Under the pieces are notes generated by a model that worked only from the letters and a program-made list of their open reading frames with translations, was not told the origin of the DNA and did not search any database. From positions 383,530 through 447,529 of the forward strand of contig MU004238.1 of the NCBI GenBank assembly GCA_010405405.1: a stretch of 64,000 nucleotides of DNA, written 5' to 3'. Both the position numbers and the translations under genes were made by a program. Origin of the DNA: Microthyrium microscopicum (lineage: Eukaryota). Position 1 is the stretch's first letter. Each line of letters opens with the position of its first letter. This document shows positions 1-64,000 of this stretch, piece after piece.

Positions 1-1950
1 GTTTATAACCTTACGCTAATATATTTATAGCAAAAGCTTACTATATTTGTCTTTAATTCTTATATAGGCCTTATTTATAATAACTTTAACTATAAGAATT
101 AAATTTAGAATAAGAGGGTTAGCTATAGTTATATTATAAGAAATCTAACTATAGTTACTATAGTTAAATATTCTTATTATTCACTTAGTAAATTAACTTA
201 AGATATATATAATCTAATATATAAATTATCTCTATGCTTAATTATAAATTCTCCTCTTTATAAAGAATACCTAATTAATAAACCTATAGCTAATACTATT
301 AAGAAAGTCTTAATATATATAAGTCTTAAAGAAACCTTTAAGACTAAACTTAAGAGTAGATTTATTAATAATAAAGATAAGAAGAAAGAACTAGTATAGC
401 TATAGCTTAATTAACTTTCTTTAATTAAAACTAAATATTAATAATTTGCTAGTATATTTAAAAATAAAGGTACTATAGATAGTATATATAATATATATTA
501 TAAGATTTTTATAGACGTACTTAAATTTTTAAAATATAGCTTAAATAAAGTAAATATATTAAGTATAAACTTCTACTAATATTTATAGCTAACTAACTTA
601 TTAATAGGTAAACTTTATATCTTTACTTATTAATTATTTTTTATATATAAGAATTAACTTAATATAAAGAATAATTATACTATAAAATTTAAGTAATCTT
701 ATTTATCTTAGGCCTTTAATTAAAAGAAGTAGCTTTATTTAATTATTAGGTAGTTTTATACTTAAAAGTATTTTAGAGAGAGTATTATTAAGAACTATTA
801 AGGACTTATTAATTATTATAAGCGTACTTTATATTCTATTAAGTATAATATTACTACTTAAGGTCGCCTAAAGAATAAAATACGCTAGTCTATTTAGTTA
901 TATAAGCTAAAACCTATTCTATAATAAGTATTTAATACTTAAAACTTAGCCTTATTTAAGCTTACTTTACGTCGTTATAAATACTACCCTTTAAATATAA
1001 CTTTTAATATACTAGTAGATAATACGATTATAAGAGATATTATTAAGATATTAATAGTAAATTAGGTAGTTAAAATTATTTAAGATATTTAAACTCTTAT
1101 ATATTAAGTAGAAAGTTAAATTAGTTTATATAAGAATAAAGAAGGTAGTATAATAGTACTAGAGGACGTTAATATTTAGTTCTAAACGTTATATTAATAT
1201 ATATAAGAGATCTACCTATTATTAATATTAAAATACGCTATTAAATATATAGATATTAGTTTACTTTGCTAGCTAATTAATCTTATAATATATTAGTTCT
1301 ATAAGTCTAGTTCTAATAATTATAGTAATAAGATAATATAGCTTAAGTAAAATATACTAAATACTATTAATAAACTAGAGTTATAACGCGCTATACTAGC
1401 TTTTAGCTTAGTTAACTAGCTTAGTAAACTATATACTTATAAGGCTATAGATTTAGGCTTAGAATATATAAATAGTAGTATAAAACTAGATATAAAAGCC
1501 TAGAAGAATTTAACTTATAATATTTATACTACTTTTAATTATATATACCTTATAAATAGTTTTAGTAAAGAGTTAAAAGCTACGCTAGAGAATTTATTTA
1601 GTAAATATATATCTAGTATAAGGAGTATTACTATTATAAAGTATAACGTTAATATAATATATAATACTTTAATTTAAGGTAATTTTATAGAGCATTAGTT
1701 TCTAGAGGCTATTTAGATTAGAAAGAATAATTACAACTCTTAAGATATATAAATATTTAGAGCCTTAATACTTATTATTAGATAAAGGCGTTTAATAAAA
1801 AGTATATAATAATTTTAAATTAAGCGCGTATAATACTTAAGAGTAGTAGAGACGTTAAGCTAAAGTTTAATACTAGTATAGTAGTAAATTATACCTAAGC
1901 TTAAGATGCTAAAGAAGAAGATAAATTTAGTAACTTTAAAGATATTAATA
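1..1950 (+). pseudogene. RIP-inactivated DUF6589-family protein (putative Academ-type transposase), 5' part outside window
   Basis: Frame +1 reads YNNFNYK at 76 (ancestral YDNFDYK), FKNKGTIDS near 457 (FENEGTIDG), IKYIDISLL near 1240 (xKxxDIGLL), FYKSSSNNYSNK at 1297 (FHGSGSNNYGNE) and LVN*LSK..AIDLGLEYINSSIK at 1408-1485 (LVNWSGK..AIDLGLEHMNGSIK). Motif order matches DUF6589 as I recall it; the 3' end is approximate. Confidence 0.7.
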
Positions 1951-2292
1951 GATTTTAACCTAAGTTTTTAAGTTAGTTTAATTATATATATTATAATAAA
2001 AGAGCTTAATTTATTAAATTTACTTACTTATTAGTAAAGGATTATTTAAGAACTTATTAAGCTAACTAAGTATTAGTAGGTATAGTTAATAATCTAGTAT
2101 TTTTAGTTTATAACTTAGAGATTACCTTAACTTCTAAAGAGCTTTTATAACTTATATTACTCTACTTATAACTACTTTTACCCTTTCTACTCATAAATCT
2201 ATTCTAATCTAATTAGTTTTAAAGGTTTATTCATCCGTAAGTAATATAAATATAGTACTATAGTAGATGCTAATCTTGTTTCTCTTATTAAC

Positions 2293-2510
2293 TATAATGA
2301 TTCCTTATAGTACTATGTTGAGAGAGATCTTAGTATTATAAGATTACGCGCTAGACCTAGAGAGTATTAGCGCGTCTAAGGTTCTACTAAGTGGACTTAC
2401 TTCTCTTATAGATCTATAGTAGTTCTAAATTTTCTTCTTCTCTCTCTTGTATATAGATTCTTAAATACTAGCTAATTATCTACTTACTTTAAGTCCTATT
2501 GCTTATTATA
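2293..2510 (+). repeat. 5' LTR
   Basis: Ungapped match to 9958-10175; termini TAT...ATA are RIP-mutated TGT...ACA. Confidence 0.95.
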
Positions 2511-3099
2511 TAATCTACGTACTATAAAATTATTACGCGCTTATACTACGTATTAAAAAAGCTTTAAATCGTTTAGCGTAGGTAATATCTTATTACTCTT
2601 TACGTAGGTAATATCTTATTATACTTTATATATAGGACTCTAAAATTTTAAGCCCTACTTTAAAATCTAATAATACTAAAACTAATTAGCGCGTTGGAAT
2701 TCTTTAACGCTAATTATTTTAATTAGTGTTAGACTAATAAAAGGTCTAAGCTTTAATTGCCCCTTAATTACTTGCGTATAGGAATACTAAATTTATCTTC
2801 CTTACTATAATTCCTCTAAATACTATCTTTAAACTAAAATTATTCTTAACTCTAAATCTCTTTTGTAGCGTTTGTTAATTAAAAACTCTAATAGCTAGTA
2901 AGAATCTATTGCTATTATAAGCAATTAAGTTTTTTTACTACTATAGGGTAGACGTAGAGTAGATAGCTATTTATACTAATTTTTTTTACTCTAGCGTAAG
3001 GCTAATTAGCCTAATTATTATTAATTCTTATTTTCTTTATATTACTTATTAATTTTAAGTTGCCCTTTTACTATATTAGATATTAGCTAGTTAAATACT

Positions 3100-5181
3100 T
3101 AAGATACTATATAGATTTTATAATCTATAAAGAAGTTACTTATACGTAACTAAGAACTATAGAAATTATTAGTAAACTTTAATAAAAATAATAACGACTA
3201 GCTACTTAGGTTATTATAAAAAGAGAGTAAGAGGAAAGCCTTAATTTATAATAATAAAGGAGTAAGATCCTTAAAATAGTATATTAAAGATACTACTCGT
3301 AAAGGAGATAAGGAATTTAGAAGCAAAGAGGAAGGTAATATTACTAAAATCTATAGAATCTTTAAAGATAATACTAGCTTATTATAAGAAATTATTAAAT
3401 AGTTAGTAGTTATATAAAAGAATTTAGAATTAGTAGACGTTCCTTTAATATTTAAGAGCTATTATATAGTTATTATAGACTTAAACTATATTGTTAATCT
3501 CTTAATAGATTACGAGCTATTATAATTCTAAGCTATAGCGTATTAAGCGTTGCTTAGTTAAGAAGGCTAGAAGCTAGAGCCTACCCTACTAATAGTATAA
3601 AAGACCCTAGAGGACTTAGAACTACTATACTATAATTACTTTGTTATCTAATTTAGCTAAGGCCTTACCTATACTCTAAAAGGTAGCCTAGACTTTAATA
3701 AATTTATTATAATATTGTTTAACTACTACTTAAAGATATAGGCTATGTCCTACCTTTATAATATAGAATAAGACGTAAACGTCGTCTAAGCTAAGTAATT
3801 AAATAAAGAGAAAGCCTATAGCGCCTAGCTAGAGGAAGATGCTAAATAAAACTAGAATCTAGTAAATAATCTTATAAAAGTAAATAAAGACTATTAAGTA
3901 GAGATCTTATAGCTAAATACTAGACTTTAAGATAGTAACGTCTTCCTTAATAAGAGAGTTACTACTTATAAAACTATAAATAACCTCTAGTATAATAATG
4001 CCCTTTTAAAAGATATAGTTATATCCTAATTCTCTAAACTAGATTAGTTTTAAACTATACTTTAGTAGAAAGTTAATAAAGTTATAGTGCTTTAAGTATA
4101 AGTTAAAGCCTTTTAAAAGTCTAAGATACTTAAGAAGATAAATAACTCTTACGCTAATCTTAATAAGAACGCTAATAATAACTTGCTACGCTCTATATTA
4201 GTTAGTCCTAATTTAAACTTAAATTGCTAGTCTCTATATAGAAGTTCTATACTTTACTAATTTACTCCTAATTCCTTAATATACACTATAAGTAAAGGTT
4301 TTAGGAAACGAGGAGAAAAGCTTACTAAGTTTAATAGGAAAGATAAAGATAAGTACTATGCTTAGAAAGCTAAAGCGCTTAATTACCTTAATAAGAACGC
4401 TCTTATATATAATATAGAGTTATCTAAGATTCGTCTAATTTAGAGATAGATAGATAAATAGGCCTTCGCTACTATTAAAGAGTAAAGTAAATAAGATTCT
4501 TATAACCTATACCTTTATTTAAAAGAGGTATAGGCAAACCTAGACTATAAATATACTACTAAGGATAGTTTTGTAAAGGCTAAAGCTTAGCTTAAAATAC
4601 TAGAAGCTTAAATAAAGGTATTAGAAAAGGTAGAAGAATATCTTACTTGCTTCTCTTTTAATTCTTACGAAGCAAGATTATCTAATAAAAAGAAGATTAT
4701 TAAATTGCGTAACTTATTACTAAAGTATTTTACTAATTATTTACTATTTATTAAACTAGACTCTTACTCTAAATTTATTAATAACTTCTATAAGGTATCT
4801 TGCTAAATAAAATATTAACCTTCTATAGAAACTAATAATAATAGCTACTCTAACTCTAATAGCTCTTATAAAAGTTATAGAGGTAGAGGGCGTAGAAATT
4901 ATAATAGTAGTAGTAGTACTTATAATAATATTACTAATAATAATAGTAAAATTATACGTTTATAAGAAGTTTTTTACGCCTTACGAAAGGATAACTATTA
5001 TATCTAATATAGAGAATAAGGATATAGCTATTAGAAAGTAAACGCTTTATGTATAGGTAAAGATCCTCTTTTTAATACTAAGATTTATACTAAAGTTATT
5101 TATATAGCTATTACCTTCGCTATAGTATTTATATAACTTAACTCTAATTCTTTACGTATTAATAACGACTTAAAAAACTAA
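3100..5181 (+). pseudogene. gag: gag of the Gypsy element (start approximate)
   Basis: Frame +1 YYI*YRE*GY near 4996-5025 is a RIP-mutated Cx2Cx4H zinc knuckle; the frame ends A AAA AAC TAA at 5172-5181. Confidence 0.7.
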
Positions 5182-8100
5182 AAGCTCCTTTATATAGACG
5201 CGTAAAGAAGCTAAATAAGTAAGAAGCGTATAACTATTAAAAGAAAAAGAAATACTAAGTATATATATTTAATCTAGAGGACGAGCTAGAGATTATTCTC
5301 GCTACTAATAAAATATTAAGATATTAAGCCTATATATCTAACTCTAACTTAGACGATAAGGAAGGAGATAAAGACGTACTAAATTATAACTTTAACTTTA
5401 ACCTAGAGCTAAATCTAGAGCCTATAGAAAAAGCTTAGTCTAAATAATTAACTATAGAGGAATAGACGTTTAATAAAGAACCTATCTTTACTAAAGAATA
5501 AATCTAGAGTATAGTCTAAGATATAATTAAATACCTATAAAAGCTAGTAGAGCTAGAGCTTATAGTAATCTAAATCTCCTTAGTATTTATTATAAATAAT
5601 TTCTATCTAAGAGGTGTTTCTAAGATACCTATAGTTAGTAATTAGTAGACTACTAAAGGTATAGCTTATTTACTAAAAGTAGAATATTATGTCTAAACTA
5701 ACGTATTAATTAATATAGGAAGTAGAGTAATAAGTATTATATACCTAAATTTTATTTATTAATATAGTATTCCTATAATAAATCTATCTACTCCTTAAGT
5801 AATATAACTTACTAATAGTAAAGTAGTTGCTAAGGTAGATAAAGCTACTATAATAAATATACGCCTTAGTAAGCATATTAAGTAAATCTGTTACTTTATT
5901 ATAGATATTGCTAGTTATAATATTATTCTTAGAAATCTATAGATAAACCTCTATAAGGTTACTCTTAAAGAAGGTAAGAAGAAAATTTACTTTAACTCTA
6001 CCTATTACTTAGTAAATTGCCTACCTAATAGTTACTTAATATTAGTAGATTATAAAGGTCGTTCTTATAACCTTACTAACCCTTTACTAGATAGGAAAGA
6101 CGTTATTATAATTAGCGTAGTAGCTTTTATAAAAATACTAAAATAAGGATAGGAATTTAGTAAAGTATAGCTAAAAGATTTAGATAAAGATAAAGATAAA
6201 GCGCTACTAAATTCCTCTATATTAGAAACGCTAAAAAAGAATATCGCGATTAATCTCTTTAAGATATCTCTAGAAGACTATAAGAAGTAGCGTAAGAAGT
6301 ATAATTAGCCTTTATTAAGCTAGGAAGAAATCTTAAAGAAACTACTAAAGGAATTCTATTACTATATTAATATCTTTAACCTAAAGCTAAGTAATAATCT
6401 AGTACTATATTATAGTGAATAGAACTACTCTATTAATATTATTCCTAACGCTACTATTCTTAAGTAAAGATATAATACCTTTTTATATTAAGAATTACTA
6501 GTTATTAAGTAGTATATTAATTAAATACTTAGCTATAATTAAGTTTAAGCTAGTAAATCCTACTTTGTTGCCCTAATGTTATATATATATAAATCTAGAA
6601 ATAGTATCTACGTCTATATTAATTATTAAGGCCTAAATAAAATTACCTAGAAGAACTATAACGTCCCTTTATAACTATTAGAAACCTTAGCTAGAATATG
6701 CTATATAAAATTCTTCTTAAAATTTAACATTATTATAGCCTTTACTTATATTTAAATTAAACTAGAGGATAAATATAAAACTATATTCCTTACTTATTAT
6801 AGTCTTTATAAATTTAAGGTTATACTATTTAGTCTTACTAGAGCTCTAGGCATTTTTTAAGTATACTTAAATTACGTCCTTATAGAATACCTTAATAACT
6901 TTGTTATAAGCTATATAGATAACCTTCTAGTCTTTAGTAAGAGCTAAGATTAGTATACTATATATATCTACCTTATCCTAAAAGCTATAAGTAAAGTAGG
7001 TTTCTATCTTAATATTAATAAGTATAACTTCTTTACTAAATAAATTAAATACCTTAGCCTTATTATTACTACTACTAATATTAAGATAGATCTAGATAAA
7101 GTTAAAAGTATTACTAAATAGGCTTAACCTTTATTAATTAAAGACGTATAGGCGTTCCTAGGCTTTACTAATTTTTACTATCATTTTATTTATAGTTACT
7201 TCTAAACTGCTACCTTTCTAACCACCCTTACTAAAAAAGATATAATAATAATCTTTCTATAGGATCTAGATAGACCTAAGGACTACGTATTTAAAAAGCT
7301 AAAAAAGGACTTTACTACTATATCTATCCTTTACTACTTTAATTATATAAAAGAAATATAGTTAGAGATAGACGCCTCTAATTAGGTATATATTATAGTA
7401 CTCTCTTAGAAAGATAAAGAAGGCAAATTATAGCCTATCATATTCTTATTAAAGAAGATAACTCTTACTAAATATAACTATAATATTTATAATAAGAAGT
7501 TATTAGCAATTATCCACGCTTTTAAAGAATAGAAACTAGAGCTATTCTCTATAGTAGATATAGTTAAGGTATTCTTAGACTACTAGAACTTATAAACCTT
7601 TATGATGACTAAAAAGTTATTTTGCTAATAAATAAGATAGACTAAATTCCTATCCTAATTCTATTTCTAAGTTTAGTATCGCCTTAGTCTATTTAATAGT
7701 AAAGCTAACGTACTTACTTACTAATTATAAGATCTACCTTAGGACGATAATAACCTATAGGTCTCTTAGTAAGTCTAACTACTATTATTTCCTTACTAAT
7801 TTAATACTCCCTACGCTATTAAATTAGCTTTACTATTAGTTAAACTAGTAGCACTATTAATTATATACTTAGCTACTATTATTTAAGATAAGTTAGATAT
7901 CTCTACCTCTATAGAAAAGTTAATAGATCCTACAAAGGGGTTAGCTAGTAATAAAAGACCGCCTAAGAGGAAGTTAATAGAACCCCTAGGAGATAATAAA
8001 TTCCTAGATTTTAATAGTAATTAGTTTATATAAGACATAGTTTAAGAGTCTACTAGTAACAAAACTATAAAAGCTATCTAATAGGCTAAAGTAAACTACT

Positions 8101-9560
8101 AAACGTATCTATCCTTTAATATGCCTAAGTAGGAAAGTATTAAGCTAGGTAACTATATAGTTACTATAAATAATATAATTCTATACTATAACTATATCTT
8201 TGTCTTCTATAGTAAACTACGTTACTAAGCCCTATTCTTTACTTATAGCTACAAAGTTATAAGCTATAAAGGAGTAGCTATAACCTATTATTACTTATAA
8301 GAGACTTATTAGTAGCCTAAAATATTATAAGATGTAAAGATATATATAAAAGGTTATAAATACGTCTTTACTAAACTAGTACGATAAAAGAAGCAAAGAT
8401 TCTTAAGAAGCTTCCTCTTACTAGAACGTGCTTAGTTAGATATCTTTATTAACTTTATCGTTTTATTACTATACTGTTGCTACTAAGGAGTAATCTACTA
8501 CTATATTATAGTTATTATAGATTATTATATAAGAATGTATTGCTTTATCTTGCTACTAGACCTCTCTATAGAATTTATAGTTTTAGCATTTATTAACTAT
8601 ATTTAGAGATTAGTAGGTTAGCCTAGAAGCATCCTTTTAGATCGTAGTAGCTAATTTACCTTAGCCTTTTAGAAATATTTATATAAATGTATTAGTACTA
8701 TTCTTTACCTTAGTATAGCTTTTTACCTAGAGATAGATAGTATTATAGAAATCTTTATTGTAGCCCTAAAGTAGTATTTATGAGCCTTTATTAATTAGAA
8801 TTAAGATAATTAAGTTGCTTTACTACTATTTATAGAATTTGTAGTTAACTTAGTAGTAAACGTAACTATAAGAATTACGTCCTTCTAGGTATAAAATAGC
8901 TTTAATCCTTAATTAGGCCTTAAAGCTAATTACCTTATTCCTTACTCGTCTTATACCTCTATCGCTACTAATAAAGAAGAAGCTAATGTAGATATTATAT
9001 AATAAGGTTGCGCTAATATATATAAATACCTTATAGAGTAACTTACTTAGGCTTAAGTATAATAAGCTAAGTATACTAACTATTATTACTAAGCCGTACT
9101 AAATCTATAGCTAAGTAATTAGGTAAGATTAGATACTCGTAATTACTCTACCTTTTATCCTTTAAAAACGCTTAATAGTAAAAGCTCTAAACCTTTCTAT
9201 ATTATTAAAAAGATTAATGCTATTATATATAAGCTAGATCTACCCTCCTTAATAAAAATACATAATGTCTTTTATGCTTAAATCCTTTACTATATTACTA
9301 ATAATGCTAAACTTTTAAAATATTTAAATCTCCCTTTTATAATTATAGGTAAGACTAAAGAAACTATAGAATAGTAGGTAGATATAATTATTAATAGCTA
9401 TTATAAGCCCTAGACTAAGAAGAAAACGTTATAGTATATAATTAAATTTATAGGCTATAATATAGTAGAATGGCACGATTAGCATAATGCTAAGAACGCT
9501 CTAGATCTAATTGCAGAATTCTATGCCTATTATTTTAATAAGCTAAGCTTTTACCCCTCC
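5172..9560 (+). pseudogene. pol: pol (protease, RT, RNase H, integrase, chromodomain)
   Basis: All in frame +3: VLINIGS at 5703 (LIDTGS), YIDNLLVFS at 6912 (YxDD), LEIDASN* at 7362 (LETDASDW), YNKKLLAII (YDKELLAII), ILLDRSS*FTLAF* at 8631 (SDRGSQFTSAFW), IHNVFYA, and E**VDIIINS at 9369 (chromodomain). End approximate. Confidence 0.92.
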
Positions 9561-9840
9561 TAGATCCTATTATAGTTAGAGCTAACTAAAGATAATAACG
9601 TCGCGTATAACTCTAATAGAGTCCTTACTAACTAGCGCTAAAAAGTTTACTTTCTTTATATTACTAATATCTCTATTTAGCATGGATATGCTAGCCTTTA
9701 GACTACTAAGACTTAAGAACTAGAGTATTCTAGAGATATCTTAAGGTTCGTTAATGCCTCTTAATAGTTGCTTTAGTAAGCTAAAGGTTAAGATGCTCTA
9801 AACGTCTAATCATTAGCGTTATATTATAGAAGGAATTTAT

Positions 9841-9904
9841 TAGATTAGACTAAATTAGACTAGACTAGATTAGACTAGACTAGAACGGACTAGAATAGAC
9901 TAGA
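9841..9904 (+). repeat. (TAGAY)n pentamer microsatellite in the retroelement 3' non-coding region
   Basis: tagat tagac taaat tagac tagac ... about 13 units. Confidence 0.85.
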
Positions 9905-9943
9905 AGAGTAATAATAAGCTAAGATAGCCTAGAGAGCTATTCT

Positions 9944-9954
9944 AAAGGAGAGGG
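9944..9954 (+). other. Polypurine tract
   Basis: aaaggagaggg ends 3 nt upstream of the 3' LTR start (TGT at 9958). Confidence 0.85.
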
Positions 9955-9957
9955 TTA

Positions 9958-10175
9958 TGTAATAATTCCTTATAGTACTATATTGAGAGAGATCTTAGTA
10001 TTATAAGATTACGCGCTAGACCTAGAGAGTGTTAGCGCGTCTAAGGTTCTACTAAGCGGACTTACTTCTCTTATAGATCTATAGTAGTTCTAGATCTTCT
10101 TCCTCTCTCTCTTGTACGTAGATTCTTAAATACTAGCTAATTATCTGCTCACTCTAAGTCCTACCGCTCGTCACA
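9958..10175 (+). repeat. 3' LTR
   Basis: Begins TGTAAT, ends TCACA, followed by the TSD TTAAC. Confidence 0.96.
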
Positions 10176-10180
10176 TTAAC

Positions 10181-10328
10181 CTATAAGCTAATCTAAGCCT
10201 AGTCTTACTAAGCCTAAATATAATATTTAAGTCTCTCTTACTAACCTTTAAGCTAATTTAAGCCTAGTCTTACTAAGCCTAAATATAATATCTAGGTCTC
10301 TCTTACTAACCTTTAAGCTAATCTAAGC
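10181..10328. repeat. 65-bp tandem repeat interrupted by the retrotransposon
   Basis: Units start at 10181, 10246 and 10311; the left flank of the element (tctcttattaac, 2281-2292) matches the unit end (tctcttactaac). Confidence 0.85.
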
Positions 10329-12331
10329 AACTCTTTATATATTTCTATTATATTAGGTATTATCCTTTATAAGAAGTATTACGATACTAATAATATAGTA
10401 AATAAGATTTATTACCTTTCTCTTAATTTACTTACCTTTAGTATAATTAGCTATAAGTATTATAATACTAACTACGTTATAATACTAATATCTATCTAAT
10501 TATTCTAAACCTACTTATATTTAGTATTATTAGTAGTAAGTATTATAATGCTAACTAAGTTATAAACTATAACTATTCTATTACTCTAGACTTACTTATC
10601 ATTAGTATTATGTCTTATAACTAAGACGCGCTAAAGTCTTTACTCTATACTATACTAAAGGAAGGTAGTTAAAGTTTAAGTACTTATTAAATATCTAACT
10701 ACTCTACTACTAATTCTTTTACTATACGTAATATTAAGTAAGACTACTATGCTATAATTCTTTACTTAGCGCTATATCTTTTTAGCCTTAACTAATTTAC
10801 TAGTTGCTTTAGCTATAAATTTCTAAAGTTCTAAAATTTTATTTATATATTAGTTACCTAAGCGCTAGTCTTTAATATTAATAGTTCTATAAACCTTAAA
10901 TAGTATACTTATATACTAAATTTCTTTTATATATATATTACTAATAATAAGTACTAGACTCTCTATAATAGCTACTCTTATCTTAATAATAATAAGATTC
11001 TATAAATAATTAACTAGAAGTTAACCTACGTAAGTAGTATTAAAGGCTTATATATCTTTATTACTTAAGTTGTTTATAATTATTTATATTAGCTATTTCT
11101 ATTAGTTAGAATATATAAGAAAATATATAAAAAGACTTACTTCTATAAGTAGTTTATTAAACGCTACTTCTATATTAAAAGCTCTTATCTAATTTAGAAG
11201 GAAAGGGTTTAAGTATTAAATAGTAATAATAGTACTAATAGCTTATATACCTACTAACTCTATATTATACTAGATAAAAATAGTTAGAGTTTAAGTACTC
11301 TTATTTAATCTAGGAGGAGAGGGTTTAAGTACTAAATAGTAATAATAATACTAATAATTTACTAAAGTCTAAATAAGACGCTTTTATAATAATTGTCGTA
11401 GATATAATTTTAATTATTAATAATAATAATAATTAGTTAGCTAAAGTCCTTATTCTATACTATACTAGAGAAAGATAGTTAAAGTTTAAGTACTTAAGCC
11501 TTATCTAAGAGATAAGATTTTAATATCTAATCTATTCTATAATACACTAATTTATTAGTTTGCTTTACTATAGTATATATAGGCTAATTATAGATAAGGT
11601 AAAGAGAAGCAACCTTATAAGACTAGAATACTCTTTATATACGTCTTAAAGTAACTTAATAATAAGTACGAAATTAAGTATAGTAAGGTTTACCTAAGAA
11701 TAAGTAGTATTATAAGTTATGCTAGCGTACTAGTATTAATAAACGCATAAATTTCTATAAGCCTTCTAAGTAGTAGAATTATCTAGATACTAAGTTAGCT
11801 ATCTTACTTAAAAGAGTTAATTTGCTAAGGATACCTTCTAATTATAGTAAAGCTTTAATTAAAAATAAGTAATACTATAAGTTACGCTAGTATATAGAAA
11901 TTAATAAGTATATAAGTTAACTATCTTACTTAAAAGGATAAGTTTATAAAGAATACCTTCTTAATACTATACGTTATAATAGTTATTAATAACTATTAAG
12001 GGTTTTATAAGCTTTTTAGACGCTAAGAATATCTAGACGCTAAATTGGCTATCTTACTTAGAAAGATAAGCTTATTATACTATCTTATAAGTCTTTCTAT
12101 TACTAGTAGTTACTCTTAGCTTTTTAAGATAAATAATAACCTTTATTATAAGTAACGTAGGTAATATTTACTATTATTTTAATTAAATGCCTTAGTAGTA
12201 GCTCCTTCTATTTATAACTTATATATTAGGATATATATAAATATATAAGTATTAATAAGTTCTAATAGGTATTAATAGATTCTAGTAGGTATGCCTACGT
12301 AAGTAGCATTATTAATAGTAAGAACAACCCT

Positions 12332-12550
12332 CTAGTTAAAATAGAAGCTTACGTTCTATAAGACTATAGATTTAAGAATACTTAGTTAAAATAGAAGCTT
12401 ACGTTTTATTAAGATAGTAGATTTAAGAACTATAACTACCTAGTTGAAATAAAAGCTTATATTCTATTAAGATAGTAAGTTTAAGAACTATAACTACCTA
12501 GTTAAAATAGAAGTTTATGTTTTATAAGACGATAGATTTAAGAACTATAA
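12332..12550. repeat. 51-58 bp tandem repeat, 4 copies
   Basis: tagttaaaatagaagcttacgtt... at 12332, 12383, 12441 and 12498. Confidence 0.85.
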
Positions 12551-12834
12551 TATAAGTGCTTTAGTTATAAAGCATATAAAGAATACTATATTAATTAGAA
12601 GATTAGTAATAAGGGTATAGTAATCCTTAGAAAGAATATAAAGAGTAAGTTTTCCTAGTAAGTCTAAGTACTTTACTATCTTAAGCTTTAGCTCTACTAG
12701 ATTAGAATAGAAGATTAATAATAAGGATATAATAATCCTTAGAAAGAATATACTAAATTAGTTAGAAGATTAGTAATAAGGGTATAGTAATCTTTTAACT
12801 CTTTCTCTTTTTTTTCTTCTTTTTTTTTTCTTCT

Positions 12835-13145
12835 TTAGTACGCTAATAGCCTTAATATTAGTAGTAAAGTACGCTAGTAACACTTTTTACTACTTTTAAT
12901 TACTATTTAGTCTTCTAGTCTTTAATAGTTCTTTTACTACTATTACTCCTTTAAATTTAAAGACTTAATTACCTTAGCACGCTAATAGCCTTAGTATTAA
13001 TAGTAAAGTATACTAATAATACTTCTTACTACTTTTAGTTACTATTTAGTCTTCTAGTCTTTAATAGTTCTTTTACTACTATTACTTCCTTAAGTTTAAG
13101 GACTTAACTATTCTAATACGTTAATAGCCTTAGTATTAGTAGTGC
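12835..13145. repeat. ~140-bp tandem duplication
   Basis: cgctaatagccttaatattagtagtaaagt...tagtcttctagtctttaatagttc occurs twice plus a partial third copy. Confidence 0.8.
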
Positions 13146-13670
13146 TAAAGTATGCTAATAGCTTTAGTATTTTAGCCTAAGCCTAGCACGTTAATAGTAG
13201 TAATATCTCTTAGAAGTTTATTATAAGTATATTTTAGCTACTTTCTAAAGAAACTAATACTACCCTTATAATATTAGGTTTAAACTTACTTAAAGAAGAA
13301 TTTTTAGGAATCTATAGAGTATAAATATCTTTCTTCTCTTATTTATCTTTCTTTTCTTTTTCTTCTTTTATACTATCTACTTATAGCGCCTTTACTAGAG
13401 TATAAATAAACTCTATAGAACTATAATTACTTTATTTTACTAAACTAATAGTATAGAGTTTACTACCTACTTTAAGCTAACGCTAGAGTATAAACTAGCT
13501 TAATAGAACTATAATTACTCTATCCTACTAAATTAATAGTATAAAAACTTATATAAGTTTAGAAGCACTTATTATAATATTACGCGCGCTTCTTTATAGC
13601 TCTTAGTACTTAAGATTAATACCCTTAAAGTAAGCTAGCTTACTTTACTGCTTTTAATAATACCTTTACT

Positions 13671-14106
13671 ATAGCTTTTATTATAGCCTATCTAGGTATA
13701 GCTATTATAGAGAAGGTACTTATATTAGCGACTATAATAGCTTTAGTTACGGCCTATTTAAGTATAGCTATTATAAAGAAGATACTTACATTAGTAACTA
13801 TAATAGCTTTAGTTATAGCTTATCTAAGTATAGCTATTATAGAGAAGGTACTTATACTAGTAACTATAATAGCTTTAGTTATAGCCTATTTAGGTGTAGC
13901 TATTATAGAGAAGATACTTATACTAGTGACTATAATAGCTTTAATTGTAGCCTATCTAGGTATAGCTATTATAAAGAAGATACTTATACTAGTAACTATA
14001 ACAACTTTAATTATAGCCTATTTAAGTATAGCTATTATAGAGAAGGTGCTTATACTAACAACTATAATAGCTTTAATTATAGCCTATCTAAGTATAGCTA
14101 TTATAA
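13671..14106. repeat. 66-bp tandem array (~6.5 copies), probably a former coding repeat
   Basis: Units at 13681, 13747, 13813, 13879, 13945, 14011 and 14077, differing mainly by transitions. Confidence 0.92.
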
Positions 14107-15309
14107 ATAAGAAAGAAGCTACTAAAAGTATTAATTAGTTAATTATATTAGTATTAGGTAACTACTAAATTAGCTTAATATATTTATTACGTTTAGTAGC
14201 TATAATTATTCTTAAAGCTTATATTATAGAACTAGATATTAATTTAGTCTTTTATAATACTTAGGGTATAATCTCCTTCTCTTTCTCTTTTTTCTATTAA
14301 TTTAGTAGACTTATTCCTATATCTAACTTATAAGGAAGTATAAAATAAAGTAGTTAGTATTAAGTACTTACTACTATATACCTTATTTAGCTTTAGATAA
14401 GAAGATATATAAGTATAACTATTAGCTATTTATTATAGAAGAGTTATTATAAAATAATTAAAATTAGAAGTAAGCCTTTAACCTTTTATTATAGTATTAA
14501 AAGTAGACGTAATAGATAAATATTTTTTTTAGGCTTATAGTAATAAGTAAGATCTTATAAACTTAGTTAATAAAACTAGCGTCTTAAATATAAAAGTCTA
14601 CGTTAATATTAATATTAACTTAACTTTCTTATATTATTCTTTTATATTATTAATATAGCTTAGCGTATATAGTATTAATCTTCCTTACTTAGAATAGCGT
14701 TATAAGTATTACTTTAGGTTAGCGTAGTAAATAAATAGAGTAATAGAAAGTTAGGCTTTAATTAGTATATTCTAGTATAGTTTTATAGTATATATTTAAC
14801 TACTTAGAATAATAGTTAAATAGTATTATATTTAAGGTAAGCTATTAGATAAATAAGTAGAGTAGTAATAAGGTAAGTAATAGTAGTATATTATAGTATA
14901 GGTTAGTAATTAAGATATATAAGTTAAACTAAATCTCTATACTAAAGTATATATATATTATATAAGATTATATTATTTAAGAAATATATAAATAAAACAT
15001 AATTCTAAATAGTAGTAGTATATAAACTAATATAAGTAAACTTTAAATAATAATTAGCTATAGTATAGGTAAGAATATAATAAAATAAGTAAATATACTT
15101 ATAATATACCTATATATAGTTAGTTATTCTATTAGTTTATAGCTTTAAAAAATACTCTATTTTAAATATCTACTAAATATATAGTAGTTAAGGTATAAAT
15201 TATATTAACTTAATCTAACTTACGTTTTCTTTACTCTCTATCGTTAAACTATTAAACTTATCTTATAGATATATTCTTTACTTATTATATTAAGACCTAT
15301 CTACTTAAT

Positions 15310-15462
15310 NNNNNNNNNNNNNNNNNNNNNNNNNNNNNNNNNNNNNNNNNNNNNNNNNNNNNNNNNNNNNNNNNNNNNNNNNNNNNNNNNNNNNNNNNNN
15401 NNNNNNNNNNNNNNNNNNNNNNNNNNNNNNNNNNNNNNNNNNNNNNNNNNNNNNNNNNNNNN
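15310..15462. other. Assembly gap (153 N)
   Basis: Run of N; tacttaat flanks both sides. Confidence 0.99.
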
Positions 15463-15963
15463 TACTTAATATATAATTAGGTATATAAACTAGTAATAGC
15501 TTACTAAGTTACTTATAACTCTTTATTTTATTAATAGATAATATATAGCTATCCTAATATAAGTAGAAAGGCCTTACTTAGAATATATAGCGTCTTTAAA
15601 CTACGTTTTATACCTACTTATTATAGGCTAATAATTCCTTAAGCAGAATTTATAAAGAGCTAATAATTAAACTTTAAGTATTTATAATCTTAGTAGATAA
15701 CGTTTAATATAGGCTAACTTTAAAAAGATTAATTATAAAGCATTTAGCTATATTTAAGCAAGGTAAGATACGTATAAGTAAGATAGAATAGAGTAGATAT
15801 ATTTATATTATTATAATCTAACTATAATCTTTAATATTCTATAGCAAAATCTCTAAGTTACTTAACTCTCTATATTCTAAACTTTACTAACTATTAATAT
15901 TTACTACTATTTACTACCTTAAGCTTAATTCCTATAACCTTATATAGTTAACTTACCTAAAAT

Positions 15964-16138
15964 TCTACTATTAGTCGTAATAAGCTTATTAAGCTTTAGG
16001 ATAGTAAAAGAATACTAATTAAAATACTTATTAACTATAATAACTAGATTTACGTACTAGTATTTTATTCTAGTAGTAAATATCTCCTTTTATACTCTAA
16101 AGATAAGACTATTTATTGCTAGGATATTTTATAAGAAG
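15964..16138 (+). pseudogene. nudF: RIP-degraded fragment of a LIS1/NudF/Pac1 WD40 gene
   Basis: Reads STISRNKLIKL*DSKRILIKILINYNN*IYVLVFYSSSKYLLLYSKDKTIYC*DIL*EG. Undoing transitions gives [54 protein letters not shown], which matches the last WD repeats of fungal NudF as I recall them. Followed by a gtacgt donor site. Confidence 0.8.
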
Positions 16139-18499
16139 GTACGTTATTCCTATAGCCTATTAAAAATAGTCTATATAGATAAATATAATACTAATAGATA
16201 AGACTTAAGAGTAATAGGCGTAAGCTAAAATAATTTTAGCCTTATTCTAAGTAGATATCTACTTACTAACTTAATATTAATTAATATATTTTACTAATTA
16301 TATAATTACTTCATTCTAACCTTAGAACCTTATTAGAAAAGGCGTAACTCTAATTAATAAATATAAGAATTTTACTTTTATAATTCTAATTAAGTAGAAG
16401 GCCTTAAACTTATAAGCCTCTAATATAAGTAGCTACTTAGGTTTTATATAGCTTAAAAGTTATTTAATAAAGCTATCTAAAGATACTATAACGTTTAAAT
16501 ACTAAATATAGTAATAATATTTAATTAATGTACGTTAATATCTATAGAAACTTTATAGTACTATATATTTATAAACTCTACTATATTTAGAATCTAATAA
16601 TTATATTATAAAGTATTTATAGTCTAATAAATATTTATTAGCTACGCGTAGTAAATATTTACTATTATTCTAAAGATTATTTAGTTATAAACTTTAAAGT
16701 TAACGTTACTAATAGTAACCTAATAATCTAAGTTAATATTAGTATTTTTTACTAAAGACCTTTCTACTTCTTAAGAACTATATAATTTAACTCTTTCGCT
16801 CCTTAAAAACTATATAGTCTAGCCTTTTCGCTCCTTAAGAACTATAATAATCTAGTTTAATTATAGAGTTTATATACTATAGTTTAGCGGTAAGAGTATA
16901 TACCTTAATTAAGCCTTTATAAAGTACTTAAAGGATTATAATATTTATATTTTAATACTTATTATAAGTACTTATAAAATATAAACTTATCTTATTCTAC
17001 CTATTTCTTAGCCTTATATTATTCTAGGCTATCTTATTTATTAGTAATAATATATATTCTTTTAGCCTAGATATTTATACTTACTATTATTACTAAATAG
17101 TAGAACTAATTATTACTAGCTAGGCGTAGCTAAAATATTATTATATAGATATAATATAGTAGATTACTCTTTAGCGTTAAATTATATACTATATATACTT
17201 ACGCTAATTTAATTATTACTTACTATTACGTTAAGAGTAATAATACTTACTATAATCTTATACTTTTACTATTAAGTTACCTTCTTAGTTTCTCTATTAA
17301 TTAAACTAATAACTATTCTCTAATAATTTAGCGTTCCTATTCTTTTATTTAATAGTATAGTCTAAATATATATAGCAGAGGCTAATATATGCGTATATTA
17401 GTAAGTATAATAGTAAAAGTAGTTTCTATTTAATATAGCTTGTTAAAAGTTAATACTAAAGCTAAAAAAGGATATAAGCTATTTGTTGCTATTCTCTAAA
17501 TACCTTTAAAGAATAAAGTAAATAGCGTTCTAATATTAGTAAAGCTATAGTTAATAAGAATATAGATTTTAGTAGTAAGATAAATAGATAAACTAAAGAT
17601 AACGTAATATAGTAGCTTAGTATACTAAAATAACTATTAAATTAGAAAAATAAGATAGAAGATAATATAGTAGATTAAGTTAATAGATTAGATTATTAGC
17701 TTATAAGTTTGTATTATTTTAATTATAAGAGTATAGTAATAATAGCTAGTCCTAAAATTGATATCCTTTAGGATTCTTAATATTATCTAACTATTCCTAG
17801 ATATTCTATATTCTACTAAATATATTCTTTTAATACCTAACTAGTTACAAAGTCTAATAAAATACTAAACTACTTATTTTAGGCTAGTATATTCTATAGT
17901 TCTATAAGGCATATATTAGCTATATAAATATTATATATTTTTTAACTTTACTTATTTATAACTAACTATTTACTAATATTAATGTTTATATTATAGCGTA
18001 TATAATAAATAATAAGATAATAAGAATGATATTATTAATATACCTAATATAATTAATTTAAATAACTATAATATATTATTATATACTTATAATACTTATA
18101 ACGTACGCCTTATAGAATACCTATAGCTTTTAAAGTAACTCTTACTTGCTTCTTATAGAATCTAATTAAATAATATAATTATAAAGATATTAGAGAATAC
18201 TAGATATACTTATAATCTTTATAATATATACCTTATAAGATACTTATAGCTTTTAAAGTAACTCCTACTTACTTCTTATAAGACCTAATTAAATAATATA
18301 ATTATAAAAGAAGTGCAAGATACTAAACGCTTAAGTAGTTACTATTATTATAAGAAGTATATATTAATACGCTATTCTATACTAACTATCTATTCTAAAT
18401 TACTACTTCCTAAATCTTTATTTTTTAACTAGTCTATAAACTAGATAATTTACTTAAAGTCTTATACTTTATAACTTTACTTTTAAATTTATAATAATT

Positions 18500-18952
18500 A
18501 TCTCTAAAGGTATAATCCTTAAGAAATATAATATAATAGGTATAATAACTTTTAAAATTCTTCTACGTATCCTTTACTTTCTATATAAATTACTAATATT
18601 TCTATCTACGCTTAATATATACTAAATATATAGTAGTATTTAGTACGTATTTACTAAAAGTTATCTTTATTATATAGCTAATATTATTATATAGTTTTTT
18701 TTTTAAGACGTTAAAATGTTTTACTTCTTAGTAGTCTAAGACTACTATTTATTAAGCGTAGTAGAACGCTTTATATCTAGACTTAGCTTTATTACTATAA
18801 AACGTAGCTAGCTAAGGTTAATTCTAACTATTAAGCTAGAGTTAAATTTTTATATAAGTACGTTATACTTAGTCTTAGTAAGGATAAGAGCGAAAAAAGA
18901 AAAAGGGTTAGGATTAATAAGAGTCTTATTATTTTCTTCGTCTTTATTATTA

Positions 18953-18983
<31 letters not shown>

Positions 18984-20400
18984 CGTCTATTAGCTTATTA
19001 TTACTAAAATTAAAGAGCAAATTTAAAGAAAGAGATAGTTTAGGTAAGCTAAATATAAGAGAATTTAGAATAAAAAGGAGACTCTCTTCTTACTTAATAA
19101 GCATAGCTAAATAAGCTTAGTAAGTAGCCTAGTAAGTATTAAACTTAACTTACTAACTATAATTATTACTACTAATATCTATAAGTAATATACTAGAACT
19201 TATAAATTATTAAAGTTATAACGCTTTATAATATAATTAGAAATTCTACCTTCTAAATAAGTATATTTACCTTTTTAGTATAGTACGCTATAAGGAATTA
19301 ACTTTACTATCTTAATAAGCTAGAATAGCAAAAGACTATTAAATAGTTAATAAGTAAAGATAATATACGTATTAAGTATAAGATAGTATTAAGAGTATAT
19401 TTTTCTTTTAAGAGTAATAAAAGACGTAAGTATATAAAATTATAAAGTTAAGAAGTTAAAGTTTAAAAGCTAAGGAATATAAAGGCTTTAAAAAAACTAT
19501 AATATAGTAGTCTTACTATTTTAAATACTTAGTCTAACTAAGAGTATTAGCTATTAAATAGTTATAATTACTTAATTTAGTAATACCTAGTTAGCTTATT
19601 ATATCCTTATAAAGCTCTTATTTAATAAAAGAGATAGGATAAAATTAGTTAATATATAAGGAATATTAATAGCCTAAAAGTCGTATTAAAAGGATATAAT
19701 AAAGACTTAAGACTATACTCTCTTAAAAGTAGTCTAATTAAGTATAAAAAGAATTACTTAAAAGAAAACCTAAAGATATATAAAGATAAAAAAGAGAAGA
19801 AGATATATTTAGTATAGTAAGGAATATACTATTTAGATAGTAAATATAATAAGTAGTACTTTATAAAGTTTTTACTACTATCTAATTAAGATAATAAGAT
19901 TATAATATTAGTAGCCTTAATTAATTATAAAGGGTTATAAATAGTTAAATATATAGTAGAAGTTACTATATAGTTTATACTTATTATATATATACTATTT
20001 AGTTATAAAATATAACTAAAATAGTAATAAGCGAAGGATATATTATATTTAGTAGAAAGATCTATTAAGTATATTCTACTAGCATATTAATTACTTAAAA
20101 GGGAATACCTAGGCTTACTATATTATTTTTACTTAATCTAGCCTTTATTTAAACTAGTAAAATAGACATATTATATAGTATTTTATTTATTAATACGTTA
20201 TAAAACGCTAATATAGATTTATATAGTATTATTTCTTAAACTAAATACTATACTAAAATTATAATCTCTATAACTTTAAATAACTACTAGCTTAAAGACT
20301 AACTCTCTACGCTAATAATATATATTATTCCTATATAACTTAATAGTTTTAATCTAAATAGATATACTGCCTTTAAAGAGAGTTTAGTAAAACTCCTCTC
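18500..20400 (-). pseudogene. RIP-degraded gene, possibly tyrosine-recombinase-like
   Basis: Minus strand shows an acidic poly-D tract (~18935-18990), then NLS*LRFIVI (~18790-18820) and NISYIIKITFSKYV (18644-18685), which could derive from LR...GH...Y. Tentative; boundaries approximate. Confidence 0.3.
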
Positions 20401-21269
20401 TATCTTTATAACAAAAATTTAGTAAAGTAGTAATAATATTAAGAAAATATATATAGAAAAGATTCTTAATAAAGAACTATTATAATATAATAAGTTACTA
20501 ATAGTAAAGGGTAATAGGCTACTTAACTATCTATATTATATTCCTTCTAATATTTCCTAGTAAGTATTAAGATAACTAAGTTTATTACCTACTTTAAGCT
20601 AACGCTAGAGTATAAACTAGCTTTATAAAACTATAATTACTCTATTCTACTAAATTAATAGTATAAAGTTTTATAAAAGTTTATTAATATTATAATAATT
20701 TATAAGAAAGTCTTTATTAAAGAGTAAAGCGTATTACTAGAGAATAAAATAGATAATAAAGATACCTACTACTAGTACTTTCTAATATATAATAGTATTA
20801 ATATGCTTAATAATATTAACGCACCTAATAGTTAATCTACTAAAGTTTAATATAGATTTAATACTACTAATAATATTAACTCTATACTCTAAACTATATT
20901 ATTCTTTAAGTAGTACCTTAACTATAACTATATCTCTTAATATAGCTTAATTACTATTTTTATAACTAAGAATAATTAATAATCTCTTAAAGGCTAATAT
21001 ACGAACTATGTTTTTTAAGTAGTTAAATAGCAAAATACTAAATATTCCTTAATACTAATTTCTAGTAAACCTACTTAACTTTACGTTTTTACTTATAATA
21101 TTAAAAAGTAAAGTACTTAAGCTACTAATAATTAGCTATATTAGCTTTGCGTATAAGGGATTAAAGTATAAGCCTTAGCTAAATAGAGTCTACTTATTAT
21201 TAGATTTTCTAATATCTAGTTCCTATTATAGTATCTAGTTTCTATTACTTAATAAAACTAGTAAATAGG

Positions 21270-21482
21270 TAATACTAAGTAACGTAAAGAAGCTAAGTAC
21301 TATAGTAATACTAAGTAACGTAGAGAGGCTAAGCGCTATAATAATACTAAGTAATATAGAGAGATAAAGCGCTATAGTAATACTAAGTAACATAAAAAAG
21401 CTTAGCATTATAGCAATACTAAGTAACATAAAGAAGCTTAGCGCTATTATAATACTAAGTAACGTAAAGAAGTTAAGCGCTA
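21270..21482. repeat. 36-bp tandem array, 6 copies
   Basis: taatactaagtaacgtaragargctaagcgctatar at 21270, 21306, 21342, 21378, 21414 and 21450. Confidence 0.92.
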
Positions 21483-24400
21483 AAATAGCTTTTTTACCTA
21501 GAAATATATATACTATATTTAAATAAATCTAAGTTAGGATACTATCTAGGTTTTACTAATACTTATAGTAATATCCTATTATATCTTAGGAATACTTTAA
21601 TATACTTACTAATCTTATATAAACTAGTAAATTTGTCTTTATTATTATACTTATAAAGAGCCTCCTCTATAACGTATATTATAATATATAGGCTTTATAA
21701 TAGGGCTTAATACTTAGATATCTATTTACTAAAGATACTATAATAATAATAAATAGGCAAAGTAGTTATAATAGACTAATAAATATAATATGCTATAAAT
21801 ATATATAAAATAATATAATGCTTATAATAAATAAGAATCCTAAATACTAATATCTATAGACTTTTAGACTAAAAATATAAAATATAATACTTACGTAACT
21901 ATACTTATTTACTCTTTAGAATCTTATATAATTCTATATAGTTCCTTATAATACCTAAACGAATAAAATAATTAGAAAACTAAATATTTAGAATTATATA
22001 CTAAGTCTAGCCTATTTTAATATTAGACGCAATATTTTTTTACTTATCTTTAATTCTCTTCTTATTAATTAAAGAGAATACTTTTTTATACTCTTTCTTA
22101 TAGTCCTCCTAATAGTAGTAGTTAAACTATTCCTTTCTAGAGTTATAGGTAAAGACTATCTTATACTAGCCTTAATTTAGTAATAACGTAGTATTAACTA
22201 GCTTAATAGGTTTTAGCTTAGTAAATAACTCTTTTATTAAATATAAGTTAAGTAATAAGTATAAGAAGTAGCAACTAAAGTAATACTATCTTTATCTAAT
22301 ATAGGTATTAACTAATTAAATAAATTACTATCTATATCTCTTTTATTATCTTTAAAATTAGTATTTATAAATCCCTTATATTTATCTAGAATATTACTAT
22401 TATCTAAATCTATAATATTCTACTAATACTTAATAAACGATAAGGTTAAAATATTTATTAACGTAAAACCTCTAAATAAACTAATAAGAGTAGATATATA
22501 TTTAATTAGCTAACTTATAAATAAATAAATTCTTTTATTTTCCTCTTATACTCTACAAGCCCTTTCTTATATTAACTTATTATTTATTAATTTCTTAAGA
22601 ACCTAGCGCTAAAGATTACTAGTTTAAGATAATATAGGTAGCTATAACTAAGACTCTAACTATAATGCTATAATTTATATTTTCTTTAAGAGCTTTACTT
22701 CTTTAGCTATAAAGCATACTAAATAATTAACCTTATAAGCATTCTTATATAACTACTTAATAATAGTTTCTAATTTTTAAAGAATAAATAATAGCTTTTC
22801 TTTTAACATAATAGTATTAGTCTAATTAACTAAATTAAGAATACGTATATATAATTTATTCTAAGTAGAATATTAAGTATTAGAAAGAAATTTAGTAGCA
22901 TAGAAATAGGCTAGCTACCTAATTAAATTATTATCTAGTAACTAGTCCTTACCTTAAGGATATTTACTCTTATAATTATTCTCTATATATATAGCCTCTT
23001 CTATTATTAAGGACTAGACTTATAACTACGTTCTTATAATAACCTTACGACTATTCTTATTTAAAGCCTACTTATATAATAGAAATACTAACTAAACTAA
23101 TTTATAAAACTTATTTAGATAATATTTATTATAATACCTTAAAATTAGTATAGAATTATAATCTATTATCTAAGGTAAGAATTTACCTAGCTTATAGAGA
23201 ATAGCTTCTTAAAAATAGTCTAAATAATTTATAATAATAAACTATTTATATAGGACTCTACTATAGGTTTTAACCTTAGCTCTAAACTAGAATAAAGGAA
23301 TTAAACTAGGTATGCTATCTAGTAGTATATTAACTTCTTACGTATCTATAACTAATACTTAAGAAGTAATAGATATAATAGTAGATACCTATAAGGTAGT
23401 ACTAGCTTTACTTTTAATATTATTATTATTATTAAATAGCAATTTAAGCTATAAGGTACTTAGACTAGCCCTATTCTAAATATAAAGTTATTAACGTTAA
23501 AGTAGTATATAATTTTAAGTTTTATATAAAGAGGACATAATCTAAATAAATTAAATAGTTAGTAAACTTACCTAAATGCCTTTCTATAGATTAAGTTATT
23601 TTTGTCTAAATATATTAAATATTTAATATAAAAAAAATACTATAGTAGTATTAAATAACTTATGTCTACGCCTACTATAACCTATATACTACTATAAATC
23701 TATAAGACTATATAGTATTAAGAACCTCTAAATAATAATTAATATAATATTTAATATATTAATACTAAGTCCTAAGCTTATAATTATAATTATAATTTAA
23801 TAAAGTAAACCTAAAAGCTTAAACTCTTAATACTAAACTATCTTATTATAGCTAAAAATAGTAGAGATAATTTCTTAAATAAGGTTATAAATATAACGTA
23901 CGTTATCCTTATTAAAATAAGTATACTACTAATCCTTTAAAAAGTTTTTAGTTAAACTAACTAGAGTAGCCTAAAGGTATTTTAACGCTATATAAATTTT
24001 TAACCTACTATTAATATATATAATAGTTTTTTTAATTAACTTAGAGGTAGCCTTCCTAGCCTTAGAGTTAATTATAGTATCTAAGATCTAATAAAGTCTA
24101 TTAAAAGATACTAACCTTTACTTAAATATAGGCTTAAACTAGATTATAATATCCTAATAGTTAATAGAGGAGTATATAATAGTAATTTATTATTTATATA
24201 GTTCCTCTTCTTAGAATTCGCTATAATAAAGAATAAACTATTATATAGATAAACTTAAGATACTAGTATAACTAAACTATATAACGTCCTAATATAGTAT
24301 TATATAAAGCTTATAAATTATAGTAAACTAAGACCTAAAATCCTACTACTATTTAACTAGATAGTATTTATTAATAGTAATTATTCTAATTCTATTTTAG

Positions 24401-25245
24401 AAAATAGAATTGCCTAATATACTATAGAAAAGCCTACTAGATATAGTTTCTAATAAAATTAATATATAGGTATATTAACTAAATATAATATTAATAGTAA
24501 TATTCTTTAACTAAGTTATCGTCTTGCTATAAATAATAATAGGCTTAGACTTAGAGATAGCTAAGATACTATTAAATTATTTATTCCTTAATTAGTTTAT
24601 AGGAATTAGCTATAAGGTAATCTTTTCTATTAATATAGAAAAGTTATATAGTATTAAACTCTTACCTTATTTAGTATAAGTAATAAGTAAGATATTATAG
24701 CCTTTATATATTAGGAACCTTAAGGCCCTAATCTATCTAGGATAAGAGTTATAGCTAGTTAACTTCTATAAATATAACTATAATATATACTCTTATATTT
24801 TAGCTAATAGCTAGATTTAAATAAATTATATAAGGGCGTAAATAGTATTAACTAATTCTAGTTATAAAGTAATATATATAGCTTTAAGTAACCTTTTAGA
24901 TTTCTAAAGGAGATAAGGTTTAGGTAATTATAAAAGTAAGTAATTAGGCTAGTCTTATTATAATAATTATAAGTACTAAGATTATAGTAGTCTTAGTCTT
25001 AGTTTTAGTTTTATAAATTGCTAATAATTACCTTACTTATTCTTTATCTAGCCTATAATACTATAACGATAAGGTTAGTATTAATAATAAGATATATATT
25101 TATAACGATTAATATTTAATAATAATAATTACTAACTTATATATTATGCCTACTAATTAAAAAGAGCTACTATAAGCTACTAAGAGCAAATAAGGATTAT
25201 ACTAAGATACGTAAAGATGCTTATATAAGCTAGATATTTAAAGAA

Positions 25246-25306
25246 ACTAAAGATACTAAAGATACTAAAGATACTAAAGATACTAAAGATACTAAAGATA
25301 CTAAAG
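25246..25306. repeat. 9-bp tandem repeat (actaaagat)n
   Basis: About 7 near-perfect copies. Confidence 0.9.
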
Positions 25307-25726
25307 CTATAAAGAATACTAACGCTAAGTCTAAAAGATAAAGTAAGAATAATAAAGGCTATGTCTTTAAACTCGTAAGATTTCTTAGCTATAATAAAAC
25401 TACTATAGTAACCTCTTTAACTAAATAAAGTAATATTAAAACTAATAAAGATATTACTAATACTCTTATATAGTTACTTAGTATTAAAATACTAAAGCTA
25501 TCTAAATACTAGCATAATAAGAATACTAGAATACTAGAATGAATCCTTTGCTTAAGCTACTACTTTACTAAAGTTATTAAATTAATTTAAAAAGTAGGTA
25601 AGGGACTATAAGAGTTACGTAGAGATACTAATATAAGCTATATATACTATTAAAGGTATAAAAATAACTACTAAGAATACTAATAAAGTTATAAAAGTAA
25701 TAAAGAGTAAATATAAGCTATTTAGG

Positions 25727-25806
25727 AACTTATAGAGACTTATAGAGACTTATAGAGACTTATAAAGACTCGTAGGGACTTATAGGGACTTATAGAGACT
25801 TATAGA
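25727..25806. repeat. 10-bp tandem repeat (gacttataga)n near the right end of the AT block
   Basis: About 8 copies; the variant gactcgtagg preserves a less mutated unit. Confidence 0.9.
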
Positions 25807-26812
25807 AATACTTATATAAGCAGAATAGATTATAGTAAGTAGTCTTAGCAAAAAGAAGGCTTAGTCTAACTAAATATATAATTAACTAAAAGATAAATAA
25901 GAATCTATAACTATACTATTTTATAGTAAAAATAAACGTATAAGGTAATAGAGTAGCTAATTATAAATTACTATATAGTAATTTAAAGTAACTAAATTAT
26001 ATTATTATTATATAGTTAATAGCTAATAGAGAAGGATAAATATTAAGCAAGTTAGTATTTTTTTAAGTTATATAGGAATTATATTGCTAAAATAATTAGA
26101 AAAGGTAATAACTTAAAAATATATTTATTTAAAAGCGTAGTTAATGCTATATAACTTAAATTTAATAGATTTTTAAATTTACGTACCTATTTAGCTAGAG
26201 ACGTTATTATAGATAAATTAAGTAAAAATATTAAGTAGCTTATTAATAAATAGGAACAAGAGTCTCTTAGACTACGTAGCAAAAAGCTAAAGGAAGTAGA
26301 ACGAGCTCTAATTGGCTAGAATCTAACCCTACACGTTAGTAGACGCCACATTTTTGCTGCTAGTCTGACTAAGTGAGATAAATCAATCGCACTTTGCTTT
26401 GACGTCAAATGTGGTTGAACAGTTTCACGGTGAATGGTATTCTGAGTAGTCGATGAGAGCATTGGCCATTTGTTGTTGACGGTTGGTGATGGAGTTGACG
26501 TATCACTGGTCGTTAATATTCATTCCAATTGCTTCTTGATACTGTGCATTTGGCATGCTGCTGTGATCGATCTTCAATGTACCAGTTGCGTACATGCGAT
26601 GACTCTCTTATTGTTTACCGTGCCAGCACATGAAGTTGGATGCTTCCCTCAAAGTGGAAAGAACCTGGCATCTCGCATGGAACTAACTACCTAGTATCGT
26701 AGTTGGGGAAAGAGCGTACAGTGTCAACCCTCAATTACAAAAGCAGAAAGAGCAGTGGAAGGAAGGCATATCTCTTAGACTCTTCGTCAAGGACAATTAC
26801 CGCTAAACATCA

Positions 26813-28250
26813 TCACATCCTCCAGTCCTCCTTAATAAGATCCGCCGCCCTCTCAGCAACAGCATAAACACTCGTCGTAATAGGTCCCTTTGGAATCACA
26901 GGAAAGATACTAGCATCAACGACCCTCAAATTCCGCGTCCCATGAACTACAAGCCTATCATTCACCACCCCTCCAAAACCCTTCGGTAACATGGCACATG
27001 TTCCGCATGGATGGTATTGACTAATCGCACTCCCTCACCAACCTCTTCGCGCTATCCAGATCTCTCAGTGGTCCATAGCTCGGTACAACACGACCATCAA
27101 CCTTGAGCAATGAGGCCAACGGTTCAGTAGCCAGTATTTTCGTGCAAAAGAGGAGCAGACGCGCCTGTATCTCAATGTCTAGTGAATGAGAGAAGTATTT
27201 TGGGTCTATAGATGGTGGCTGTAGTGGATTGGCGGAACCTACTGTATGTGGCTGGACCAGCGAGAAAAGGGGTGGATTGGGGTTGGGATTATGGAGATGG
27301 AGTTTATGGCTTGGAGGTTATGTTTTGTGGAATTAGTGTTGACGATGAAACCGGTGGAGTCGGCGGGACCGGTGAGGATGGAGGCTAGATATTTTGTGCG
27401 GATGGCTTCTGCTTCTGATGTGGTAGAGGAGGAGATGTGCTGAACGATGAGGTCTAGGAGGAGTTGGGTGTCTGCTTCATTGGACATGGCGGCGGTGGGT
27501 ATGAAGGCTAGACGTTTGGTGCCTGCTACTAATGGCCCGGTTTGGAATTCGGTGCTGGGAGTTGTCACTTTGAGTTTGTATAAGATGTTTGGAAACCGAA
27601 GGACATACTACTGTCGAATGACCTCTGCAAGCTTGTGGGATCGCCAAGTGAATCCAAGGAATCGCTTTCATTCTCAACCTCTGCTGTCATTGGGGTCATT
27701 GGGTGATCTTGTAAGTTCTCGCCGACGTTGGAGTTCTATATGATAACTTCAATACCAAGAGACGTCAAGAGAGCTTCATCGCCAATTCCAGAATGCTCGA
27801 AAGGTTTCATACTTTCTGAAGTAGGGAGCCATGGTCTCGCGATCCCAGCCGTGGTTGCCGAGATCAGTCCAGACATCGAAGATTTTTGGGGATGGGTAAA
27901 TTGTTAAGAGCGCGTTGATTGCGCTGGATCCGCCGAGGACTATACGCATTGTCTAAGTGTGTACTTGCAGTTGTAATGGTGGATGTTCGTGCCTTTTCCT
28001 CTTGACTGGTCAAGAATCCTCCCATTCAACTACTCCTGCGGCTCTGTTTTATAACACCAGTCATATTCGGCATTCCCCCGTAGTTGACGTATATTGCCTG
28101 GATCTTTGATCTTTGGATCCGAATTTTTATTCTGCCCAGCTTCCAAGATGAGAACTTGAGTGTCTGCATCCACAGAAAGTCAATTTGCAATCACAAGACC
28201 GGTGGTTCCACCTGATGATACTGAATCATACTGCTCGGTGGTGTTGCCAT
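26813..28250 (-). pseudogene. GMC oxidoreductase pseudogene
   Basis: GGTTGLVIAN*LS..VLILEAG; YDWCYKTEPQE*LNGR..RGK, intron, then VLGGSSAIN; C-terminus YHPCGTCAMLP..GGVVNDRLVVHGTRNLRVVDASIFP..VYAVAERAADLIK. In-frame stops at 28180-28182 and 28030-28032, frameshifts, and a span too short for an intact GMC gene. Confidence 0.92.
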
Positions 28251-29093
28251 GCTTTCAAAATGGTCAGAAAATGAATTGTCATTTGCGAATAGTTGCTTAC
28301 TCTTGATATTTTGAAGACTTTAAGTACTGGTTGGCAGATCCTTTGGATATCACATAAGCACCGTATCTCTCTTTCAGAAATGGATGAAAAGGACAAGAGG
28401 AGTTACTAAAACCTTGCAGTTATTGGTGTGAGCTGTCGAGAATTACTGCAACTTGGCATTTAGTGGCGTTAGCCTTGGGTTTGTCGAGATTTACTTCTTG
28501 GTCCAGGTTGGTGCTTACAGCGTGTGAGCGTGCTAAAAAAGTGTGCTTATGTTGGTGTCATCCACACTCCGACTGTCCGATTGTCCGACGCCAGATGAAG
28601 TTTGTTGGTAGAAAGAAAGCATGGATTACTTCACTAGAAGATACTAATGGGCTTTACCTTCGAGTGAAAGTAAGGTAAATAAATCAAACAGGGCTCTATG
28701 TCTCGGTGCCGATTGAGATTTATCACCAGATCTGACTTGCATACACGGTCTGACCAGCGTGCAAACATGACTTGCATGGTTGATCTCACTGGAGAAGATC
28801 TTGGACACGCACCAATCATTGAACAATTGATAGACTTCATACTAAGTTTTTGAACACTGGCCATATCAATTGGCGCTGTTGTCTTGCTTCTGTTGCTTAC
28901 ACTGCCATGCTTAACAAAACATACGCATTAATGGAAGACTATCGCTGCAAATACTATATTACTGAAAGCTAAAGATCCAAGAAAAAGTCTAAACATACAA
29001 AATCTGGGGATAGGAAAACAAAACACATTCAAAACCAAGCCATAAAGAACCAACAATGCCAAATAGCTGCTACATCAAACGCAAATGATACCT

Positions 29094-29679
29094 CTAGTTG
29101 ATCATAACCGGAGCGGGAGCCTGACAAGCCGTGTTATACTGGATAGTCTGACTAGTAGCCGACACAACCTGGCTAGTAGCAGCATCATTCCAAATCTGCT
29201 GAATCAACGGCAACACTCCAGTGCATCTATAACCTCTATTAGCTTCCTAACTTTCATCTCAGTTGCGGTACATACCTTGCATTATTGATCGACTGCACAC
29301 CGGTGGCCACACTCGCTGCACTTCCTCCTCCATTGATGATAGTCATGAATCCAGCCGGCACAGCTGCAAAGTTGCCAGGCAAATTAGCACAAGCGGCCAC
29401 ACCAGCTGCCGAGAAGCTGCTGGTATCCCCGCACAAGAAGCTAAGACGTTTGGGCTCATCCATAACATTAACGCTGAGCACAGCGTTGGCGAGGTTCAGA
29501 ACATCGGCGGCAGAGAGTCCGGCGGCGGTGTCGAGGAAGTTGTTGACGTCGTCTACGTCGCCGGCCCAACCAGCAATTTGCTGAGTGATTTCGTCGGTGG
29601 TTGAGATGCGTTTGACAAGAGGGGTGGCGAGGGCGCTGGTGAGGGAGAGGAGGGCGATGAGGGAGGTTGATGTCTTCAT
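29094..29679 (-). CDS. Small secreted protein (~178 aa, 4 Cys), candidate effector; intron 29227-29275
   Basis: Signal peptide MKTSTSLIALLSLTSALA, short propeptide ending KR, GTATGT...CTAAT...TAG intron, exon 2 CTGVLPLIQQIW...TACQAPAPVMIN*. Confidence 0.85.
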
Positions 29680-30920
29680 TTTGAGTGGTGCGTTGATGGG
29701 GTTGAATTATGGGAGGCTGTTGGATAAGTTGGTAGATGAATTGGTTGGTGGACTGATATTCGGTTTCTGGATGACTGAAACTGTTTGGTGCTGGACTTTG
29801 AGGGCTTATATACTCCTTGTTTCTTCACGATGACTACTTTATCAGTTATCGTGACTACCTATTTTGGGTTGTTGGCATGGTCAGTGTCTTGCGCCTCCTT
29901 TGTCTCGCCCTGGAGGCATGCTCATCAACCATAATAGCAAGGTTCATTATAGCAGAGTATTATTCCCGCGGGTGTAAGCTCATCTTCTTGGATGACCATG
30001 TTCCGCGCCGAAATAGACAGTCATTGAAGAGAAAAGGTCGAACTTCAATATGTGTATAGAATAGGTGGTGCACTCAGAAGTCATGCATAAGAATAGCAAC
30101 TCCATCACTACCATACTACCAAGAATTACATTCGCAAAGAGGAATTCGACATATATTCATTTGGTCAAAGCGCAGAGAAATGAAACACATTTTCTATAAC
30201 AAGAAACGAATGCTGATGTCCATTGTCAATTGTGAGATTAAAAGGTATTCTAATATATCAGACGCTCAGACCCAGAAACTCAGCAGAGCCTAACTTCAGC
30301 GCAATCGAACCCAGAAGAATAGGAATGCCAACATCCTTACAGCTGTGGCTGCTCCTTACTATTGGTCCGTCTTCGTAGTCAGAATGTGCTCGGAAATAAG
30401 CTTTCATGCCCAGAGAGCTTGATTTGGCTTCACACATTGGCAACAGCATGCATTACAGTCAGACTGCGTGGCAGAGCTCAAGTGCGTCGAGCTTTGGTGT
30501 GAGATGCTTGACACCATAGTTTCGTTTGCAAGTTGCAACTTATGGTGATGAATCGAGCTTCTCAGCCTCGTCGAACCAAAAATATAGTACGATATTTGAG
30601 GTTATTTTCCAGATTGCAAATAGACCACCAAGCCGGTGATCTCAACCAATGTTTGATTGTTACGTAGGTAGTCTCAAGATGACATGCTTTAATAGAAGAG
30701 CAATATCTCAATATGCTTTCTTCAGCTTAACGCCTCCAAGAGGATCCAGACCACATCTTCCCTGCAGAATCTGCGGCTCGACAGATACCAAATATATCAT
30801 CGATAAAGCCGAATACTTTCATACCTAGATCACTAAACACCAAAATGGGGCATCAAGCTTCAGTCATTTGCATATCCATCGTCATCATGATCCATTGATA
30901 CTGCTCACTGCCGAAAACTT

Positions 30921-33899
30921 TCAGTGTGAGGCTTTCTTCTCATTCATTCGCTCAGCCCAGGTCTTCATTGGACGTCTAGGTCCAGGTCGTTTCTTGACCT
31001 GTTGCGTCCGATTCGCCAACAATATCTCCGTAGCTGATGGTTGCGCACGACGACTCGGACTTGGCACTTCGACATCTTCCGGTGGCATGTTTTCCTCGCC
31101 AGACACTGACACGATGACCGACATGCCACTCTCTGGATCCTTGGCCGGCGAGCTTGAAAGTAGAACGTATTTCTTCGCAGCAAATTCGACGTATTCATGT
31201 TCCGCCTCTGTTCTCTTGGGGTTTGTGGCGTGTCTGCGAATTGGCCGTGGCACTGGGTTGACTGATTCTGTTCTGCTGGGAGCTTGGATTGGACCTGTGC
31301 TTCTGGGGACGAAAAAGGATGACGTTGGCAAATTGCTCTCGGTCAGGTCGCTGGATTCTCGGTTACTCGAAGATGGTTTCTGGAAGAAGCTACTTAGTGT
31401 CCCTTGTCCTGGCATCAGCTTCTGCTTTCGTTTGCGAGGGACGTTGGTCTCTAGTTTCTTCGGTTGCTGTTGTGTGATCTTTTCGGGTTTCAATTGTGGC
31501 ATGTTGAAGTCTCGCCCTAGTGATGCCGCTGATGTAAATCCAGTCACCAGACTATGTCCAGTTTGAATGGAGTTAGAGTATCCAGCCTGCACTTGTGGTT
31601 GATAAGATGACAAGTAGAGCTCAGAGCTCGACTCAGTCTGACCTGTGTTTGTCATTGCCTTCAGCTTCTTCGCGGGTCGGAAACCTGCATGTTCTTCCTT
31701 TTTCGATGAGTCCCCGTAAACCAGTTGACGACCTGGGACATCAATAAGCTCATGATCCTCTAGGCAAGTACTGTTGAGCCGGATTTCGCGAAGTATATTC
31801 ATTGCGGGACATTCGCGTCTAAGAATGACTGCAGTCTGTTTCCAGACATCATCAGTATCCAGTGAAGGCCCTAAATGGGCAAATTTCTTGTGGAGACCAT
31901 CGGTTTTGAGGAAACTAGATAACACACAATTTTGCTCATCCCGATTCTCCGCTAATTTCGTTGGCCAGCTCAAGTATAGGAACACCTGCGCACGGGTCAT
32001 GCCAACGTAGAGAAGCCGTCGTTCTTCGTCATCGTTGTCAGAGCGTGAATGTGGAATTGATCCGTGGTAGACCGACGGAATGAAAACTACTGGCCATTCT
32101 AGACCTTTGGCCGCGTGAATAGTGGAAATAGTAACGACGTCGTTTGTTTGTCCATCAGCGGACAATTGAGCATCTGTCGCTAGTGCTACATTGATTAAGA
32201 ATTTGGAGAGGGTTGCTCGAGGGCCCGAGATAACTTCTTGTTGAACTCCATCAATCTCATAGAGCTTTTCTTCATCGGATTCTACGGGCTCTGCAGAGAT
32301 CGATTCGGCCTGCACCTTTAGTTGTTCAACGTTCTCCAGTCGATTTTGATACGTCTCGTCGTCTTTTGATTCTTTGCGTAGATATGCGTCAAATTGGATG
32401 TTTCGAATAATGAACTCAATCAGTGGAATCAGTGCGCCTTCTTCTGGGCCCATTGTCTCTAGATGCTGTTGCCCTCGAAAGATGATGTTGTAGAAAGTCT
32501 TCAATCCCGTCCAAGCTTGATTTGAAATCTTTGCCGTCGGCTTGTGTTCGTCTTTGGCCACTTTGGTGATGAGATTCCACAGAGTCCAGCCACGTCGCTC
32601 CGATTCTTCAACCAATGCCTTCACAGTGGCATCACCAACCTTTCTTGGTGGCTCATTCACCGTCCGCAAAACTGCATCTGTATGGTCGGGCTGAGCGATG
32701 ACGCGCATATAATCCAAGATTATCTTGACCTCTTTTCGATCAAAGAACTTGAAGCCACCAACCATGCGATACGGAACACCTGAAGCCCCCAATTGTGCTT
32801 CAATCTCCCTTGAAAGACTAGCAGAGCGCAGTAGAACCGCGAAATCTTGGTGCGACAGCATACCAGCGCTCAGCTCCTTGACACGCTTGATTTCCCTGAC
32901 AAGCCAGGCAGCTTCTTGTTTTGAGCTATCCAACTCTCTCAACACGGGAAGAGTACCCGAGTGATGCGTCGATTGCATGGTCTTTGATGGTCGTGAGGTG
33001 TCCTGCTCGATGACTTGCATAGAGTATTTCAAAATATTACCAGCAGATCGATAGTTCTCTTTCAGCATGATAGTGGAATGATCTTTGTACTGCCGTGTCA
33101 TTTTGTTAAGATTCTCGATTTCTGCGGAACGAAAACTGTAGATGCTCTGATCCGGATCACCAACGATGGTAATGCTTGCTGGTTTCTTGACACCTCTCCC
33201 TGTCCCGCCGCAAGCAAAACTTTTCATGAGCTCATATTGAACTGTATTTGTATCTTGGAATTCGTCAACTAGCACAGCTTCAATATTCGAAGCACAGTCG
33301 GGGTGTTTTGTCAGGAGCTCCAGGCACCGTAGAAGCAAATCGTCATAATCGAGTAGATTGGAGAGTTTTAGTGTATCCTCATATCGAGTGAAAAGTTCCT
33401 CGAATTCTTGGACTTCAACGCTCATGGGCCCTTTGCTCTGTCGCTCATTATCTGTTGTTGCTTTGCGGCGAGAAATTCGTGATCGTGCTTTGCCAGGCTC
33501 AATGTTGAAGGAATGCCGTTTTATGAGTCGCTTGATGATCGCGTTTGAGTCTGAAGTGTCTGCTATCCCAAAGTCTTTGGGAATTCCAATATGTTGTCCA
33601 TAAAAAGATAGATATCGTCGCGAGATGGAATGGAATGTCCCAAGTACCAATTTTGACTGTAATTCTTGTCCGATAAAGCCACGTATTCTTTCCTTCATCT
33701 CCTTGGCAGCTTTGATCGTAAATGTGCACACGATAATGTTCCATGGTTTGAGTCCATTGTGTTGGATCTGGTACGCGACGCGTGCTGTCAACGTTTTTGT
33801 CTTTCCAGAGCCTGGAGGAGCGAGAACTTGCAGCACTGGAGAGGTGCTTGTGACCGCGTCTTTCTGCTGTTCGTTCAGTCCTTCCAGTATCATATCCAT
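30921..33899 (-). CDS. srs2: UvrD/REP-family SF1 DNA helicase, Srs2 orthologue (992 aa, single exon)
   Basis: LAPPGSGKT, TFTIKAAKEMKER, LVDEFQDTN, VGDPDQSIYSFR, NYRS, STIHAAKGLEWP, EERRLLYVGMTRA; low-complexity C-terminal tail. Confidence 0.93.
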   Translation of the reverse strand: MDMILEGLNEQQKDAVTSTSPVLQVLAPPGSGKTKTLTARVAYQIQHNGLKPWNIIVCTFTIKAAKEMKERIRGFIGQELQSKLVLGTFHSISRRYLSFYGQHIGIPKDFGIADTSDSNAIIKRLIKRHSFNIEPGKARSRISRRKATTDNERQSKGPMSVEVQEFEELFTRYEDTLKLSNLLDYDDLLLRCLELLTKHPDCASNIEAVLVDEFQDTNTVQYELMKSFACGGTGRGVKKPASITIVGDPDQSIYSFRSAEIENLNKMTRQYKDHSTIMLKENYRSAGNILKYSMQVIEQDTSRPSKTMQSTHHSGTLPVLRELDSSKQEAAWLVREIKRVKELSAGMLSHQDFAVLLRSASLSREIEAQLGASGVPYRMVGGFKFFDRKEVKIILDYMRVIAQPDHTDAVLRTVNEPPRKVGDATVKALVEESERRGWTLWNLITKVAKDEHKPTAKISNQAWTGLKTFYNIIFRGQQHLETMGPEEGALIPLIEFIIRNIQFDAYLRKESKDDETYQNRLENVEQLKVQAESISAEPVESDEEKLYEIDGVQQEVISGPRATLSKFLINVALATDAQLSADGQTNDVVTISTIHAAKGLEWPVVFIPSVYHGSIPHSRSDNDDEERRLLYVGMTRAQVFLYLSWPTKLAENRDEQNCVLSSFLKTDGLHKKFAHLGPSLDTDDVWKQTAVILRRECPAMNILREIRLNSTCLEDHELIDVPGRQLVYGDSSKKEEHAGFRPAKKLKAMTNTGQTESSSELYLSSYQPQVQAGYSNSIQTGHSLVTGFTSAASLGRDFNMPQLKPEKITQQQPKKLETNVPRKRKQKLMPGQGTLSSFFQKPSSSNRESSDLTESNLPTSSFFVPRSTGPIQAPSRTESVNPVPRPIRRHATNPKRTEAEHEYVEFAAKKYVLLSSSPAKDPESGMSVIVSVSGEENMPPEDVEVPSPSRRAQPSATEILLANRTQQVKKRPGPRRPMKTWAERMNEKKASH

Positions 33900-34543
33900 G
33901 GCGGGCGACAGATCATGTAGGATAAGCCATGGTTTATTTACACGATTCCCAAAGTTTTGGGTTCGAAGCGCGATCTCGAGCCACGGAAGTTGCGCGCAGT
34001 CATGTGATCTGGCTCAGGTTGTGAGCTTTCATTGGCCAACTCCTCACGTCAGCCTCGTCCTCAGCCTTATGAAAACTCAACACCATGACTATCTCCAAAT
34101 CTTATCATGCAAATCATTCTACCGAGAACTCACAGTCACAAAGACAATAAATACGACTGTTGCAACTGAAATCCATGAAACTGTGTGATACTTCGCTATA
34201 TACTAGGTATTCAATGCTAAAAAGACCCAACAAAATAACATCAAATTTGTACTTATGGTACGTAAAAAGGAAAGAAGGTCCGCAAGCTCCGAGCAAGAAC
34301 CACCTCCAAGCCGATAGCAATATGCAAAAGCCGTAAGAACATTTAAAACAAGTCCCCATCATTCTGATCCAGTAGCAACCTGCAAAACCGGTGACAACAT
34401 TCAAAACAAGTACCAACCTCCAAAGCCAGTACCAATATGCGTAACAGGTAATGACCTACCAATCAGGTAACGATGTACAAAACAGATAATAATCGCAACC
34501 AAACCAAACTGTATGCAGCCCATCCATCCAACCACGTGAAAGC

Positions 34544-36174
34544 CTACTCCCCAAGCTGCTTCTTTTGCCGTGCTGTCCACTCGCTAAGGCTCATCTTGCC
34601 GTTAGCAAGCACTGGTTTTGTAGCTGCTTTCTGAGGTATCGCGGCGATCTCGGCTGCTTTAGAGGGGGCTTTCGCAGACGGCATTGGTGATAGCGCCTGT
34701 TCGTTAGAATTATCCTCCTCTGAGGTCGACTGGTCCGTAGAGCTGGCCTCCTTCTCGACTGCCTTCTTCGCCTTATACTCGGCGACTAATCGCTCTTCGT
34801 TCTCTTCGAAATACTGCGCCCAGCTCCATATGGGTGGGTTCGGGCTCGAAGGGGCCGTAGGCGGAGCCTTCTGCACTTTCTGGATCCGAACCTTCTCCGC
34901 CTTCTTCGCAGGAACCTTTTTGACTTTGGTTTCGGGTTTGTTCGCCAGATTGAACATACCTACCATGATAGGCTTTGCTGCGGGCTTCTTTTGGCTACCA
35001 TCTTTGACTGCATTGGGAGGCTCCATAGGAGCATTGGATGCTTTTGTAGAGGTTTGCCTATCACCAGAGCGGGAAGTTGTATTCGAGGTTTTGGTTCGCT
35101 TTTGAGGGACGGGGGCCGCGTCCTCACCATCTCGCGCGCGCTTCTTGCCACTACCGATGGGATGAAATCCCGATTCGGTAGGTTGCTTTGAAGCGACGCT
35201 CGTACTAGAAAGGGTAGAATGACCTTTTGGTGCGATCACACGAGTTGATGGTCTCATTGTTCCCTTGTAATCTATTGGAGGAAGCGGCTTTCGTACTGGT
35301 TTAACTTGAGGCCCACGCTCAGCCGCAAGTTTTTCAGCGCGTTTTTTCTCACGCTCCTTACGCTCAAGAGCGTCCTGTTGGTCCTCGCTCAGAGGCTTTT
35401 TAGCCTTTTTGTTGCGCTTTGCAGCGCGGCGCTTCGGCTTTTCTTCTTCGGCAACGTAATAATGACCGAAGTGGTCGTCATCATCATCGATAAAATCCTC
35501 GTCCTCGGAATTATATTCATTTTCATCGACGCGAGAACGTTTCTTGGATTGCACGCTCTTTGGCTTAGCAATGGCATGCTTGGGGGCGGGGCCTTGGGGA
35601 GCGGCATTAGTGGCAGTCCGACTACCTTTGACGCTCTTTTTCTCCATCTGACGACGAGCTTTATCCTTGGAGTGCGCCTTTTGGATCATGTCCATCTTAG
35701 TTTTGGGCTTTGGAGCCTCGCTCTCGTCGACTTTCGCACGTTTGGTTGAGGGAGGCAGGTCGATGTACTCAGGCTCGGAGCCGTTGAACAGAGAATCTAG
35801 GTCATCGTCTTCATATTGTGACTCAGTGGCCTTGCGCTTCAATGAAATTGGGGAATTGCTTTCGTTTGAGACCAAGGAAGCAGAATCTGAAGGAGCAAGC
35901 AGTTAGTCGCCGAAGACGGTTTTTGACATCAAGAATGGGATGAGGTCTTACCCTTGGGGGATCGAGAGCCGCTTGAGGCTCGCTTCTCTTCGGCCATTTC
36001 CTCGTCGAGCGAGTCCATATCCTCTTTGGCCTGGATAATGCCTTCAGCTTGTAGACGGCGTTCGCGTGAAATTTGGCGCAGCCGCTCAAATTCTTGCTTC
36101 TTCTCAGCTTCCTTTCGGAGCCGTCTTGCGTCAAGCGCATCTTGAGCACGAGACCAGTTGTCGTTGGAAGGCAT
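34544..36174 (-). CDS. Lys/Glu-rich, probably disordered nuclear protein (~521 aa) with weak SPT2-like motifs; intron 35887-35951
   Basis: ATG at 36174; a GTAAGA...CTAAC...CAG intron joins two ORFs in frame; basic NLS-like clusters; motifs SEDEDFIDDD and YKGTMRP. Confidence 0.75.
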
Positions 36175-38750
36175 GTTGGAGAAAGAGATGGGTGAGGTGT
36201 TTGTGAAGGAGAAAGAGAGTGCAGATGTTATAGAGTGGGCGGTGAGGATGATATCAGATCTCAAAGAGATCCTAGGTGAATATGGTGAGAGGTGCAGGTC
36301 CTAGAAGATTGTTCGAGGGACGCGTCGATATGGAAGAAGCTGATTATAAGCCTTGGAAATAGAATCGAACAGGTATAATGAAATGTGAAAGAAAGTAGGA
36401 AGTGTGGTGATGGAGGTTCAGTGATGGCAATGGCAACAAACAGGTGTTGATAAAAGTCTGATGGAGTTTTGCAGTGGTCAAAAGCTGTCAGAACTGAGGG
36501 TGGGTGGAAGAGGAGGAAGAGGACTTGAAGAGTGAGCAGTGGACAAAAGATTATATAGGGTTCAAGCTCCAAGGCTGCGATATGGAGGTGGTGGTTGATC
36601 ACCGTCCAAGTGACAATGGGGAAGTGACTGAGAGGTGGCTACAAAATTCAGCACCAATAAATCCATTGATGAGGTGCCTCGAGTGACATTTTACAGAGGT
36701 TATGCCAGTTACTTCAAAACTGCTGCTACTGGCAGTGACCTTACACATATCATGTGGAGAGACTTTGCGCGAGCGGACTCAAATGTCCAGATTCAACCTC
36801 GAGACAGCACATCGCTTATTGAACCAGGAAAGAGAGGTCACGTCTCGAGTGACCAGGCCTTTGATCGCATTTAGAGGTGGAAAACCTCTATGCTGATTCT
36901 TCGGCGAGTCCCAAGACTCAAACCATACGCAATGGTTGCATGATATCGTCCTAGGAACCTGTTACAAATATATTTCTCATTGTACTGGAAGGTCATATAT
37001 CTCATAGATTTCTATCGCTCACGCGCATGCAGATAGCTTTAGTCCTGCCAACAGCTAAGTCGAAGCTTGACAACGATATATGTACCAGATATAGATTCAT
37101 GTTTGTAATCTCTGACACTCCTTGACAATTGGCGTTGTGTTAGGTACTTTATCAATTTTGTGTCAAGCCATAGCACTGAATGATTGCTCTTCCCATCTGA
37201 CAGATCCAGCTCTCCAGAGCCGTCTAGACCTAGCTTTTTTGCCCCCTCTGTCCAAACATTCCAGAGTCCGACAAGACACCACTATGGTCTGCACTTGAGC
37301 GTAAGGAGATGAGGAGGTGGCGCAAAAGGTGGCTGAGCTAAGTCATGGAGAGTATATACGCGAGCCTGTCAAGCCTGTCTATCTTCATGTTCAAGCAGTT
37401 TTACGTACTGGTTCTACCCAATCAGATAGCATCATTCATGTCACTCTGTCAGAAGTAATCGAGTGAGTAATTAGGAGAAGCAGGAATGGTTTCAAGAATA
37501 CCTTAGGTGGACTCCTTGCTCATATGAAGACTTCCTCTGATAATTCGTGTGAAAGCACATCAGATCTTGATCAAAACTATACCCAAGGGGTTGATGCTCT
37601 CAGAGGACTTGAATGGTTCTGATGACGCGATTTACCGTCTGGTTCCCTTAGGATGACTGTTAGGTAGAAATTCATATTGAAAGCATACAAATGGTTTTGA
37701 GATATGAATATTTTCGGACTTCTATGCCTGCCGGTACTCTGTGGTCTCCAAACCATTGCTGCCGATGATTCATGTTTGGGAGGTAAATTCAGGCAATACA
37801 CGTTATGCAAGGTAGAGTTGTCATATTCCCAGCCTCCCAGAAAATTGTCAGGTTTTCTTATCAGGGTGTATCTCTTGAAGAGCAATGATCTATGCTCATC
37901 ACATTTGGTTTATTGAAATTTTCCATGAAGTTTTTTCCCAAGTAGTTTGATCGGTTTGATGGGTCAATGCTCCAGTAAAGATATCATCCATTCAATCTCT
38001 CGATGTTTGGTACTCTAAAGACGATAGCATTAGAATAACGTGTCGCCTCCACACAATCAATCTCACTATTCCCCTTTTTGTCGTCGAAAGGAGTGAGTTT
38101 CTTGGATGGATAATGTCAGCGACTTCCAAATCCCCATAACTTGTCCTACATAGGATACGCTGCGGTTACCATCAAGTGCATCAAGAACTTGGGAGATCAT
38201 CGCAAACGATTGGATTCAAAGCAGGCACTCTTCAAGTGGTCTTCTAGCAGCCTTTGTAGTTGATGGGAAGATCCTTGTGAACGGCTCAAAATAGTGAGTC
38301 TCCCAAGCTCGAAGGCAAGAACGATCAATGTACGGCAAGAGCATATTTCTGTTTCAATCCAGCACGGACATTTTATCCAAACCCGGCAGGCACTCTCAAG
38401 ATCTGGAATTCGATGAGTTTTGGTGATGGAGGCTTTGAACTTTGGATGATCTCCTGAGCCATCATCACTCCCACGCATCTGGCTGATCTTCTCACCCTTA
38501 TCCATCTGCTCTTGATCAAGCTGTTCATACACCCTCACTACAAACAGCAGCATCCGTATCGAAATCTGAGTCTGAGGCCGCACGGTCAATCCACGAGACT
38601 GCTGCCTATAAAGCTTCCTTCTCCACCACTTCTACTCCACTTCTGCTTCAGCATCCTCTCATACTCTAGCACACCCATCACATCACATTGTAGCCATCAG
38701 ATCATATCAAGACCACCGCACAACATCCCACTAACTCACAATCATCAGCC

Positions 38751-41403
38751 ATGGGCAGAAACAAACATCAAATCATTCTTGACATCAGCCTCACAGACTG
38801 GAAGAATTACGAAACTTCACCGGATTACCATGAGGATTCCACGTCTGAGCTATTTCTGGGCCTCAACGAAGAAGGCCATGTCATTTCCAGCGTATCAGAA
38901 GCTCTCACTATGCACTGGCACTCAGCTTGCGGACCGGAGGATCAGCCCGGTCGAAATCGGGAGCAGCAAGAGCTTCAATATTCGGATGGAATGGAGAGCA
39001 TTTCTCTCCTAAATGGTAGGTTTTGCTCGAAATTCCACCTTCTGCCTTTCAACCGTGGCATTCAATGGCTCCAATCGCACTTGATGGCTACCATCGAGTG
39101 TTGGGGCGCCCATGTCATCCTGTGCAAATTTATACTAATGGCTTTAGGCCTTGAAGAAGAGGTTCATCGGTGGTACGAAGCACGGTCAAACGACCCGCAG
39201 GGCCTCCTCGACATCAAGATTTGGCCATTGACAGACTTTGAGCCAACAAAAGATGAATCGAAGTTCTTTGGCATCAAGATCAAAAACCGAAAATATTATG
39301 TTCCGGTCCAACAAATTGACGATTTCATCAAGATTCGTCACGATAGTCACTGGATTATTCCTCTCTGGTGGTTCAATCAGATGGTTCCTGAAGAGTTACA
39401 GAAGCCAAAGACAGTCAAAGTCGAGTCAAAATTCCCAATCATGCAGTTACCAGTCGAAGTTCGCCAAATGATCTGGCAATATACCATTTTCAACGAGCGC
39501 GGCGCTCAAGAAGGAACAGAAGTCAACCGTTTTAGTGGAAGAGTGCTCCATTACTACTTGTTCGACTACGCTAAGAGCCAACTTCAGGTAGTAAGTTGTC
39601 CCCTACAAAAGCAAAATCACCGATTTTTGGACTCCAAGGCAATCAATCCCAAACACTGGATGTCTCCCCAACGCATCTGATGGCTTCCGTAGATTGCAAT
39701 CTTAGATCGAGTACTATAGTACCCATCAGATGCGGTGGGGATTCATCGCGTTTTATGATTTGACCACAAAGACAAAGTCTTGCATATTGCTTGACGAAAT
39801 CCGAAAGTCCAGCACATCAGGTGGCCCCCATCGCATCAGAAGGCTACCATATGGTGCGATGGGACTTACCGCGAAGACGATCTATGCGTAATCTTATACT
39901 GACAAACTCAGGTTAAGGAGCTACCGATCTCGCTTCAAGGTAGTTCGTTCGCCAAACTCCTGAAATCCGAATTCAGAGAAGACTTTCTCAGCGCTGTGCT
40001 TCACAATGTGCACGTATACTTCACAGATTCCCGAGAATTCAATTTCTTTATTGGCCTTGTACCAATCAAGTACATCCGCCAAATCCGCCATCTGGATCTC
40101 GAAATGCTCGCTCCATGGCAATGGATTGATTTCTTCGGTGGTGGACTCCTCCATCCAACCTACAATACTGGCGCCGTCACATTACCGTTCATGAATCTTG
40201 CAACTATCACTCTCAACGTCCACAATATGGGCAAGGACGAGCCGGTCGAACGCCGAAATGGCATTCGTGGCAAAATTGTCAAATCCTCCATCCGAAATCA
40301 GGCAGGATACGATTTCGCTTACGATGCAGTCACACTTAGACAAAATAAGAAGTGGCTATACAATCCAGTGGCTCCTTGCATGACTCATGCGGTCGACTGG
40401 CTGCTCCAACTGATGTTCCCGTTTGTCAGTCATATCACCAAAATCACACTCACGGGCTGGGTTCGCACTCCTCAGAAGGAGCGTTTCCTCAATTTGTGTA
40501 GCCAGGTAAGAGTTCCCAGTTCCGAAAGCGTCAATTCATGGCAAAGTCTTATTTTACCAACACAATTAATGCCTCCCATCGCATTCGATAGCTATGGTCG
40601 AATGCAATGGCTTCCATGAAGTGTTTTATGTTTTCGCCCTGGAATGATGAAATGGTGTGCTTGGAGTTTTTTAGCTCTTACGGAAAGCTCAAACTAACAG
40701 TTTCTAGGTATGACTTCCCTTTGGAAACACGATATTCTTGACGATATCCGATAAGAACAGAATCCTTGATTTTCCCATCAAATGCGATGGTAGCCATCGA
40801 TTGCGATCAGAAGCGCATCATATGGTACCCTCGCACTTGATAATCCTCAACATATAAATCGCTCTGAATCTTATACTGACAACTTTCCAGGTTCCGACTC
40901 GCCATCCCGTGCATGAATTTGATCCAAACAGCCCTTGGGAGCTTAATCCCACCATTCAGCAGTGGGGAAACCACTTTGAGGCGATGTATAACCAGTACTA
41001 CAAGAAGGTGCGAGATCTGGAATATGTTCCCAAGGTCCGCAAGCATGCCCAACAAACATTCGCTCGGGCTGAGGCGATTGTCAATCGCCAGAAAGAGCTA
41101 TTTCTGAAGGCTGTTCATAAGCAGTACAGACTGGCTGGTGGATGCTACTGGGTTGATAAGGATTGGTTGGTCCACAAAAAAGCCGATGGAGGACCTCCGG
41201 GTGTTTGGGAGTACGATGAGGACCGCAACTGGTACCTCTGGAACATCAAAAATGGCTATTACCAGCAGCGTCCGGCTTGCAAATGCTCGCCTCCTTGTGG
41301 CGTAACCCCAGACTTCTACGATGATGGCGAAGAGTGGAAGCACCAACAGTGGTTAGAACAGGGTGAGAGAGAGTTGGAGGCATTCATTCGTGGTGAAGAC
41401 TGA
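38751..41403 (+). CDS. Uncharacterised F-box-like protein (~604 aa); exons 38751-39015, 39148-39590, 39912-40505, 40891-41403
   Basis: GT-AG introns with branch sites join three ORFs into 605 codons including the stop; F-box-like FPIMQLPVEVRQMIWQY; IRHLDL motif; C-terminal CKCSPPC. Confidence 0.75.
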
Positions 41404-41694
41404 AAAAAATGGTGGAAAATCGATTGACCCATCCTAAATTGTTTTGACAATCAGATAGAAAAAATTGGTATTTCTCAATCAAATTGTAAAACTGCGTCTT
41501 CAAAGCAATTCAAAAATACATAGCGAGCCTCCACCGTACTCTATGGATGCCATTAATGCGGTGGCAGACATCAAATGCGATAAGAAAATCTCGTGAAGCC
41601 GAACATGTGTGTGTTTTTGCTTTTGGGTGAGACTCCAAGGAAAACGTGTCATATAGGTGCCATCGATTGCGGTGGTAGCCATCGAAGCAGATGA
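39071..41694. repeat. Cluster of quasi-palindromic CCATC-N6-GATGG arrays
   Basis: Copies at 39071-39106, 39665-39683 with 39723-39741, 39827-39864, 40575-40610, 40774-40832, 41531-41583 and 41660-41694. Confidence 0.85.
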
Positions 41695-42126
41695 AAGAGT
41701 GCCATTATTGACCTCATTTCCTACATTATTTATTTCAGCCTTGTAGACACAAATTCAGCCTTGCAGGAGCTGCACGGACGCAATTCATCCCGCAGCCGTT
41801 GGTTCTTCCTCGATTTTGACAGGGATGGGAAAGCGCCACTGCCAAGCATCTCCAACTGCTGTTAGTCTCTTCTACTTTTGCTCGTTTGCTCTTTCGGCGA
41901 CGACATAGTACTACCAAGAGATCTCGTTTGTCTGGACGTACTAGTTGTTTGTCGCTGTTTGCGTATTTCAAGCTTCAACAACAGGCGAGATGCATCCTCG
42001 TCCTTGCGACCCTCTCTTCTCGTTTATCCCCCAAGCATGATTTGATCTCAACATCCGCCGGTAAGTCCTTTCCAAGAACTCGCGTATTGACAATGATTCC
42101 TTAAGGTACTAACAATATGAATAGAC

Positions 42127-44664
42127 ATGGCCTCTTCATCGGCCCCATCCTCGCTTACGCGCTATCGTCCCATCGTCCTTACAATCTTCGGTTTTGCCGT
42201 TGGCTACTCCATCTATTACGTCTACACCTCGAGTACACAATCAAAGCCTTCCGGATTACATCGTAGTAATGCTGTACATCGTAGGCGACGAGCCGCAACC
42301 AATACTCCCGAGAATGGCGCTGTAACATCTCGATCCAGAGATAATCCAGCAAATGATAATTCGGTGGAGACCGCGGATATACCTGACGGCACCGAGACCG
42401 TGGCAGAAACCGAAGCCATTCAGACAAATTCTCAGGATGGTTCAGGACTTAAGGCGTTACTCTACTACATTGCTGAAGATCAAAGTCGTCAGAATGCCTA
42501 CATTCACAGAGGAGTCATGTGCAATTCATGTTTCATGAAACCAATACGAGGGATAAGATGGCGCTGCGCCAACTGCGCCGATTATGACTTGTGCTCAGAT
42601 TGCGAGGCGTCAAATATGCACCCAAAAACACACATATTCTACAAAGTCAAAATCCCCGCACCATTTCTGGGAAACCCACGACAAACACAGGCGGTGGTCT
42701 ACCCCGGTAAGCCTGCGAAAATGCCACGCAGCCTACCAACGAATCTATTTCGAAGATTTGTCGACGAGACAAAGTTTGAGAAGGAAGAAATTGAGGCTCT
42801 CTATGACCAATTCACCTGCCTGGCAAACGCAAACTGGACATCAGATCCCAATGGAATCAATTACGCCATCGACCGGACTGCTTTTGACACTGCATTCATT
42901 CCTCTAACTTCAATCAATGCGCCTCAGCCAAATTTGCTTTATGATCGCATTTTCTCGTTCTACGACTCCAATGGCGATGGCCTCATTGGCTTCGAAGAAC
43001 TTTTGAAAGGGCTGGCACATATTCAAGACAAAAATCATGATCAAGCAGCTCGAAGACGCCACATCTTTAATGGCTTTGATGTTGATAGTGATGGCTACAT
43101 ATCGCGAAAAGATGTATTGCGGCTATTTCGTGCTTATTATGCAATCCAAAAGGACATAACGCATGACCTACTCGCGGTACAAGATGAGGAGTATGAGATC
43201 AAGAATGTCCAGCAATTCATATTTTCTGGACAACCATTGAGTGCCGCTTTTACAGAGTCAGCACCGGGTGTTCAGACTACATTTCCTACGGATACAAAAC
43301 AACCGAATAGCTTTGGGGACACCCGCGATTCTACCAATCCGATACACGTGGATTCGACGGATGAAGGACCTAGAGATGAAATTGTGTCTTTGCTTCCAGG
43401 AGAAGAGTTGTGGAATCGACAGCAACAGAATCCGCCTGGAACCTTCATCTTTCCTGCTTCTAGACCTTTAATCGACGAGCCGTGGATGTCAGCTGAAGAG
43501 GATGCGCAGGTTACAGCAAGGCTGCAAGCCAGCGCGATGCGAGACCGATTCCGCCGAAGAGAGTTTTACACCGACGAAGAGGAAGGATTTTTGCTAGAAG
43601 ACCCGGATAAATACTCCTCTTCTCGACAGTCCTCCAACCAGCATCAGCAAGCCCCTACTCAGCATACAGAGCATGCTCAACGAACACCTCTGGGTTTCCT
43701 GCGCTCTGCCCCGTCGTGGAATGTCGCAGAGAATCCTGCTATTGGAATTGAGGCTACGCCAGCTCCATCGGCTGCAAGAAAATCGCGTGAGCAAGTCCTG
43801 CATCGCGATGGCTACGAGGTTCCCATCCCAGATGCGGAAATCGGCAAAGAAATTCTGTATCAGGTGGTTCAGCAAGGTCTCAACGAATTGCTCGACCCTC
43901 TTTTCAAGGAGAAGGAGGACTTGGCTCTTCTGGTCGAAGAAACCGCTATGGAGCGGCGGAGGTGGAAAAGAGAAATCAGACAATTTGTGAAAGCGCAAAA
44001 ACGAGAGAAAGCTGAGGAGAAGAGAGAAGAGGACGAAAACAAGCTGAAGAACGGTAATGGCTCAGCCTTCCATTCGCAACAGTCAGCAGACGCCAATGTT
44101 CTCGAGGACGAAGAAACCGATATCTCATCTTCGGTTTCTTCAGCTGATCATACTGAATCAGAAGATGAAGGAAACGTTGAGCCAATGGGCTGGAATAAAC
44201 ATCCTGGGGGCACCAAGTGGAAAGAAGACTCCAGGCCCAAAGGGCGGGACGATACAGACTTGGTGTTGACGTCTGTCGCTACTGATCGTCAGGTACGATT
44301 GGATCCAACCATGCCACAGTTTCGACCAAATTCAGACAAAGATGTCGATCAGCACTCGGAGTACGTCAGACTTAAATCTATCCATGCCTGGGAAGAAAAC
44401 AGAATACCCACACAAGAGGGTCCAAACGGCTCGGTCAATGGTGGTCCTATCAGAAGCGGTCTATCGGCTGCCAATATAGCTAAGATTGAACCAACCAAAG
44501 CTGAGCTAAAGCAATATGCGATGCTTAACGAAGCCGAACGAAGCATCAAGGAACAAGGAGGGAAAGGGAGATTAAGCTTTCAAGAATTCAAAGCTTTGAT
44601 GCATGGAGAAGAAGGCCGGCGCCTCGCTTTTGTGGATCAATGGTTTGAGCTGGGAAGTTTTTGA
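42127..44664 (+). CDS. ZZ-type zinc finger and EF-hand protein with N-terminal membrane anchor (845 aa)
   Basis: Hydrophobic segment near aa 16-33; HRGVMCNSC..PIRGIRWRCANCADYDLCSDCE..HPKTH; EF-hands DSNGDGLIGFEE and DVDSDGYISRKD; likely 5'UTR intron at 42061-42124. Confidence 0.92.
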   Translation: MASSSAPSSLTRYRPIVLTIFGFAVGYSIYYVYTSSTQSKPSGLHRSNAVHRRRRAATNTPENGAVTSRSRDNPANDNSVETADIPDGTETVAETEAIQTNSQDGSGLKALLYYIAEDQSRQNAYIHRGVMCNSCFMKPIRGIRWRCANCADYDLCSDCEASNMHPKTHIFYKVKIPAPFLGNPRQTQAVVYPGKPAKMPRSLPTNLFRRFVDETKFEKEEIEALYDQFTCLANANWTSDPNGINYAIDRTAFDTAFIPLTSINAPQPNLLYDRIFSFYDSNGDGLIGFEELLKGLAHIQDKNHDQAARRRHIFNGFDVDSDGYISRKDVLRLFRAYYAIQKDITHDLLAVQDEEYEIKNVQQFIFSGQPLSAAFTESAPGVQTTFPTDTKQPNSFGDTRDSTNPIHVDSTDEGPRDEIVSLLPGEELWNRQQQNPPGTFIFPASRPLIDEPWMSAEEDAQVTARLQASAMRDRFRRREFYTDEEEGFLLEDPDKYSSSRQSSNQHQQAPTQHTEHAQRTPLGFLRSAPSWNVAENPAIGIEATPAPSAARKSREQVLHRDGYEVPIPDAEIGKEILYQVVQQGLNELLDPLFKEKEDLALLVEETAMERRRWKREIRQFVKAQKREKAEEKREEDENKLKNGNGSAFHSQQSADANVLEDEETDISSSVSSADHTESEDEGNVEPMGWNKHPGGTKWKEDSRPKGRDDTDLVLTSVATDRQVRLDPTMPQFRPNSDKDVDQHSEYVRLKSIHAWEENRIPTQEGPNGSVNGGPIRSGLSAANIAKIEPTKAELKQYAMLNEAERSIKEQGGKGRLSFQEFKALMHGEEGRRLAFVDQWFELGSF

Positions 44665-46448
44665 ATTGCACATACATACAACCTCGACGATTGTACGTTT
44701 ACCAATCGCTAATAGCTCACATAGATACCCGGGCCGTACTTGAGCGGTATTTGGCTACCTCTTGCTTCTTCTGAAAATGCATAGATAGCCGGTTTGAGAC
44801 ATTTACATTTAGATCCCGAAAGACTCGTGGATGCAAGCATCAGTAATTAGCCGTTAATGCCAGATTATTATCATTTCAATCTCTAAGCGCTCGGTTCAAG
44901 AGATCGATTCTTCCTTACTCTTTGCAGATCACATCTCATGGGCTGGATACTACGCACGAGTGTGGCCGAAGATTGAATGGAGCATTGGGGTGATGCAACA
45001 CAATCCAAGAAAAACACAACCGTCTTCAAACTAATTTTCGTCACTCTATCCCAGCCCGCTGCCCACTAGCAAATAACAGGCCGGGAAATAAAATAATAAC
45101 GAACAGACCACCGCTTGGCGTTGAGCAAAGTGCAGCATTCATTCTTGTACATTGTAGGATTGATTATCATTTGGCCCACACGCCGAGGATTCAGTACGTA
45201 CGGATTTACACTTAATGTTCTTCTAGGTTGTCTTGATAACGGTTACCAGTTGCCGCCTGGCCGCAATGCATATACTATCTCAAGGATGGTGCACAAGGAA
45301 TCAATATACAGTAAACAGGGGCCCATGTCAGCCTGGTCGATCGCTCGCAACTGTATATGTCCAGGTGGTGGCCAAAGCAACAGCCTACAAACAAGTAAGT
45401 ACCTCTCAATATTAATCGAACGCGACGCATTCTTTGATTTGTTTCGCTTGATGAGGAAATGCCAGTACCGGTAGATCCGGACACGTTCAAAGCGTTCAAC
45501 AGTTTAATGACGTCGCCCAATTCGGCCTCAGCAGGCAATTTGAGCCTCCTCTTGAGGCTACAATGGATAGTAACCCTTCTACAGTGATTTTCAAATTCAG
45601 ATGGATCTAGGAGAGGTTTAGTATTGCAAGCAATAATCTAAATTCACGAGCAGGATGGAGTTGATAACGCGATAGCAGCAGAATACGGCTATCACTGGAA
45701 TAATGGCACAATGTCTATACCAGGCATCTTGATATCTAAACTCTGCTAGCTTCACGAGTCGGAAAAGATCTTCTTGGCCTATGTTCCATTGCTATTCTAG
45801 AAAAACTGACGTAGTAACCAGGAACCTCAGGGCAACGATTGGAGCTATCATTTTCCCAGACTTCTCCATCAGTCCGCTCCGCAGTAGTCTCTGATATCTG
45901 GAGAAGACTAGTACGGAGACCACGAAGACCCTGCCTCGAACTCGCTCTAACAGAGGTTTTTGCGCTTGAGCGGCTCGTCGCTCAGGGGATACATCAGATT
46001 GGAAAAACCTGTTTGGTCAAATTCCGCGGCTCCCAAGTCGAATCCAATATACGATTTGATCCTCGATATCTGCTTGATACTATTGGTGCGAGGTCGATGC
46101 GCCTCACGTGCTGTTTTAAGTTTCTCCAGATGTTTCCAACCGTGCATAGGACAAAAACGCAGGGAAATGTTGACAGGAATCAAGGGCTTGCCCCTGTTCA
46201 CGACAGGCCTTGTATATGCCGTCCACGGCCAGCACTGTAGCAATTTAATGAACTGATAATTCACGTCATCATGCTCAGACCCAATCTCGGAGGAACAATG
46301 TATAAAAGACAAGAGTCGCTTCTGGATGTACTTCTTTCTCTTTCATCACAACACTACGACTCAACGAACCAATTCAACGATTTCAAGCCTTCTTTTCTAA
46401 CATTAATACCAAACACCCTCGTTTAACAACAAAACAACCTATATCAAA

Positions 46449-47213
46449 ATGAAGTACTCCGCTGTTACCGTTGCTGCCTTTGCCGGCTCTGCCATGGCCG
46501 CTGGTGGCGCTGATGCCATCAACTCCGTCCTTAACGACATCAACACCTCCGTCAAGTCCTTCGACTCTGCCGTCAAGGGATACTCCGGTGGAGATGCCCA
46601 GGCTCTCCTCCAGGCCTCCTCCAAGATCCAGTCCATCACCGCCGATGGTGCTGCCAAGATCGCTGCCGGCTCCGACCTCACCCTCAACGACGCCGTCTCC
46701 ATCACCACCAACGTCCAGGGTCTCCAGGGAACTCTCGACTCTGCTCTCTCCGACCTCGAGGGCGCTGGCCCAGCTCTAGCCAAGGCTGGAAAGTGCTCAG
46801 AGATCACCTCCCAGCTCTCTGCCCAAGCTGATGCCGCCAAGAAGCTCCAGGACGCCGTCACCCTCAAGGCTCCTACCGAGACCAAGTCCATTGCTCAACA
46901 GCTCGGTGGAAAGATTGGTTCTTCCATTGCCTCAACCCAAGGCAAATTCAAGCAGATCTGCGCTGGTGCCTCATCCGCCCCATCCAGCGGATCTTCATCC
47001 GGTAGCTCCGACCACGCTGGCATGCCCGGTATGGCTGGCAGCTCCAGCTCCGGCTCATCCAGCTCCAGCTCAAGCAGCACTGGCTCCAAGACCAAGTCTG
47101 GCAAGCACTCTGCTTCCTCCACAGTCCCCAAGCCAGCCCAATACACCGGCGCTGCCTCCACAATGACTGCCCCAGCACTCATGGCTCTCGTCGCTGCTGT
47201 CTTCGCTCTATAA
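46449..47213 (+). CDS. HsbA/Mp1-like GPI-anchored cell-wall protein (254 aa)
   Basis: Signal peptide, Ala-rich helical domain, Ser/Gly-rich linker, YTGAA followed by a hydrophobic GPI signal; strong C-ending codon bias; TATAAAA at ~46300. Confidence 0.88.
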   Translation: MKYSAVTVAAFAGSAMAAGGADAINSVLNDINTSVKSFDSAVKGYSGGDAQALLQASSKIQSITADGAAKIAAGSDLTLNDAVSITTNVQGLQGTLDSALSDLEGAGPALAKAGKCSEITSQLSAQADAAKKLQDAVTLKAPTETKSIAQQLGGKIGSSIASTQGKFKQICAGASSAPSSGSSSGSSDHAGMPGMAGSSSSGSSSSSSSSTGSKTKSGKHSASSTVPKPAQYTGAASTMTAPALMALVAAVFAL

Positions 47214-49395
47214 ATTACCCAAACCTTGACAATCATCAAGGGGCAATTGTACGATTATTAGAAGGTGAAAATCACACACCAGAAAGCATTGTTTTTCATT
47301 TGGTATTTTTGGGATTATTGTTGAGTGGATGTGGAAAATAAACATAGTACCGACAAGATTATCCATCGGACGACTTGGTTCGTTCCGACCGAGAGGGAAA
47401 TAGTTTTTCTTTTTACCAGCCGTTTGTTGTCTATTCTGCGACGTTGTAGTCAATACCGCATATTGCGGGTAGTGTAATACAGATTTTTCCTTTTAGTCGA
47501 ATAAAGCATTTCGCAACAGAATCATTTCCAAGGTCTTTTCGTGACTGAGCCGCAATTGCAAAACTTTGGTATTGAGCACAGTTTCTCCAGCATATTCGTA
47601 CGTAATCCTTCTCCATCTCGCATTGACTGTAATTTCATATTAATATCGAGGCAAGATATTCTTAGATGACCGTTTCATTTGCCATCCCAACTCGCCGAGA
47701 TTGAAAGCACAGCTTGTTCATGAACTGTCGTTAGATTTATAGTGCCCTACTCTGTATGAACCCTGGCCCATGCTGCTTCTTTGGCCATTTATTGGACTTA
47801 CTGTCTCACTAACACATGGGTCTACCCGTGAGCCTGTCCATATTCAGCGTTACTTATAGTCAGGGGTAAACATTGGGGGCCAGTGACTTGAGTAACACCG
47901 TGCCCACAGTGCTAGAGTTGCAGAGTCGCAGGTTTCATGGCGGCACAGGTATTCCTCACGGTGTTAATATCATGACATAACGGTGCTTTGATGATCCACT
48001 ACGGACACTAAGGCGCTTCATTTATATTTTGATGGTCCTATTTGATACCGAGCGTGCGGTGATATGATCACCACTTGGGCAGCCTCGAGGATGTTGCCCA
48101 ATGCCGCGGCGAAGTTCGCGAAGCTCGTCCGGCCTTGATGGGCTTAGCTTTGCGGACTGGAGGTAGTATCTGGGAATACGCCAGGCAATAATATGTAATA
48201 TGGTACAAGAGTCTGCTGTTTCCGAAAGCTCGGTGTTACTACAGAGCCGCACGAGGATCGGTATCTGCTCGTTTACATCGGATTCGAAGAAGCCCTTCTT
48301 ATCGAAGGATTCTGCGCTTTGTGATGTTAAAGAATTTCCTCGAATCTCATAATTTGCGGCTCAGTGTGGACATTTCGCCGACTGGCATTGTTGTCCGGAT
48401 AAGTTTGATACGAATACAAAACCTGTTATTACCAGTTAAGAGTATAAAGACGTATGAAAAAATCTTATATTGCTCATTGAGAAAGGACTTGACGCAAATA
48501 GTAAGAAATGTTTGCCTGCTATCTCCTTAAGCGTCAACGTAGATTAGTACCTTCCAGCAACATTGTCATTGCCTTCGATGTCAATCAAGGACTACATCTA
48601 TCACGAATGCTATATCTGCTACCCTGTGTATAGAAAACTTACCACATTATCGGACATAAGTGAAAATTTGAGCTTTGTTTGCTCGAAAAGCGTTCTTGTT
48701 GTGAAATATTATTCAGGAGAAGAGTTCCAATTGCGGTCTTCATCACTAGGTAGATGAGAGGCACCAAGAGGCCTCAAGAGTACCGTTGCTTGCCCTGGAC
48801 GAAACAATTTAGACTGCTTTGCTACATGAGGCTACAATGAGAATCCTAGCAATCGGTGAAAGTGTAAATATCCAGCGACATATTCCTAGAAATACTTTGC
48901 ATACCAATCATGTTGAGGGTTTCTCACCGTCCGTTTCGCTGATTCTAGGCGACTATGGACGTGCCCTGGATACTGTCACCATCGGTGGAGGTATCGATGA
49001 CCGGAGCACCGGGGCCGTTCATATCACGTTGCCGAGCTTTACTCCTAAGGAGGGCGGCGGTCCCTGCTTCAATGTTCTTGCGTATACCACCTATTTCATA
49101 GAGTATTCTAGCTGTTTAAGGATTCTCCAGGCGTGATTATAACTATAGCAAGGCTGTCAGAGCCATTGTGGAGCTTTCAAGGGAAGGAGTAAATGCTTTT
49201 GTGCGATGATCTGTTAGTGTTGAAGGAGTGTGAGAGAGGATACGGAGGATAAAATCTCTCGAGACGCAAAGAGCAGACATATATATAAGTACTGTTTGAG
49301 TTCTGCTGCCTACACTAGTAGATAAAAAGATGGATGAAATGTTTGGTAAGCATCGTGGTTTCCAGCCTTGCCCTCAGCCTTATACGCACCCAACC

Positions 49396-49415
49396 ACAAC
49401 AACAACAACAACAAC
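49396..49415. repeat. (CAA)n microsatellite
   Basis: Direct reading, about 6 units. Confidence 0.8.
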
Positions 49416-50161
49416 CACCTCTCCACACACGCAAAACAGCACCAAAAACAATAAAATCTATATTCAAAAATAGCAAAAAGCTAACCACACACCATTACGT
49501 GTCTGTGGCTCCGAAAACTAGTTTCCTAATTTTACATTTATGTTAGCTGTCACTCAGATTCGAACCGGGGTTTCTAGGATTCAGTGTGGCTCAAGAATCT
49601 TTTATGAGGAGGTCTCAAAGTTACGTATCCGGCTAGCATATGTCACATAATATGTGAGGAATTATGCTATACTTTCATTTACGACCTAAACGCTACATAT
49701 CAGTCATTTTACAACGAATTGAATATACACAGGTATAAGCCTTTCTAAAAATATGTCAATGTCTAATTTTCAACACTGTTTAGCGGTCTTTGAAATAGAA
49801 CGCTCTCTCTCTCATTTCAATAATAATTTCAAGACGCTTTTCGAATCTCTCCATTCTCTCACTATTAAACCACCCTGCTATCTCTTTGCTTTTTATGCAT
49901 TCACATCTTCGGCTATGCAAGTATATAAGCGAGCTGGACAAATCGACCCCAAACAGTCCGCTTGCAGACCGAGAGTTCCTCTACATCTCAGAAGTGCTCC
50001 CTTAAATACTCGCTGCCATATTCCAGAAAAATTCGTAGATCCAGTGTTCCCGATTCCCCTCAGCAATCCAAACATCAAACCACCAATTTCATATTCAGCG
50101 CCTATCATCGCGCCCCTCTCATACTTCACCCCGTGCCTTTTATGACACCCCTGTTTGCACA

Positions 50162-50975
50162 ATGCCACTTGAAGAATGCACATGTACCTCAGTCGATAGT
50201 CCACTTTCAATCGCAGTAGCCGCGCTTGATATCATAACCTTCGCCATTGCAGTCACAGGCCTCATTCTAGCCGGAATTGCAATATTTCGATCATATAGAT
50301 CCGCACACGAAGACGCAAACCGCTTTGAAGCAGTTTACAACGCTGCTAATGATGAAGTCAAGCTTTTGCGTTGGGCATATGGACTTGTTCCCGAACTTTT
50401 CGAACCTCGTACTCAAACAGGAGGTTTACCGGAAGGAGCACGAGGAGCGGGTAAGAGAACACAATGAGTTCAGCTTCATATCATATTGGATAGAGCTGAT
50501 TCTTTATTTCCCAGACGAACCCATAAGCACACTAGCCTCCGAGCAACACGGAGTCCACCTCCACGAACTAGATCGCGTCCATACAGCCGGCGGCACAGGT
50601 GGCCGTGAAGTTCGGAAACGACAGTTGGAGAAAGCAGCGACAGATCTTATAGTAATCCTGGATAATGCAGCCATAGATGTAAATACCGAGAAGAATAAGC
50701 TGAGAGACAGTGGATTTAGTTGGCTGAGGAAGAAAGATGGTCTTTTGAATATGATGAAGGAAAGAAGTGCGCTTACGCCGAGTGTGGTTCTGATGAGGTT
50801 GGAATTGATGGGACTGTAAGTTTATTCTTTACGAGTTAAGTAAGATGATATGGCAAAGTGATGTGCTAACGAGGGGCCAAGGCGTATTGAGTCCATTTGT
50901 GAGAATCTGGAGAATATCTCGGATAGGTTGGGTGTACACTTACAGGAAGAAGAAGAAGAAGAAGTAATTGGATGA
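50162..50975 (+). CDS. Small protein (~227 aa) resembling fungal HeLo-like N-terminal domains; introns 50451-50514 and 50816-50881
   Basis: Splice sites restore one frame; DSPLSIA followed by a hydrophobic helix; WLRKKDGLLNMMKER..LTPSVVLMRL; acidic tail. The family call is tentative. Confidence 0.7.
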
Positions 50976-51724
50976 AGGAGACGATGCTGGCTGTGGAAGA
51001 TGTCAGAAGATTCCAACTCAAATGCTGATATATCAGGAGGTTACATGTAAGGTCATTAGAATAATATCATCCTTGACTGGCTCCGTTGTTGATACATGTA
51101 ATTTGCCCATCGCACAAATACTGATATAATTCAATGTCTGATATACTAGAAATATGACCAGCTTTCGAAATCATATATGAGCTTGTGAGCTTCAACCAGA
51201 AGTGATAAATACATTCAATACTAACAATAGATTATTTGCAGACAGACTCCCTAATCTTGTCGTTATGGTTCGTATGCTATGGATCAATTCATATAAATCC
51301 ACGTCGACAAAGCATTCACAAAATGTGTTTTCGTCACAATCTTAACAGCAACCAAAGAATCTCACTTAAAGAACAATATATAGAGGATAAAGAATAACAC
51401 CACCCATGATGTCAGGCTCTGAAGACATATAAGCGTTGAAGAGACACAAAGACTTGGAAGTTGAACTAGAGTCTGGGCACGCAGAAAGTGTAACAAAGGC
51501 TCCACTTTGAGGGGTCCCAAGGCTGGGGAAATGGGTCTGGACCGTAGATTTTCAGCTTCTAGTTGAAGATTGTCGTATCTTAGCTAGGATTGGCATGAGG
51601 ATACCTGGTGTTCGGTAATAGAAATGGACTGGAGGAGAGAGGGGACTGGTCAACAGAAGAAATGGGCGCTCACATGAGCTTACTTGGCTGCCACCCGCCA
51701 CGTTCTACATCGCTTGCTCAAGTC

Positions 51725-51795
51725 GCGTCGAATACGATGGGCATTAGAGAATGTGCTATTTATCAAGTGCTATGGCAGACATCGCACTTGATGGG
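51725..51795. repeat. Further CCATC-N6-GATGG array upstream of PPZ1
   Basis: gcgtc-gaatac-gatgg, then ttatc-aagtgc-tatgg cag acatc-gcactt-gatgg. Confidence 0.7.
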
Positions 51796-52770
51796 AAGGT
51801 GGGAGATATTTCTATGTTGCCTCTGGAAGGACAAGATTGATGGAGTTGGGGAGAGCGGGGACAACTAGAAAAGTACGCTAGTCCTTGTTTGTCGGGAGCC
51901 TTGAACCTCCAAGAAGAAAGCGTGAGACTTGTTGGGAACTTTGGAACCTTCTTTCATCACCAAACTTCCGCCACCATCTTTGATCTCGACTCTTCTTCTG
52001 GGTCACTACCAACACCATTGTCCCCGCTAAATCGTCTCAGTATCCACCATCGTCAACTCTTCAGCTCTCTCCCTCAACAGGCATCTTCTATTCCGTCCTT
52101 CCCTTTCCTCAACTTCAACATCCGCCCTGTTGCTGTTTACCTTCCTTGTGATCCGCTTCACTTGTGCCTTCTTCTTATTCTTGACGACTCATCAAGAAGC
52201 TTGGATCTGGTCTGGGCCCAAACACTCTACTCGCACCTTTTCCTCCGATACCAGCTAAACCCAACATTGCGCGTCATTCTACGACTTTCTCTCCTTCGCT
52301 CTTCCCCATCTGATTCTACCTTTGCTTCCATCGGCATTGTCAACGCCCTCTTGGCCTTCGCCTTGTGTCCCCTGTACTCAATCAACAACATTTGCCTGCC
52401 CCTGTTGCAAAACTTGCGCTCGCTATTCCTCTTTAGCAATACCCAACACCTCGTCAGTTTCAACAACTCAGGTACAGCGGTGATCACAAGTGCTTCAGTA
52501 ACTACTCTTCTCGCCGATTTTGGCTCCTAAACATTCACATTGATCCTTGCCGGGGTGACTTCCTCCGGCCAAAAGCCTAACAACGGCGTCTACTGAGCCG
52601 CTCTTTCTCTTCCTTTCTCGATTGTACCGCCCTCCTTAACATCGTCATATCGTCCGCGTGATACACCTTGGATCAAACGTCATACCAAAGCTTTATTCTT
52701 TTCGCGCAACAATCTCAATACTCTGTCTTGTTCACCATTACAACAATAATTGAAGCGGTAGTCGGTGGAT

Positions 52771-54434
52771 ATGGGCAATACGCCTTCTAAAGCCAAAGGC
52801 ACAGACGGAAATGGCTCAGGTCCCGGCCTCGAATCTCTACCCTCATTCAGCAAGTCCGAGACGAAGGAGTCATCACGATCAATTCGCCAATCACTGCGCT
52901 CAAAGATACCTGGATCAAAGGCCGAAAGTCCTCGATCCTCAAATGTTGGACTCGGTGGGACGGCTGCGACGGGGGAGAAATCCGATGCAGCTTCCATCAA
53001 ATCCTCAATGAGCGTGAGATCTAATGGCACTCGTTCTCATCGTGGCTCAACTTCCGAATCGGCGCGCCCATCCATGGACCAGGTGTCGCCAGAATCTACA
53101 CAATCCGAAGACCTTCCTCCTCCTTCTCCAACGCAGCATGCAATTGGCACTACACATGAAAAAGTTGATGCAGCTAGACGAACGGGCGAAGTAGATCACG
53201 TTTCTGAAGCCCCGCCATCTGGTCTTCATCCGGCTCCATCAGCTCAGCCAAAAGAATCAATCTTGATCAAAAGAGATTTTCCAATTCCGCGACTACCCGA
53301 TGAGACGCCATCCGATAGCACAGCCATGGAGACGAGTGCCTTGAAGCCATCAGATCTCGACGACATGATAACCAGATTATTGGACGCCGCTTATGCTGGA
53401 AAAGTCACCAAAACAGTCTGTCTCAAGAACGCAGAGATACAGGCAGTATGCCACGCAGTCCGCGAAATCTTCCTCTCCCAACCCGCGCTCTTGGAACTCT
53501 CTCCTCCCGTTAAAGTAGTTGGCGATGTCCACGGCCAATACACCGACTTGATCCGCATGTTTGAAATGTGTGGGTTTCCCCCCAACGCAAATTATCTCTT
53601 CCTTGGCGACTACGTAGACCGAGGGAAACAGTCTTTGGAAACAATCCTGCTCCTCTTGTGCTACAAACTGAAGTACCCCGAAAACTTTTTCCTTCTCCGC
53701 GGAAACCACGAATGCGCAAATGTCACTAGAGTCTATGGCTTTTACGATGAATGCAAACGAAGATGTAATATCAAGATCTGGAAGACATTTATTGATACTT
53801 TCAACACGCTTCCCATCGCTGCGATTGTTGCCGGTAAAATCTTTTGCGTCCACGGTGGATTATCACCCTCTCTCAGTCACATGGACGACATCCGGCAAAT
53901 CGTCCGACCTACTGATGTCCCTGACTATGGTCTTTTGAATGATTTGCTATGGAGTGATCCGGCAGATATGGAAAATGATTGGGAAGCCAATGAACGAGGC
54001 GTGAGTTATTGCTTTGGAAAGAAGGTCATCATGGAGTTTCTGCAACGGCATGACTTTGATCTTGTTTGTCGAGCGCATATGGTCGTTGAGGATGGGTATG
54101 AATTCTTTGATGACAGAATACTCGTAACGGTCTTCTCTGCTCCAAATGTAAGCTCTCCTTTGCCCCGGTGCTGGTATTGTAGATTGCTAACTCTCATAGT
54201 ATTGCGGTGAATTCGACAATTGGGGCGCCGTCATGTCCGTCTCTGCAGAGCTGCTGTGCAGTTTTGAACTGCTTAAACCTTTGGACTCGAGTGCGCTCAA
54301 GAGCCATATAAAGAAGGCAAAGAGCAAGCGTGCGAATATGCTCAACAGTCCGGTATGTCATACTTCCTCCACTGTTACTATTCAGCACTAACCTTTTTAT
54401 CTAGCCGGCTTCTCAATTTCCACAATCGTTCTAA
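52771..54434 (+). CDS. PPZ1: Ser/Thr protein phosphatase Z; introns 54148-54199 and 54353-54404
   Basis: MGNTPSK myristoylation motif, Ser-rich N-terminal extension, [34 protein letters not shown]. Confidence 0.95.
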
Positions 54435-55175
54435 AAGAATGACTTGTATGTTTGCACTATTTACTCTGTTGCTCTCAGTCTAAGACTGAGCGCTTGTTGA
54501 GTCTCCACTCCACTCTGTGAATATTACTATTCTTCCTTTGCACAGGCTACCAAGCTACCAAACTCTTCCGCGAATCACCTTTGGATTATCAAAGCCGGAG
54601 GGCATTGGAAGAGAAGCCGCTACGTTCACAACCAAGGACGCCGCCAGGAACACCGCAAGCTGGTGCTTACTCGAAGGACTCGAGTTTTTGGCATAAAGGC
54701 ACGTTCGACATGAACGCAACAAAGAAATTTACCTTATTCTTTTTAGATCGTTTGGCCGCAAGGGCACACACTGCAATTAATCATGTTTGGAGGAATCATT
54801 TTAACCCTTTAGAGGTTTCTTTTCTGTTTGGTTCGCTTCGGGTTTGGTCGGGCGTTTTTGATTCTTATATCAGTATTCCAAGGAGAATGGAGAGGTTCAG
54901 ACGATTATGTACTTCTAGTGGTTAATGAATTGACGATATTACACGAGTCTACAGGATAGGATACTTTTCAATTTCGATTCAACTTGCCTGGCGATCTCGA
55001 CATTGAAGGGTTACATTTTGCGGGGCAGAGAGAGCTCTCCACATCACAGACTAACGTCAGTGGTTCTCATGTTACCTTATGCCCGCAAAACAAAACTGGA
55101 ACTATCCCGTTTGTCTTATCTTTCGCAAGCTCGGATCTCTTACTACTGAACTCTTGAGATACATGTAGGTGTCAA

Positions 55176-57138
55176 ATGCTACTGCTTGGCCGACGATCCT
55201 GCCAGCTTGTAACTCGAAGACTTCAAACTACTAGAACTGCTACCCAGTTCTCGCAACTTCGCTCTTCACAACCACAGTCTTCTCAAGTTCGGTCTTCTCA
55301 AGTTCTGTCCTCGCATATTCGGTCCTCGCAAACTCGGTGGTTCTCACAAGCTCAACGAATGATGTCGGACCTATCCATCGAGCTGACTGCTCCAAATGGA
55401 GTCAAGTATACTCAGCCTTTGGGTCTGTTTATCAATAATGAATGGGTCAAGTCTAGTGATGGTGGCAAGATTACTAGCATAAATCCTACGTATGTCTACC
55501 CATGAGGTGTATTCTTTTGTGGAAAGATATTTGGTTATGTGCTGTTATGACTTTCTTTCTGCTGTTCAGCTTACGATACTGACTTTACGAATACATTGCT
55601 GACTTGGTGAACCAGCGATGAGTCGGAAATCGCATCAGTCTACGCAGCTACAGAGCAAGATGTTGATACTGCTGTCAAAGCAGCTCGCAAGGCTTTCAAG
55701 GATCCGAGCTGGAGAGATCTTCCGGCGACGGAGAGGGGGGATTTGATGATGAAGTTGGCAGCGTTGGTTGATGAGAATAAGGATATTCTTGCGACTATTG
55801 AGACTTGGGATAATGGTACGTCGAGGGGAGCGAGACCCTTGAGAGATTGGTGGATTGAGGAACTGGTGGATCAGACCTGACTTGATACAGGCAAGCCATT
55901 GAACGACTCAAAGACAATTGATGTCCCAGAAGTCCACTCATGCCTAAAGTACTACGCGGGCTATGCAGACAAAATCCATGGCCAAGTCATTGAGACGAAT
56001 AATAACAAGCTCGCCTACACGATTCGTGAACCACTCGGAGTATGTGGGCAAATCATTCCGTAAGTCTCCCCTTGCGTATACCAAGAAACCTAAATCAGTC
56101 CCCTGGTTACTCACTACTCACTTGTTTTGTAGCTGGAACTTCCCACTTGCCATGGCAGCTTGGAAACTCGGCCCAGCCCTCGCAGCAGGCAATACCGTCG
56201 TTCTCAAGGCAGCGGAACAAACTCCCCTATCAATCCTCTTCCTCGCCACCCTCATCAAAGAAGCCGGCTTCCCGCCTGGCGTCGTCAACATCCTCAACGG
56301 ACACGGGCGCATTGCCGGTGCTGCGATAGCCAGCCATCTGGACATTGACAAGATTGCTTTCACTGGATCCACGGCAACAGGCCGCGAAATCATGAAGATG
56401 GCTGCCGTCAACCTCAAAAATATCACTCTAGAGACTGGCGGCAAGAGTCCGTTGATTGTATTTGACGACGCAAACCTCGACCAGGCGGTCAAGTGGAGCC
56501 ATATCGGCATCATGAGTAACATGGGCCAGATCTGTACTGCTACGAGTAGAGTGCTGGTGCATAGCAGTATCTACGACTCCTTCGTAAGCTCCTTCAAAGA
56601 ACGCATCAAAAGTACCAGCAAAGTCGGCGATCCCTTCTCCGAAGACACATTCCAAGGTCCTCAAGTAACCAAAACGCAATACGAGCGAATTCTATCATAC
56701 GTCAACGCCGGCAAAGAAGAGGGCGCCACTCTCGAGTGCGGCGGCGAAGCAGAACCACTATCCGGCAAAGGTTTCTTTATCTCGCCCACCGTCTTCACTG
56801 GCGTCAAAGATACCATGAAGATTTATAGGGAGGAAGTGTTTGGGCCGTTTGTAGTGATTGTGCCGTTTGAAAGCGAGGAACAGGCTATTGAGATGGCGAA
56901 TGACACGACGTATGGACTGGGCGCTGCAGTGTTCACAAGAGATATTAGCAAGGCGCATCGGGTGGCGAGACGGATTGAGGCGGGCATGGTGTGGATTAAT
57001 AGTAGCAATGATAGTGATTTCAGAGTGCCGTTTGGCGGCGTCAAGATGTCTGGTATTGGAAGGGAGTTGGGAGAGGCAGGACTGGAGGGGTATACGAATA
57101 AGAAGGCGGTGCATGTCAATTTGGGGACTGTTCTGTAG
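55176..57138 (+). CDS. NAD(P)+-dependent aldehyde dehydrogenase with mitochondrial-type presequence; introns 55490-55615, 55816-55890, 56060-56132
   Basis: GLFINNEW, IIPWNFP, FTGSTATG, LETGGKSP, GQICTA, EEVFGP, PFGGVKMSGIGRELG. Confidence 0.95.
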
Positions 57139-57385
57139 GATTTGGGTTCATACTGGTATTAAGAAATTGTGTAGATTATCCTATCTATGGATGTCTTGAG
57201 GACAAGGGGACACCGGACAGTATCAAAGCAACCTTGCTACAAGACCTCAAAACTCAATTAAATTTATTCTTATAGCATCTTAGCATCTCAGATATAACCA
57301 CAACACTCGGGTTGAGGACGAGCATACCCGACCAACAGATGCGGTTCGCAGACGCATACTATGGTAAACTCCCTCGCCCGCCTCT

Positions 57386-57944
57386 TTACTCCATAACTTC
57401 TAGCGCCTTATAAGCTTCCAATGATGTTCCATTGGCAGTTTGATCAATGAATTCAACAAGTTGATCCGTATCCAGAGCCGCAAGGTTGTACTTTCTGCCA
57501 TCCGCAGTCTCAAAGCGGTCAGGCATCTGCTGCTCGCCGGAGGTCTGCTTATCAAGACCAAGTCCTCTTGCCTTGTTGGCACGAAAGCCGTAGCCGCCAC
57601 CAGTATAAGGGCCGTCGTTCAAGCATTTGAAGTTTGTGTTGAAGGCGACTTGAATAGTCTTTGTGTTCGCGCACCGTCCGTTCTCGTGCCCGCGGCACTC
57701 TATATTCCACTGCGGCAGGATGCCGTAGAAACCAACGGAAGATACACCGCCGCTGGGGATACCACAGCATGACTAGTAGCATGTTATCAGTGAGAATAAG
57801 CGGGTAGAGGAGAATAGATCGTACATTTGGATTCACGTTGGTACATGTGAAGGTTCCACCCTTGCAGTCGCGACCTTCGAATAGGCGGATATCGAGGGCG
57901 GAGACCGCGGCCATACAAGCGAAGATAACGGCAAGAGACTGCAT
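57386..57944 (-). CDS. Small secreted Cys-rich protein (168 aa), candidate effector; intron 57773-57824
   Basis: Signal peptide MQSLAVIFACMAAVSA; the spliced product LDIRLFEGRDCKGGTFTCTNVNPNSCCGIP...IECRGHENGRC...FKCLNDG runs into the 57386-57622 ORF in frame. Confidence 0.87.
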
Positions 57945-59219
57945 TGTAAGCTTTGTTGTTAGGGGCTAGAACGTTTGGAGATCCTATAGCTTTTAGAACT
58001 TGGAGAGAATGCTAATGTTGGAAAGAGCTTCTAGACGGAGATCTCAACCCCTTTTTATATGTAGTTTCAATTGCGGAGAGACTGATGTTGGGTAACATAG
58101 GTTGAGTGCCATATAAGCTTGCAAGGACAAAGTTGAGTTTGGATATATAATTGGAGCAGTATTGATGTCGGTATACCAACCGATGTTGGTCAGATGGCTA
58201 GAGTAGCAATGGCAAATGTAACCTCCGCGTCCATGTACACCGCATTGTTGATGGGAGTGCCTACACAACGGATTTCGGTTATTGCTATAACGGCGGTCAG
58301 TTTGTAAAATCTTCGTGGTTTCACGATAGGACAAGTATGATGTAATCAACTAGGAACAAGCGGGACGATGGTCATGATAGTACGCAAATCAATTTCCGTG
58401 GCGGAGTAGGATATGATTACGGCTAAAAAAGGGATTTAAGGTGGGATCATTGGAGGTTGGCTGTATTCGCAGCAGGAATGAACTGAGAGAAGGCGGTGAT
58501 AATGATGAATATGATGATGAACTCTTACGCCCACTCGAGTGCCTACTGAAACTGCTCTGTTTCCATTCTCTCGGGGCTGCCCTCTGATAAATAATCCTTT
58601 CAGTAAGATGCTGACAGCTTTGGTCGGCCTGTGCAATTTGTACTACACAGCGATAGATGCTGGTGGTTGCAATCAATTGATATCAAAATGTGGCTGCTGT
58701 GGCTAGATTTTGAAGATGTGGCTTAGCGCCGGCGGCGATCCTTGTCAGCACGTGGAAAAGAAGGACAGGACCTGCAAAAAATAAAACGATCGAGATTCCG
58801 TGACGATTTTTTGACCCACCGCCTCGGGAGATCAATTCTCTACTTCAACATTGCCATATTTCGTGCTTCTGGCCTACCACCTACCGCCTACACACTGCAT
58901 CAATAGGTATACACTACATCAGGCCTGCCCCGATTGTCCTACCTGTGCGTGTTGTTTGGAGGCTGCGATCAGGAATCTCCGATCTGGACAACCCATCTGC
59001 AGCCACGGTTTCTGATCCAACGATCGGGCCTACAGACCGCTGTCAGACACATTGAATTGCACAACCGCACCTCCTGCGCCAACCACTTGTCGTCACACCA
59101 GATCCCCCGCTGCTTGCTAGACAACCTCTTGTACCCGGTGATAAATATCTCCGTTCAAAAAGCTCCTGCATTACACACCACCTGCTCACCCTGTACCAAG
59201 TACTCCAACATCCACAAAC

Positions 59220-61594
59220 ATGCCCAAAGAGAACAAGAAGCGGGGCCGTCGGGCTGAGAAGAAACGCAAGCTTGAAAACGCTGAGCCAGAGCACGATACC
59301 TTTTCCAAGCGTCAGAAACAGGTCGCCTCTGGAGGTGGTGAAGCCTTTGAAGGAGGGGAGGACTACATCGACATAGGCCAGGATACATACGAAGCATATG
59401 AAGAGGAAGGTGGACCAGTCCGAGCAGAGAGGCCATTTTATGGTCTCTTGGACGAAACTGAGCAAGAATTTTTCCACGAGGCGGCTCAGGAGCTTGAACA
59501 GGATGCCTTTCCAAATGATCAGGAACGTGAGGATTTTCTCGAAAATCTGTTTCATCAAACAGAGGGAAAGGAGTTGAAGATGGCAAACTCGCAGTCTTGC
59601 TCTAGACTTTTGGAACGGTTGATTCCGCTGCTGGGCCCTGAGAAGCTCAAGAAGTTGTTCAAAGCGTTTAGTGGACAGTGAGTTACAATATAACATTCCT
59701 GATATCAGTCGTCCTAACATGACTATAGATTTCAATCTCTTGTTCAGCATCGCTTTGCGTCTCATTGCTGCGAAATTCTCTTCATTCGAACCGCCCCAGT
59801 TGTTACTCAAGAAATCATATCACCTCCGGATAATTTTGTGACTGATGAATCAGCCGAACCACTACCACCAATGGAGGATCTTTTTCTCGGAGTCGTACAA
59901 GAGCTACAGGAACATATGGGTTGGCTGATGACTGATACGTTTGCGTCACATCCACTACGAGTGTTGCTACTTGTACTTTCTGGACAGCCAATTAGACAAG
60001 CGTCACTCAAGTCTGGTCTACATAGCCGCAAGAAAGAAAATGTTCCCACTTATGGTGCCGAAAAGGAAGAGGAGGACAAAACCATACTGGAAGAGAGAGC
60101 TGTGCCTTCATCTTTCACAGAGTCTCTCGAGTCTTTGATAACCACATCCGTTGCAGGACTTGATACGAACACACTACGATCTCTGGCGACCCATAAAACT
60201 GGCAATCCAATCTTACAACTTCTCTTGCGACTTGAGCTCACCCACTTTGGCAAACAGCGAGCCAAAGACGAATCATCCCTGTTCCACGTCCTTCTCCCAG
60301 ATGATCCAATCACCCCAGAAAGCTTCAGTGCCGGATTTATCAATGGCCTCATGTATGACGCCGTTGGTTCTCGACTACTCGAAACTATCCTCGAATACGC
60401 GCCCTCCAAAACCTTCAAAGCCATCTACAAGGATTTCTTCAAAGAACGTCTGCCCACTCTTGCCCGCAACGACATTGCTTCCTACGTCGCTTCAAAAGCT
60501 CTTACCCGTCTCTCCAAAGAAGACTTACAGGCCGCCATAACCATCCTCGTTCCAGAAGTCGAATCCCTCCTCGAGCGCAACCGTCTCACCATCCTCCGCA
60601 CCCTGATTGACCGCTCCGTCATCAGAAGCGCACATACTCAACCACTAGCAACAGCTTTTGCAACAGCCCTCCCAGGTCCCCATGGCTTTGATATTGCTCG
60701 TCTGCTCAAACTCTCCTCCACTCCCGACTCCGACAACAAGCCCAGGTCAAAGTCAAAGTCAAAAACCAAATCCGACGACACCGACATCCAAGACGACGCC
60801 GACGCTGACCCGGACACCGTCACAACCACCACCCCCGCAAGCACAAAACTCCACCGCTCCCTCCTCGCGCAATCCATGCTCCTCTCCCCCGGCCCACTAT
60901 CCCAACTCTGCCTAAATGCCCTATCCTCCCTCCCCCAACCCCTTCTCCTAACAATCGCCACAGACGCCCACGCATCTCGTAAGTCCTCACTCCTATACCA
61001 CCATCATACCCAACCACTCCATCCTCTCCATCGCAAACCCACCATATTAACTCATCCCCAGATACCCTAACAACCGCCCTCTCAGCCCCCCACACCCCCG
61101 TAATACCCCGCCGAAAACTAATAGCCCACCTCTACGGCCACGCCGGCTCCCTCTCCCTGGACCCACGCGGCTCCCGCATCATAACCTCCGTCTGGACAGC
61201 CACTTACGACCTCGCCTTTATGCGCGAACGCATCGCCGAAGAACTAGCCGAGAACAGCGCAAGTTTGATGGCAAGTGGTTGTGGGCGCAGTGTGTGGAGA
61301 ACGTGGGGTATGGATTTATATAAGCGGCGAAGACGCGAGTGGATGGAGATATGTCGAGCGGGCCGAGATGGGGAACGAGATGCTCTGAAAATGGGTAATG
61401 GGGAGGAAAAGAAGGGTGTGTTTGTTGGGTTTCCGGAACATGATGAGGGCAGGGAAGGCGAGAGTGCAAAGAGGCATATGAAGGCGATTGATCGTGCGCG
61501 GGAAAGACATGTACGTGCAAAGAGAAGTGGCGCGAGTGGTGCGAATGCACAGAAGGTTGAGGAGAGGGTTAGGAGTGCGGAGACAGTTGTTTGA
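59220..61594 (+). CDS. NOP9: Nucleolar protein 9 (Pumilio/PUF-repeat 18S rRNA maturation factor); introns 59678-59728 and 60979-61061
   Basis: MPKENKKRGRR, FYGLLD, GKELKMANSQSCSRLLERLI, HRFASHCCE, FASHPLRVLL, YDAVGSRLLE, RERIAEEL, GRSVWRTWGMDLYKRR. Confidence 0.93.
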
Positions 61595-62317
61595 ATGAGC
61601 TAGAATAGAGAGCAGAGAATGAATGAATGAATGCAGGGTTAGGTAAAAGCTCATTGTTAGTTCAATTCACTACTGCCAAAGAAACTTTATGTGTCAAAAA
61701 AGATGTATATTTCTTCATTCGCAAACAAAGCTCACTTATACTGAGAGGATAAACGATAAATAGTTTTTCAAATCCTAGCAGGCAAACAGGACTTCTGCTT
61801 TGCCTCGCGATTCCAAAAAAGACCACGCACGTACACAAACCGCCTTCATGATGAAAGGAGTACCAGATCCCACAGTTATAAGAAGAAATCGAGTAGTTGT
61901 GTGTAAAGAATACAATGTTGCTATGTGCCCAGTTTGAGGATTACTCTGACATGACATATCCCACCCTAGATTTCGCCTCTCGAGTCTTTCCAAGTGACTC
62001 TCCCGTTTCCGTGGGTTTCTAGAGATAAAAGTTACAACCAGTAAAGAAATACCAGGATGTCGTGATGATGACATGATTCTGGCGAAACACCAAAAACGCC
62101 GGCTCCAATGGAAAGTGTTCCTGAAATTTCCCGTCATATGGTTCGGTAATGGTAAGAAGCATAAAGTGGTTTCGAGTTGCGTCGGTGGAGTCATCGTGAG
62201 ACGGTGATGTATCGATGTGTTTAGATATGATAATGTGGGAATTTCTCAGGAAAAGATTCTCTTGAGCCTTGGTCTTGCCATCTAGTGACGTTGTAGATCG
62301 AGTCCGGGAGGATATTG

Positions 62318-63238
62318 TTAAAATCCATCATCTGGGTTCCGGACCTAAGCAGAATTAGTTTCGAGTCGTTCCAATGTATCGATAACTTCATACCTGCAAT
62401 ATCCGCCGCGAGTAGTCGGCATTATCAGCAATGCTACCAACACTATTTCTCTTATCGTTTGCTCCATCCAAACGACCATCAGGGGCCCACATTGATGGCC
62501 TGGAGTCTGCTCCACTGCTGCCACCAACGAATGATGAAACATCATTTTGCTTCTTGAATTCTTCCAAATCCCGTTGTTGTTTTCTTCGCATGTACATGAA
62601 GCCAGCACCAGCAATGGCAGCAAGTACGATCAAGCCAACAATAACACCAACAGCTATGCCGACCGCGTTAGATCCTCCTTTAGAAACGGGAGCAGCTGAG
62701 GCCGATGCTGATTGTGTTGCTGGTTTAGCTGTAATCGAAGGCGAGGCGGATGAGACAGATTCGCTAAAGTAAGGGACTGTGTTGAGAGTGAAGCTGGTCT
62801 GATAGACCGTCCATACATCAGATGCACCGCCTAGATTAAAGGTTAGCAAGGCATATCCATCTACCAGTCATAGAACATACAATTCTCGCCAGGATAACCT
62901 GCGCATGGCGTATTGCATTTGTCATCATCGACCTTATCACTGAGAGCTGGCAGCATGTCTCCACACCAACAGTCAGTACCATTCCCTAATGCCATGGCAG
63001 TGTTCTGTAAAAGGTAGCAGATCTTTTGGCAATTGCCCGAAGATTGAAAGTTATATGGGCCATGGTTGATCATGGGTTGAGCAGAGCTGAAGCAGCCAGC
63101 ATATTTTAACGTCCGAAGGCCAGTCGGTTGTGCAGTTGGTGATGATATGGCGGCTGTGTTGGTGGTGTCTCCGGCTGAAGCAGTTGTGAAGAGGAGGGAG
63201 GCGCTAGCCAGGACAATGGCGATAGTTCTCGAAAACAT
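62318..63238 (-). CDS. wsc1: WSC-domain cell-wall integrity sensor (Wsc1/Slg1 family); introns 62831-62880 and 62345-62393
   Basis: Signal peptide, 8-Cys WSC domain (CWCG, CNTPCAGYP, CGG), Ser/Thr linker, one transmembrane helix, C-terminal DYSRRILQVRNPD. Confidence 0.92.
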
Positions 63239-64000
63239 TTTGCAGGTATGAAGACGGTTTGATGTGCGTAAAAATCGTAGCAAATGGTATTATTGAAACA
63301 GCTGTAGAGGTAGTCACCTGGAGATTGAATGGTCAGTTTGAATGCACCTGTAAAGAAAGGCTTTGTTGAGCAGCTTGTCACGCGTACCAGTGACCAGTTC
63401 TCAGCAGGAAAGCATGTAGAGAAGGAGGTGAAGGGATAGGTGGGCGTATAGCGAGCGGTTGAAACCTGTGGATGAAAGAATGACAGGCAAGCAGGTTGGA
63501 GATGGAGGATGTTGAGGTGTAGAGAAGAAGAAGATGGAAAAGCAGTAGCGGGATTGGCGGGAGGGTGGAATTGGAATGTGTTGAGCACTGATGCGGAAGG
63601 AAGCCCCTTGGAGGCGTTGGCTGGGGCGGGTTGTGACCGGCGAAAAGGGCAAGAACGCTGCGATAGTCACAGAAAGAACGACTGTATCCAAACAGAAAGA
63701 GCGAGTAACGAGTACAGCAGAAGTAACTCAATAACGAGAGTAGCAGCGGTTGACAGTGCAAATGAAGGTAGACAGCGCAACGATTCACAGAGTTTTGAAG
63801 CAAATGAGAGAGAAGTTGGTGAGAGAGGGATTGGCAGCAGCGGAGATGACCAGAGACACCACAGACAGGCTTCAAGGAGAGAGAGGTCTCAGTCGACACC
63901 ACCAAAACCATGTAAGCTTGGCCCAAAAGGGGAGGCGTGCCTGCAGGAGACAAGCTTGTTGCAAGCGGGAGACTCTCGTTCCTGCCGCACTGGCGCGTGC

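Follow-up and report, generated by a model that had tools for sequence, protein, structure and literature searches.

The AT-rich block at the left end of the window (the whole stretch of 64,000 nucleotides of Microthyrium microscopicum DNA analyzed here) is probably a single dead copy of an Academ-kind cut-and-paste transposon encoding a helicase, which was destroyed by RIP and swollen by later insertions. The live element would have been bounded by inverted repeats of ~18 bp and would have generated an 8-bp target duplication on insertion. One strand would have encoded a DDE transposase made up of an N-terminal ORF (N-ORF) and the DUF6589 core, and the other strand a small ORF (ORF3) and a RecQ-like helicase of ~935 amino acids. 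The copy in the window would extend from beyond the left edge to a right terminus at position 26381, and its left terminus (TTATCTCA..TCAGAC) would be expected outside the window, ~1.4 kb to the left of base 1. Once the copy was in place, a Ty3/Gypsy element would have integrated shortly 3' of the transposase gene, and the space in which the two gene sets converge would have gained ~10 kb of minisatellite-rich and other DNA. RIP would then have acted throughout, by C-to-T and G-to-A changes, leaving both gene frames in place and filled with TAA and TAG. The features in question are as follows.

1 to 26250: RIP-mutated AT-rich block (GC content and composite RIP index per kb)
70 to 1671, plus strand: relic of a DUF6589 (putatively Academ-type) transposase gene (Pfam, phmmer, and tblastn)
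2288 to 2292: left copy of target duplication TTAAC, identical to 10176 to 10180
2293 to 10175, plus strand: nested Ty3/Gypsy LTR retrotransposon of ~7.9 kb, RIP mutated (Pfam, LTRs, and polypurine tract)
2293 to 2509 (217 bp) and 9958 to 10175 (218 bp), plus strand: LTRs of the Gypsy element (self-comparison)
9944 to 9954, plus strand: polypurine tract of the Gypsy element, AAAGGAGAGGG (read from the sequence)
10176 to 10180: right copy of target duplication TTAAC (read from the sequence)
10177 to 14112: minisatellite-rich stretch with units of 65, 83, 58, 139, and 66 bp (TRF and self-comparison)
14113 to 20300: RIP-mutated DNA containing a gap of 153 N, with no match to Pfam or to the genes of relatives
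20500 to 23616, minus strand: coding-like codon periodicity (codon-phase chi-square mostly 12 to 28; frame -1 is stop poor)
23617 to 24741, minus strand: relic of a RecQ-like SF2 helicase core (hmmsearch and tblastn)
25728 to 25806, plus strand: subterminal 10-bp tandem repeat, 7.9 copies (TRF)
26363 to 26381, plus strand: right terminal inverted repeat, GTCTGA..GAGATAA (read from the sequence)
26382 to 26389: first eight flanking bases, the putative right target duplication, as suggested by eight of eight related copies

Heavy RIP mutation was seen from position 1 to ~26,250, where the DNA is AT rich (GC, 0.17 to 0.28). Calculated per kb over positions 1 to 26,000, the TpA/ApT index was 1.54 to 2.16, the (CA+TG)/(AC+GT) index was 0.03 to 0.28, and the composite index was 1.40 to 2.07, whereas the region from 27,001 to 64,000 has a GC content of 0.42 to 0.53 and a negative composite index. 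An excess of TpA, a loss of CpA/TpG, and transitions between copies were all observed in the block, and all 75 in-frame stops in the DUF6589 and helicase relics together are TAA or TAG. The RIP-mutated block proposed in the initial annotation is thus borne out by GC content and by the TpA/ApT and composite indices. The same is true of its sharp right edge, which coincides with a jump in GC content between 26,200 and 26,300 and with the terminus motif at 26363 to 26381, six bases off the edge called earlier at 26375.

The relic of a DUF6589-type gene that had been recognized from the sequence was confirmed by a match to PF20231 at nucleotides 1198 to 1527 (34.5 bits, with a cutoff of 27; E value, 1.3e-8). 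Searches using tblastn with the proteins of two relatives, L004 and L005 (1207 to 1671, E value of 1.4e-20; 70 to 522, E value of 1.4e-5), stretch the relic to positions 70 to 1671 in a single frame. The best phmmer E value was 1.9e-29, with 125 matches at an E value of ≤1e-3. The frame contains 41 stops in 534 codons (25 TAA, 16 TAG, and no TGA), and when it was aligned with L004, 14 of the 34 aligned stops were opposite Q or W, compared with a background of 5.5%. A profile search for the N-ORF gave no match in the window.

Relatives of the element were identified in 63 metagenome loci with DUF6589, gathered from nine closely related DUF6589 sequences. Their layout is TIR, N-ORF, DUF6589, ORF3, helicase, and TIR, and complete forms, represented by an 8.6-kb family and by L005, are 8.6 to 9.6 kb in size. 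The 8.6-kb unit is common to at least eight loci at 80% to 92% identity, and an 8-bp target duplication flanks eight of eight copies of this family (five perfect and three with transitions only). The TIR is 18 bp and perfect, was found within three mismatches in 23 of the 63 loci, and is nearly identical across the family while the proteins diverge to 40% to 55% identity. A helicase gene follows DUF6589 in 28 of the 63 loci, always on the minus strand, opposite to DUF6589; where the contig continues for 4 kb or more beyond DUF6589 (23 loci), 19 have it. Pfam domains DEAD and Helicase_C were identified in L004, L005, L008, and L022. These relatives are true transposons. The earlier proposal of a DNA transposon with a DUF6589 protein as its transposase is upheld by the TIRs and target duplications of the relatives and, in the window, by the relics, their canonical order, and the terminus.

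On predicted structure and sequence motifs, DUF6589 is the catalytic core of an Academ-type DDE transposase. The AF2 model (pLDDT, 87) is predicted to have a DDE/RNase H-like fold, and every one of its 22 highest-ranking structural matches is an RNase H-fold enzyme; the best were the P element transposase (Z score, 7.3), Hermes (6.3), and ISCth4 (5.7), scores below 8 being individually weak according to the note of the comparison tool itself. A Foldseek search of the PDB with the model gave nothing at an E value of ≤1e-3, and an HMM of 50 DUF6589 proteins gave nothing below an E value of 0.15 against PDB sequences. In a Pfam search of the same number of proteins, 50 of 50 carried DUF6589 only and matched no Pfam transposase family. 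The motifs GDQ, FH, and DxxxE fit the Academ HMM in order and spacing (D to H, 32 in the HMM versus 35 in DUF6589; H to E, 231 in both), a comparison of consensus letters made by eye rather than by scoring and covering 119 of the 465 states (16 to 40, 169 to 194, 220 to 245, and 424 to 465). In DUF6589, LVhGDQkT contains D141 in 46 of the 50 proteins (P0015 numbering), FH contains F175 in 45 and H176 in 48, and IDLxLEHxN contains D403 in 50 and E407 in 49. In the corresponding portions of the RNase_H_Academ HMM, which is supplementary file 1 of Muszewska et al. 2017 (PMC5751038), states 187 to 194 read v-l-t-g-d-q-p-l, states 220 to 223 read g-f-F-H, and states 444 to 462 read w-a-y-v-h-l-D-e-a-l-E-q-l-i-v-r-d-l-K. 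The link between DUF6589 and Academ, which had been proposed at the outset, holds because of the predicted DDE/RNase H-like fold, the three motifs shared with the Academ HMM, and the RecQ-like helicase partner gene found in the relatives and in the window.

The RecQ-like helicase for which a search had been proposed was found inside the window, on the minus strand at 23617 to 24741. Using hmmsearch, the relic matched positions 103 to 475 of the 936-position profile of the relatives' helicases (174.8 bits; E value, 9.3e-55), and tblastn with a protein of the relatives gave an E value of 6.3e-30. Its 375 codons, all in a single frame, include 34 stops (20 TAG, 14 TAA, and no TGA). In the PDB, the helicase of the relatives matched only RecQ-family chains (37 of 37). 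It is very improbable that the relic has no relation to the DUF6589 relic and is a host or subtelomeric RecQ-type gene of the telomere-linked helicase family. Such low-GC multicopy RecQ genes are described at fungal chromosome ends in the relevant part of PMC4522978, but the profile that gave 174.8 bits was built solely from helicases of DUF6589 elements, the relic matches the DNA of those loci, in the same orientation, when both are written in purine/pyrimidine code, and it is located 1.3 kb from the terminus with the 10-bp array in between. On the profile score, the DNA-level match, and the position near the terminus, we rejected this origin.

A codon-phase signal extends over 20.5 to 24.7 kb, and the part at 20500 to 23616 would, by its position, be expected to hold the C-terminal half of the helicase and possibly ORF3; the profiles of ORF3 and of the helicase C terminus gave no match anywhere in the window. 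Of the several former reading frames described in the initial annotation, at least one, the helicase relic, is confirmed, together with this signal.

The right end of the element is marked by GTCTGAN{4,7}GAGATAA, which has one match in the 64 kb, compared with 0.01 expected, and which was found at element ends in 22 of the 63 related loci. This terminus lies ~1.3 kb past the inferred helicase start, the corresponding distance being 1.14 kb in L005. The 10-bp array resembles those of the relatives in its purine/pyrimidine unit and in its position ~0.6 to 1 kb from the right end. No inverted partner of the right terminus and no reverse-oriented 10-bp array were found within the window, and the 18-mer TIR in purine/pyrimidine code gave chance-level matches only.

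Just downstream of the transposase relic, the Ty3/Gypsy element shows RVT_1, RT_RNaseH_2 (E value, 3e-15), RT_RNaseH, and SH3_Tf2-1 domains in one frame (+3), together with LTRs, a polypurine tract, and the TTAAC duplication, as expected for this type of retrotransposon. In purine/pyrimidine code, the two LTRs are 99% alike; their alignment has 198 matches, 18 transitions (11 of them in a CpA/TpG context), one transversion, and one gap. The element is demonstrably a later insertion and accounts for 7.9 kb of the block. The statement that the RIP-mutated DNA is not retroelement holds for 10.2 to 26.4 kb, where Pfam identified none, but the span originally outlined, 1 to 26,375, includes the Gypsy element at 2293 to 10175. 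A tblastx comparison of this element with 10.2 to 26.4 kb gave low-complexity matches only.

We infer that the left and right halves of the block belong to one copy. They could instead be a mosaic of two broken Academ-type copies, a left one that is 3' truncated and retains the transposase relic and a right one that is 5' truncated and retains the terminus and the helicase relic, with unrelated, RIP-degraded repeats of the AT-rich isochore in between. Such an arrangement would agree with the ~10 kb between the halves that has no homology to the relatives, with the failure to detect ORF3, and with the truncated or interrupted copies that are common among the relatives (L026, L033, L035, L055, L057, and L058). 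It would also agree with the assembly gap of 153 N at 15310 to 15462, which lies inside the block between the transposase and helicase halves, so that their contiguity depends on the assembly. Four sequencing runs of one sample contain 26% to 70% of the sampled words of 15463 to 25462; they are probably from the source sample and therefore not independent. However, the order and orientation of the relics are exactly those of the relatives, the single terminus match in the window leaves no extra terminus motif between the halves, and nested insertion is directly shown at this site by the TTAAC duplication. Expanded spacers are also present at the same place in two relatives, intact L004 and RIP-mutated L062. 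Taken together, we consider the mosaic unlikely and a single copy the better explanation.

With the Gypsy element removed, the gap between the transposase and the helicase is ~14 kb, whereas the comparable gap is 0.3 to 3.2 kb in most relatives and 6.2 to 6.4 kb in two, making the copy in the window an outlier. The spacer includes the minisatellite-rich stretch, and intact relatives have minisatellites at the equivalent place; in L004, in which all four genes are open, the spacer contains minisatellites and an extra ORF (4603 to 5385). Nested insertions are also present in L055, L044, and L062. TRF gave 22 rows of tandem arrays in the block. The arrays that had been called coding type are real, and although their periods (66 and 36 bp) are divisible by three, they showed no sign of coding. 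At 14113 to 20300, no Pfam match was found in six frames and no match to the gene of any relative, and a DNA comparison with the 63 loci gave only low-complexity runs. The fragment of a host gene proposed earlier was not found. No TIR, LTR, or target duplication of additional nested elements was identified in the block. A 106-bp repeat (13456 to 13561 and 20578 to 20683) was considered as an LTR pair and rejected as a repeat without extension, and a candidate inverted repeat (2023 to 2239 and 19425 to 19633) scored 68 against shuffles with a mean of 58.7 and a maximum of 78 and was not significant.

In Starships, the "captain" located at one end is a tyrosine recombinase with DUF3435. The block resembles them as a large mobile element in the RIP-affected DNA of a filamentous ascomycete, and the initial annotation had suggested a giant cargo-carrying element. 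This would mean an element with ~20 kb of its own DNA, whose DUF6589 transposase moved internal cargo in a Starship-like manner. The extra DNA does lie where the gene sets converge, the place at which L004 has its extra ORF and minisatellites, and the uniform RIP of the stretch suggests duplication. However, RIP can spread into nested repeats and be common to them, no recognizable gene is present in 10.2 to 20.3 kb, and the codon-phase signal is low at 11.1 to 13.3 kb and 15.6 to 18.6 kb. Both complete forms of the relatives are 8.6 to 9.6 kb, and 7.9 kb of the length is the later Gypsy element, which tells against a giant element. Searches of Pfam and of the relatives' genes identified no cargo gene in the extra ~10 kb. 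The analogy with Starships finds no counterpart either: the relatives measure ~9 kb, have TIRs, and are flanked by 8-bp duplications, and Pfam searches of six read-through frames of positions 1 to 26,500 identified only DUF6589 and Gypsy domains, with no tyrosine recombinase or other Starship domain. DUF3435 had no match there at an E value of ≤0.01, a search in which RIP lowers the sensitivity and which ends at the window edge, with the left end of the block lying outside. We regard a giant cargo carrier as improbable and infer that the additional ~10 kb accumulated later or represents a variable spacer belonging to the element, not cargo.

P and hAT elements have an 8-bp target duplication, and the structure match suggests that DUF6589 shares with them an RNase H-like catalytic core into which a large helical domain is inserted. 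In sequence, DUF6589 proteins match none of the Pfam transposase families, and we know of no helicase partner in P or hAT elements. Kolobok elements target TTAA, a preference not seen here: only one of the eight target duplications in the related copies contains it. KolobokH, as far as it is described in PMC9587614, is likewise a fungal DDE transposon encoding a RecQ-type helicase, but its catalytic motifs (FDCSWSH, DGDLDSNK, and NEAFN) are dissimilar to YDNxN, GDQ, and DLxxEHxN of DUF6589, and here the helicase is encoded separately, on the strand opposite to DUF6589 in each of the 28 loci with a helicase. With different catalytic motifs and the opposite helicase strand, assignment to KolobokH, for which a downstream helicase on the same strand would be expected, was rejected. 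The source study of AcademH is reportedly that of Kojima, published in 2020 (Mobile DNA 11:15). AcademH is presented in the pertinent sections of PMC10045372 and PMC10799480 as a helicase-encoding Academ lineage of fungi, including Ascomycota. As described in these sections, it moves by cut and paste, is bounded by TIRs, and has a separate DEAD/Helicase_C helicase gene beside its DDE transposase, features shared by the relatives studied here; in the window, the helicase gene survives as a relic. The target duplication of AcademH is given as 9 or 10 bp in PMC10045372, unlike the 8 bp of the related copies here (8 of 8), and we therefore file the element as a helicase-bearing member of the Academ superfamily, not firmly within the described AcademH clade.

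DUF6589 is annotated in Pfam as being of unknown function, and one preprint speculated that it is a virulence factor; a literature search (DUF6589, PF20231, and IPR046496) returned no paper naming it an Academ-type transposase. A Pfam family without a prior function can now be assigned, on predicted structure and motifs, as the core of an Academ-type transposase. Its elements are concretely described by a four-gene layout, a conserved TIR, 10-bp subterminal repeats, and an 8-bp target duplication, the last of which sets the family apart from the 9 to 10 bp reported for AcademH in the account of PMC10045372. Size alone is no evidence of cargo, and it is improbable that helicase-bearing Academ elements have a "cargo bay" where the gene sets converge, the copy in the window being an expanded form in which ~10 kb of passenger DNA travelled within a mobile unit of ~20 kb. 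If they did, a DDE-plus-RecQ transposon would join the Starships of filamentous fungi as a second, mechanistically distinct type of large cargo-carrying element. The window illustrates the fate of such an element in an AT-rich isochore, with frame-preserving RIP nonsense mutations, a nested Gypsy element, and an inflated spacer.

The AT-rich, RIP-mutated left part of the window (the block, positions 1 to ~26,250) carries relics of two genes. The DUF6589 (PF20231) transposase relic reaches from position 70 to 1671 in one frame in tblastn. The second relic, missed by Pfam, is a RecQ-like helicase gene of the kind the initial annotation had suggested looking for: residues 105 to 441 of the helicase of L004, a related metagenome locus with open reading frames, matched positions 24732 to 23722 by tblastn (E = 6.3e-30), and positions 103 to 475 of a 936-position helicase profile matched positions 24741 to 23617 (minus strand) in one frame (174.8 bits, E = 9.3e-55). 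Both frames are kept, with 41 in-frame stops in the DUF6589 relic and 34 in the helicase relic. All 75 stops are TAA or TAG and none is TGA, as expected if they arose from CAA, CAG, and TGG by RIP, and 14 of 34 and 10 of 30 stops in the two relics stand opposite Q or W of L004, well above chance (background, 5.5% to 7.8%); the genes were killed by RIP and not by indels.

Other features in the window
2293 to 2509 and 9958 to 10175: LTRs of a Ty3/Gypsy element, 99% alike in purine/pyrimidine code
15310 to 15462: run of 153 N, mid-block
25728 to 25806: 10-bp tandem repeat, between the helicase start (~25,050) and the element terminus
30921 to 33899, minus strand: UvrD/REP-type helicase gene, Srs2-like, 992 aa, 4.5 kb from the element

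The sharp right edge previously placed at position 26375 was confirmed, as GC content shifts abruptly between positions 26,200 and 26,300 and the terminus motif, GTCTGACTAAGTGAGATAA, lies at this boundary (positions 26363 to 26381). The pattern GTCTGAN{4,7}GAGATAA, composed after the window site was seen, has one match in the 64-kb window versus 0.01 expected, and it sits at element ends in 22 of the 63 loci obtained when nine close DUF6589 proteins were used to scan metagenome contigs. With 13 fixed bases, in the expected place and on the expected strand, the match is not plausibly due to chance. The unit of the tandem repeat equals the 10-bp repeat of the relatives in purine/pyrimidine code and occupies an equivalent position. 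The left terminus and N-ORF, a further gene of the related elements, should lie ~1.4 kb to the left of window base 1.

Among the metagenome loci, an 8.6-kb unit is common to at least eight loci of one metagenome (80% to 92% identity). Edge alignment gave the termini TTATCTCATAAATCAGAC... and ...GTCTGATTTATGAGATAA, which form a perfect 18-bp terminal inverted repeat (TIR), and all eight copies have an 8-bp target duplication (five perfect, three with transitions only). Within 3 mismatches, 23 of the 63 loci carry the 18-mer (e.g., L005, 981 to 998; L019, 8678 to 8695; L062, 21057 to 21074), and contigs of other metagenomes are among them; L005, with open reading frames, has both ends, 9.56 kb apart. 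The terminus is near-invariant though the DUF6589 proteins of these contigs are 28% to 58% identical to the query, which points to strong constraint, presumably from transposase binding. In L033, a right terminus (8575 to 8592) is followed 148 bp on by a left terminus (8740 to 8757), so that two elements lie nearly back to back.

Open-frame profiles revealed a constant layout: TIR, N-ORF (plus strand), DUF6589 (plus), ORF3 (minus), a helicase of ~935 aa (minus), and TIR. N-ORF was found in 31 of the 35 loci that have an upstream stretch of at least 1.3 kb, and a minus-strand helicase downstream of DUF6589 in 28 of 63 loci, or 19 of the 23 with 4 kb or more of contig there. The helicase contains the Pfam domains DEAD and Helicase_C, and its 37 matches among PDB sequences at E ≤ 1e-5 were all to the RecQ family (WRN, RecQ, RECQ1, RECQ4, RECQ5, and BLM). 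Neither ORF3 nor N-ORF matched any Pfam family. In L012, L016, and L022, the helicase lies 0.3 to 0.45 kb past DUF6589 without ORF3, which is thus not universal in the family. The DUF6589 gene is split by ~6.5 kb in L055 and by ~2.1 kb in L044. The 10-bp unit CAGGAGTTYG and its complement form short tandem arrays, in opposite orientations, near both ends and internally, and these are candidate protein-binding sites.

Examples of the 10-bp arrays
L005, 2270 to 2312: tandem array
L005, 9540 to 9605: tandem array
L018, 11840 to 11895: tandem array
L018, 13675 to 13725: tandem array
L018, 16570 to 16640: tandem array

A phmmer search with the DUF6589 relic retrieved 125 proteins at E ≤ 1e-3 (best, 1.9e-29), and DUF6589 was the sole Pfam domain in all 17 long proteins scanned and then in all 50 aligned proteins. 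The AlphaFold model of one member, from the 50-protein alignment, was confident (pLDDT 87, pTM 0.89). Foldseek gave no matches to it at E ≤ 1e-3. With an exhaustive structure aligner, the best match was the P element transposase (Z 7.3, 249 residues aligned, rmsd 5.4), followed by Hermes (Z 6.3) and ISCth4 (Z 5.7), with retroviral integrases, Transib, RAG1, Tn5, and Argonaute PIWI domains lower; every Z is below the tool's safe level, and what counts is how uniform the matches are, the top 22 rows all being RNase H-fold enzymes. The conserved residues, YDNxN near the N terminus, GDQ (D141, 46 of 50), D403 (50 of 50), and E407 (49 of 50), fit a DDE site.

According to Muszewska et al. 2017 (PMC5751038), the Academ RNase H-like domain had no Pfam match in 2017, and these authors supplied their own HMM. 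DUF6589 was compared by eye, unscored, with 119 of the 465 states in that supplement, about a quarter.

Motifs and spacing in the compared part of the Academ HMM and in DUF6589
Second D motif: v-l-t-g-d-q-p-l, states 187 to 194; DUF6589, LVhGDQkT
FH motif: g-f-F-H, states 220 to 223; DUF6589, FH (F175, H176)
E motif: D-e-a-l-E....K, states 450 to 462; DUF6589, IDLxLEHxN
D-to-H spacing: 32; DUF6589, 35
H-to-E spacing: 231; DUF6589, 231

GDQ occupies HMM states 190 to 192, and ~188 had been forecast from the DUF6589 spacing before inspection. The DUF6589-Academ link proposed in the initial annotation is taken as supported by this comparison, since the GDQ, FH, and E motifs and the spacing agree. 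No paper linking DUF6589 (PF20231, IPR046496) to Academ was found in the literature searched.

The element resembles AcademH in combining a DDE transposase and a helicase with TIRs. However, the target duplication of the relatives is 8 bp, whereas 9 to 10 bp is reported for AcademH and 3 to 4 bp for AcademX in PMC10045372. The element is therefore placed in the Academ superfamily, as a lineage that carries a helicase, and not firmly within the described AcademH clade. The other RecQ-carrying fungal transposon, KolobokH (PMC9587614), differs in its catalytic motifs and same-strand helicase. No Starship features were seen in the window, although an analogy with Starships had been drawn.

Scanning of the block in six read-through frames, with stops as X, gave Pfam matches only to DUF6589 near the left end and to a single-frame set of Ty3/Gypsy domains (RVT_1, RT_RNaseH_2, RT_RNaseH, and SH3_Tf2-1). 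This Ty3/Gypsy element is complete: between its LTRs there are 18 transitions, 1 transversion, and 1 gap, the polypurine tract AAAGGAGAGGG adjoins the 3' LTR, and the 5-mer TTAAC is present at both flanks. Positions 1 to 2292 and 10176 onward were thus once contiguous, and the Gypsy element came later. The earlier description of the DNA as not retroelement holds for the last 16 kb but not for the whole annotated span (1 to 26375), which includes Ty3/Gypsy at 2293 to 10175.

Complete relatives measure 8.6 kb and 9.56 kb. All genes are open in L004, whose length is at least 13.4 kb; measured from N-ORF to the right TIR, the RIP-mutated L062, with large insertions, spans 19 kb or more. The stretch between the DUF6589 end and the far end of the helicase gene measures 0.3 to 3.2 kb in most loci and 6.2 to 6.4 kb in L004 and L062, whereas it is ~12.6 kb in the window with Gypsy subtracted, leaving ~10 kb extra (10,176 to ~20,300). 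Minisatellite arrays make up ~4 kb of this, and relatives have smaller-scale ones at the same spot; the other ~6 kb matched nothing in Pfam (six frames), the relatives' genes, Gypsy, or the DNA of the 63 loci. No ends of further nested elements were found in the block. A 106-bp direct repeat (13456 to 13561 and 20578 to 20683, 7.1 kb apart, 97% alike in purine/pyrimidine code) was rejected as an LTR pair because it does not extend. The codon-phase signal is clear at 20.5 to 24.7 kb, which should be the place of the helicase gene and perhaps of ORF3. Nothing positive was obtained for the cargo genes proposed initially, with no Pfam match in six read-through frames at 10.2 to 26.4 kb and a low codon-phase signal at 11.1 to 13.3 kb and 15.6 to 18.6 kb, nor was the reported host gene fragment found in the block. 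The extra DNA may be accretion, an inflated spacer, or cargo.

Per kilobase, the block has a GC content of 0.17 to 0.28, versus 0.42 to 0.53 in the remaining window, with TpA/ApT of 1.54 to 2.16, (CA+TG)/(AC+GT) of 0.03 to 0.28, and a composite RIP index of 1.40 to 2.07, which is negative in each kilobase past 27,000. The run of N is either a gap in the assembly or sequence that was withheld, and the contiguity of the block halves hinges on it. At the right tip of the element, ~120 bp (26260 to 26381, including the terminus) look nearly RIP-free (GC ~0.42), with GC of 0.17 just inside; the duplicate that set off RIP may have lacked this tip. The GC-normal flank carries ordinary fungal genes (UvrD-type helicase, HsbA, PP1-type phosphatase, aldehyde dehydrogenase, and NOP9), and the UvrD/REP-type gene among them is a normal gene of the host with no relation to the RecQ-like relic.

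The multicopy loci L018 to L028, L040, and L062 are also RIP-like (TpA/ApT, 1.5 to 1.8), with no ORF of at least 180 aa within the elements. The helicase-bearing DUF6589 element family seems to be a regular target of RIP in other ascomycetes too.

Follow-up and report, generated by a model that had tools for sequence, protein, structure and literature searches.

Quasi-palindromic 16-nt units at the core of long intron modules in an orphan gene of Microthyrium microscopicum: a possible degenerate introner-like family

The window analysed here is a stretch of 64,000 nt from contig MU004238.1 of Microthyrium microscopicum. It harbours a four-exon gene in which every unusually long intron is centred on a hairpin-forming repeat, and further copies of this repeat lie outside the coding sequence. 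The features concerned are the following:

38170..38270, strand unassigned: possible degenerate upstream copy, weak, with one unit bearing two mismatches at 38197-38212
38751..41403, + strand: host gene, exons 38751-39015, 39148-39587 (or 39590), 39912-40505 and 40891-41403, about 604-605 aa
39016..39147, + strand: intron 1, 132 nt, one module; donor GTAGGT, branch point TACTAAT, acceptor AG
39591..39911, + strand: intron 2, 321 nt (donor 39591) or 324 nt (donor 39588), modules 2a and 2b
39890..39905, + strand: branch-point block AATCTTATACTGACAA, 16 nt, in intron 2, with an exact direct repeat (D10) at 40867-40882 in intron 3b
40506..40707, + strand: intron 3a, 202 nt, one module; its CTAAC...TAG end immediately precedes the next donor
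40708..40890, + strand: intron 3b, 183 nt, one module; abuts 3a at AG/GTATGA with a zero-length exon between
41531..41583, + strand: downstream copy A, outside the coding sequence, three units at 41531, about 41550 and 41568
41628..41735, + strand: downstream copy B, intron-like module outside the coding sequence, with a GTGAGA start, TTATTGAC and a ...TTTCAG end
51725..51794, strand unassigned: distant intergenic copy, units at 51725, 51760 and 51779, a 12-bp perfect stem inside a longer hairpin

The exon model of the host gene uses the only GT..AG combinations at these positions that leave the frame open, and its translation is identical, apart from the choice of donor site, to the database protein P0001, which is labelled as coming from M. 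microscopicum, a Dothideomycete. Contigs of sequencing run X5, which we guess to be RNA, span all four exons, and the depth of this run is zero past 41474. Among 1.84 billion representative proteins, only two matched the product at E up to 0.001, namely itself and one of 28% identity, and Pfam returned sub-threshold 2EXR/DUF7730 matches only. The gene is lineage-specific and expressed, and the gain of its introns is undatable because no orthologues were found.

An initial annotation had described a 16-nt unit, CCATC-N3-TGCGATGG or its complement, recurring at a 19-nt period. The unit is real: a search for CCATCNNNTGCGATGG with up to two mismatches yielded 17 matches at 14 distinct sites against 0.32 expected by chance (mean of 100 shuffles; largest 3, none reaching 17), and 12 of these sites lie within 38197-41694, the remaining two being at 46633 and 51779. 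The junction GATGGCTACCATC, also with up to two mismatches, matched 7 times against 0.84 expected, a number reached by none of 100 shuffles. The period was confirmed between 26 and 64 kb of the window on 33 sites where 10 or more of the 13 fixed positions agree, where six of the ten pairs no more than 40 nt apart are spaced by exactly 19 nt; at a looser cut (9/13 positions), nine pairs lie at 19 nt, four at 38 nt and at most two at any other spacing. Tandem Repeats Finder did not report a 19-nt array at the locus; the arrays comprise only 2-4 units each, in mixed orientation. Adjacent units pair to form hairpins of 16-19 bp. Both examples quoted earlier are accurate, in that 39827-39863 reads as claimed and the stem 39665-39683 / 39723-39741, which is carried by module 2a, has 19 bp with one mismatch. 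That no unit occurs in exons is nearly true, with 11 sites (at least 10/13 positions) in 841 nt of intron versus one in 1812 nt of exon, but a single unit with two mismatches does lie in exon 3 at 40113-40128.

The units are not free-standing arrays. What the first description overlooked is that they constitute the 60-75-nt core of whole, mutually homologous intron modules, splice-proximal blocks included. Such a module is about 110-200 nt long, is equipped with a donor, a branch point and an acceptor of its own (canonical in every intron module) and carries a central foldback of three to four units, 19 nt apart. In intron 1 the units start at 39053, 39072 and 39091, again 19 nt apart, and 39072-39087 pairs with 39091-39106 across a CTA linker. 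This intron is in frame and stop-free, and the open reading frame 38751-39680 reads through it; P0001 removes it, and no bridging contig was seen among the RNA-like contigs. Intron 2 contains the inverted repeats I1 and I15, and the units of module 2b are at 39809, 39828 and 39847; read-through meets a stop at 39680, and P0001 takes donor 39591. The removal of introns 1 and 2 rests on the reading frame and on this public protein model. Copies had been claimed for all three introns and are present in all of them, but the 'third intron' consists of two abutting introns, 40506-40707 and 40708-40890, with units at about 40557, 40576, 40595 and 40614 in 3a (inverted repeat I4) and at 40775, 40794, about 40813 and 40828 in 3b. 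The order of units differs, being reverse-reverse-forward-forward in introns 1, 2b and 3a and forward-forward-reverse-reverse in 3b.

Since an acceptor directly abuts a donor at 40707/40708, excision of the 385 nt of intron 3 might take one step or two. In a contig of run X5, 40505 is directly followed by 40891, and the entire 385 nt, with their GT..AG ends, are missing; removal from RNA is thereby shown for the double module 3a+3b at least, the RNA nature of the contig being our guess. Six letters fit either side of intron 3, and the AG/GT splice contexts are the only flanking repeats. The host-gene introns (132, 321-324 and 385 nt, or 202 + 183) exceed regular introns in length: about eight plausible introns elsewhere in the window, taken from a heuristic scan and one of them confirmed by an RNA-like contig, measure 50-75 nt and contain no unit match above 9/13 positions. 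The modules lengthen the introns of the host gene 2-6 times over the usual.

By their alignments, the modules are paralogous to one another. All four intron modules of the host gene and the two just downstream align on one core, the profile of which matches intron 1 at 39058-39117 (E 1.7e-10) and intron 3a at 40563-40621 (E 1.5e-10), both of them training copies. The branch-point block AATCTTATACTGACAA has exactly two exact copies in the window, equally distant from the acceptor in 2b and 3b; with intron 1, where most of it is present (AAT.TTATACT.A), it is common to three of the four modules, and it is absent from the 3' ends of eight short control introns. A collinear 5' block (D11), 39790-39804 versus 40737-40751, matches at 14 of 15 positions, and the collinear introns 2b and 3b differ by about one 19-nt step in unit number. 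Modules resemble each other over short stretches only (23-47 nt at 70-91%), mostly in the core, and the homology tails off with no sharp edge. The exons flanking the unit-bearing introns showed no duplication.

Within the window the family occupies the introns of one gene only, with five modules in sense orientation in 841 nt of intron and about four in roughly 15 kb of intergenic DNA. Three or four copies fall outside the coding sequence; those at 41531-41694 and 51725-51794 are weaker. The two downstream copies claimed at 41531 and 41660 were both found by the core profile, as training copies: copy A at 41537-41590 (E 5.6e-9) and copy B, with units at 41660 and 41679, at 41647-41702 (E 2.1e-9). 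Copy B and module 2a have in common GACTCCAAGG and a 31-nt stretch at 71% (D17, D7). The claimed copy 10 kb away, at 51.7 kb, was recovered by the only independent match of the profile, at 51761-51796 (E 0.004, better on the - strand); it is flanked by a gene that ends near 50980 and by the start codon of a phosphatase at 52772. The copy proposed upstream, at 38168-38212, aligns weakly with 51728-51798 (71 nt, 63%), but its core profile E is above 1 and not significant. Elsewhere in the source genome, related cores occur on other contigs, at least four of which match 30-42-nt core stretches at 80% or more, and at another locus unrelated sequence directly borders the core, with no donor visible. 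Terminal inverted repeats and target-site duplications were not found; the palindromes are internal and the ends of the element undefinable. A 26-kb AT-rich block revealed no relative, RIP-degraded copy or larger parent element, with C-to-T/G-to-A decay allowed for.

The covariation reported between paired arms is real, but modest. Among four modules compared, 4 of 14 consensus pairs stay paired through changes on both sides, and in permutation tests the true partner arms outscored permuted ones except in 33 of 5040 cases and, in a second test, in 4 of 120. Folding z-scores against shuffles are -4.1 (+ strand) and -4.5 (- strand) for intron 2, -2.7 for intron 3, -2.7 for 3b, -1.9 for 3a and, not significantly, -1.3 for intron 1; the distant copy at 51725-51794 scores -3.35 and the upstream region 38170-38270 +0.35. 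The suggestion of a structured RNA family found no support beyond the hairpin itself: Rfam covariance models gave no matches at E up to 1 on either strand of 37500-42500, z-scores are similar on both strands, and the mismatches (nine G-U versus five A-C) show no clear G-U excess.

These properties invite comparison with several known systems. Bacterial REP and BIME sequences are short imperfect palindromes that form head-to-head clusters in transcribed non-coding DNA, and the units here are likewise short imperfect palindromes clustered head-to-head; they differ in residing in a eukaryotic nuclear genome, within spliceosomal introns that have their own splice signals, with no RAYT-type transposase at issue. 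Recursive splicing is known in animals, and in both recursive and abutting-donor introns the arrangement differs from the present one, in which the two halves are complete intron modules, paralogous to each other. The complex introns with abutting donors of Lipomyces, as presented in extracts of PMC7138796, resemble ours in placing a donor immediately behind an acceptor, here ...TTTCTAG/GTATGA.

Dothideomycete fungi are the group in which van der Burgt et al. reportedly dealt with introner-like elements (ILEs) in 2012. These elements, described in Dothideomycetes, are longer than regular introns, stably folded, marked by compensatory changes and fast-decaying (Collemare et al. 2013, PMC3609843). 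The modules share with them the fungal class, their nature as mutually paralogous spliceosomal introns of about twice the usual length or more, stable predicted folds, compensatory stem changes and rapid decay towards ordinary introns; the evidence here for unusual fold stability and compensatory changes is modest, and intron 1 does not reach significance. ILEs, however, are nearly identical to one another and spread over tens to hundreds of genes that are unrelated, whereas the similarity here is 70-91% over 23-47 nt in one gene and a few other loci. Copies also lie outside genes, whereas published fungal introners are strongly gene-biased according to extracts of PMC9860276. The ILE texts consulted make no mention of a core in which 16-nt units recur every 19 nt, a comparison made by description only.

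Other proliferating introns are more remote. The sister (stw)introns of Hypoxylaceae, as given in extracts of Fekete et al. 2021 (PMC8469720), have proliferated, are internally symmetrical with possible double-stranded RNA, and have a symmetry dispensable for splicing. According to the same extracts they are like the modules in having no target-site duplications and no Rfam family, but their inverted repeats of 45-55 nt lie at the ends around a TTTCTAGAAA palindrome, whereas the palindrome here is internal and periodic; many of them are nested at the donor ([D1,2]), whereas the complex intron here is two units end to end; and their hosts are Sordariomycetes rather than a Dothideomycete. The SGD and LCI classes, same-gene intron duplications and low-copy introns (Collemare et al. 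2013, PMC3609843), also comprise similar introns in one gene without duplication of flanking exons, but these are reportedly of ordinary length and folding energy, whereas those described here are long and folded and their core occurs on other contigs as well. The REP/MITE-like micro-element of the initial annotation is supported in part, as a dispersed hairpin micro-repeat family that is enriched, periodic and present on other contigs; among known systems it comes nearest to the introner-like elements of Dothideomycetes, not to bacterial REP sequences.

Our tentative reading, to which we give somewhat less than an even chance, is that the units form the cores of introner-like elements, a degenerate and lineage-specific family whose core is a foldback. 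It is favoured by the single core on which the modules align, the shared branch-point and 5' blocks, the absence of duplication in the neighbouring exons, the length and splice signals of the introns, the skipping of the 385 nt, the stable folds, the arm covariation, the density of sites in introns relative to exons and the Dothideomycete host. The modules would have multiplied as introns, through same-gene copying or introner-like spread, with AG/G(T) as their landing sites; landing at the edge of an earlier copy would account for the abutting pair 3a/3b and for the double intron 2. They may persist because they are spliced out and too short for repeat-induced point mutation, while the hairpin would fold the extra length away and so keep donor and branch point close. 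Arm complementarity could be kept by selection on the fold or by template switching within quasi-palindromes, with unit number shifting in 19-nt steps; the flanks presumably decay fast, so that only the self-correcting core would still be repeat-like. Several observations count against the introner-like reading: inter-module similarity is far below the near-identity that defines ILEs, the family is found in one gene of the window and in copies outside introns, one locus elsewhere in the genome shows a core with no visible donor, the core architecture differs, a self-moving or self-rearranging cassette being simpler, and two introner scans list the species with none.

Foldback elements have arms made of short repeated units, and the main alternative, which we regard as rather unlikely, is a MITE-like or foldback hairpin cassette of about 40-75 nt that moves or is copied as DNA into non-coding sequence of any kind. 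The introns would then be older and merely lengthened, and the 2b/3b homology would reflect a separate local intron duplication. Such a cassette would agree with the copies outside introns and transcript, the unrelated flanks around cores on other contigs, the variation in unit order and number, and the lack of any find in two introner scans of the species; equal fold stability on both strands and the absence of a significant G-U excess point to a DNA-level palindrome. Intron 1 minus its core has an ordinary length of about 57 nt, which fits insertion into a pre-existing intron and speaks against the introner-like reading. Random insertion, however, hardly explains why 841 nt of intron hold five modules when roughly 15 kb of intergenic DNA hold about four and some eight other introns none, and the branch-point blocks common to three of four modules also tell against a cassette. 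Neither a RIP-degraded copy nor a larger parent was seen in the 26-kb AT-rich block, and, in contrast to MITE-type introners and foldback elements, no terminal inverted repeats, target-site duplications or ends are definable around the internal palindrome and no parent transposon was seen. The MITE-type introners of algae are like the modules in being short, non-autonomous, hairpin-prone DNA able to become an intron (Huff et al. 2016, via extracts of PMC9860276).

We think it quite improbable that the family is a local, non-mobile quasi-palindromic minisatellite whose 19-nt unit expands, inverts and self-corrects in place by slippage and template switching, so that the cluster would be a regional accident with small local duplications. 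Seven of the eight modules of the window fall within 2.7 kb, 2b and 3b are about one step apart, and arm covariation would arise without selection; the copy 10 kb away and the cores on at least four other contigs, however, make the family dispersed rather than regional. Least probable of all is that the hairpins are kept as splicing regulators, small-RNA precursors or binding-site arrays of a dimeric protein. In its favour, the arms co-vary and the symmetric ends CCATC...GATGG are shaped like a dimer binding site, but Rfam had no match at E up to 1 in 37500-42500, strand asymmetry is lacking, the host gene is an orphan, the copies decay at unequal rates, and known small-RNA precursors tend to have longer stems than the 16-19 bp, with 3-nt loops, seen here.

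A bolder reading, which we consider rather doubtful, is an intron-generating element of a new type that is active or was so until recently: a foldback built from quasi-palindromic units of 19 nt, with its own splice signals, that inserts at AG/GT, including the edges of its own copies, and piles up as end-to-end 'zero-exon' introns. Such an element may have helped to assemble a new gene. As given in extracts of the sources, two systematic introner scans list M. microscopicum with none (PMC9860276, Supplementary Table 4; PMC12130899, supplementary file 6), and the former also gives zero for Dothistroma septosporum, a known carrier. If the bolder reading were true, fungal intron gain by such elements would be badly under-counted once flanks decay, given that both surveys scored this genome as introner-free. 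A pattern scan of metagenomes gave three single-unit chance matches, on GC-rich contigs.

The unit under study, a 16-nt quasi-palindrome of the CCATC-N6-GATGG type joined to its neighbours by 3-nt linkers, is a real feature of this locus and more organised than the initial annotation had seen. In the window, CCATCNNNTGCGATGG occurs 17 times with up to two mismatches, representing 14 distinct sites, against a mean of 0.32 in dinucleotide-preserving shuffles, none of 100 of which attained 17; the proposed motif family thus stands above background, and 12 of the 14 sites fall within 38197-41694. The unit-linker-unit junction GATGGCTACCATC (up to two mismatches) was found seven times with 0.84 expected. 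The 19-bp period noted initially is likewise borne out, as six of the ten site pairs no more than 40 nt apart (sites with at least 10 of 13 fixed positions) are spaced by exactly 19 nt, and a looser cut gives nine pairs at 19 nt and four at 38 nt, every other spacing occurring at most twice. Arrays are short, with 2-4 units each in mixed orientations, and Tandem Repeats Finder did not report a 19-nt array in the 38-52 kb interval. Both examples quoted in the initial annotation, the 19-bp one-mismatch stem among them, are present in the sequence.

The gene that hosts the intronic units lies on the forward strand at 38751-41403, where an open frame is allowed by just one family of GT..AG choices:

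Exons of the host gene (GT..AG frame analysis)
38751-39015, forward strand, exon 1
39148-39587 (or -39590), forward strand, exon 2
39912-40505, forward strand, exon 3
40891-41403, forward strand, exon 4

The sole matching database protein, P0001 (577 aa, "hypothetical protein", from the Dothideomycete Microthyrium microscopicum itself), is identical to the modelled exons, with introns 1 and 2 (donor 39591) removed. Its third intron begins at 40425 (40425-40890), at a loss of 27 residues, while a contig from X5, a sequencing run only guessed to be RNA, uses 40506-40890; the donors differ either through alternative splicing or because one was mis-annotated. In this contig 40505 is followed directly by 40891, the 385 nt bounded by GT..AG being absent, and a 64-nt GT..AG segment of the next gene is likewise cleanly missing in X5. 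All four exons are covered by further X5 contigs. Together these contigs show that the host gene is expressed and that splicing of intron 3 follows the model. RNA-like support is limited to this one splice junction (40505/40891) of the gene: introns 1 and 2 are unbridged and 41475-41915 is uncovered by X5 contigs, which is uninformative either way. Intron 1 (39016-39147) is 132 nt long, in frame and stop-free, with an ORF at 38751-39680 reading through it, so that its removal rests on the splice signals and the P0001 model; its retention would add 44 residues without truncation. A peptide search with the read-through translation, for gene models translating other copies, scored neither of two candidates.

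Within this gene the introns (841 nt) hold 11 unit sites and the exons (1812 nt) one. The reported absence of units from exons is therefore nearly correct, the exception being one isolated two-mismatch unit in exon 3 (40113-40128). Copies are indeed present in all three introns (132, about 321 and 385 nt), yet what had been taken for a third intron is actually two complete introns, which meet at AG|GT with zero exon between them:

Introns abutting within the 385-nt intron 3
40506-40707, forward strand, intron 3a, GTAAGA...CTAAC...TAG
40708-40890, forward strand, intron 3b, GTATGA...CTGAC...CAG

Alignment of the host introns to each other (intron 2 comprising modules 2a and 2b) revealed one common core of about 60-75 nt, with three or four units and 3-nt linkers. 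The units are thus parts of intron modules, not free-standing arrays. In introns 1, 2b and 3a the core reads reverse, reverse, CTA, forward, forward, and in intron 3b forward, TAG, forward, reverse, reverse. Outside the core, 2b and 3b have two more collinear blocks in common, namely a 5'-side block of 15 nt with 14 of 15 positions identical (direct repeat D11) and an exact 16-nt branch-point block, AATCTTATACTGACAA (direct repeat D10), whose only exact copies in the window these are. Most of the branch-point block is also carried by intron 1 and by none of eight short control introns. The common core together with the collinear and branch-point blocks indicates a single ancestral intron, splice signals included, for at least three of the four modules. 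The exons flanking the modules are unduplicated. In the interval that separates the collinear blocks, intron 3b exceeds 2b by approximately one 19-nt step, which suggests gain or loss of a unit by slippage. The controls come from a heuristic scan that gave 20 candidate introns in and outside the host gene, of which eight are plausible and short, at 50-75 nt; an RNA-like contig confirms one of them, and in these eight the unit reached a best match of no more than 9 of 13 positions.

These observations fit best with a family of introner-like intron modules that are built around a foldback core and have since decayed. Introner-like elements (ILEs) of Dothideomycetes are characterised by paralogy among introns, added length, stable folds, compensatory changes and fast decay to ordinary introns (PMC3609843). 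The modules described here match them in intron paralogy, length, fold, compensatory change and decay, but differ in that the copies are far from near-identical; the differing core architecture also speaks against strict membership among introners. Fungal introners are further described as gene-biased and devoid of terminal repeats (PMC9860276, section 8), whereas some of the present copies lie outside genes. Two systematic scans list zero introners for this species (PMC9860276, Supplementary Table 4; PMC12130899, supplementary file 6), the first of which is conservative, because Dothistroma septosporum, a known carrier, was scored zero as well. The nearest described symmetric introns are the "sister" introns of Hypoxylaceae, whose symmetry is terminal (PMC8469720, section 3.5), while here it is internal and periodic. 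No published description of the 16-nt unit was found in the literature searched; ILE consensus sequences that the 2012 study by van der Burgt et al. might contain could bear on this.

Copies also occur beyond the introns. Both downstream copies noted initially correspond to modules:

Modules downstream of the host gene
41531-41583, past the stop codon, core only
41628-41735, past the stop codon, with a GTGAGA start, a TTATTGAC element, and a pyrimidine run and CAG end

The second of these has two stretches in common with module 2a (direct repeats D7 and D17). A search of the window with a profile of seven cores recovered one further copy only, the intergenic one reported 10 kb away (51761-51796, E 0.004); the degenerate upstream copy that had been proposed fell below significance. 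At least four other contigs of the source genome match core stretches of 30-42 nt at 80% identity or more, and their overhangs carry more units joined by different linkers. The family is therefore dispersed, as had been claimed. A scan of metagenomes with a junction pattern of 20 specified bases yielded three loci with a single unit each, on contigs of 55-71% GC, which is about the chance expectation.

The main rival explanation, in which a hairpin cassette becomes lodged in non-coding DNA, accounts for such extra-genic copies and for the variable architecture of the cores. However, a cassette leaves unexplained both the shared branch-point blocks and the occurrence of five modules in the introns of one gene versus none in about eight others. 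Chance as the source of the units is ruled out by the shuffle enrichment, the junction excess and the 19-nt spacing.

Compared with shuffled sequences, sense-strand folding gave z values of -4.1 (intron 2), -2.7 (introns 3 and 3b), -1.9 (3a) and -1.3 (intron 1), and the antisense strand folds equally well. The suggested covariation between arms is real but modest: in a consensus fold built from four modules, two-sided changes preserve pairing at four of the 14 pairs, and the observed complementarity of partner arms is reached by 33 of 5040 partner permutations for seven hairpins, by 4 of 120 for the five hairpins of the same type and by 6 of 120 when the three variable positions alone are considered. 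Stem mismatches (nine G-U and five A-C at 112 positions) are too few to separate constraint at the RNA level from that at the DNA level, and Rfam returned nothing at E up to 1. Under the introner-like reading, copies that landed time and again at AG|GT junctions would give rise to both the abutting 3a|3b pair and the double intron 2. The hairpin could hold donor and branch point close together in long introns; on minimum-energy folds their distance, a noisy measure, is 4-25 steps in the long introns and 2-27 in short controls. The arms may be kept matched by selection or, alternatively, by template switching within quasi-palindromes, and elements this short might escape repeat-induced point mutation.

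The origin of new spliceosomal introns is a long-standing open question, and Dothideomycete fungi are among the few groups in which self-copying introns have been caught. To this the locus would add a family conserved in its periodic foldback, not across the whole intron, and two complete, exon-less abutting introns, as expected if new copies land on old splice junctions. That automated scans scored the species empty would suggest that they overlook families which are older and have decayed. If the cassette explanation is true, this is an ordinary small repeat family, with interest confined to how short-intron fungi tolerate introns of 130-385 nt.

As to the host gene itself, a search of 1.84 billion representative proteins (E <=0.001) retrieved only itself and one 230-aa protein, 28% identical, and Pfam gave 2EXR/DUF7730 matches only, all sub-threshold. 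It is an orphan, without orthologues among these representatives. The opening 96 nt of exon 1 (38759-38854) have a counterpart, with 10 differences, on another contig of this genome, and X5 depth is 748 at that locus versus about 3 here; a duplicated fragment of a highly expressed gene may make up part of the orphan.

The window is fungal nuclear DNA, the nearest protein clusters being ascomycete. Positions 26000-64000 are gene-rich (43-51% GC), with neighbouring genes encoding a UvrD-type helicase, a ZZ/EF-hand protein, an HsbA protein, a PP1-type phosphatase, an aldehyde dehydrogenase and a NOP9-like protein. Positions 1-26000 form an AT-rich block (18-27% GC) full of low-complexity repeats and short AT-rich tandem repeats, which has the appearance of transposon remains eroded by repeat-induced point mutation; a pattern for decayed units, tolerating C-to-T and G-to-A changes, matched only the two already-known junctions and no decayed copy in this block. 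An isolated CCATC-N6-GATGG look-alike at 46633-48, with perfect ends and two mismatches to the full unit, lies in the HsbA-family coding region and is probably due to chance. Finally, another tandem repeat with a 19-nt period is present at 34338-34435 (5.1 copies, 64% matches); its unit is unrelated and lacks CCATC/GATGG ends, and the period in common is probably a coincidence.

Follow-up and report, generated by a model that had tools for sequence, protein, structure and literature searches.

The origin of new spliceosomal introns is an open question, and the introner-like elements of fungi, whose copying mechanism is unknown, are one of the few intron sources that have been observed. In Dothideomycetes such elements were reportedly described by van der Burgt et al. 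in 2012. The initial annotation of a 64-kb stretch of DNA (henceforth the window) held that a single gene carries three long, structured and mutually related introns of an introner-like kind. The locus raises the question of whether these introns are indeed copies of one another and, if so, what kind of process copied them.

The host gene and the splicing of its introns

The gene occupies positions 38751-41403 of the forward strand and has four exons; removal of the introns, whose coordinates and lengths had been given correctly in the initial annotation, leaves a single open frame of 604 amino acids. Its parts are:

38751-39015, 39148-39590, 39912-40505 and 40891-41403, forward strand: exons of the host gene, forming an open frame after intron removal
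39016-39147, forward strand: intron 1, 132 nt, GTAGGT..TTTAG; monomer-like, with a 5' part, one hairpin and a TTATACTAAT branch region
39591-39911, forward strand: intron 2, 321 nt, with two hairpins, A and B
40506-40890, forward strand: intron 3, 385 nt, with two hairpins; a transcript-like contig shows its excision

Introns 2 and 3 have plain donors (GTAAGT and GTAAGA), canonical donor, branch point and acceptor signals can be read, and both introns terminate in CAG|GTT; intron 2 would measure 324 nt if the donor GT at 39588 were used instead. Both contain stops in the read-through frame, and they must be spliced out for the frame to stay open. Since intron 1 keeps the frame and is free of stops, its splicing is predicted from signals only. 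The transcript-like evidence covers the junction of intron 3, with the splicing of introns 1 and 2 being predicted: one contig from run X5, which is guessed to be RNA, joins exon 3 to exon 4 and skips exactly 385 nt (40501>40887, GT..AG, cut +4, 0 other letters). Four further gene-specific pieces of X5 map to the exons with 0 other letters. The junctions drawn in the initial annotation are in this way borne out for intron 3 only.

These lengths had been set against 49-126 nt in the other genes, and a heuristic intron finder does return plausible introns of that range in the neighboring genes with Pfam-confirmed domains, together with longer candidates that are unverifiable. These neighbors are conserved; a helicase gene lies upstream of the host gene and an EF-hand/ZZ gene downstream. 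By this heuristic yardstick all three introns of the host gene are longer than regular, reaching 3-7 times the lengths of the neighboring candidate introns. Intron 3 additionally contains an internal CTAAC-N6-TAG|GTATGA (40694-40713, forward strand), in which a complete branch site and acceptor abut a donor. This candidate splice site lies at the border between two related halves of the intron (40506-40707 and 40708-40890).

The host protein is 100% identical, across the shared parts, to a public 577-aa model (P0001), which uses a donor at 40425. Protein searches were run with single exons (Pfam) or with the 577-aa model, so the only search to include 27 residues of exon 3 was the Pfam scan by exon. 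That scan detected a weak 2EXR-like motif (Pfam 2EXR, E 0.0079, below the cut-off). No orthologue was found, the sole protein-search match to the 577-aa model being the protein itself (1/1), and among 1.84 billion representatives the model has a single weak relative, a partial match of 28% identity. Similarly, no paralogue was recovered within the 64-kb window, where tblastn matches were weak (E 0.23 or worse). On these sequence criteria the host gene is a lineage-specific orphan to which no function is assigned.

Relationships among the three introns

Global alignment of introns 2 and 3 gives a score of 174.5 (z 11.1 against shuffles and z 8.0 against genomic controls, with 0/300 controls reaching it); it spans 410 columns, 114 of them gapped, and 225 of its 296 aligned pairs are identical (76%). 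The likeness runs through a series of collinear blocks, namely hairpin A (z 5.4), a spacer (z 3.0, reached by 4/500 controls) and hairpin B (z 6.9), followed by an exact 16-mer, AATCTTATACTGACAA, at the two branch sites:

39890-39905, forward strand: 16-nt branch-site block of intron 2, an exact copy of 40867-40882
40867-40882, forward strand: 16-nt branch-site block of intron 3, an exact copy of 39890-39905

This shared block and the common CAG|GTT ending had been described exactly, as had the related sequence AATTTATACTAAT in intron 1 (39127-39139). The branch motif TTATACTRAY occurs five times in the window, and its only three occurrences outside an AT-rich block are those in introns 1, 2 and 3. 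Toward the 5' end, introns 2 and 3 show no significant likeness (20/500 controls reach the score), and the best blastn-short matches between introns extend over 16-23 nt (E 0.004-0.019), there being no near-identity detectable by BLASTN. The 71 mismatches between introns 2 and 3 comprise 23 transitions versus 48 transversions, a spectrum with no RIP footprint between the copies.

The exon flanks of introns 2 and 3 are unrelated, whether 120 nt or 30 nt are compared (z -0.12 to 0.82), and hence the likeness ends at the splice sites. Given these unrelated flanks and the lack of any internal repeat in the protein by self-BLASTP, a segmental duplication of an exon-intron block was rejected. Direct repeats of 6 nt (TCAGGT and CCAGGT) are present at both junctions of introns 2 and 3 and are lacking at intron 1, with four of their six letters following from the AG|GT splice consensus. 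No inverted pair joining the ends of an intron was found among the listed repeats; the inverted repeats are internal.

The comparisons of intron 1 with the other introns yield scores that are reached by 1/300 and 4/300 genomic controls, and its comparison with the first half of intron 3 gives z 3.5 (3/500 controls). The two halves of intron 3 resemble each other at z 5.16 (0/500 controls). Taken together, the alignments support the homology of introns 2 and 3 along their length, as would be expected from copying of an intron-sized unit, and weakly support a common origin for intron 1 as their shorter, weaker relative. The common origin by intron propagation put forward in the initial annotation holds up for introns 2 and 3 and is weak where intron 1 is concerned.

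A hairpin family within and outside the introns

Each intron holds inverted pairs of a 16-nt half-site, CCATCGCA-YYN-GATGG, which fold into strong hairpins:

39068-39107, forward strand: hairpin of intron 1; -24.9 kcal/mol, z -4.58, 0/200 shuffles
39659-39747, forward strand: hairpin A of intron 2; -42.3 kcal/mol, z -5.48, 0/200 shuffles; 18-bp core stem with one mismatch
39827-39863, forward strand: hairpin B of intron 2; z -3.06, 1/200 shuffles
40576-40610, forward strand: hairpin A of intron 3; z -2.37, 4/200 shuffles
40777-40841, forward strand: hairpin B of intron 3; z -3.22, 2/200 shuffles

When up to 2 mismatches are allowed, ATCGCAYYNGATGG has 16 matches in the window versus 1.87 expected, a count reached by 0/100 shuffles. 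Of these 16, 10 lie within the introns and 2 in the 3' flank, 12 in all, and none in the 1815 nt of exons; another half-site count gave 11 matches versus 0.49 expected. The hairpin family that had been ascribed to all three introns is thus real. Folded whole, intron 2 (z -4.27, 0/100 shuffles) and intron 3 (z -2.93, 0/100) are strongly structured, and intron 1 reaches only z -1.47 (19/200).

Between hairpin units 7 of 17 stem pairs are changed on both sides, and the stem covariation of 0.305 exceeds that of shuffles (0.187; 0/500 reach the observed value) and of slid controls (0.05-0.20), with the paired fraction in this test being inflated because the tested structure was derived from the same sequences. 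G-U outnumber A-C cells 14 to 7, a weak lean toward structure in the sense-strand RNA with a strand bias that is not significant. A search of 38300-41900 against Rfam gave 0 matches at E up to 1, and hence no known small RNA in the introns. All the units belong to one family and are alike in both orientations. As a consequence, the A-to-A and B-to-B orthology of the hairpins is weak, and much of the likeness between introns could stem from shared repeat units.

The same family extends beyond the introns:

41525-41693, orientation ambiguous: two more hairpin units, located in the 3' flank and not within a modelled intron
51760-51794, strand unassigned: remote member of the half-site family, a hairpin unit in non-coding DNA at a distance of 10 kb

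An nhmmer search with the intron profile matches 41529-41693 (E 3.2e-4), where the likeness is found in both orientations (z about 3), and the fold of 51725-51805 around the outlying unit has z -3.34. At 38660-38715, in the 5' leader, another candidate unit was rejected for its lack of folding (z +1.07; 172/200 shuffles fold as well). The units at 41525-41693 and 51760-51794 fit a repeat that acts at the DNA level and is not specific to introns, an observation that counts against same-gene copying.

No other full copy of an intron was found within the 64-kb window, which includes about 38 kb of gene-rich DNA. Elsewhere in the source assembly, loci with 85% likeness or more match 19-42 nt of the hairpin and not whole introns; such hairpin pieces occur on at least 5 other contigs, one of which has two of them about 100 nt apart. 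Judged by these matches, the half-site palindrome is also a small dispersed repeat, with examples in the 3' flank as well as at 51.8 kb and elsewhere in the assembly. Many diverged copies may also exist in other genes of the genome, the full-copy search having covered the 64-kb window. In the portions available to us, two published genome-wide screens (PMC9860276, PMC12130899) give the species to which the identical protein is assigned a count of zero introner families; both, as far as those portions describe them, would miss so diverged a pair of introns within one gene. A literature search recovered no publication naming the species together with introners.

Origin of the introns

We favor, at a probability of about 0.5, an old duplication of introns within the same gene, with introner-like length and structure, and not a currently active genome-wide introner family. 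The three would be genuine spliceosomal introns of an orphan gene, descended from one intron-sized sequence that was copied within that gene. The copied unit would have extended from a GTAAG donor to a CAG acceptor and comprised a 5' part, one strong hairpin built from the inverted 16-nt half-sites (CCATCGCA-YYN-GATGG) and a TTATACTRAY branch region. One such unit would make up intron 1, and introns 2 and 3 would be either a tandem of two units or a version with two hairpins. The copies would be old and degenerate, with everything but the hairpins, two spacer blocks and the branch block randomized. The likeliest route, we infer, is transposition of the intron within or near the same transcript (reverse splicing plus recombination) or a local DNA-level duplication of the intron unit; the case would then belong with the same-gene duplications lacking exon duplication of Collemare et al. 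2013.

One alternative, which we consider rather unlikely, is that these are true introner-like elements, a genome-wide self-propagating family that hit the gene repeatedly and is now too degenerate for BLAST-based screens. Their stable structures, their length of 3-7 times that of neighboring candidate introns and a likeness that ends exactly at the splice sites would all be in keeping with this, as would the hairpin pieces on at least 5 other contigs of the assembly, one with two. Furthermore, compensated stem changes are a reported property of introner-like elements (in the accessible part of PMC3609843), which are also said to degenerate fast (PMC4457414, from a partial text). However, no further copy occurs in about 38 kb of gene-rich DNA, the other loci match 19-42 nt and not whole introns, hairpin units are present outside introns too, and the available portions of both screens give zero families for the named species. 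Such units, found in the 3' flank as well as at 51.8 kb and other loci, are what would be expected if a short mobile or dispersed palindromic repeat (about 40 nt, with two inverted half-sites) had been inserted repeatedly into already-long introns and intergenic DNA, the introns being alike mainly through having collected the same repeat. This too appears somewhat improbable. The units do form one family matching in both orientations, and it is mainly in the hairpins that introns 2 and 3 resemble each other; yet the blocks outside the hairpins are also collinear, as seen in the spacer (z 3.0, 4/500) and in the exact 16-mer at the branch site, whose chance of matching is about 1e-6 by our own estimate, allowing for the shared branch motif. 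Moreover, a reading of the sequence shows neither target-site duplications nor TA flanks next to the units, and each unit has its own central triplet that is matched in the partner arm, which is unexpected from random decay of one insertion.

A further possibility, doubtful in our judgment, is a hitherto unrecorded structured intron-generating element whose spread is mostly local, inside a single transcription unit, and which can insert beside its own copies. Under such local spread intron 3 would be two abutting elements that keep the inner branch-acceptor|donor junction at 40694-40713, a zero-length exon removable in two steps. A lineage scored as introner-free by two systematic screens, in the portions of them available, would then harbor such an element, and the locus would offer a snapshot of long fungal introns being assembled from introner-like monomers. 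That the hairpins are kept by selection for an RNA function, either shortening the effective donor-to-branch distance or serving as small-RNA precursors, and that the likeness does not reflect recent copying, is highly improbable. Such a function would account for stems that are nearly perfect while the surrounding intron sequence has diverged, for the compensated changes and for the ratio of 14 G-U to 7 A-C cells, but Rfam gives no match at E up to 1, the hairpin units are not confined to the introns and the strand bias is not significant. Chance likeness between ordinary, unrelated introns sharing splice signals could be argued from the dissimilar 5' parts and from intron 1, which as a whole folds no better than shuffles; this has the slightest chance of all, and is already contradicted by the half-site counts (16 versus 1.87 and 11 versus 0.49 expected) and by the 0/300 genomic controls that reach the score of introns 2 and 3.

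Comparison with known intron-generating systems

As described in the available parts of PMC3609843 and PMC4457414, the introner-like elements of Dothideomycetes share with the present introns a canonical spliceosomal character, a length several times the regular one, predicted hairpins that are stable and show compensated changes, a likeness that ends at the splice sites, presence of more than one per gene, and decay in length and sequence. Four genes with two introner-like elements each are mentioned in the accessible text of Collemare et al. 2015 (PMC4457414). The copies seen here differ in being confined to one gene and its flank, and in that the hairpin unit is also found outside introns. 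The label introner-like, as applied in the initial annotation, is apt for length and structure, but it needs many copies in unrelated genes; these were not found, with 0 further full copies in the 64-kb window and matches of 19-42 nt at other loci, and in the strict sense the introns are at most candidate members of that class.

Duplication of introns within the same gene without duplication of exons, proposed to occur via transposition within the same transcript, is reported in the available sections of Collemare et al. 2013 (PMC3609843). Both cases involve related introns in one gene with flanking exons that are not duplicated. In the class described there, to the extent covered by those sections, the introns are near-identical and of ordinary length and folding energy, whereas the present ones are diverged (76% of aligned pairs, with many gaps), long and strongly structured. 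In Hypoxylaceae, the internally symmetrical stwintrons and sister introns reported by Fekete et al. 2021 (PMC8469720, from the accessible excerpts) proliferate, show marked internal symmetry and lack flanking short duplications, features that the present introns would share. They have terminal inverted repeats of 45-55 nt and a donor split by an inner intron; in the present introns the palindromes are internal and local, the donors are plain and the inner acceptor|donor lies mid-intron, which sets them apart from stwintrons as defined in those excerpts. Transposon-type introners (Gozashti et al. 2022, PMC9860276; 2025, PMC12130899), going by the parts available of both papers, have in common with this locus a repeated sequence that supplies introns; the 6-nt junction repeats of introns 2 and 3 may be a further parallel, though the AG|GT consensus mostly explains them. 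They differ in that no terminal inverted repeats and no reported family of four or more introns are found here. The 2022 paper, in its available part, treats the ascomycete introners as an outlier without transposon marks.

Implications

With its three to five related intron units that bear hairpins, and with exon flanks that are not related, the gene would constitute a compact case of short-range intron copying. Since it lies in a genome that homology screens, in the portions available, score as negative, it shows what such screens miss, namely copies that are old, diverged or within the same gene. Should copies prove frequent across the genome, a further order of Dothideomycetes would join the known range of introner-like elements. 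Should the host gene alone contain them, this would support same-transcript transposition as a distinct and less common route to new introns.

Genomic context and structure of the host gene

The window is fungal; an AT-rich block of 26 kb, with about 22% GC, is followed by gene-rich DNA of about 47% GC. In the AT-rich block (1-26000; GC 0.224) the TpA/ApT ratio is 1.70 and the (CpA+TpG)/(ApC+GpT) ratio 0.10, as against 0.65 and 1.33 in the comparison region 26501-64000; we take this dinucleotide bias to be strong and of the RIP type. A run of 153 Ns lies inside the block at 15310-15462. The four-exon gene that hosts the three long introns is surrounded by ordinary conserved genes, which code for a UvrD-type helicase, an EF-hand/ZZ protein, HsbA, a PP1-type phosphatase, an aldehyde dehydrogenase and Nop9. 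Candidate introns of these neighbors measure 49-126 nt (e.g. a 107-nt one splitting Nop9) in a heuristic scan that also yields some longer, unverified candidates.

Exons and introns of the host gene
38751-39015, 39148-39590, 39912-40505 and 40891-41403, + strand: exons, one open 604-aa frame
39016-39147, + strand: intron 1, 132 nt, signals GTAGGT, TACTAAT and TTTAG
39591-39911, + strand: intron 2, 321 nt, read-through frame has stops
40506-40890, + strand: intron 3, 385 nt, read-through frame has stops

The intron lengths of the initial annotation are reproduced at these coordinates. As intron 1 is stop-free and a multiple of three in length, it is the splice signals alone that support its removal; its retention would add 44 residues to an unbroken protein (ORF 38694-39680). 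A query with exon 3 retrieved one protein, P0001 (577 aa, 100% identical; NCBI name: hypothetical protein, Microthyrium microscopicum). This model agrees with introns 1 and 2, and places the donor of intron 3 at 40425 (GTCAGT), 81 nt upstream of 40506, with the consequent loss of 27 residues. By sequence comparison the predicted host protein is an orphan: a word-index search recovered the self-match alone, HMMER, run exhaustively against 1.84 billion representatives, gave one further protein (E 1.2e-5, 28% identity, residues 183-315), and Pfam gave a sub-threshold 2EXR match and nothing else.

Transcript evidence

Contigs matching the host gene were sought in the sequencing runs X1, X3 and X5, of which X5 is presumed to be RNA, its nature being a guess; no run among those listed is recorded as RNA. 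Five short X5 contigs fall on the host gene, all exonic and with 0 differing letters. In one of these (record 18, 254 nt), position 40501 is joined to 40887; the 385 nt skipped have GT..AG ends after a shift of the cut by 4, and match the third intron of the initial annotation exactly, in contrast to the P0001 version. The X5 contig also covers 40429-40501, favoring the donor at 40506 over that of P0001. The source-like DNA runs X1 and X3 contain the whole stretch, intron included. Junction coverage by X5 contigs is confined to intron 3, and its lack at introns 1 and 2 is uninformative either way.

Exon 1 has a 96-nt stretch (38759-38854) that recurs, with 10 differing letters, at another locus of the assembly; it may represent an N-terminal module common to both loci or a repeat. 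X5 record 14 comes from another locus and matches part of exon 1 with 10 differing letters; the other-locus contig matching exon 1 has a word depth of 748 in X5, versus 3-6 for the host gene.

Relatedness of the introns

Global alignment of introns 2 and 3 scores 174.5, compared with 83 ± 8 for mononucleotide shuffles (z 11.1) and 81 ± 12 for 300 random same-length controls from either strand of the gene-rich part, none of which reaches it (z 8.0); the alignment spans 410 columns, with identity at 225 of 296 aligned pairs. The common origin initially proposed for all three introns therefore holds for introns 2 and 3. Their likeness is patchy and collinear, with blocks at the first hairpin (A; z 5.4), the second hairpin (B; z 6.9) and, between the two, a spacer containing GTTTTATGWTTT and CTTGACGAWATCCGA (z 3.0; score reached by 4 of 500 controls). 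The exact 16-mer reported at the branch site, AATCTTATACTGACAA, was found in both introns. No significant likeness is seen in their 5' parts (a score attained by 20 of 500 controls), and none between hairpin B and the 16-mer. The 120-nt and 30-nt exon flanks are unrelated (z -0.12 to 0.82), and the host protein has no internal repeat. As the likeness ends at the splice sites, these observations indicate that the copied unit is the intron, and they rule out a copied exon-intron block.

Intron 1 is probably of the same origin, being a weaker relative as judged from sequence: its scores against introns 2 and 3 are reached by 4 and 1 of 300 controls, respectively, and its best partner is the 5' half of intron 3 (z 3.5, 3/500). 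Intron 3 itself consists of two mutually related halves, 40506-40707 and 40708-40890 (z 5.2, 0/500), whose border has the following feature:

40694-40713, + strand: inner junction CTAAC-N6-TAG/GTATGA, a complete branch-acceptor/donor

A post hoc estimate puts the chance frequency of such a junction at about 1 per 100 introns of this length. A weaker counterpart, CATCAG/GTGGCC, is present in intron 2 at 39820/39821. Direct repeats of 6 nt flank introns 2 (TCAGGT, 39584-39589 and 39907-39912) and 3 (CCAGGT, 40502-40507 and 40887-40892), of which 4 of 6 letters follow from the AG/GT consensus.

Hairpin units within and beyond the introns

Every hairpin unit consists of two inverted copies of a 16-nt half-site, whose alignment consensus is CCATCGCA-YYN-GATGG.

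Motif matches in the window
ATCGCAYYNGATGG, <=2 mismatches: 16 matches, 1.87 expected; 12 in the three introns or 3' flank (10 introns, 2 flank)
CCATCNNNNNNGATGG, <=1 mismatch: 11 matches, 0.49 expected; 9 in the three introns or 3' flank
CCATCGCAT, <=1 mismatch: 16 matches, 6.72 expected; 8 in the three introns or 3' flank, a ninth at 38675 in the 5' leader
GATGGNNNCCATC, <=1 mismatch: 5 matches, 0.68 expected; 4 in the three introns or 3' flank

None of the 12 ATCGCAYYNGATGG half-site matches lies in the exons (1815 nt). The unit hairpins fold strongly (z -2.4 to -5.5), and introns 2 and 3 as wholes fold better than 100 of 100 shuffles; whole intron 1 does not fold better than its shuffles (19 of 200 as good). 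When eight units are compared over a 17-pair stem, the paired fraction of cells is 76.5%, and changes on both sides are seen at 7 of the 17 pairs; covariation is 0.305, versus 0.187 in shuffles (0/500 reach it) and 0.05-0.20 in slid controls, for a structure read from the same eight sequences. G-U exceed A-C stem cells by 14 to 7, too weak a bias to assign sense RNA as the folded strand, and Rfam yielded no family match in the introns. The units are alike in both orientations, so that no clean distinction can be drawn between hairpins A and B. In intron 3 the two are mutually complementary (40563-40589 versus 40777-40803; 27 nt, 81%, 187 nt apart), and their pairing could join its two halves.

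A three-intron profile matches the 3' flank at 41529-41693 (E 3.2e-4), adding two units whose likeness in both orientations leaves their direction ambiguous. The window holds one further unit:

51760-51794: hairpin unit in a non-coding stretch

The surrounding region, 50820-51840, is flanked by two + strand ORFs and is itself free of long ORFs over about 1 kb; it also holds a lone half-site (51107-51115), and may be either intergenic or a long intron. The 64-kb window contains no other full-length intron relative. Elsewhere in the source-like assembly, matches to hairpin pieces alone (21-42 nt, 1-7 differing letters) occur on at least five contigs, one of which has two such pieces separated by about 100 nt. 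A 19-nt exact piece is found in X3, and X5 record 19, from another locus, resembles hairpin A of intron 3 with 7 differing letters. For a genome of this size we calculate that matches of 32-42 nt far exceed chance expectation, indicating that the palindrome is a dispersed repeat.

Comparison with known intron systems and origin of the introns

Introner-like elements are described as about twice as long as other introns, with lower folding energy, compensatory changes and quick decay (Collemare et al. 2013, PMC3609843). The same group describes same-gene duplications, half of them without exon duplication and thought to reflect intron transposition within one transcript; these are of ordinary length and energy (PMC3609843). 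Four genes with two introner-like elements each are described by Collemare et al. 2015 (PMC4457414). The host-gene introns are like introner-like elements, as these sources present them, in length, structure and splice-site-bounded likeness, and unlike them in being distributed as a same-gene duplication. With symmetrical stwintrons, as described in PMC8469720, they have the theme of symmetry in common, but not the terminal repeats. A literature search with the species name and 'introner' found no paper.

That the introns belong to a genuine, degenerate genome-wide introner-like family appears unlikely. The row for Microthyrium microscopicum in the 2022 screen reads 0.0 0.0 0 0 (Gozashti et al. 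2022, PMC9860276), and Dataset S1 of the 2025 screen gives 0 under 'number of introner families' (Gozashti et al. 2025, PMC12130899). As described, these screens require BLAST E <=1e-5, discard intron pairs with alike host proteins and demand families of >=4 introns; the best BLASTN matches between the host-gene introns are 16-23 nt (E 0.004-0.019), so the pair of introns 2 and 3 would escape both. Insertion of the palindromic repeat into old introns, to be weighed with hairpin pieces standing alone at other loci on one side and the shared spacer and branch-site 16-mer on the other, is comparably doubtful. Retention of the hairpins for an RNA function is very improbable, with stem covariation set beside the weak strand bias and the Rfam result, and chance likeness of the introns is excluded for practical purposes by the control comparisons.

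The best supported reading, to which we assign a probability of about 0.5, is that the host-gene introns arose by old within-gene copying of an intron unit built around the dispersed palindromic repeat; the copying mechanism is inferred. The monomer would span roughly 130-200 nt and comprise a donor, 5' part, hairpin, branch block and acceptor, with one such monomer in intron 1 and two in each of introns 2 and 3.

Follow-up and report, generated by a model that had tools for sequence, protein, structure and literature searches.

The window analysed here is a stretch of 64,000 nucleotides of Microthyrium microscopicum (contig MU004238.1 of assembly GCA_010405405.1, positions 383,530 to 447,529 of the forward strand). 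It holds a gene of four exons whose fully spliced frame, translated in silico, comprises 1812 nt (Table 1). The deposited counterpart is the Microthyrium microscopicum hypothetical protein BT63DRAFT_441729, and P0001 agrees with exon 3 at 100% identity across the covered part. The deposited gene model is at odds with the transcript-supported exon structure and with the final product. Among 1.84 billion representatives only two proteins were found at E up to 0.001, the protein itself and one weak match (E 1.2e-5), and Pfam returned nothing beyond sub-threshold hints of 2EXR and DUF7730.

Table 1. Coordinates of the gene, its introns and the hairpin modules in the window.
Feature	Position	Strand	Details
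Orphan gene, four exons	38751..41403	+	603 codons; frame reconstructed
Exons	38751-39015, 39148-39587 (or -39590), 39912-40505, 40891-41403	+	
Intron 1	39016..39147	+	132 nt, phase 1; one hairpin module and 3' box TTATACTAAT
Intron 2	39591..39911	+	321 nt, phase 0, CAG(GTA)/.../GTT flanks; colinear homologue of whole intron 3
Intron 3	40506..40890	+	385 nt, phase 0, CAG/.../GTT flanks
Unit 3a	40506..40707	+	202 nt; donor GTAAGA 40506-40511; branch CTAAC 40694-40698; acceptor TAG 40705-40707
Unit 3a hairpin module	~40563-40622		
Seam TAG/GTATGA	40705..40713	+	3a acceptor abuts 3b donor, zero exon bases between
Unit 3b	40708..40890	+	183 nt; donor GTATGA 40708-40713; branch CTGAC 40876-40880; acceptor CAG 40888-40890
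Unit 3b hairpin module	~40775-40835		core orientation opposite to 3a
Hairpin module copies outside introns, 3' flank of gene	41518..41691		41518-41630 reverse, 41657-41691 forward

The exon structure around intron 3 and the final product proposed by the first-pass annotation are borne out by a transcript. In run X1, one contig passes directly from 40505 to 40891 (exact skip of 385, GT..AG, 73 letters on the shorter side), contig depth is zero over 40518-40820, and the whole 385 nt of intron 3 is absent from the mRNA. The RNA data consist of five assembled contigs from this single run; contigs of this kind drop rare forms and hold no lariats. Run X1 contains 0.34 of the words and its RNA nature is a guess, but it is probably cDNA, because the exact skip of an intron argues for it. 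None of its contigs covers the inside of any intron and none bridges introns 1 or 2; we infer the removal of intron 2 from frame continuity and the deposited model only. Half-spliced forms (40505>40708 or 40707>40891) were not seen among the five contigs, where rare forms would drop out. Since removal in one step and removal in two steps give the same end product, the contig does not discriminate between these routes.

Intron 3 begins with GTAAGA at 40506, directly after an exon 3 that ends in ...AGCCAG at 40505, and closes with CAG at 40888-40890 before an exon 4 that starts with GTTCCG at 40891. Between these outer ends, a branch box and an AG directly followed by GT, the arrangement of a zero-nucleotide exon, lie at 40694-40713. 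The only CTRAC boxes of the intron are found at 40694 and 40876, 10 and 11 nt before their respective acceptors, and the match of CTAAC (40694) to the consensus is no poorer than that of CTGAC (40876). The branch A of unit 3a is 40697, 10 nt upstream of the acceptor G. Donor-like sites are limited to 40506, 40708 and, as a weak one, 40655 (GTGTGC). Our analysis thus reproduced all branch, acceptor and donor coordinates of the first-pass annotation together with its division of the intron into 202 + 183 nt. Removal of unit 3a re-forms a donor in silico (CAG/GTATGA), and the site is wholly absent from the final mRNA. Translation likewise confirmed the earlier claims on the frame, which is kept only with zero exon bases between the units. 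If only unit 3a is removed, the protein ends in ...CSQ V stop (CAG GTA TGA); if only 3b is removed, the intron is retained or the 7-nt microexon is included, the frame is shifted or stopped.

The strict composite CTRAC-N3-35-YAG/GTRNG, a pattern defined post hoc after the seam had been noticed, has a single match in the 76 kb searched (26001-64000, both strands), and this match is the seam. Among 5000 dinucleotide shuffles of intron 3 it appeared in 0.06%, a loose version in 1.8% and AGGT alone in 48%. As a yardstick for local splice sites we used six other introns in the window, three of which were located through their homology to P0016 and three with a heuristic. Their donors are GTAAGT, GTATGT, GTAAGA or GTACGT and their branch-to-acceptor distances 10-16 nt (n=6). 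The seam fits this norm in both spacing and sequence, and the description of the internal site as a canonical branch, acceptor and donor therefore stands. In length, by contrast, the introns of the gene (132, 321 and 385 nt) differ from the six others (50-126 nt), intron 3 reaching 3-7 times the local intron length. Both long introns, 2 and 3, sit in a CAG/GTT context, whereas a CAG/GT context was found in none of the six baseline introns.

Intron 3 has a minimum free energy of -97.9 (z -2.9, 0/100 shuffles as good) and intron 2 one of -98.6 (z -4.3), compared with a z of only -1.5 for intron 1. Folded individually, unit 3a (-49.6, z -1.8, 11/200 shuffles as good) and unit 3b (-38.7, z -2.3, 4/200 shuffles as good) are predicted to be only moderately more stable than shuffles. 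In the minimum-energy fold of intron 3 the halves fold apart and the branch box is unpaired; each half forms a separate hairpin domain, in agreement with the hairpins of its own that it had been assigned before. The hairpin cores also form an inverted repeat (40563-40589 / 40777-40803) of 27 nt with 81% complementarity. Four intronic copies preserve the core; both partners have changed in 3 of its 10 pairs, and 9 of the 16 matches of the core 9-mer in the window fall in 38675-41556. That the hairpins are a known intron-borne RNA was rejected, as Rfam gave 0 matches at E up to 1 within 38500-42000. Two boxes with complementarity to the 5' splice site (CTCTTAC, 40675; ACTTAC, 39864), which pair with donors in the folds, were not significant (84 and 329 of 1000 shuffles); when the box was scored in unit 3a alone, 30 of 1000 shuffles reached it.

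The first-pass annotation had not noted that intron 2 is a seam-free homologue of intron 3 from end to end, or that hairpin modules recur in intron 1 and in the 3' flank. Globally aligned, introns 2 and 3 are identical at 216 of 304 positions (z 11.0, 0/200 shuffles reach the score). Intron 2 also aligns with unit 3a (124/189 identical, z 5.6) and with unit 3b (106/146 identical, z 5.8), the score being reached by 0/300 shuffles in either case. A seam stretch of about 22 nt has no counterpart in intron 2, where MAFFT places a gap opposite ctaggtatgacttccctttgga, and intron 2 contains neither an internal CTRAC box nor an AG/GT. Unit 3b and intron 2 share the 3' box AATCTTATACTGACAA with 16/16 identical positions, and the box TTATACTAAT of intron 1 resembles it. 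Introns 1 and 2 and unit 3b each terminate in a TTATACT box, which is missing from unit 3a. Intron 1 can be aligned with unit 3a (87/128 identical, z 4.1, 0/200 shuffles) and is found with a profile of introns 2 and 3 (nhmmer E 7.7e-5); the module of unit 3a aligns with 39059-39114 in intron 1 and with 39649-39712 in intron 2. Judged by its sequence, intron 1 is a short relative of the intron 2/3 family.

Outside the introns, the modules in the 3' flank gave local alignments with z 6.6-8.7 and nhmmer E values of 0.0026 and 0.048. A fourth full-length copy in the flank was rejected, since global z values were 1.2-3.5 and the modules alone match. The three intronic copies are in coding orientation, and in the 3' flank the hairpin module is present by itself, forward as well as reverse. 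The remaining window beyond gene and flank gave weak module matches only (51759-51802, E 0.61), and a metagenome scan for CATATGGT-N30-50-AATCTTATACTGACAA gave 0 matches. Exon sequence of 200 nt on each side is unrelated between introns 2 and 3 (203/500 and 385/500 shuffles reach the score). A segmental duplication of exon plus intron was therefore rejected as the source of their likeness, the protein comparison giving an E value of 4.3.

Within intron 3, comparison of 3a with 3b in direct orientation revealed no significant likeness (z 1.9, 16/300 shuffles reach the score). The last 15 nt of 3a are similar to the 3' end of 3b and the first 12 nt of 3b to the 5' end of 3a, and the shared 12-nt 5' ends partly reflect a general C/T-rich trend among local introns. 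The shared 5' terminus GTANGANTTCCC has 2 exact matches vs 0.03 expected, but was downgraded as a mark of the family because CCC at +10 to +12 is also present in 2 of 6 unrelated introns. We rejected a tandem duplication inside intron 3 as the source of the seam (TRF found nothing and 869/1000 shuffles reach the local score). A simple tandem of two sister elements in intron 3 is not proven.

With moderate confidence, we consider intron 3 to be best explained as a compound intron in which two complete spliceosomal units of 202 and 183 nt follow each other with no exon base between them. The best explanation for the gene as a whole, somewhat favoured by the data, is that long introner-like introns with hairpins, forming a small family, occupy all three of its intron positions. 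Intron 3 aligns with the seam-free intron 2 and its modules recur in intron 1 and in the flank, and it therefore appears to be a copy of a repeated introner-like intron. For a site within such a repeated family, origin rather than regulation is the natural explanation. On balance, we thus favour two abutting canonical introns that are removed consecutively, as a by-product of intron origin or length and not as a switch.

Two-step, i.e. recursive, removal of intron 3 is likely but unproven. Fungal spliceosomes would pair the nearest competent sites (intron definition), and units 3a and 3b by themselves already exceed ordinary local introns in length; most transcripts are therefore expected to lose 3a and 3b in two consecutive standard reactions. 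The order could be either. If 3a left first, CAG would be joined to GTATGA and a donor re-formed; if 3b left first, TAG would be joined to exon 4 and the acceptor kept. Removal in one step via the outer sites would be an alternative route to the same mRNA. Half-way transcripts would carry an early stop and are probably waste. The seam itself is best regarded either as a relic of intron origin, with two units side by side at AG/GT, or as a site born within an over-long copy, and not as a regulatory device.

Long introns of Drosophila and vertebrates are reportedly spliced recursively at ratchet points, as Duff and Sibley are each said to have described in 2015. At the ratchet points of these animals, as at the seam, an AG/GT re-forms the donor after the first step and no exon base remains between the pieces. 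However, the animal introns measure tens of kilobases and are handled by exon definition, whereas intron 3 has 385 nt and belongs to an organism with intron definition. The nearest precedent is BOT1 of Cryptococcus neoformans, where the available part of the source describes a 375-nt intron that a zero-nucleotide exon divides into 210 + 165 nt (Burke et al., bioRxiv 10.1101/224170). As far as that text goes, both are unusually long fungal introns with abutting acceptor and donor whose two pieces are gone from the mRNA (375 = 210 + 165 vs 385 = 202 + 183). For BOT1, spliceosome profiling provided measurements of intermediates, branches and junctions, whereas intron 3 is known by its final junction. 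BOT1 also belongs to a basidiomycete yeast and no repeated-intron origin is reported in the accessible portion of the paper, while a sister of intron 3 lies in the same gene. In the literature available to us, in part as excerpts, this was the one case found of measured zero-length-exon splicing in fungi.

The stwintrons of Pezizomycotina and Lipomyces ([D1,2] and 'sensu lato') are, according to the available sections of the respective papers, compound introns of filamentous ascomycetes as well, with sequence-related sister copies that show internal symmetry or hairpins and integrate at new positions. For Hypoxylon stwintrons these sections describe that intron-definition pairing of the internal sites prevails, with occasional removal in one step, and for the compound introns of Lipomyces that either a one-step or a two-step route is taken (PMC8469720, PMC9024468, PMC12403724, PMC7138796). 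The consecutive standard reactions with occasional one-step removal reported there for stwintrons are the route that we propose for intron 3. In a stwintron as defined in these sections, however, the internal intron interrupts the outer donor, branch or acceptor, the outer intron becoming functional once the internal one is gone, or is nested with removal from the inside outwards, whereas the units of intron 3 lie side by side with all elements intact. Its outer donor (40506), branch (40876) and acceptor (40890) are uninterrupted and the seam reads AG/GT instead of G/GT...AG/T, which sets it apart from stwintrons sensu stricto; the adjacency of 40506-40707 and 40708-40890 sets it apart from the nested form sensu lato. 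The first-pass annotation was correct in drawing this distinction, as no splice element of the outer intron is interrupted. Because all splice elements are intact, each unit qualifies as an intron from the outset, and so does the whole.

Introner-like elements of Dothideomycetes are said to have been described by van der Burgt in 2012. In the part of a later paper that was available, they are longer than regular introns, carry all splice signals and have a stable predicted structure (Collemare 2015, PMC4457414), and they are cited in an accessible section of PMC8469720 as preferring AG/GY sites. Introns 2 and 3 share the features given in these excerpts, being long, with all splice signals, a stable predicted structure and related copies at unrelated positions, and their CAG/GTT context compares with the AG/GY preference. 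Homology is confined to the introns, although all copies lie within one gene. The three introns exceed regular ones in length, and stable folds are predicted for intron 2 (z -4.3) and intron 3 (z -2.9), with only z -1.5 for intron 1. Unlike the described elements, the family occupies three introns of one gene at ~66-73% identity, has extra-intronic modules and belongs to the order Microthyriales. This suggests that introner-like introns exist in Microthyriales, beyond the Capnodiales where they have been described. A literature search on introners with recursive splicing or with tandem or same-gene copies (main texts) found no paper on abutting introner units.

Among other readings, one that is possible but rather improbable holds that intron 3 is always removed in one step via its outer sites (40506, 40879/40890), the internal site being a leftover or cryptic and ignored, perhaps because hairpins bring the outer ends together. 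Run X1 shows only the end product compatible with one step, and the inverted repeat between the hairpin cores could loop out the seam. The colinear intron 2, with its 321 nt and two hairpins, shows that such an intron is manageable whole. Its architecture is the same but for the seam, and it must leave in a single step provided that the gene model is correct; a seam is therefore dispensable for an intron of this kind. For compound introns, removal in one step is also documented in Xylariales and Lipomyces in the portions of the papers at hand. However, the 40505>40891 product is common to both routes, the halves fold separately with the branch box unpaired in the minimum-energy fold, and CTAAC at 40694 fits the consensus no worse than the outer CTGAC. 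Moreover, in the fungal compound introns covered by these portions, the internal sites are used far more than the outer pair.

The seam could also have arisen in a single long copy, by an insertion of ~22 nt and substitutions, and have been kept because it cuts an over-long intron into manageable pieces, i.e. as adaptive recursive splicing rather than as the joint of two elements. We hold this to be conceivable, though not probable. It would agree with the location of the seam in a stretch specific to intron 3 that faces a gap in intron 2, with the lack of the family 3' box at the end of unit 3a, with the dissimilarity of 3a and 3b in direct orientation and with the 3- to 7-fold length excess of intron 3; new splice sites inside an existing intron are the model proposed for Lipomyces in the available text. 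On the other hand, the joint creation of branch box, acceptor and donor is improbable, no local duplication was found as donor source, and the 3' end of 3a (15 nt) and the 5' end of 3b (12 nt) resemble the matching ends of the other unit. Intron 1, with its single module, further shows that one module plus splice signals can stand alone. More tentatively, and at a still lower probability, the ancestral element may itself have been a twin of two units joined at a zero-nucleotide exon and multiplied as one piece, with the seam kept in intron 3 and lost from intron 2 by a deletion of ~22 nt.

A regulated switch, as suggested by the first-pass annotation, is very improbable, and we found nothing in its support. 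Stopping after the first step would yield a truncated protein of 434 residues, or expression could be tuned via decay of half-spliced RNA, and the stop codon right after the re-formed junction is real. However, an early stop follows in every incomplete form, as in most retained introns, no half-spliced form is among the five X1 contigs, the sister intron 2 has no such site, and the gene is an orphan without relatives for a test of conservation. A chance match without past or present function is scarcely credible: AGGT alone is common in shuffles and the site was picked post hoc from a scan of the whole window, but the full composite is rare in shuffles, even in its loose version, recurs nowhere else in 76 kb and fits the local intron norm in spacing and sequence.

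The findings presented here correct the deposited gene model by 27 codons. As the gene is an orphan, their interest lies in mechanism and evolution rather than in physiology. Introns 2 and 3, without and with the seam, form together with the short single-module intron 1 a natural before-and-after pair. If the ancestor was a twin, the family would parallel the proliferating 'sister stwintrons', but with its units side by side, and fungal zero-length-exon sites would have a concrete origin in the insertion of an introner-like unit into the AG/GT boundary of another; the spread within one gene would then suggest that the element reinserted into its own transcript or locus. At this locus one can test whether a seam makes it easier for an intron-definition spliceosome to excise an over-long intron, and whether the landing of introner-like units next to each other gives rise to seams.

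Intron 3 of the host gene, a phase 0 intron of 385 nt (40506-40890), is divided by an internal seam into two abutting units. Within it, a CTAAC box (40694-40698) and an acceptor TAG ending at 40707 are directly followed by a donor GTATGA from 40708, which separates unit 3a (202 nt) from unit 3b (183 nt). The first-pass annotation had proposed a recursive splice site or a truncation switch here, and its observation is confirmed: all its coordinates for the intron and the internal site were reproduced from the sequence, and in silico translation bore out that the frame is kept on complete removal, that removal of 3a alone yields CAG GTA TGA and that inclusion of a 7-nt microexon breaks the frame. 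Removing 3b alone or retaining the whole intron also breaks the frame. The internal and the terminal CTRAC box are the only ones in intron 3, and plausible donors occur at 40506 and 40708 only. A strict composite pattern (CTRAC, 3-35 nt, YAG immediately followed by GTRNG), defined post hoc after the seam was known, has a single match on both strands of 26001-64000, which is the seam. Of 5000 dinucleotide-shuffled versions of intron 3, 0.06% contain the pattern (1.8% for a loose pattern; 48% for AGGT alone). A composite site of this kind is unlikely to occur by chance.

For comparison with local introns we used three aldehyde dehydrogenase introns placed by homology to protein P0016 (126, 75 and 73 nt) and another three located heuristically by joining frames (83, 65 and 50 nt). 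Their donors are GTAAGT, GTATGT, GTAAGA or GTACGT and their branch-to-acceptor distances 10-16 nt; the signals of 3a and 3b (GTAAGA and GTATGA; 10 and 11 nt) fall within this range, so that the internal site is canonical for the locality. At three to seven times the length of an ordinary local intron, introns 2 and 3 stand out, and both lie in phase 0 between CAG and GTT, a CAG/GT context found in 0 of 6 baseline introns. Each half has its own fold domain, but stability exceeds that of shuffles only moderately (z -1.8 for 3a, -2.3 for 3b and -2.9 for intron 3 as a whole). When folded at minimum energy, 3a has its 5' splice site (40506-40514) paired with AGCUCUUAC (40674-40682), immediately 5' of the internal branch box, and intron 2 has its own (39591-39596) paired with ACUUAC (39864-39869) upstream of the terminal branch box; such complements are not significant, being reached by 30-84 of 1000 shuffles for 3a and 329 of 1000 for intron 2.

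The final product is seen in a public sequencing run (X1) that holds a third of the gene's sampled words and whose RNA nature is a software guess. Five assembled contigs match the gene without any differing letter, and all are exonic. One joins 40505 to 40891, skipping 385 nt bounded by GT and AG, with 73 letters on its shorter side; contig depth is zero across intron 3. Whole intron 3 is thus absent from the mRNA and its exon borders are fixed, as the first-pass annotation had placed them. Being assembled, these contigs report the end product, and none of the five bridges intron 1 or intron 2. Intron 3 is bounded by a 6-nt direct repeat CCAGGT across its junctions (40501-40507, 40886-40892), leaving 6 ambiguous letters in the contig alignment, and intron 2 by TCAGGT (39583-39590, 39906-39913), given a donor at 39588. 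These repeats may be mere splice consensus or a trace of intron insertion.

The plus-strand host gene comprises 603 codons in four reconstructed exons. A protein search with exon 3 gave one deposited match, P0001 (hypothetical protein BT63DRAFT_441729 of Microthyrium microscopicum, Dothideomycetes; 577 aa), with 100% identity over 87% of the exon. P0001 lacks 27 codons (40425-40505) because the deposited model uses an upstream GTCAGT donor at 40425. This is contradicted by the X1 contig, in which 40429-40501 is present and contiguous with exon 4 through the 40505 to 40891 junction. P0001 also has one additional valine, because the model splices at a GTAAGT donor (39591) and not at GTAGTA (39588), a choice covered by none of the five contigs. 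The gene is an orphan: a search of 1.84 billion representative proteins at E 0.001 brought up nothing but the protein itself and a single weak relative (E 1.2e-5), and Pfam gave nothing above threshold, with sub-threshold hints of 2EXR and DUF7730. Between exons 3 and 4 there is a short local match in DNA (score 16.5, equalled or exceeded in 2 of 500 shuffles) and no likeness at the protein level (E 4.3). The gene lies in a gene-dense part with a GC content of about 47%, beyond an AT-rich block (1 to ~26250, GC 0.22) with a sharp border near 26250. The dinucleotide indices of the block (TpA/ApT 1.70; (CpA+TpG)/(ApC+GpT) 0.10 vs 1.33 in the rest) are typical of repeat-induced point mutation.

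Exons of the host gene, extra-intronic module copies and neighbouring genes (window positions)
Feature	Position	Strand	Basis and remarks
Exon 1	38751-39015	+	frame reconstruction
Exon 2	39148-39587	+	frame reconstruction
Exon 3	39912-40505	+	frame reconstruction; 3' border fixed by X1 contig
Exon 4	40891-41403	+	frame reconstruction; 5' border fixed by X1 contig
Hairpin module copies outside introns	41518-41691	both orientations	3' flank; module-level match only
Hairpin module copy outside introns, weak	51728-51802		near 51.7 kb, ~10 kb downstream; E 0.61
UvrD-type helicase	30924-34013	-	Pfam
ZZ zinc-finger/EF-hand protein	42127-44661	+	Pfam
HsbA-domain protein	46407-47210	+	Pfam
PP1-like serine/threonine phosphatase	52762-54207	+	Pfam
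Aldehyde dehydrogenase, three introns	55362-57135	+	Pfam; introns via P0016
NOP9-like PUF protein	59718-61594	+	Pfam

Intron 3 belongs to a family repeated within the gene. The core motif CCATCGCAT ... ATGCGATGG is found in introns 1 and 2 (two copies in the latter), in each half of intron 3 and in the 3' flank; 9 of 16 one-mismatch matches in the window fall within 38675-41556, and pairwise local alignments of core-bearing pieces reach z 5 to 9. Intron 2 (39591-39911, 321 nt) aligns end-to-end with whole intron 3 (216/304 identical, z 11.0, 0/200 shuffles), as well as with 3a (124/189, z 5.6) and 3b (106/146, z 5.8; 3' box 16/16 identical). Exon sequence 200 nt either side of the two introns is unrelated (scores reached by 203/500 and 385/500 shuffles), so the likeness is confined to the introns and segmental duplication is ruled out as its source; such a pattern is the mark of a repeated intron. 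Aligned with intron 3, intron 2 has a gap of about 22 nt opposite the seam and contains neither an internal CTRAC box nor AG/GT. The 5' two-thirds of 3a have a counterpart in intron 1 (132 nt; 87/128 identical, z 4.1), which looks like a one-module relative. A TTATACTRA box closes intron 1, intron 2 and 3b alike. Four copies within introns preserve the hairpin core, in which both bases have changed at 3 of 10 pairs (a small sample), and identity among copies is only 66-73%. A metagenome scan for family copies returned zero matches.

How intron 3 is removed has to be judged by analogy. In fungi, splice sites would be paired across the intron, with the nearest competent pair tending to win, and 3a and 3b would then be excised by two standard reactions, one after the other, with either unit going first. 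As the touching acceptor and donor could hardly be occupied simultaneously, these reactions would have to be sequential. One-step removal through the outer sites would be an alternative route, with an identical mRNA either way. Precedents come from passages of the stwintron literature (PMC8469720, PMC9024468, PMC12403724, PMC7138796), in which internal-site pairing in Hypoxylon compound introns 'is by far prevalent', with outer sites occasionally giving one-step removal, and both routes are used in Lipomyces starkeyi. Parts of a report on Cryptococcus neoformans BOT1 (bioRxiv 10.1101/224170) describe measured junctions and branches for a 375-nt intron that a zero-nucleotide exon splits into 210 + 165. 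On these grounds we lean, cautiously, towards consecutive removal of two units. The main rival, that the spliceosome ignores the internal site, is possible but doubtful; in its favour, seamless, two-hairpin intron 2 shows that handling as a whole is possible, and the two cores form an inverted repeat that could loop out the seam. A regulated truncation switch has the stop codon in its favour and nothing beyond, and is very improbable. The earlier interpretation is supported in part, its exon structure and final product, the canonical signals of its internal site and its distinction from stwintrons having stood. That the seam is a chance match is improbable in the extreme.

Two readings of its origin may apply. 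Two units may have landed side by side at an AG/GT site, intron 2 later losing the junction. In favour of this, the 12-nt start of 3b equals that of 3a at 10 of 12 positions, the last 15-16 nt of both units fit a pattern absent elsewhere in the window, a one-module intron exists (intron 1), and an AG/GY preference of introner-like elements is reported, as cited in a passage of PMC8469720. As introns 2 and 3 are colinear, the pair would then have been copied as one piece. Alternatively, the seam may have arisen inside one long intron copy; consistent with this, 3a is without the family 3' box, 3a and 3b are unlike in direct orientation (z 1.9), and the C/T-rich stretch after the donor follows a general local trend.

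Intron 3 has both sequence hallmarks of a zero-nucleotide-exon recursive site and would work like one. With its units side by side and every splice element intact, it falls outside the stwintrons. The family resembles introner-like elements in having homology restricted to introns, and also in its length, structure, full set of splice signals and proto-splice-site context. However, those are defined by many copies in unrelated genes, whereas the copies here are known from one gene and its flank, are only 66-73% identical and include modules outside introns. Among the papers listed by our literature searches, none dealt with abutting introner units or with introners in Microthyrium. A useful extra of the locus is that a sister intron without the seam lies within the same gene.
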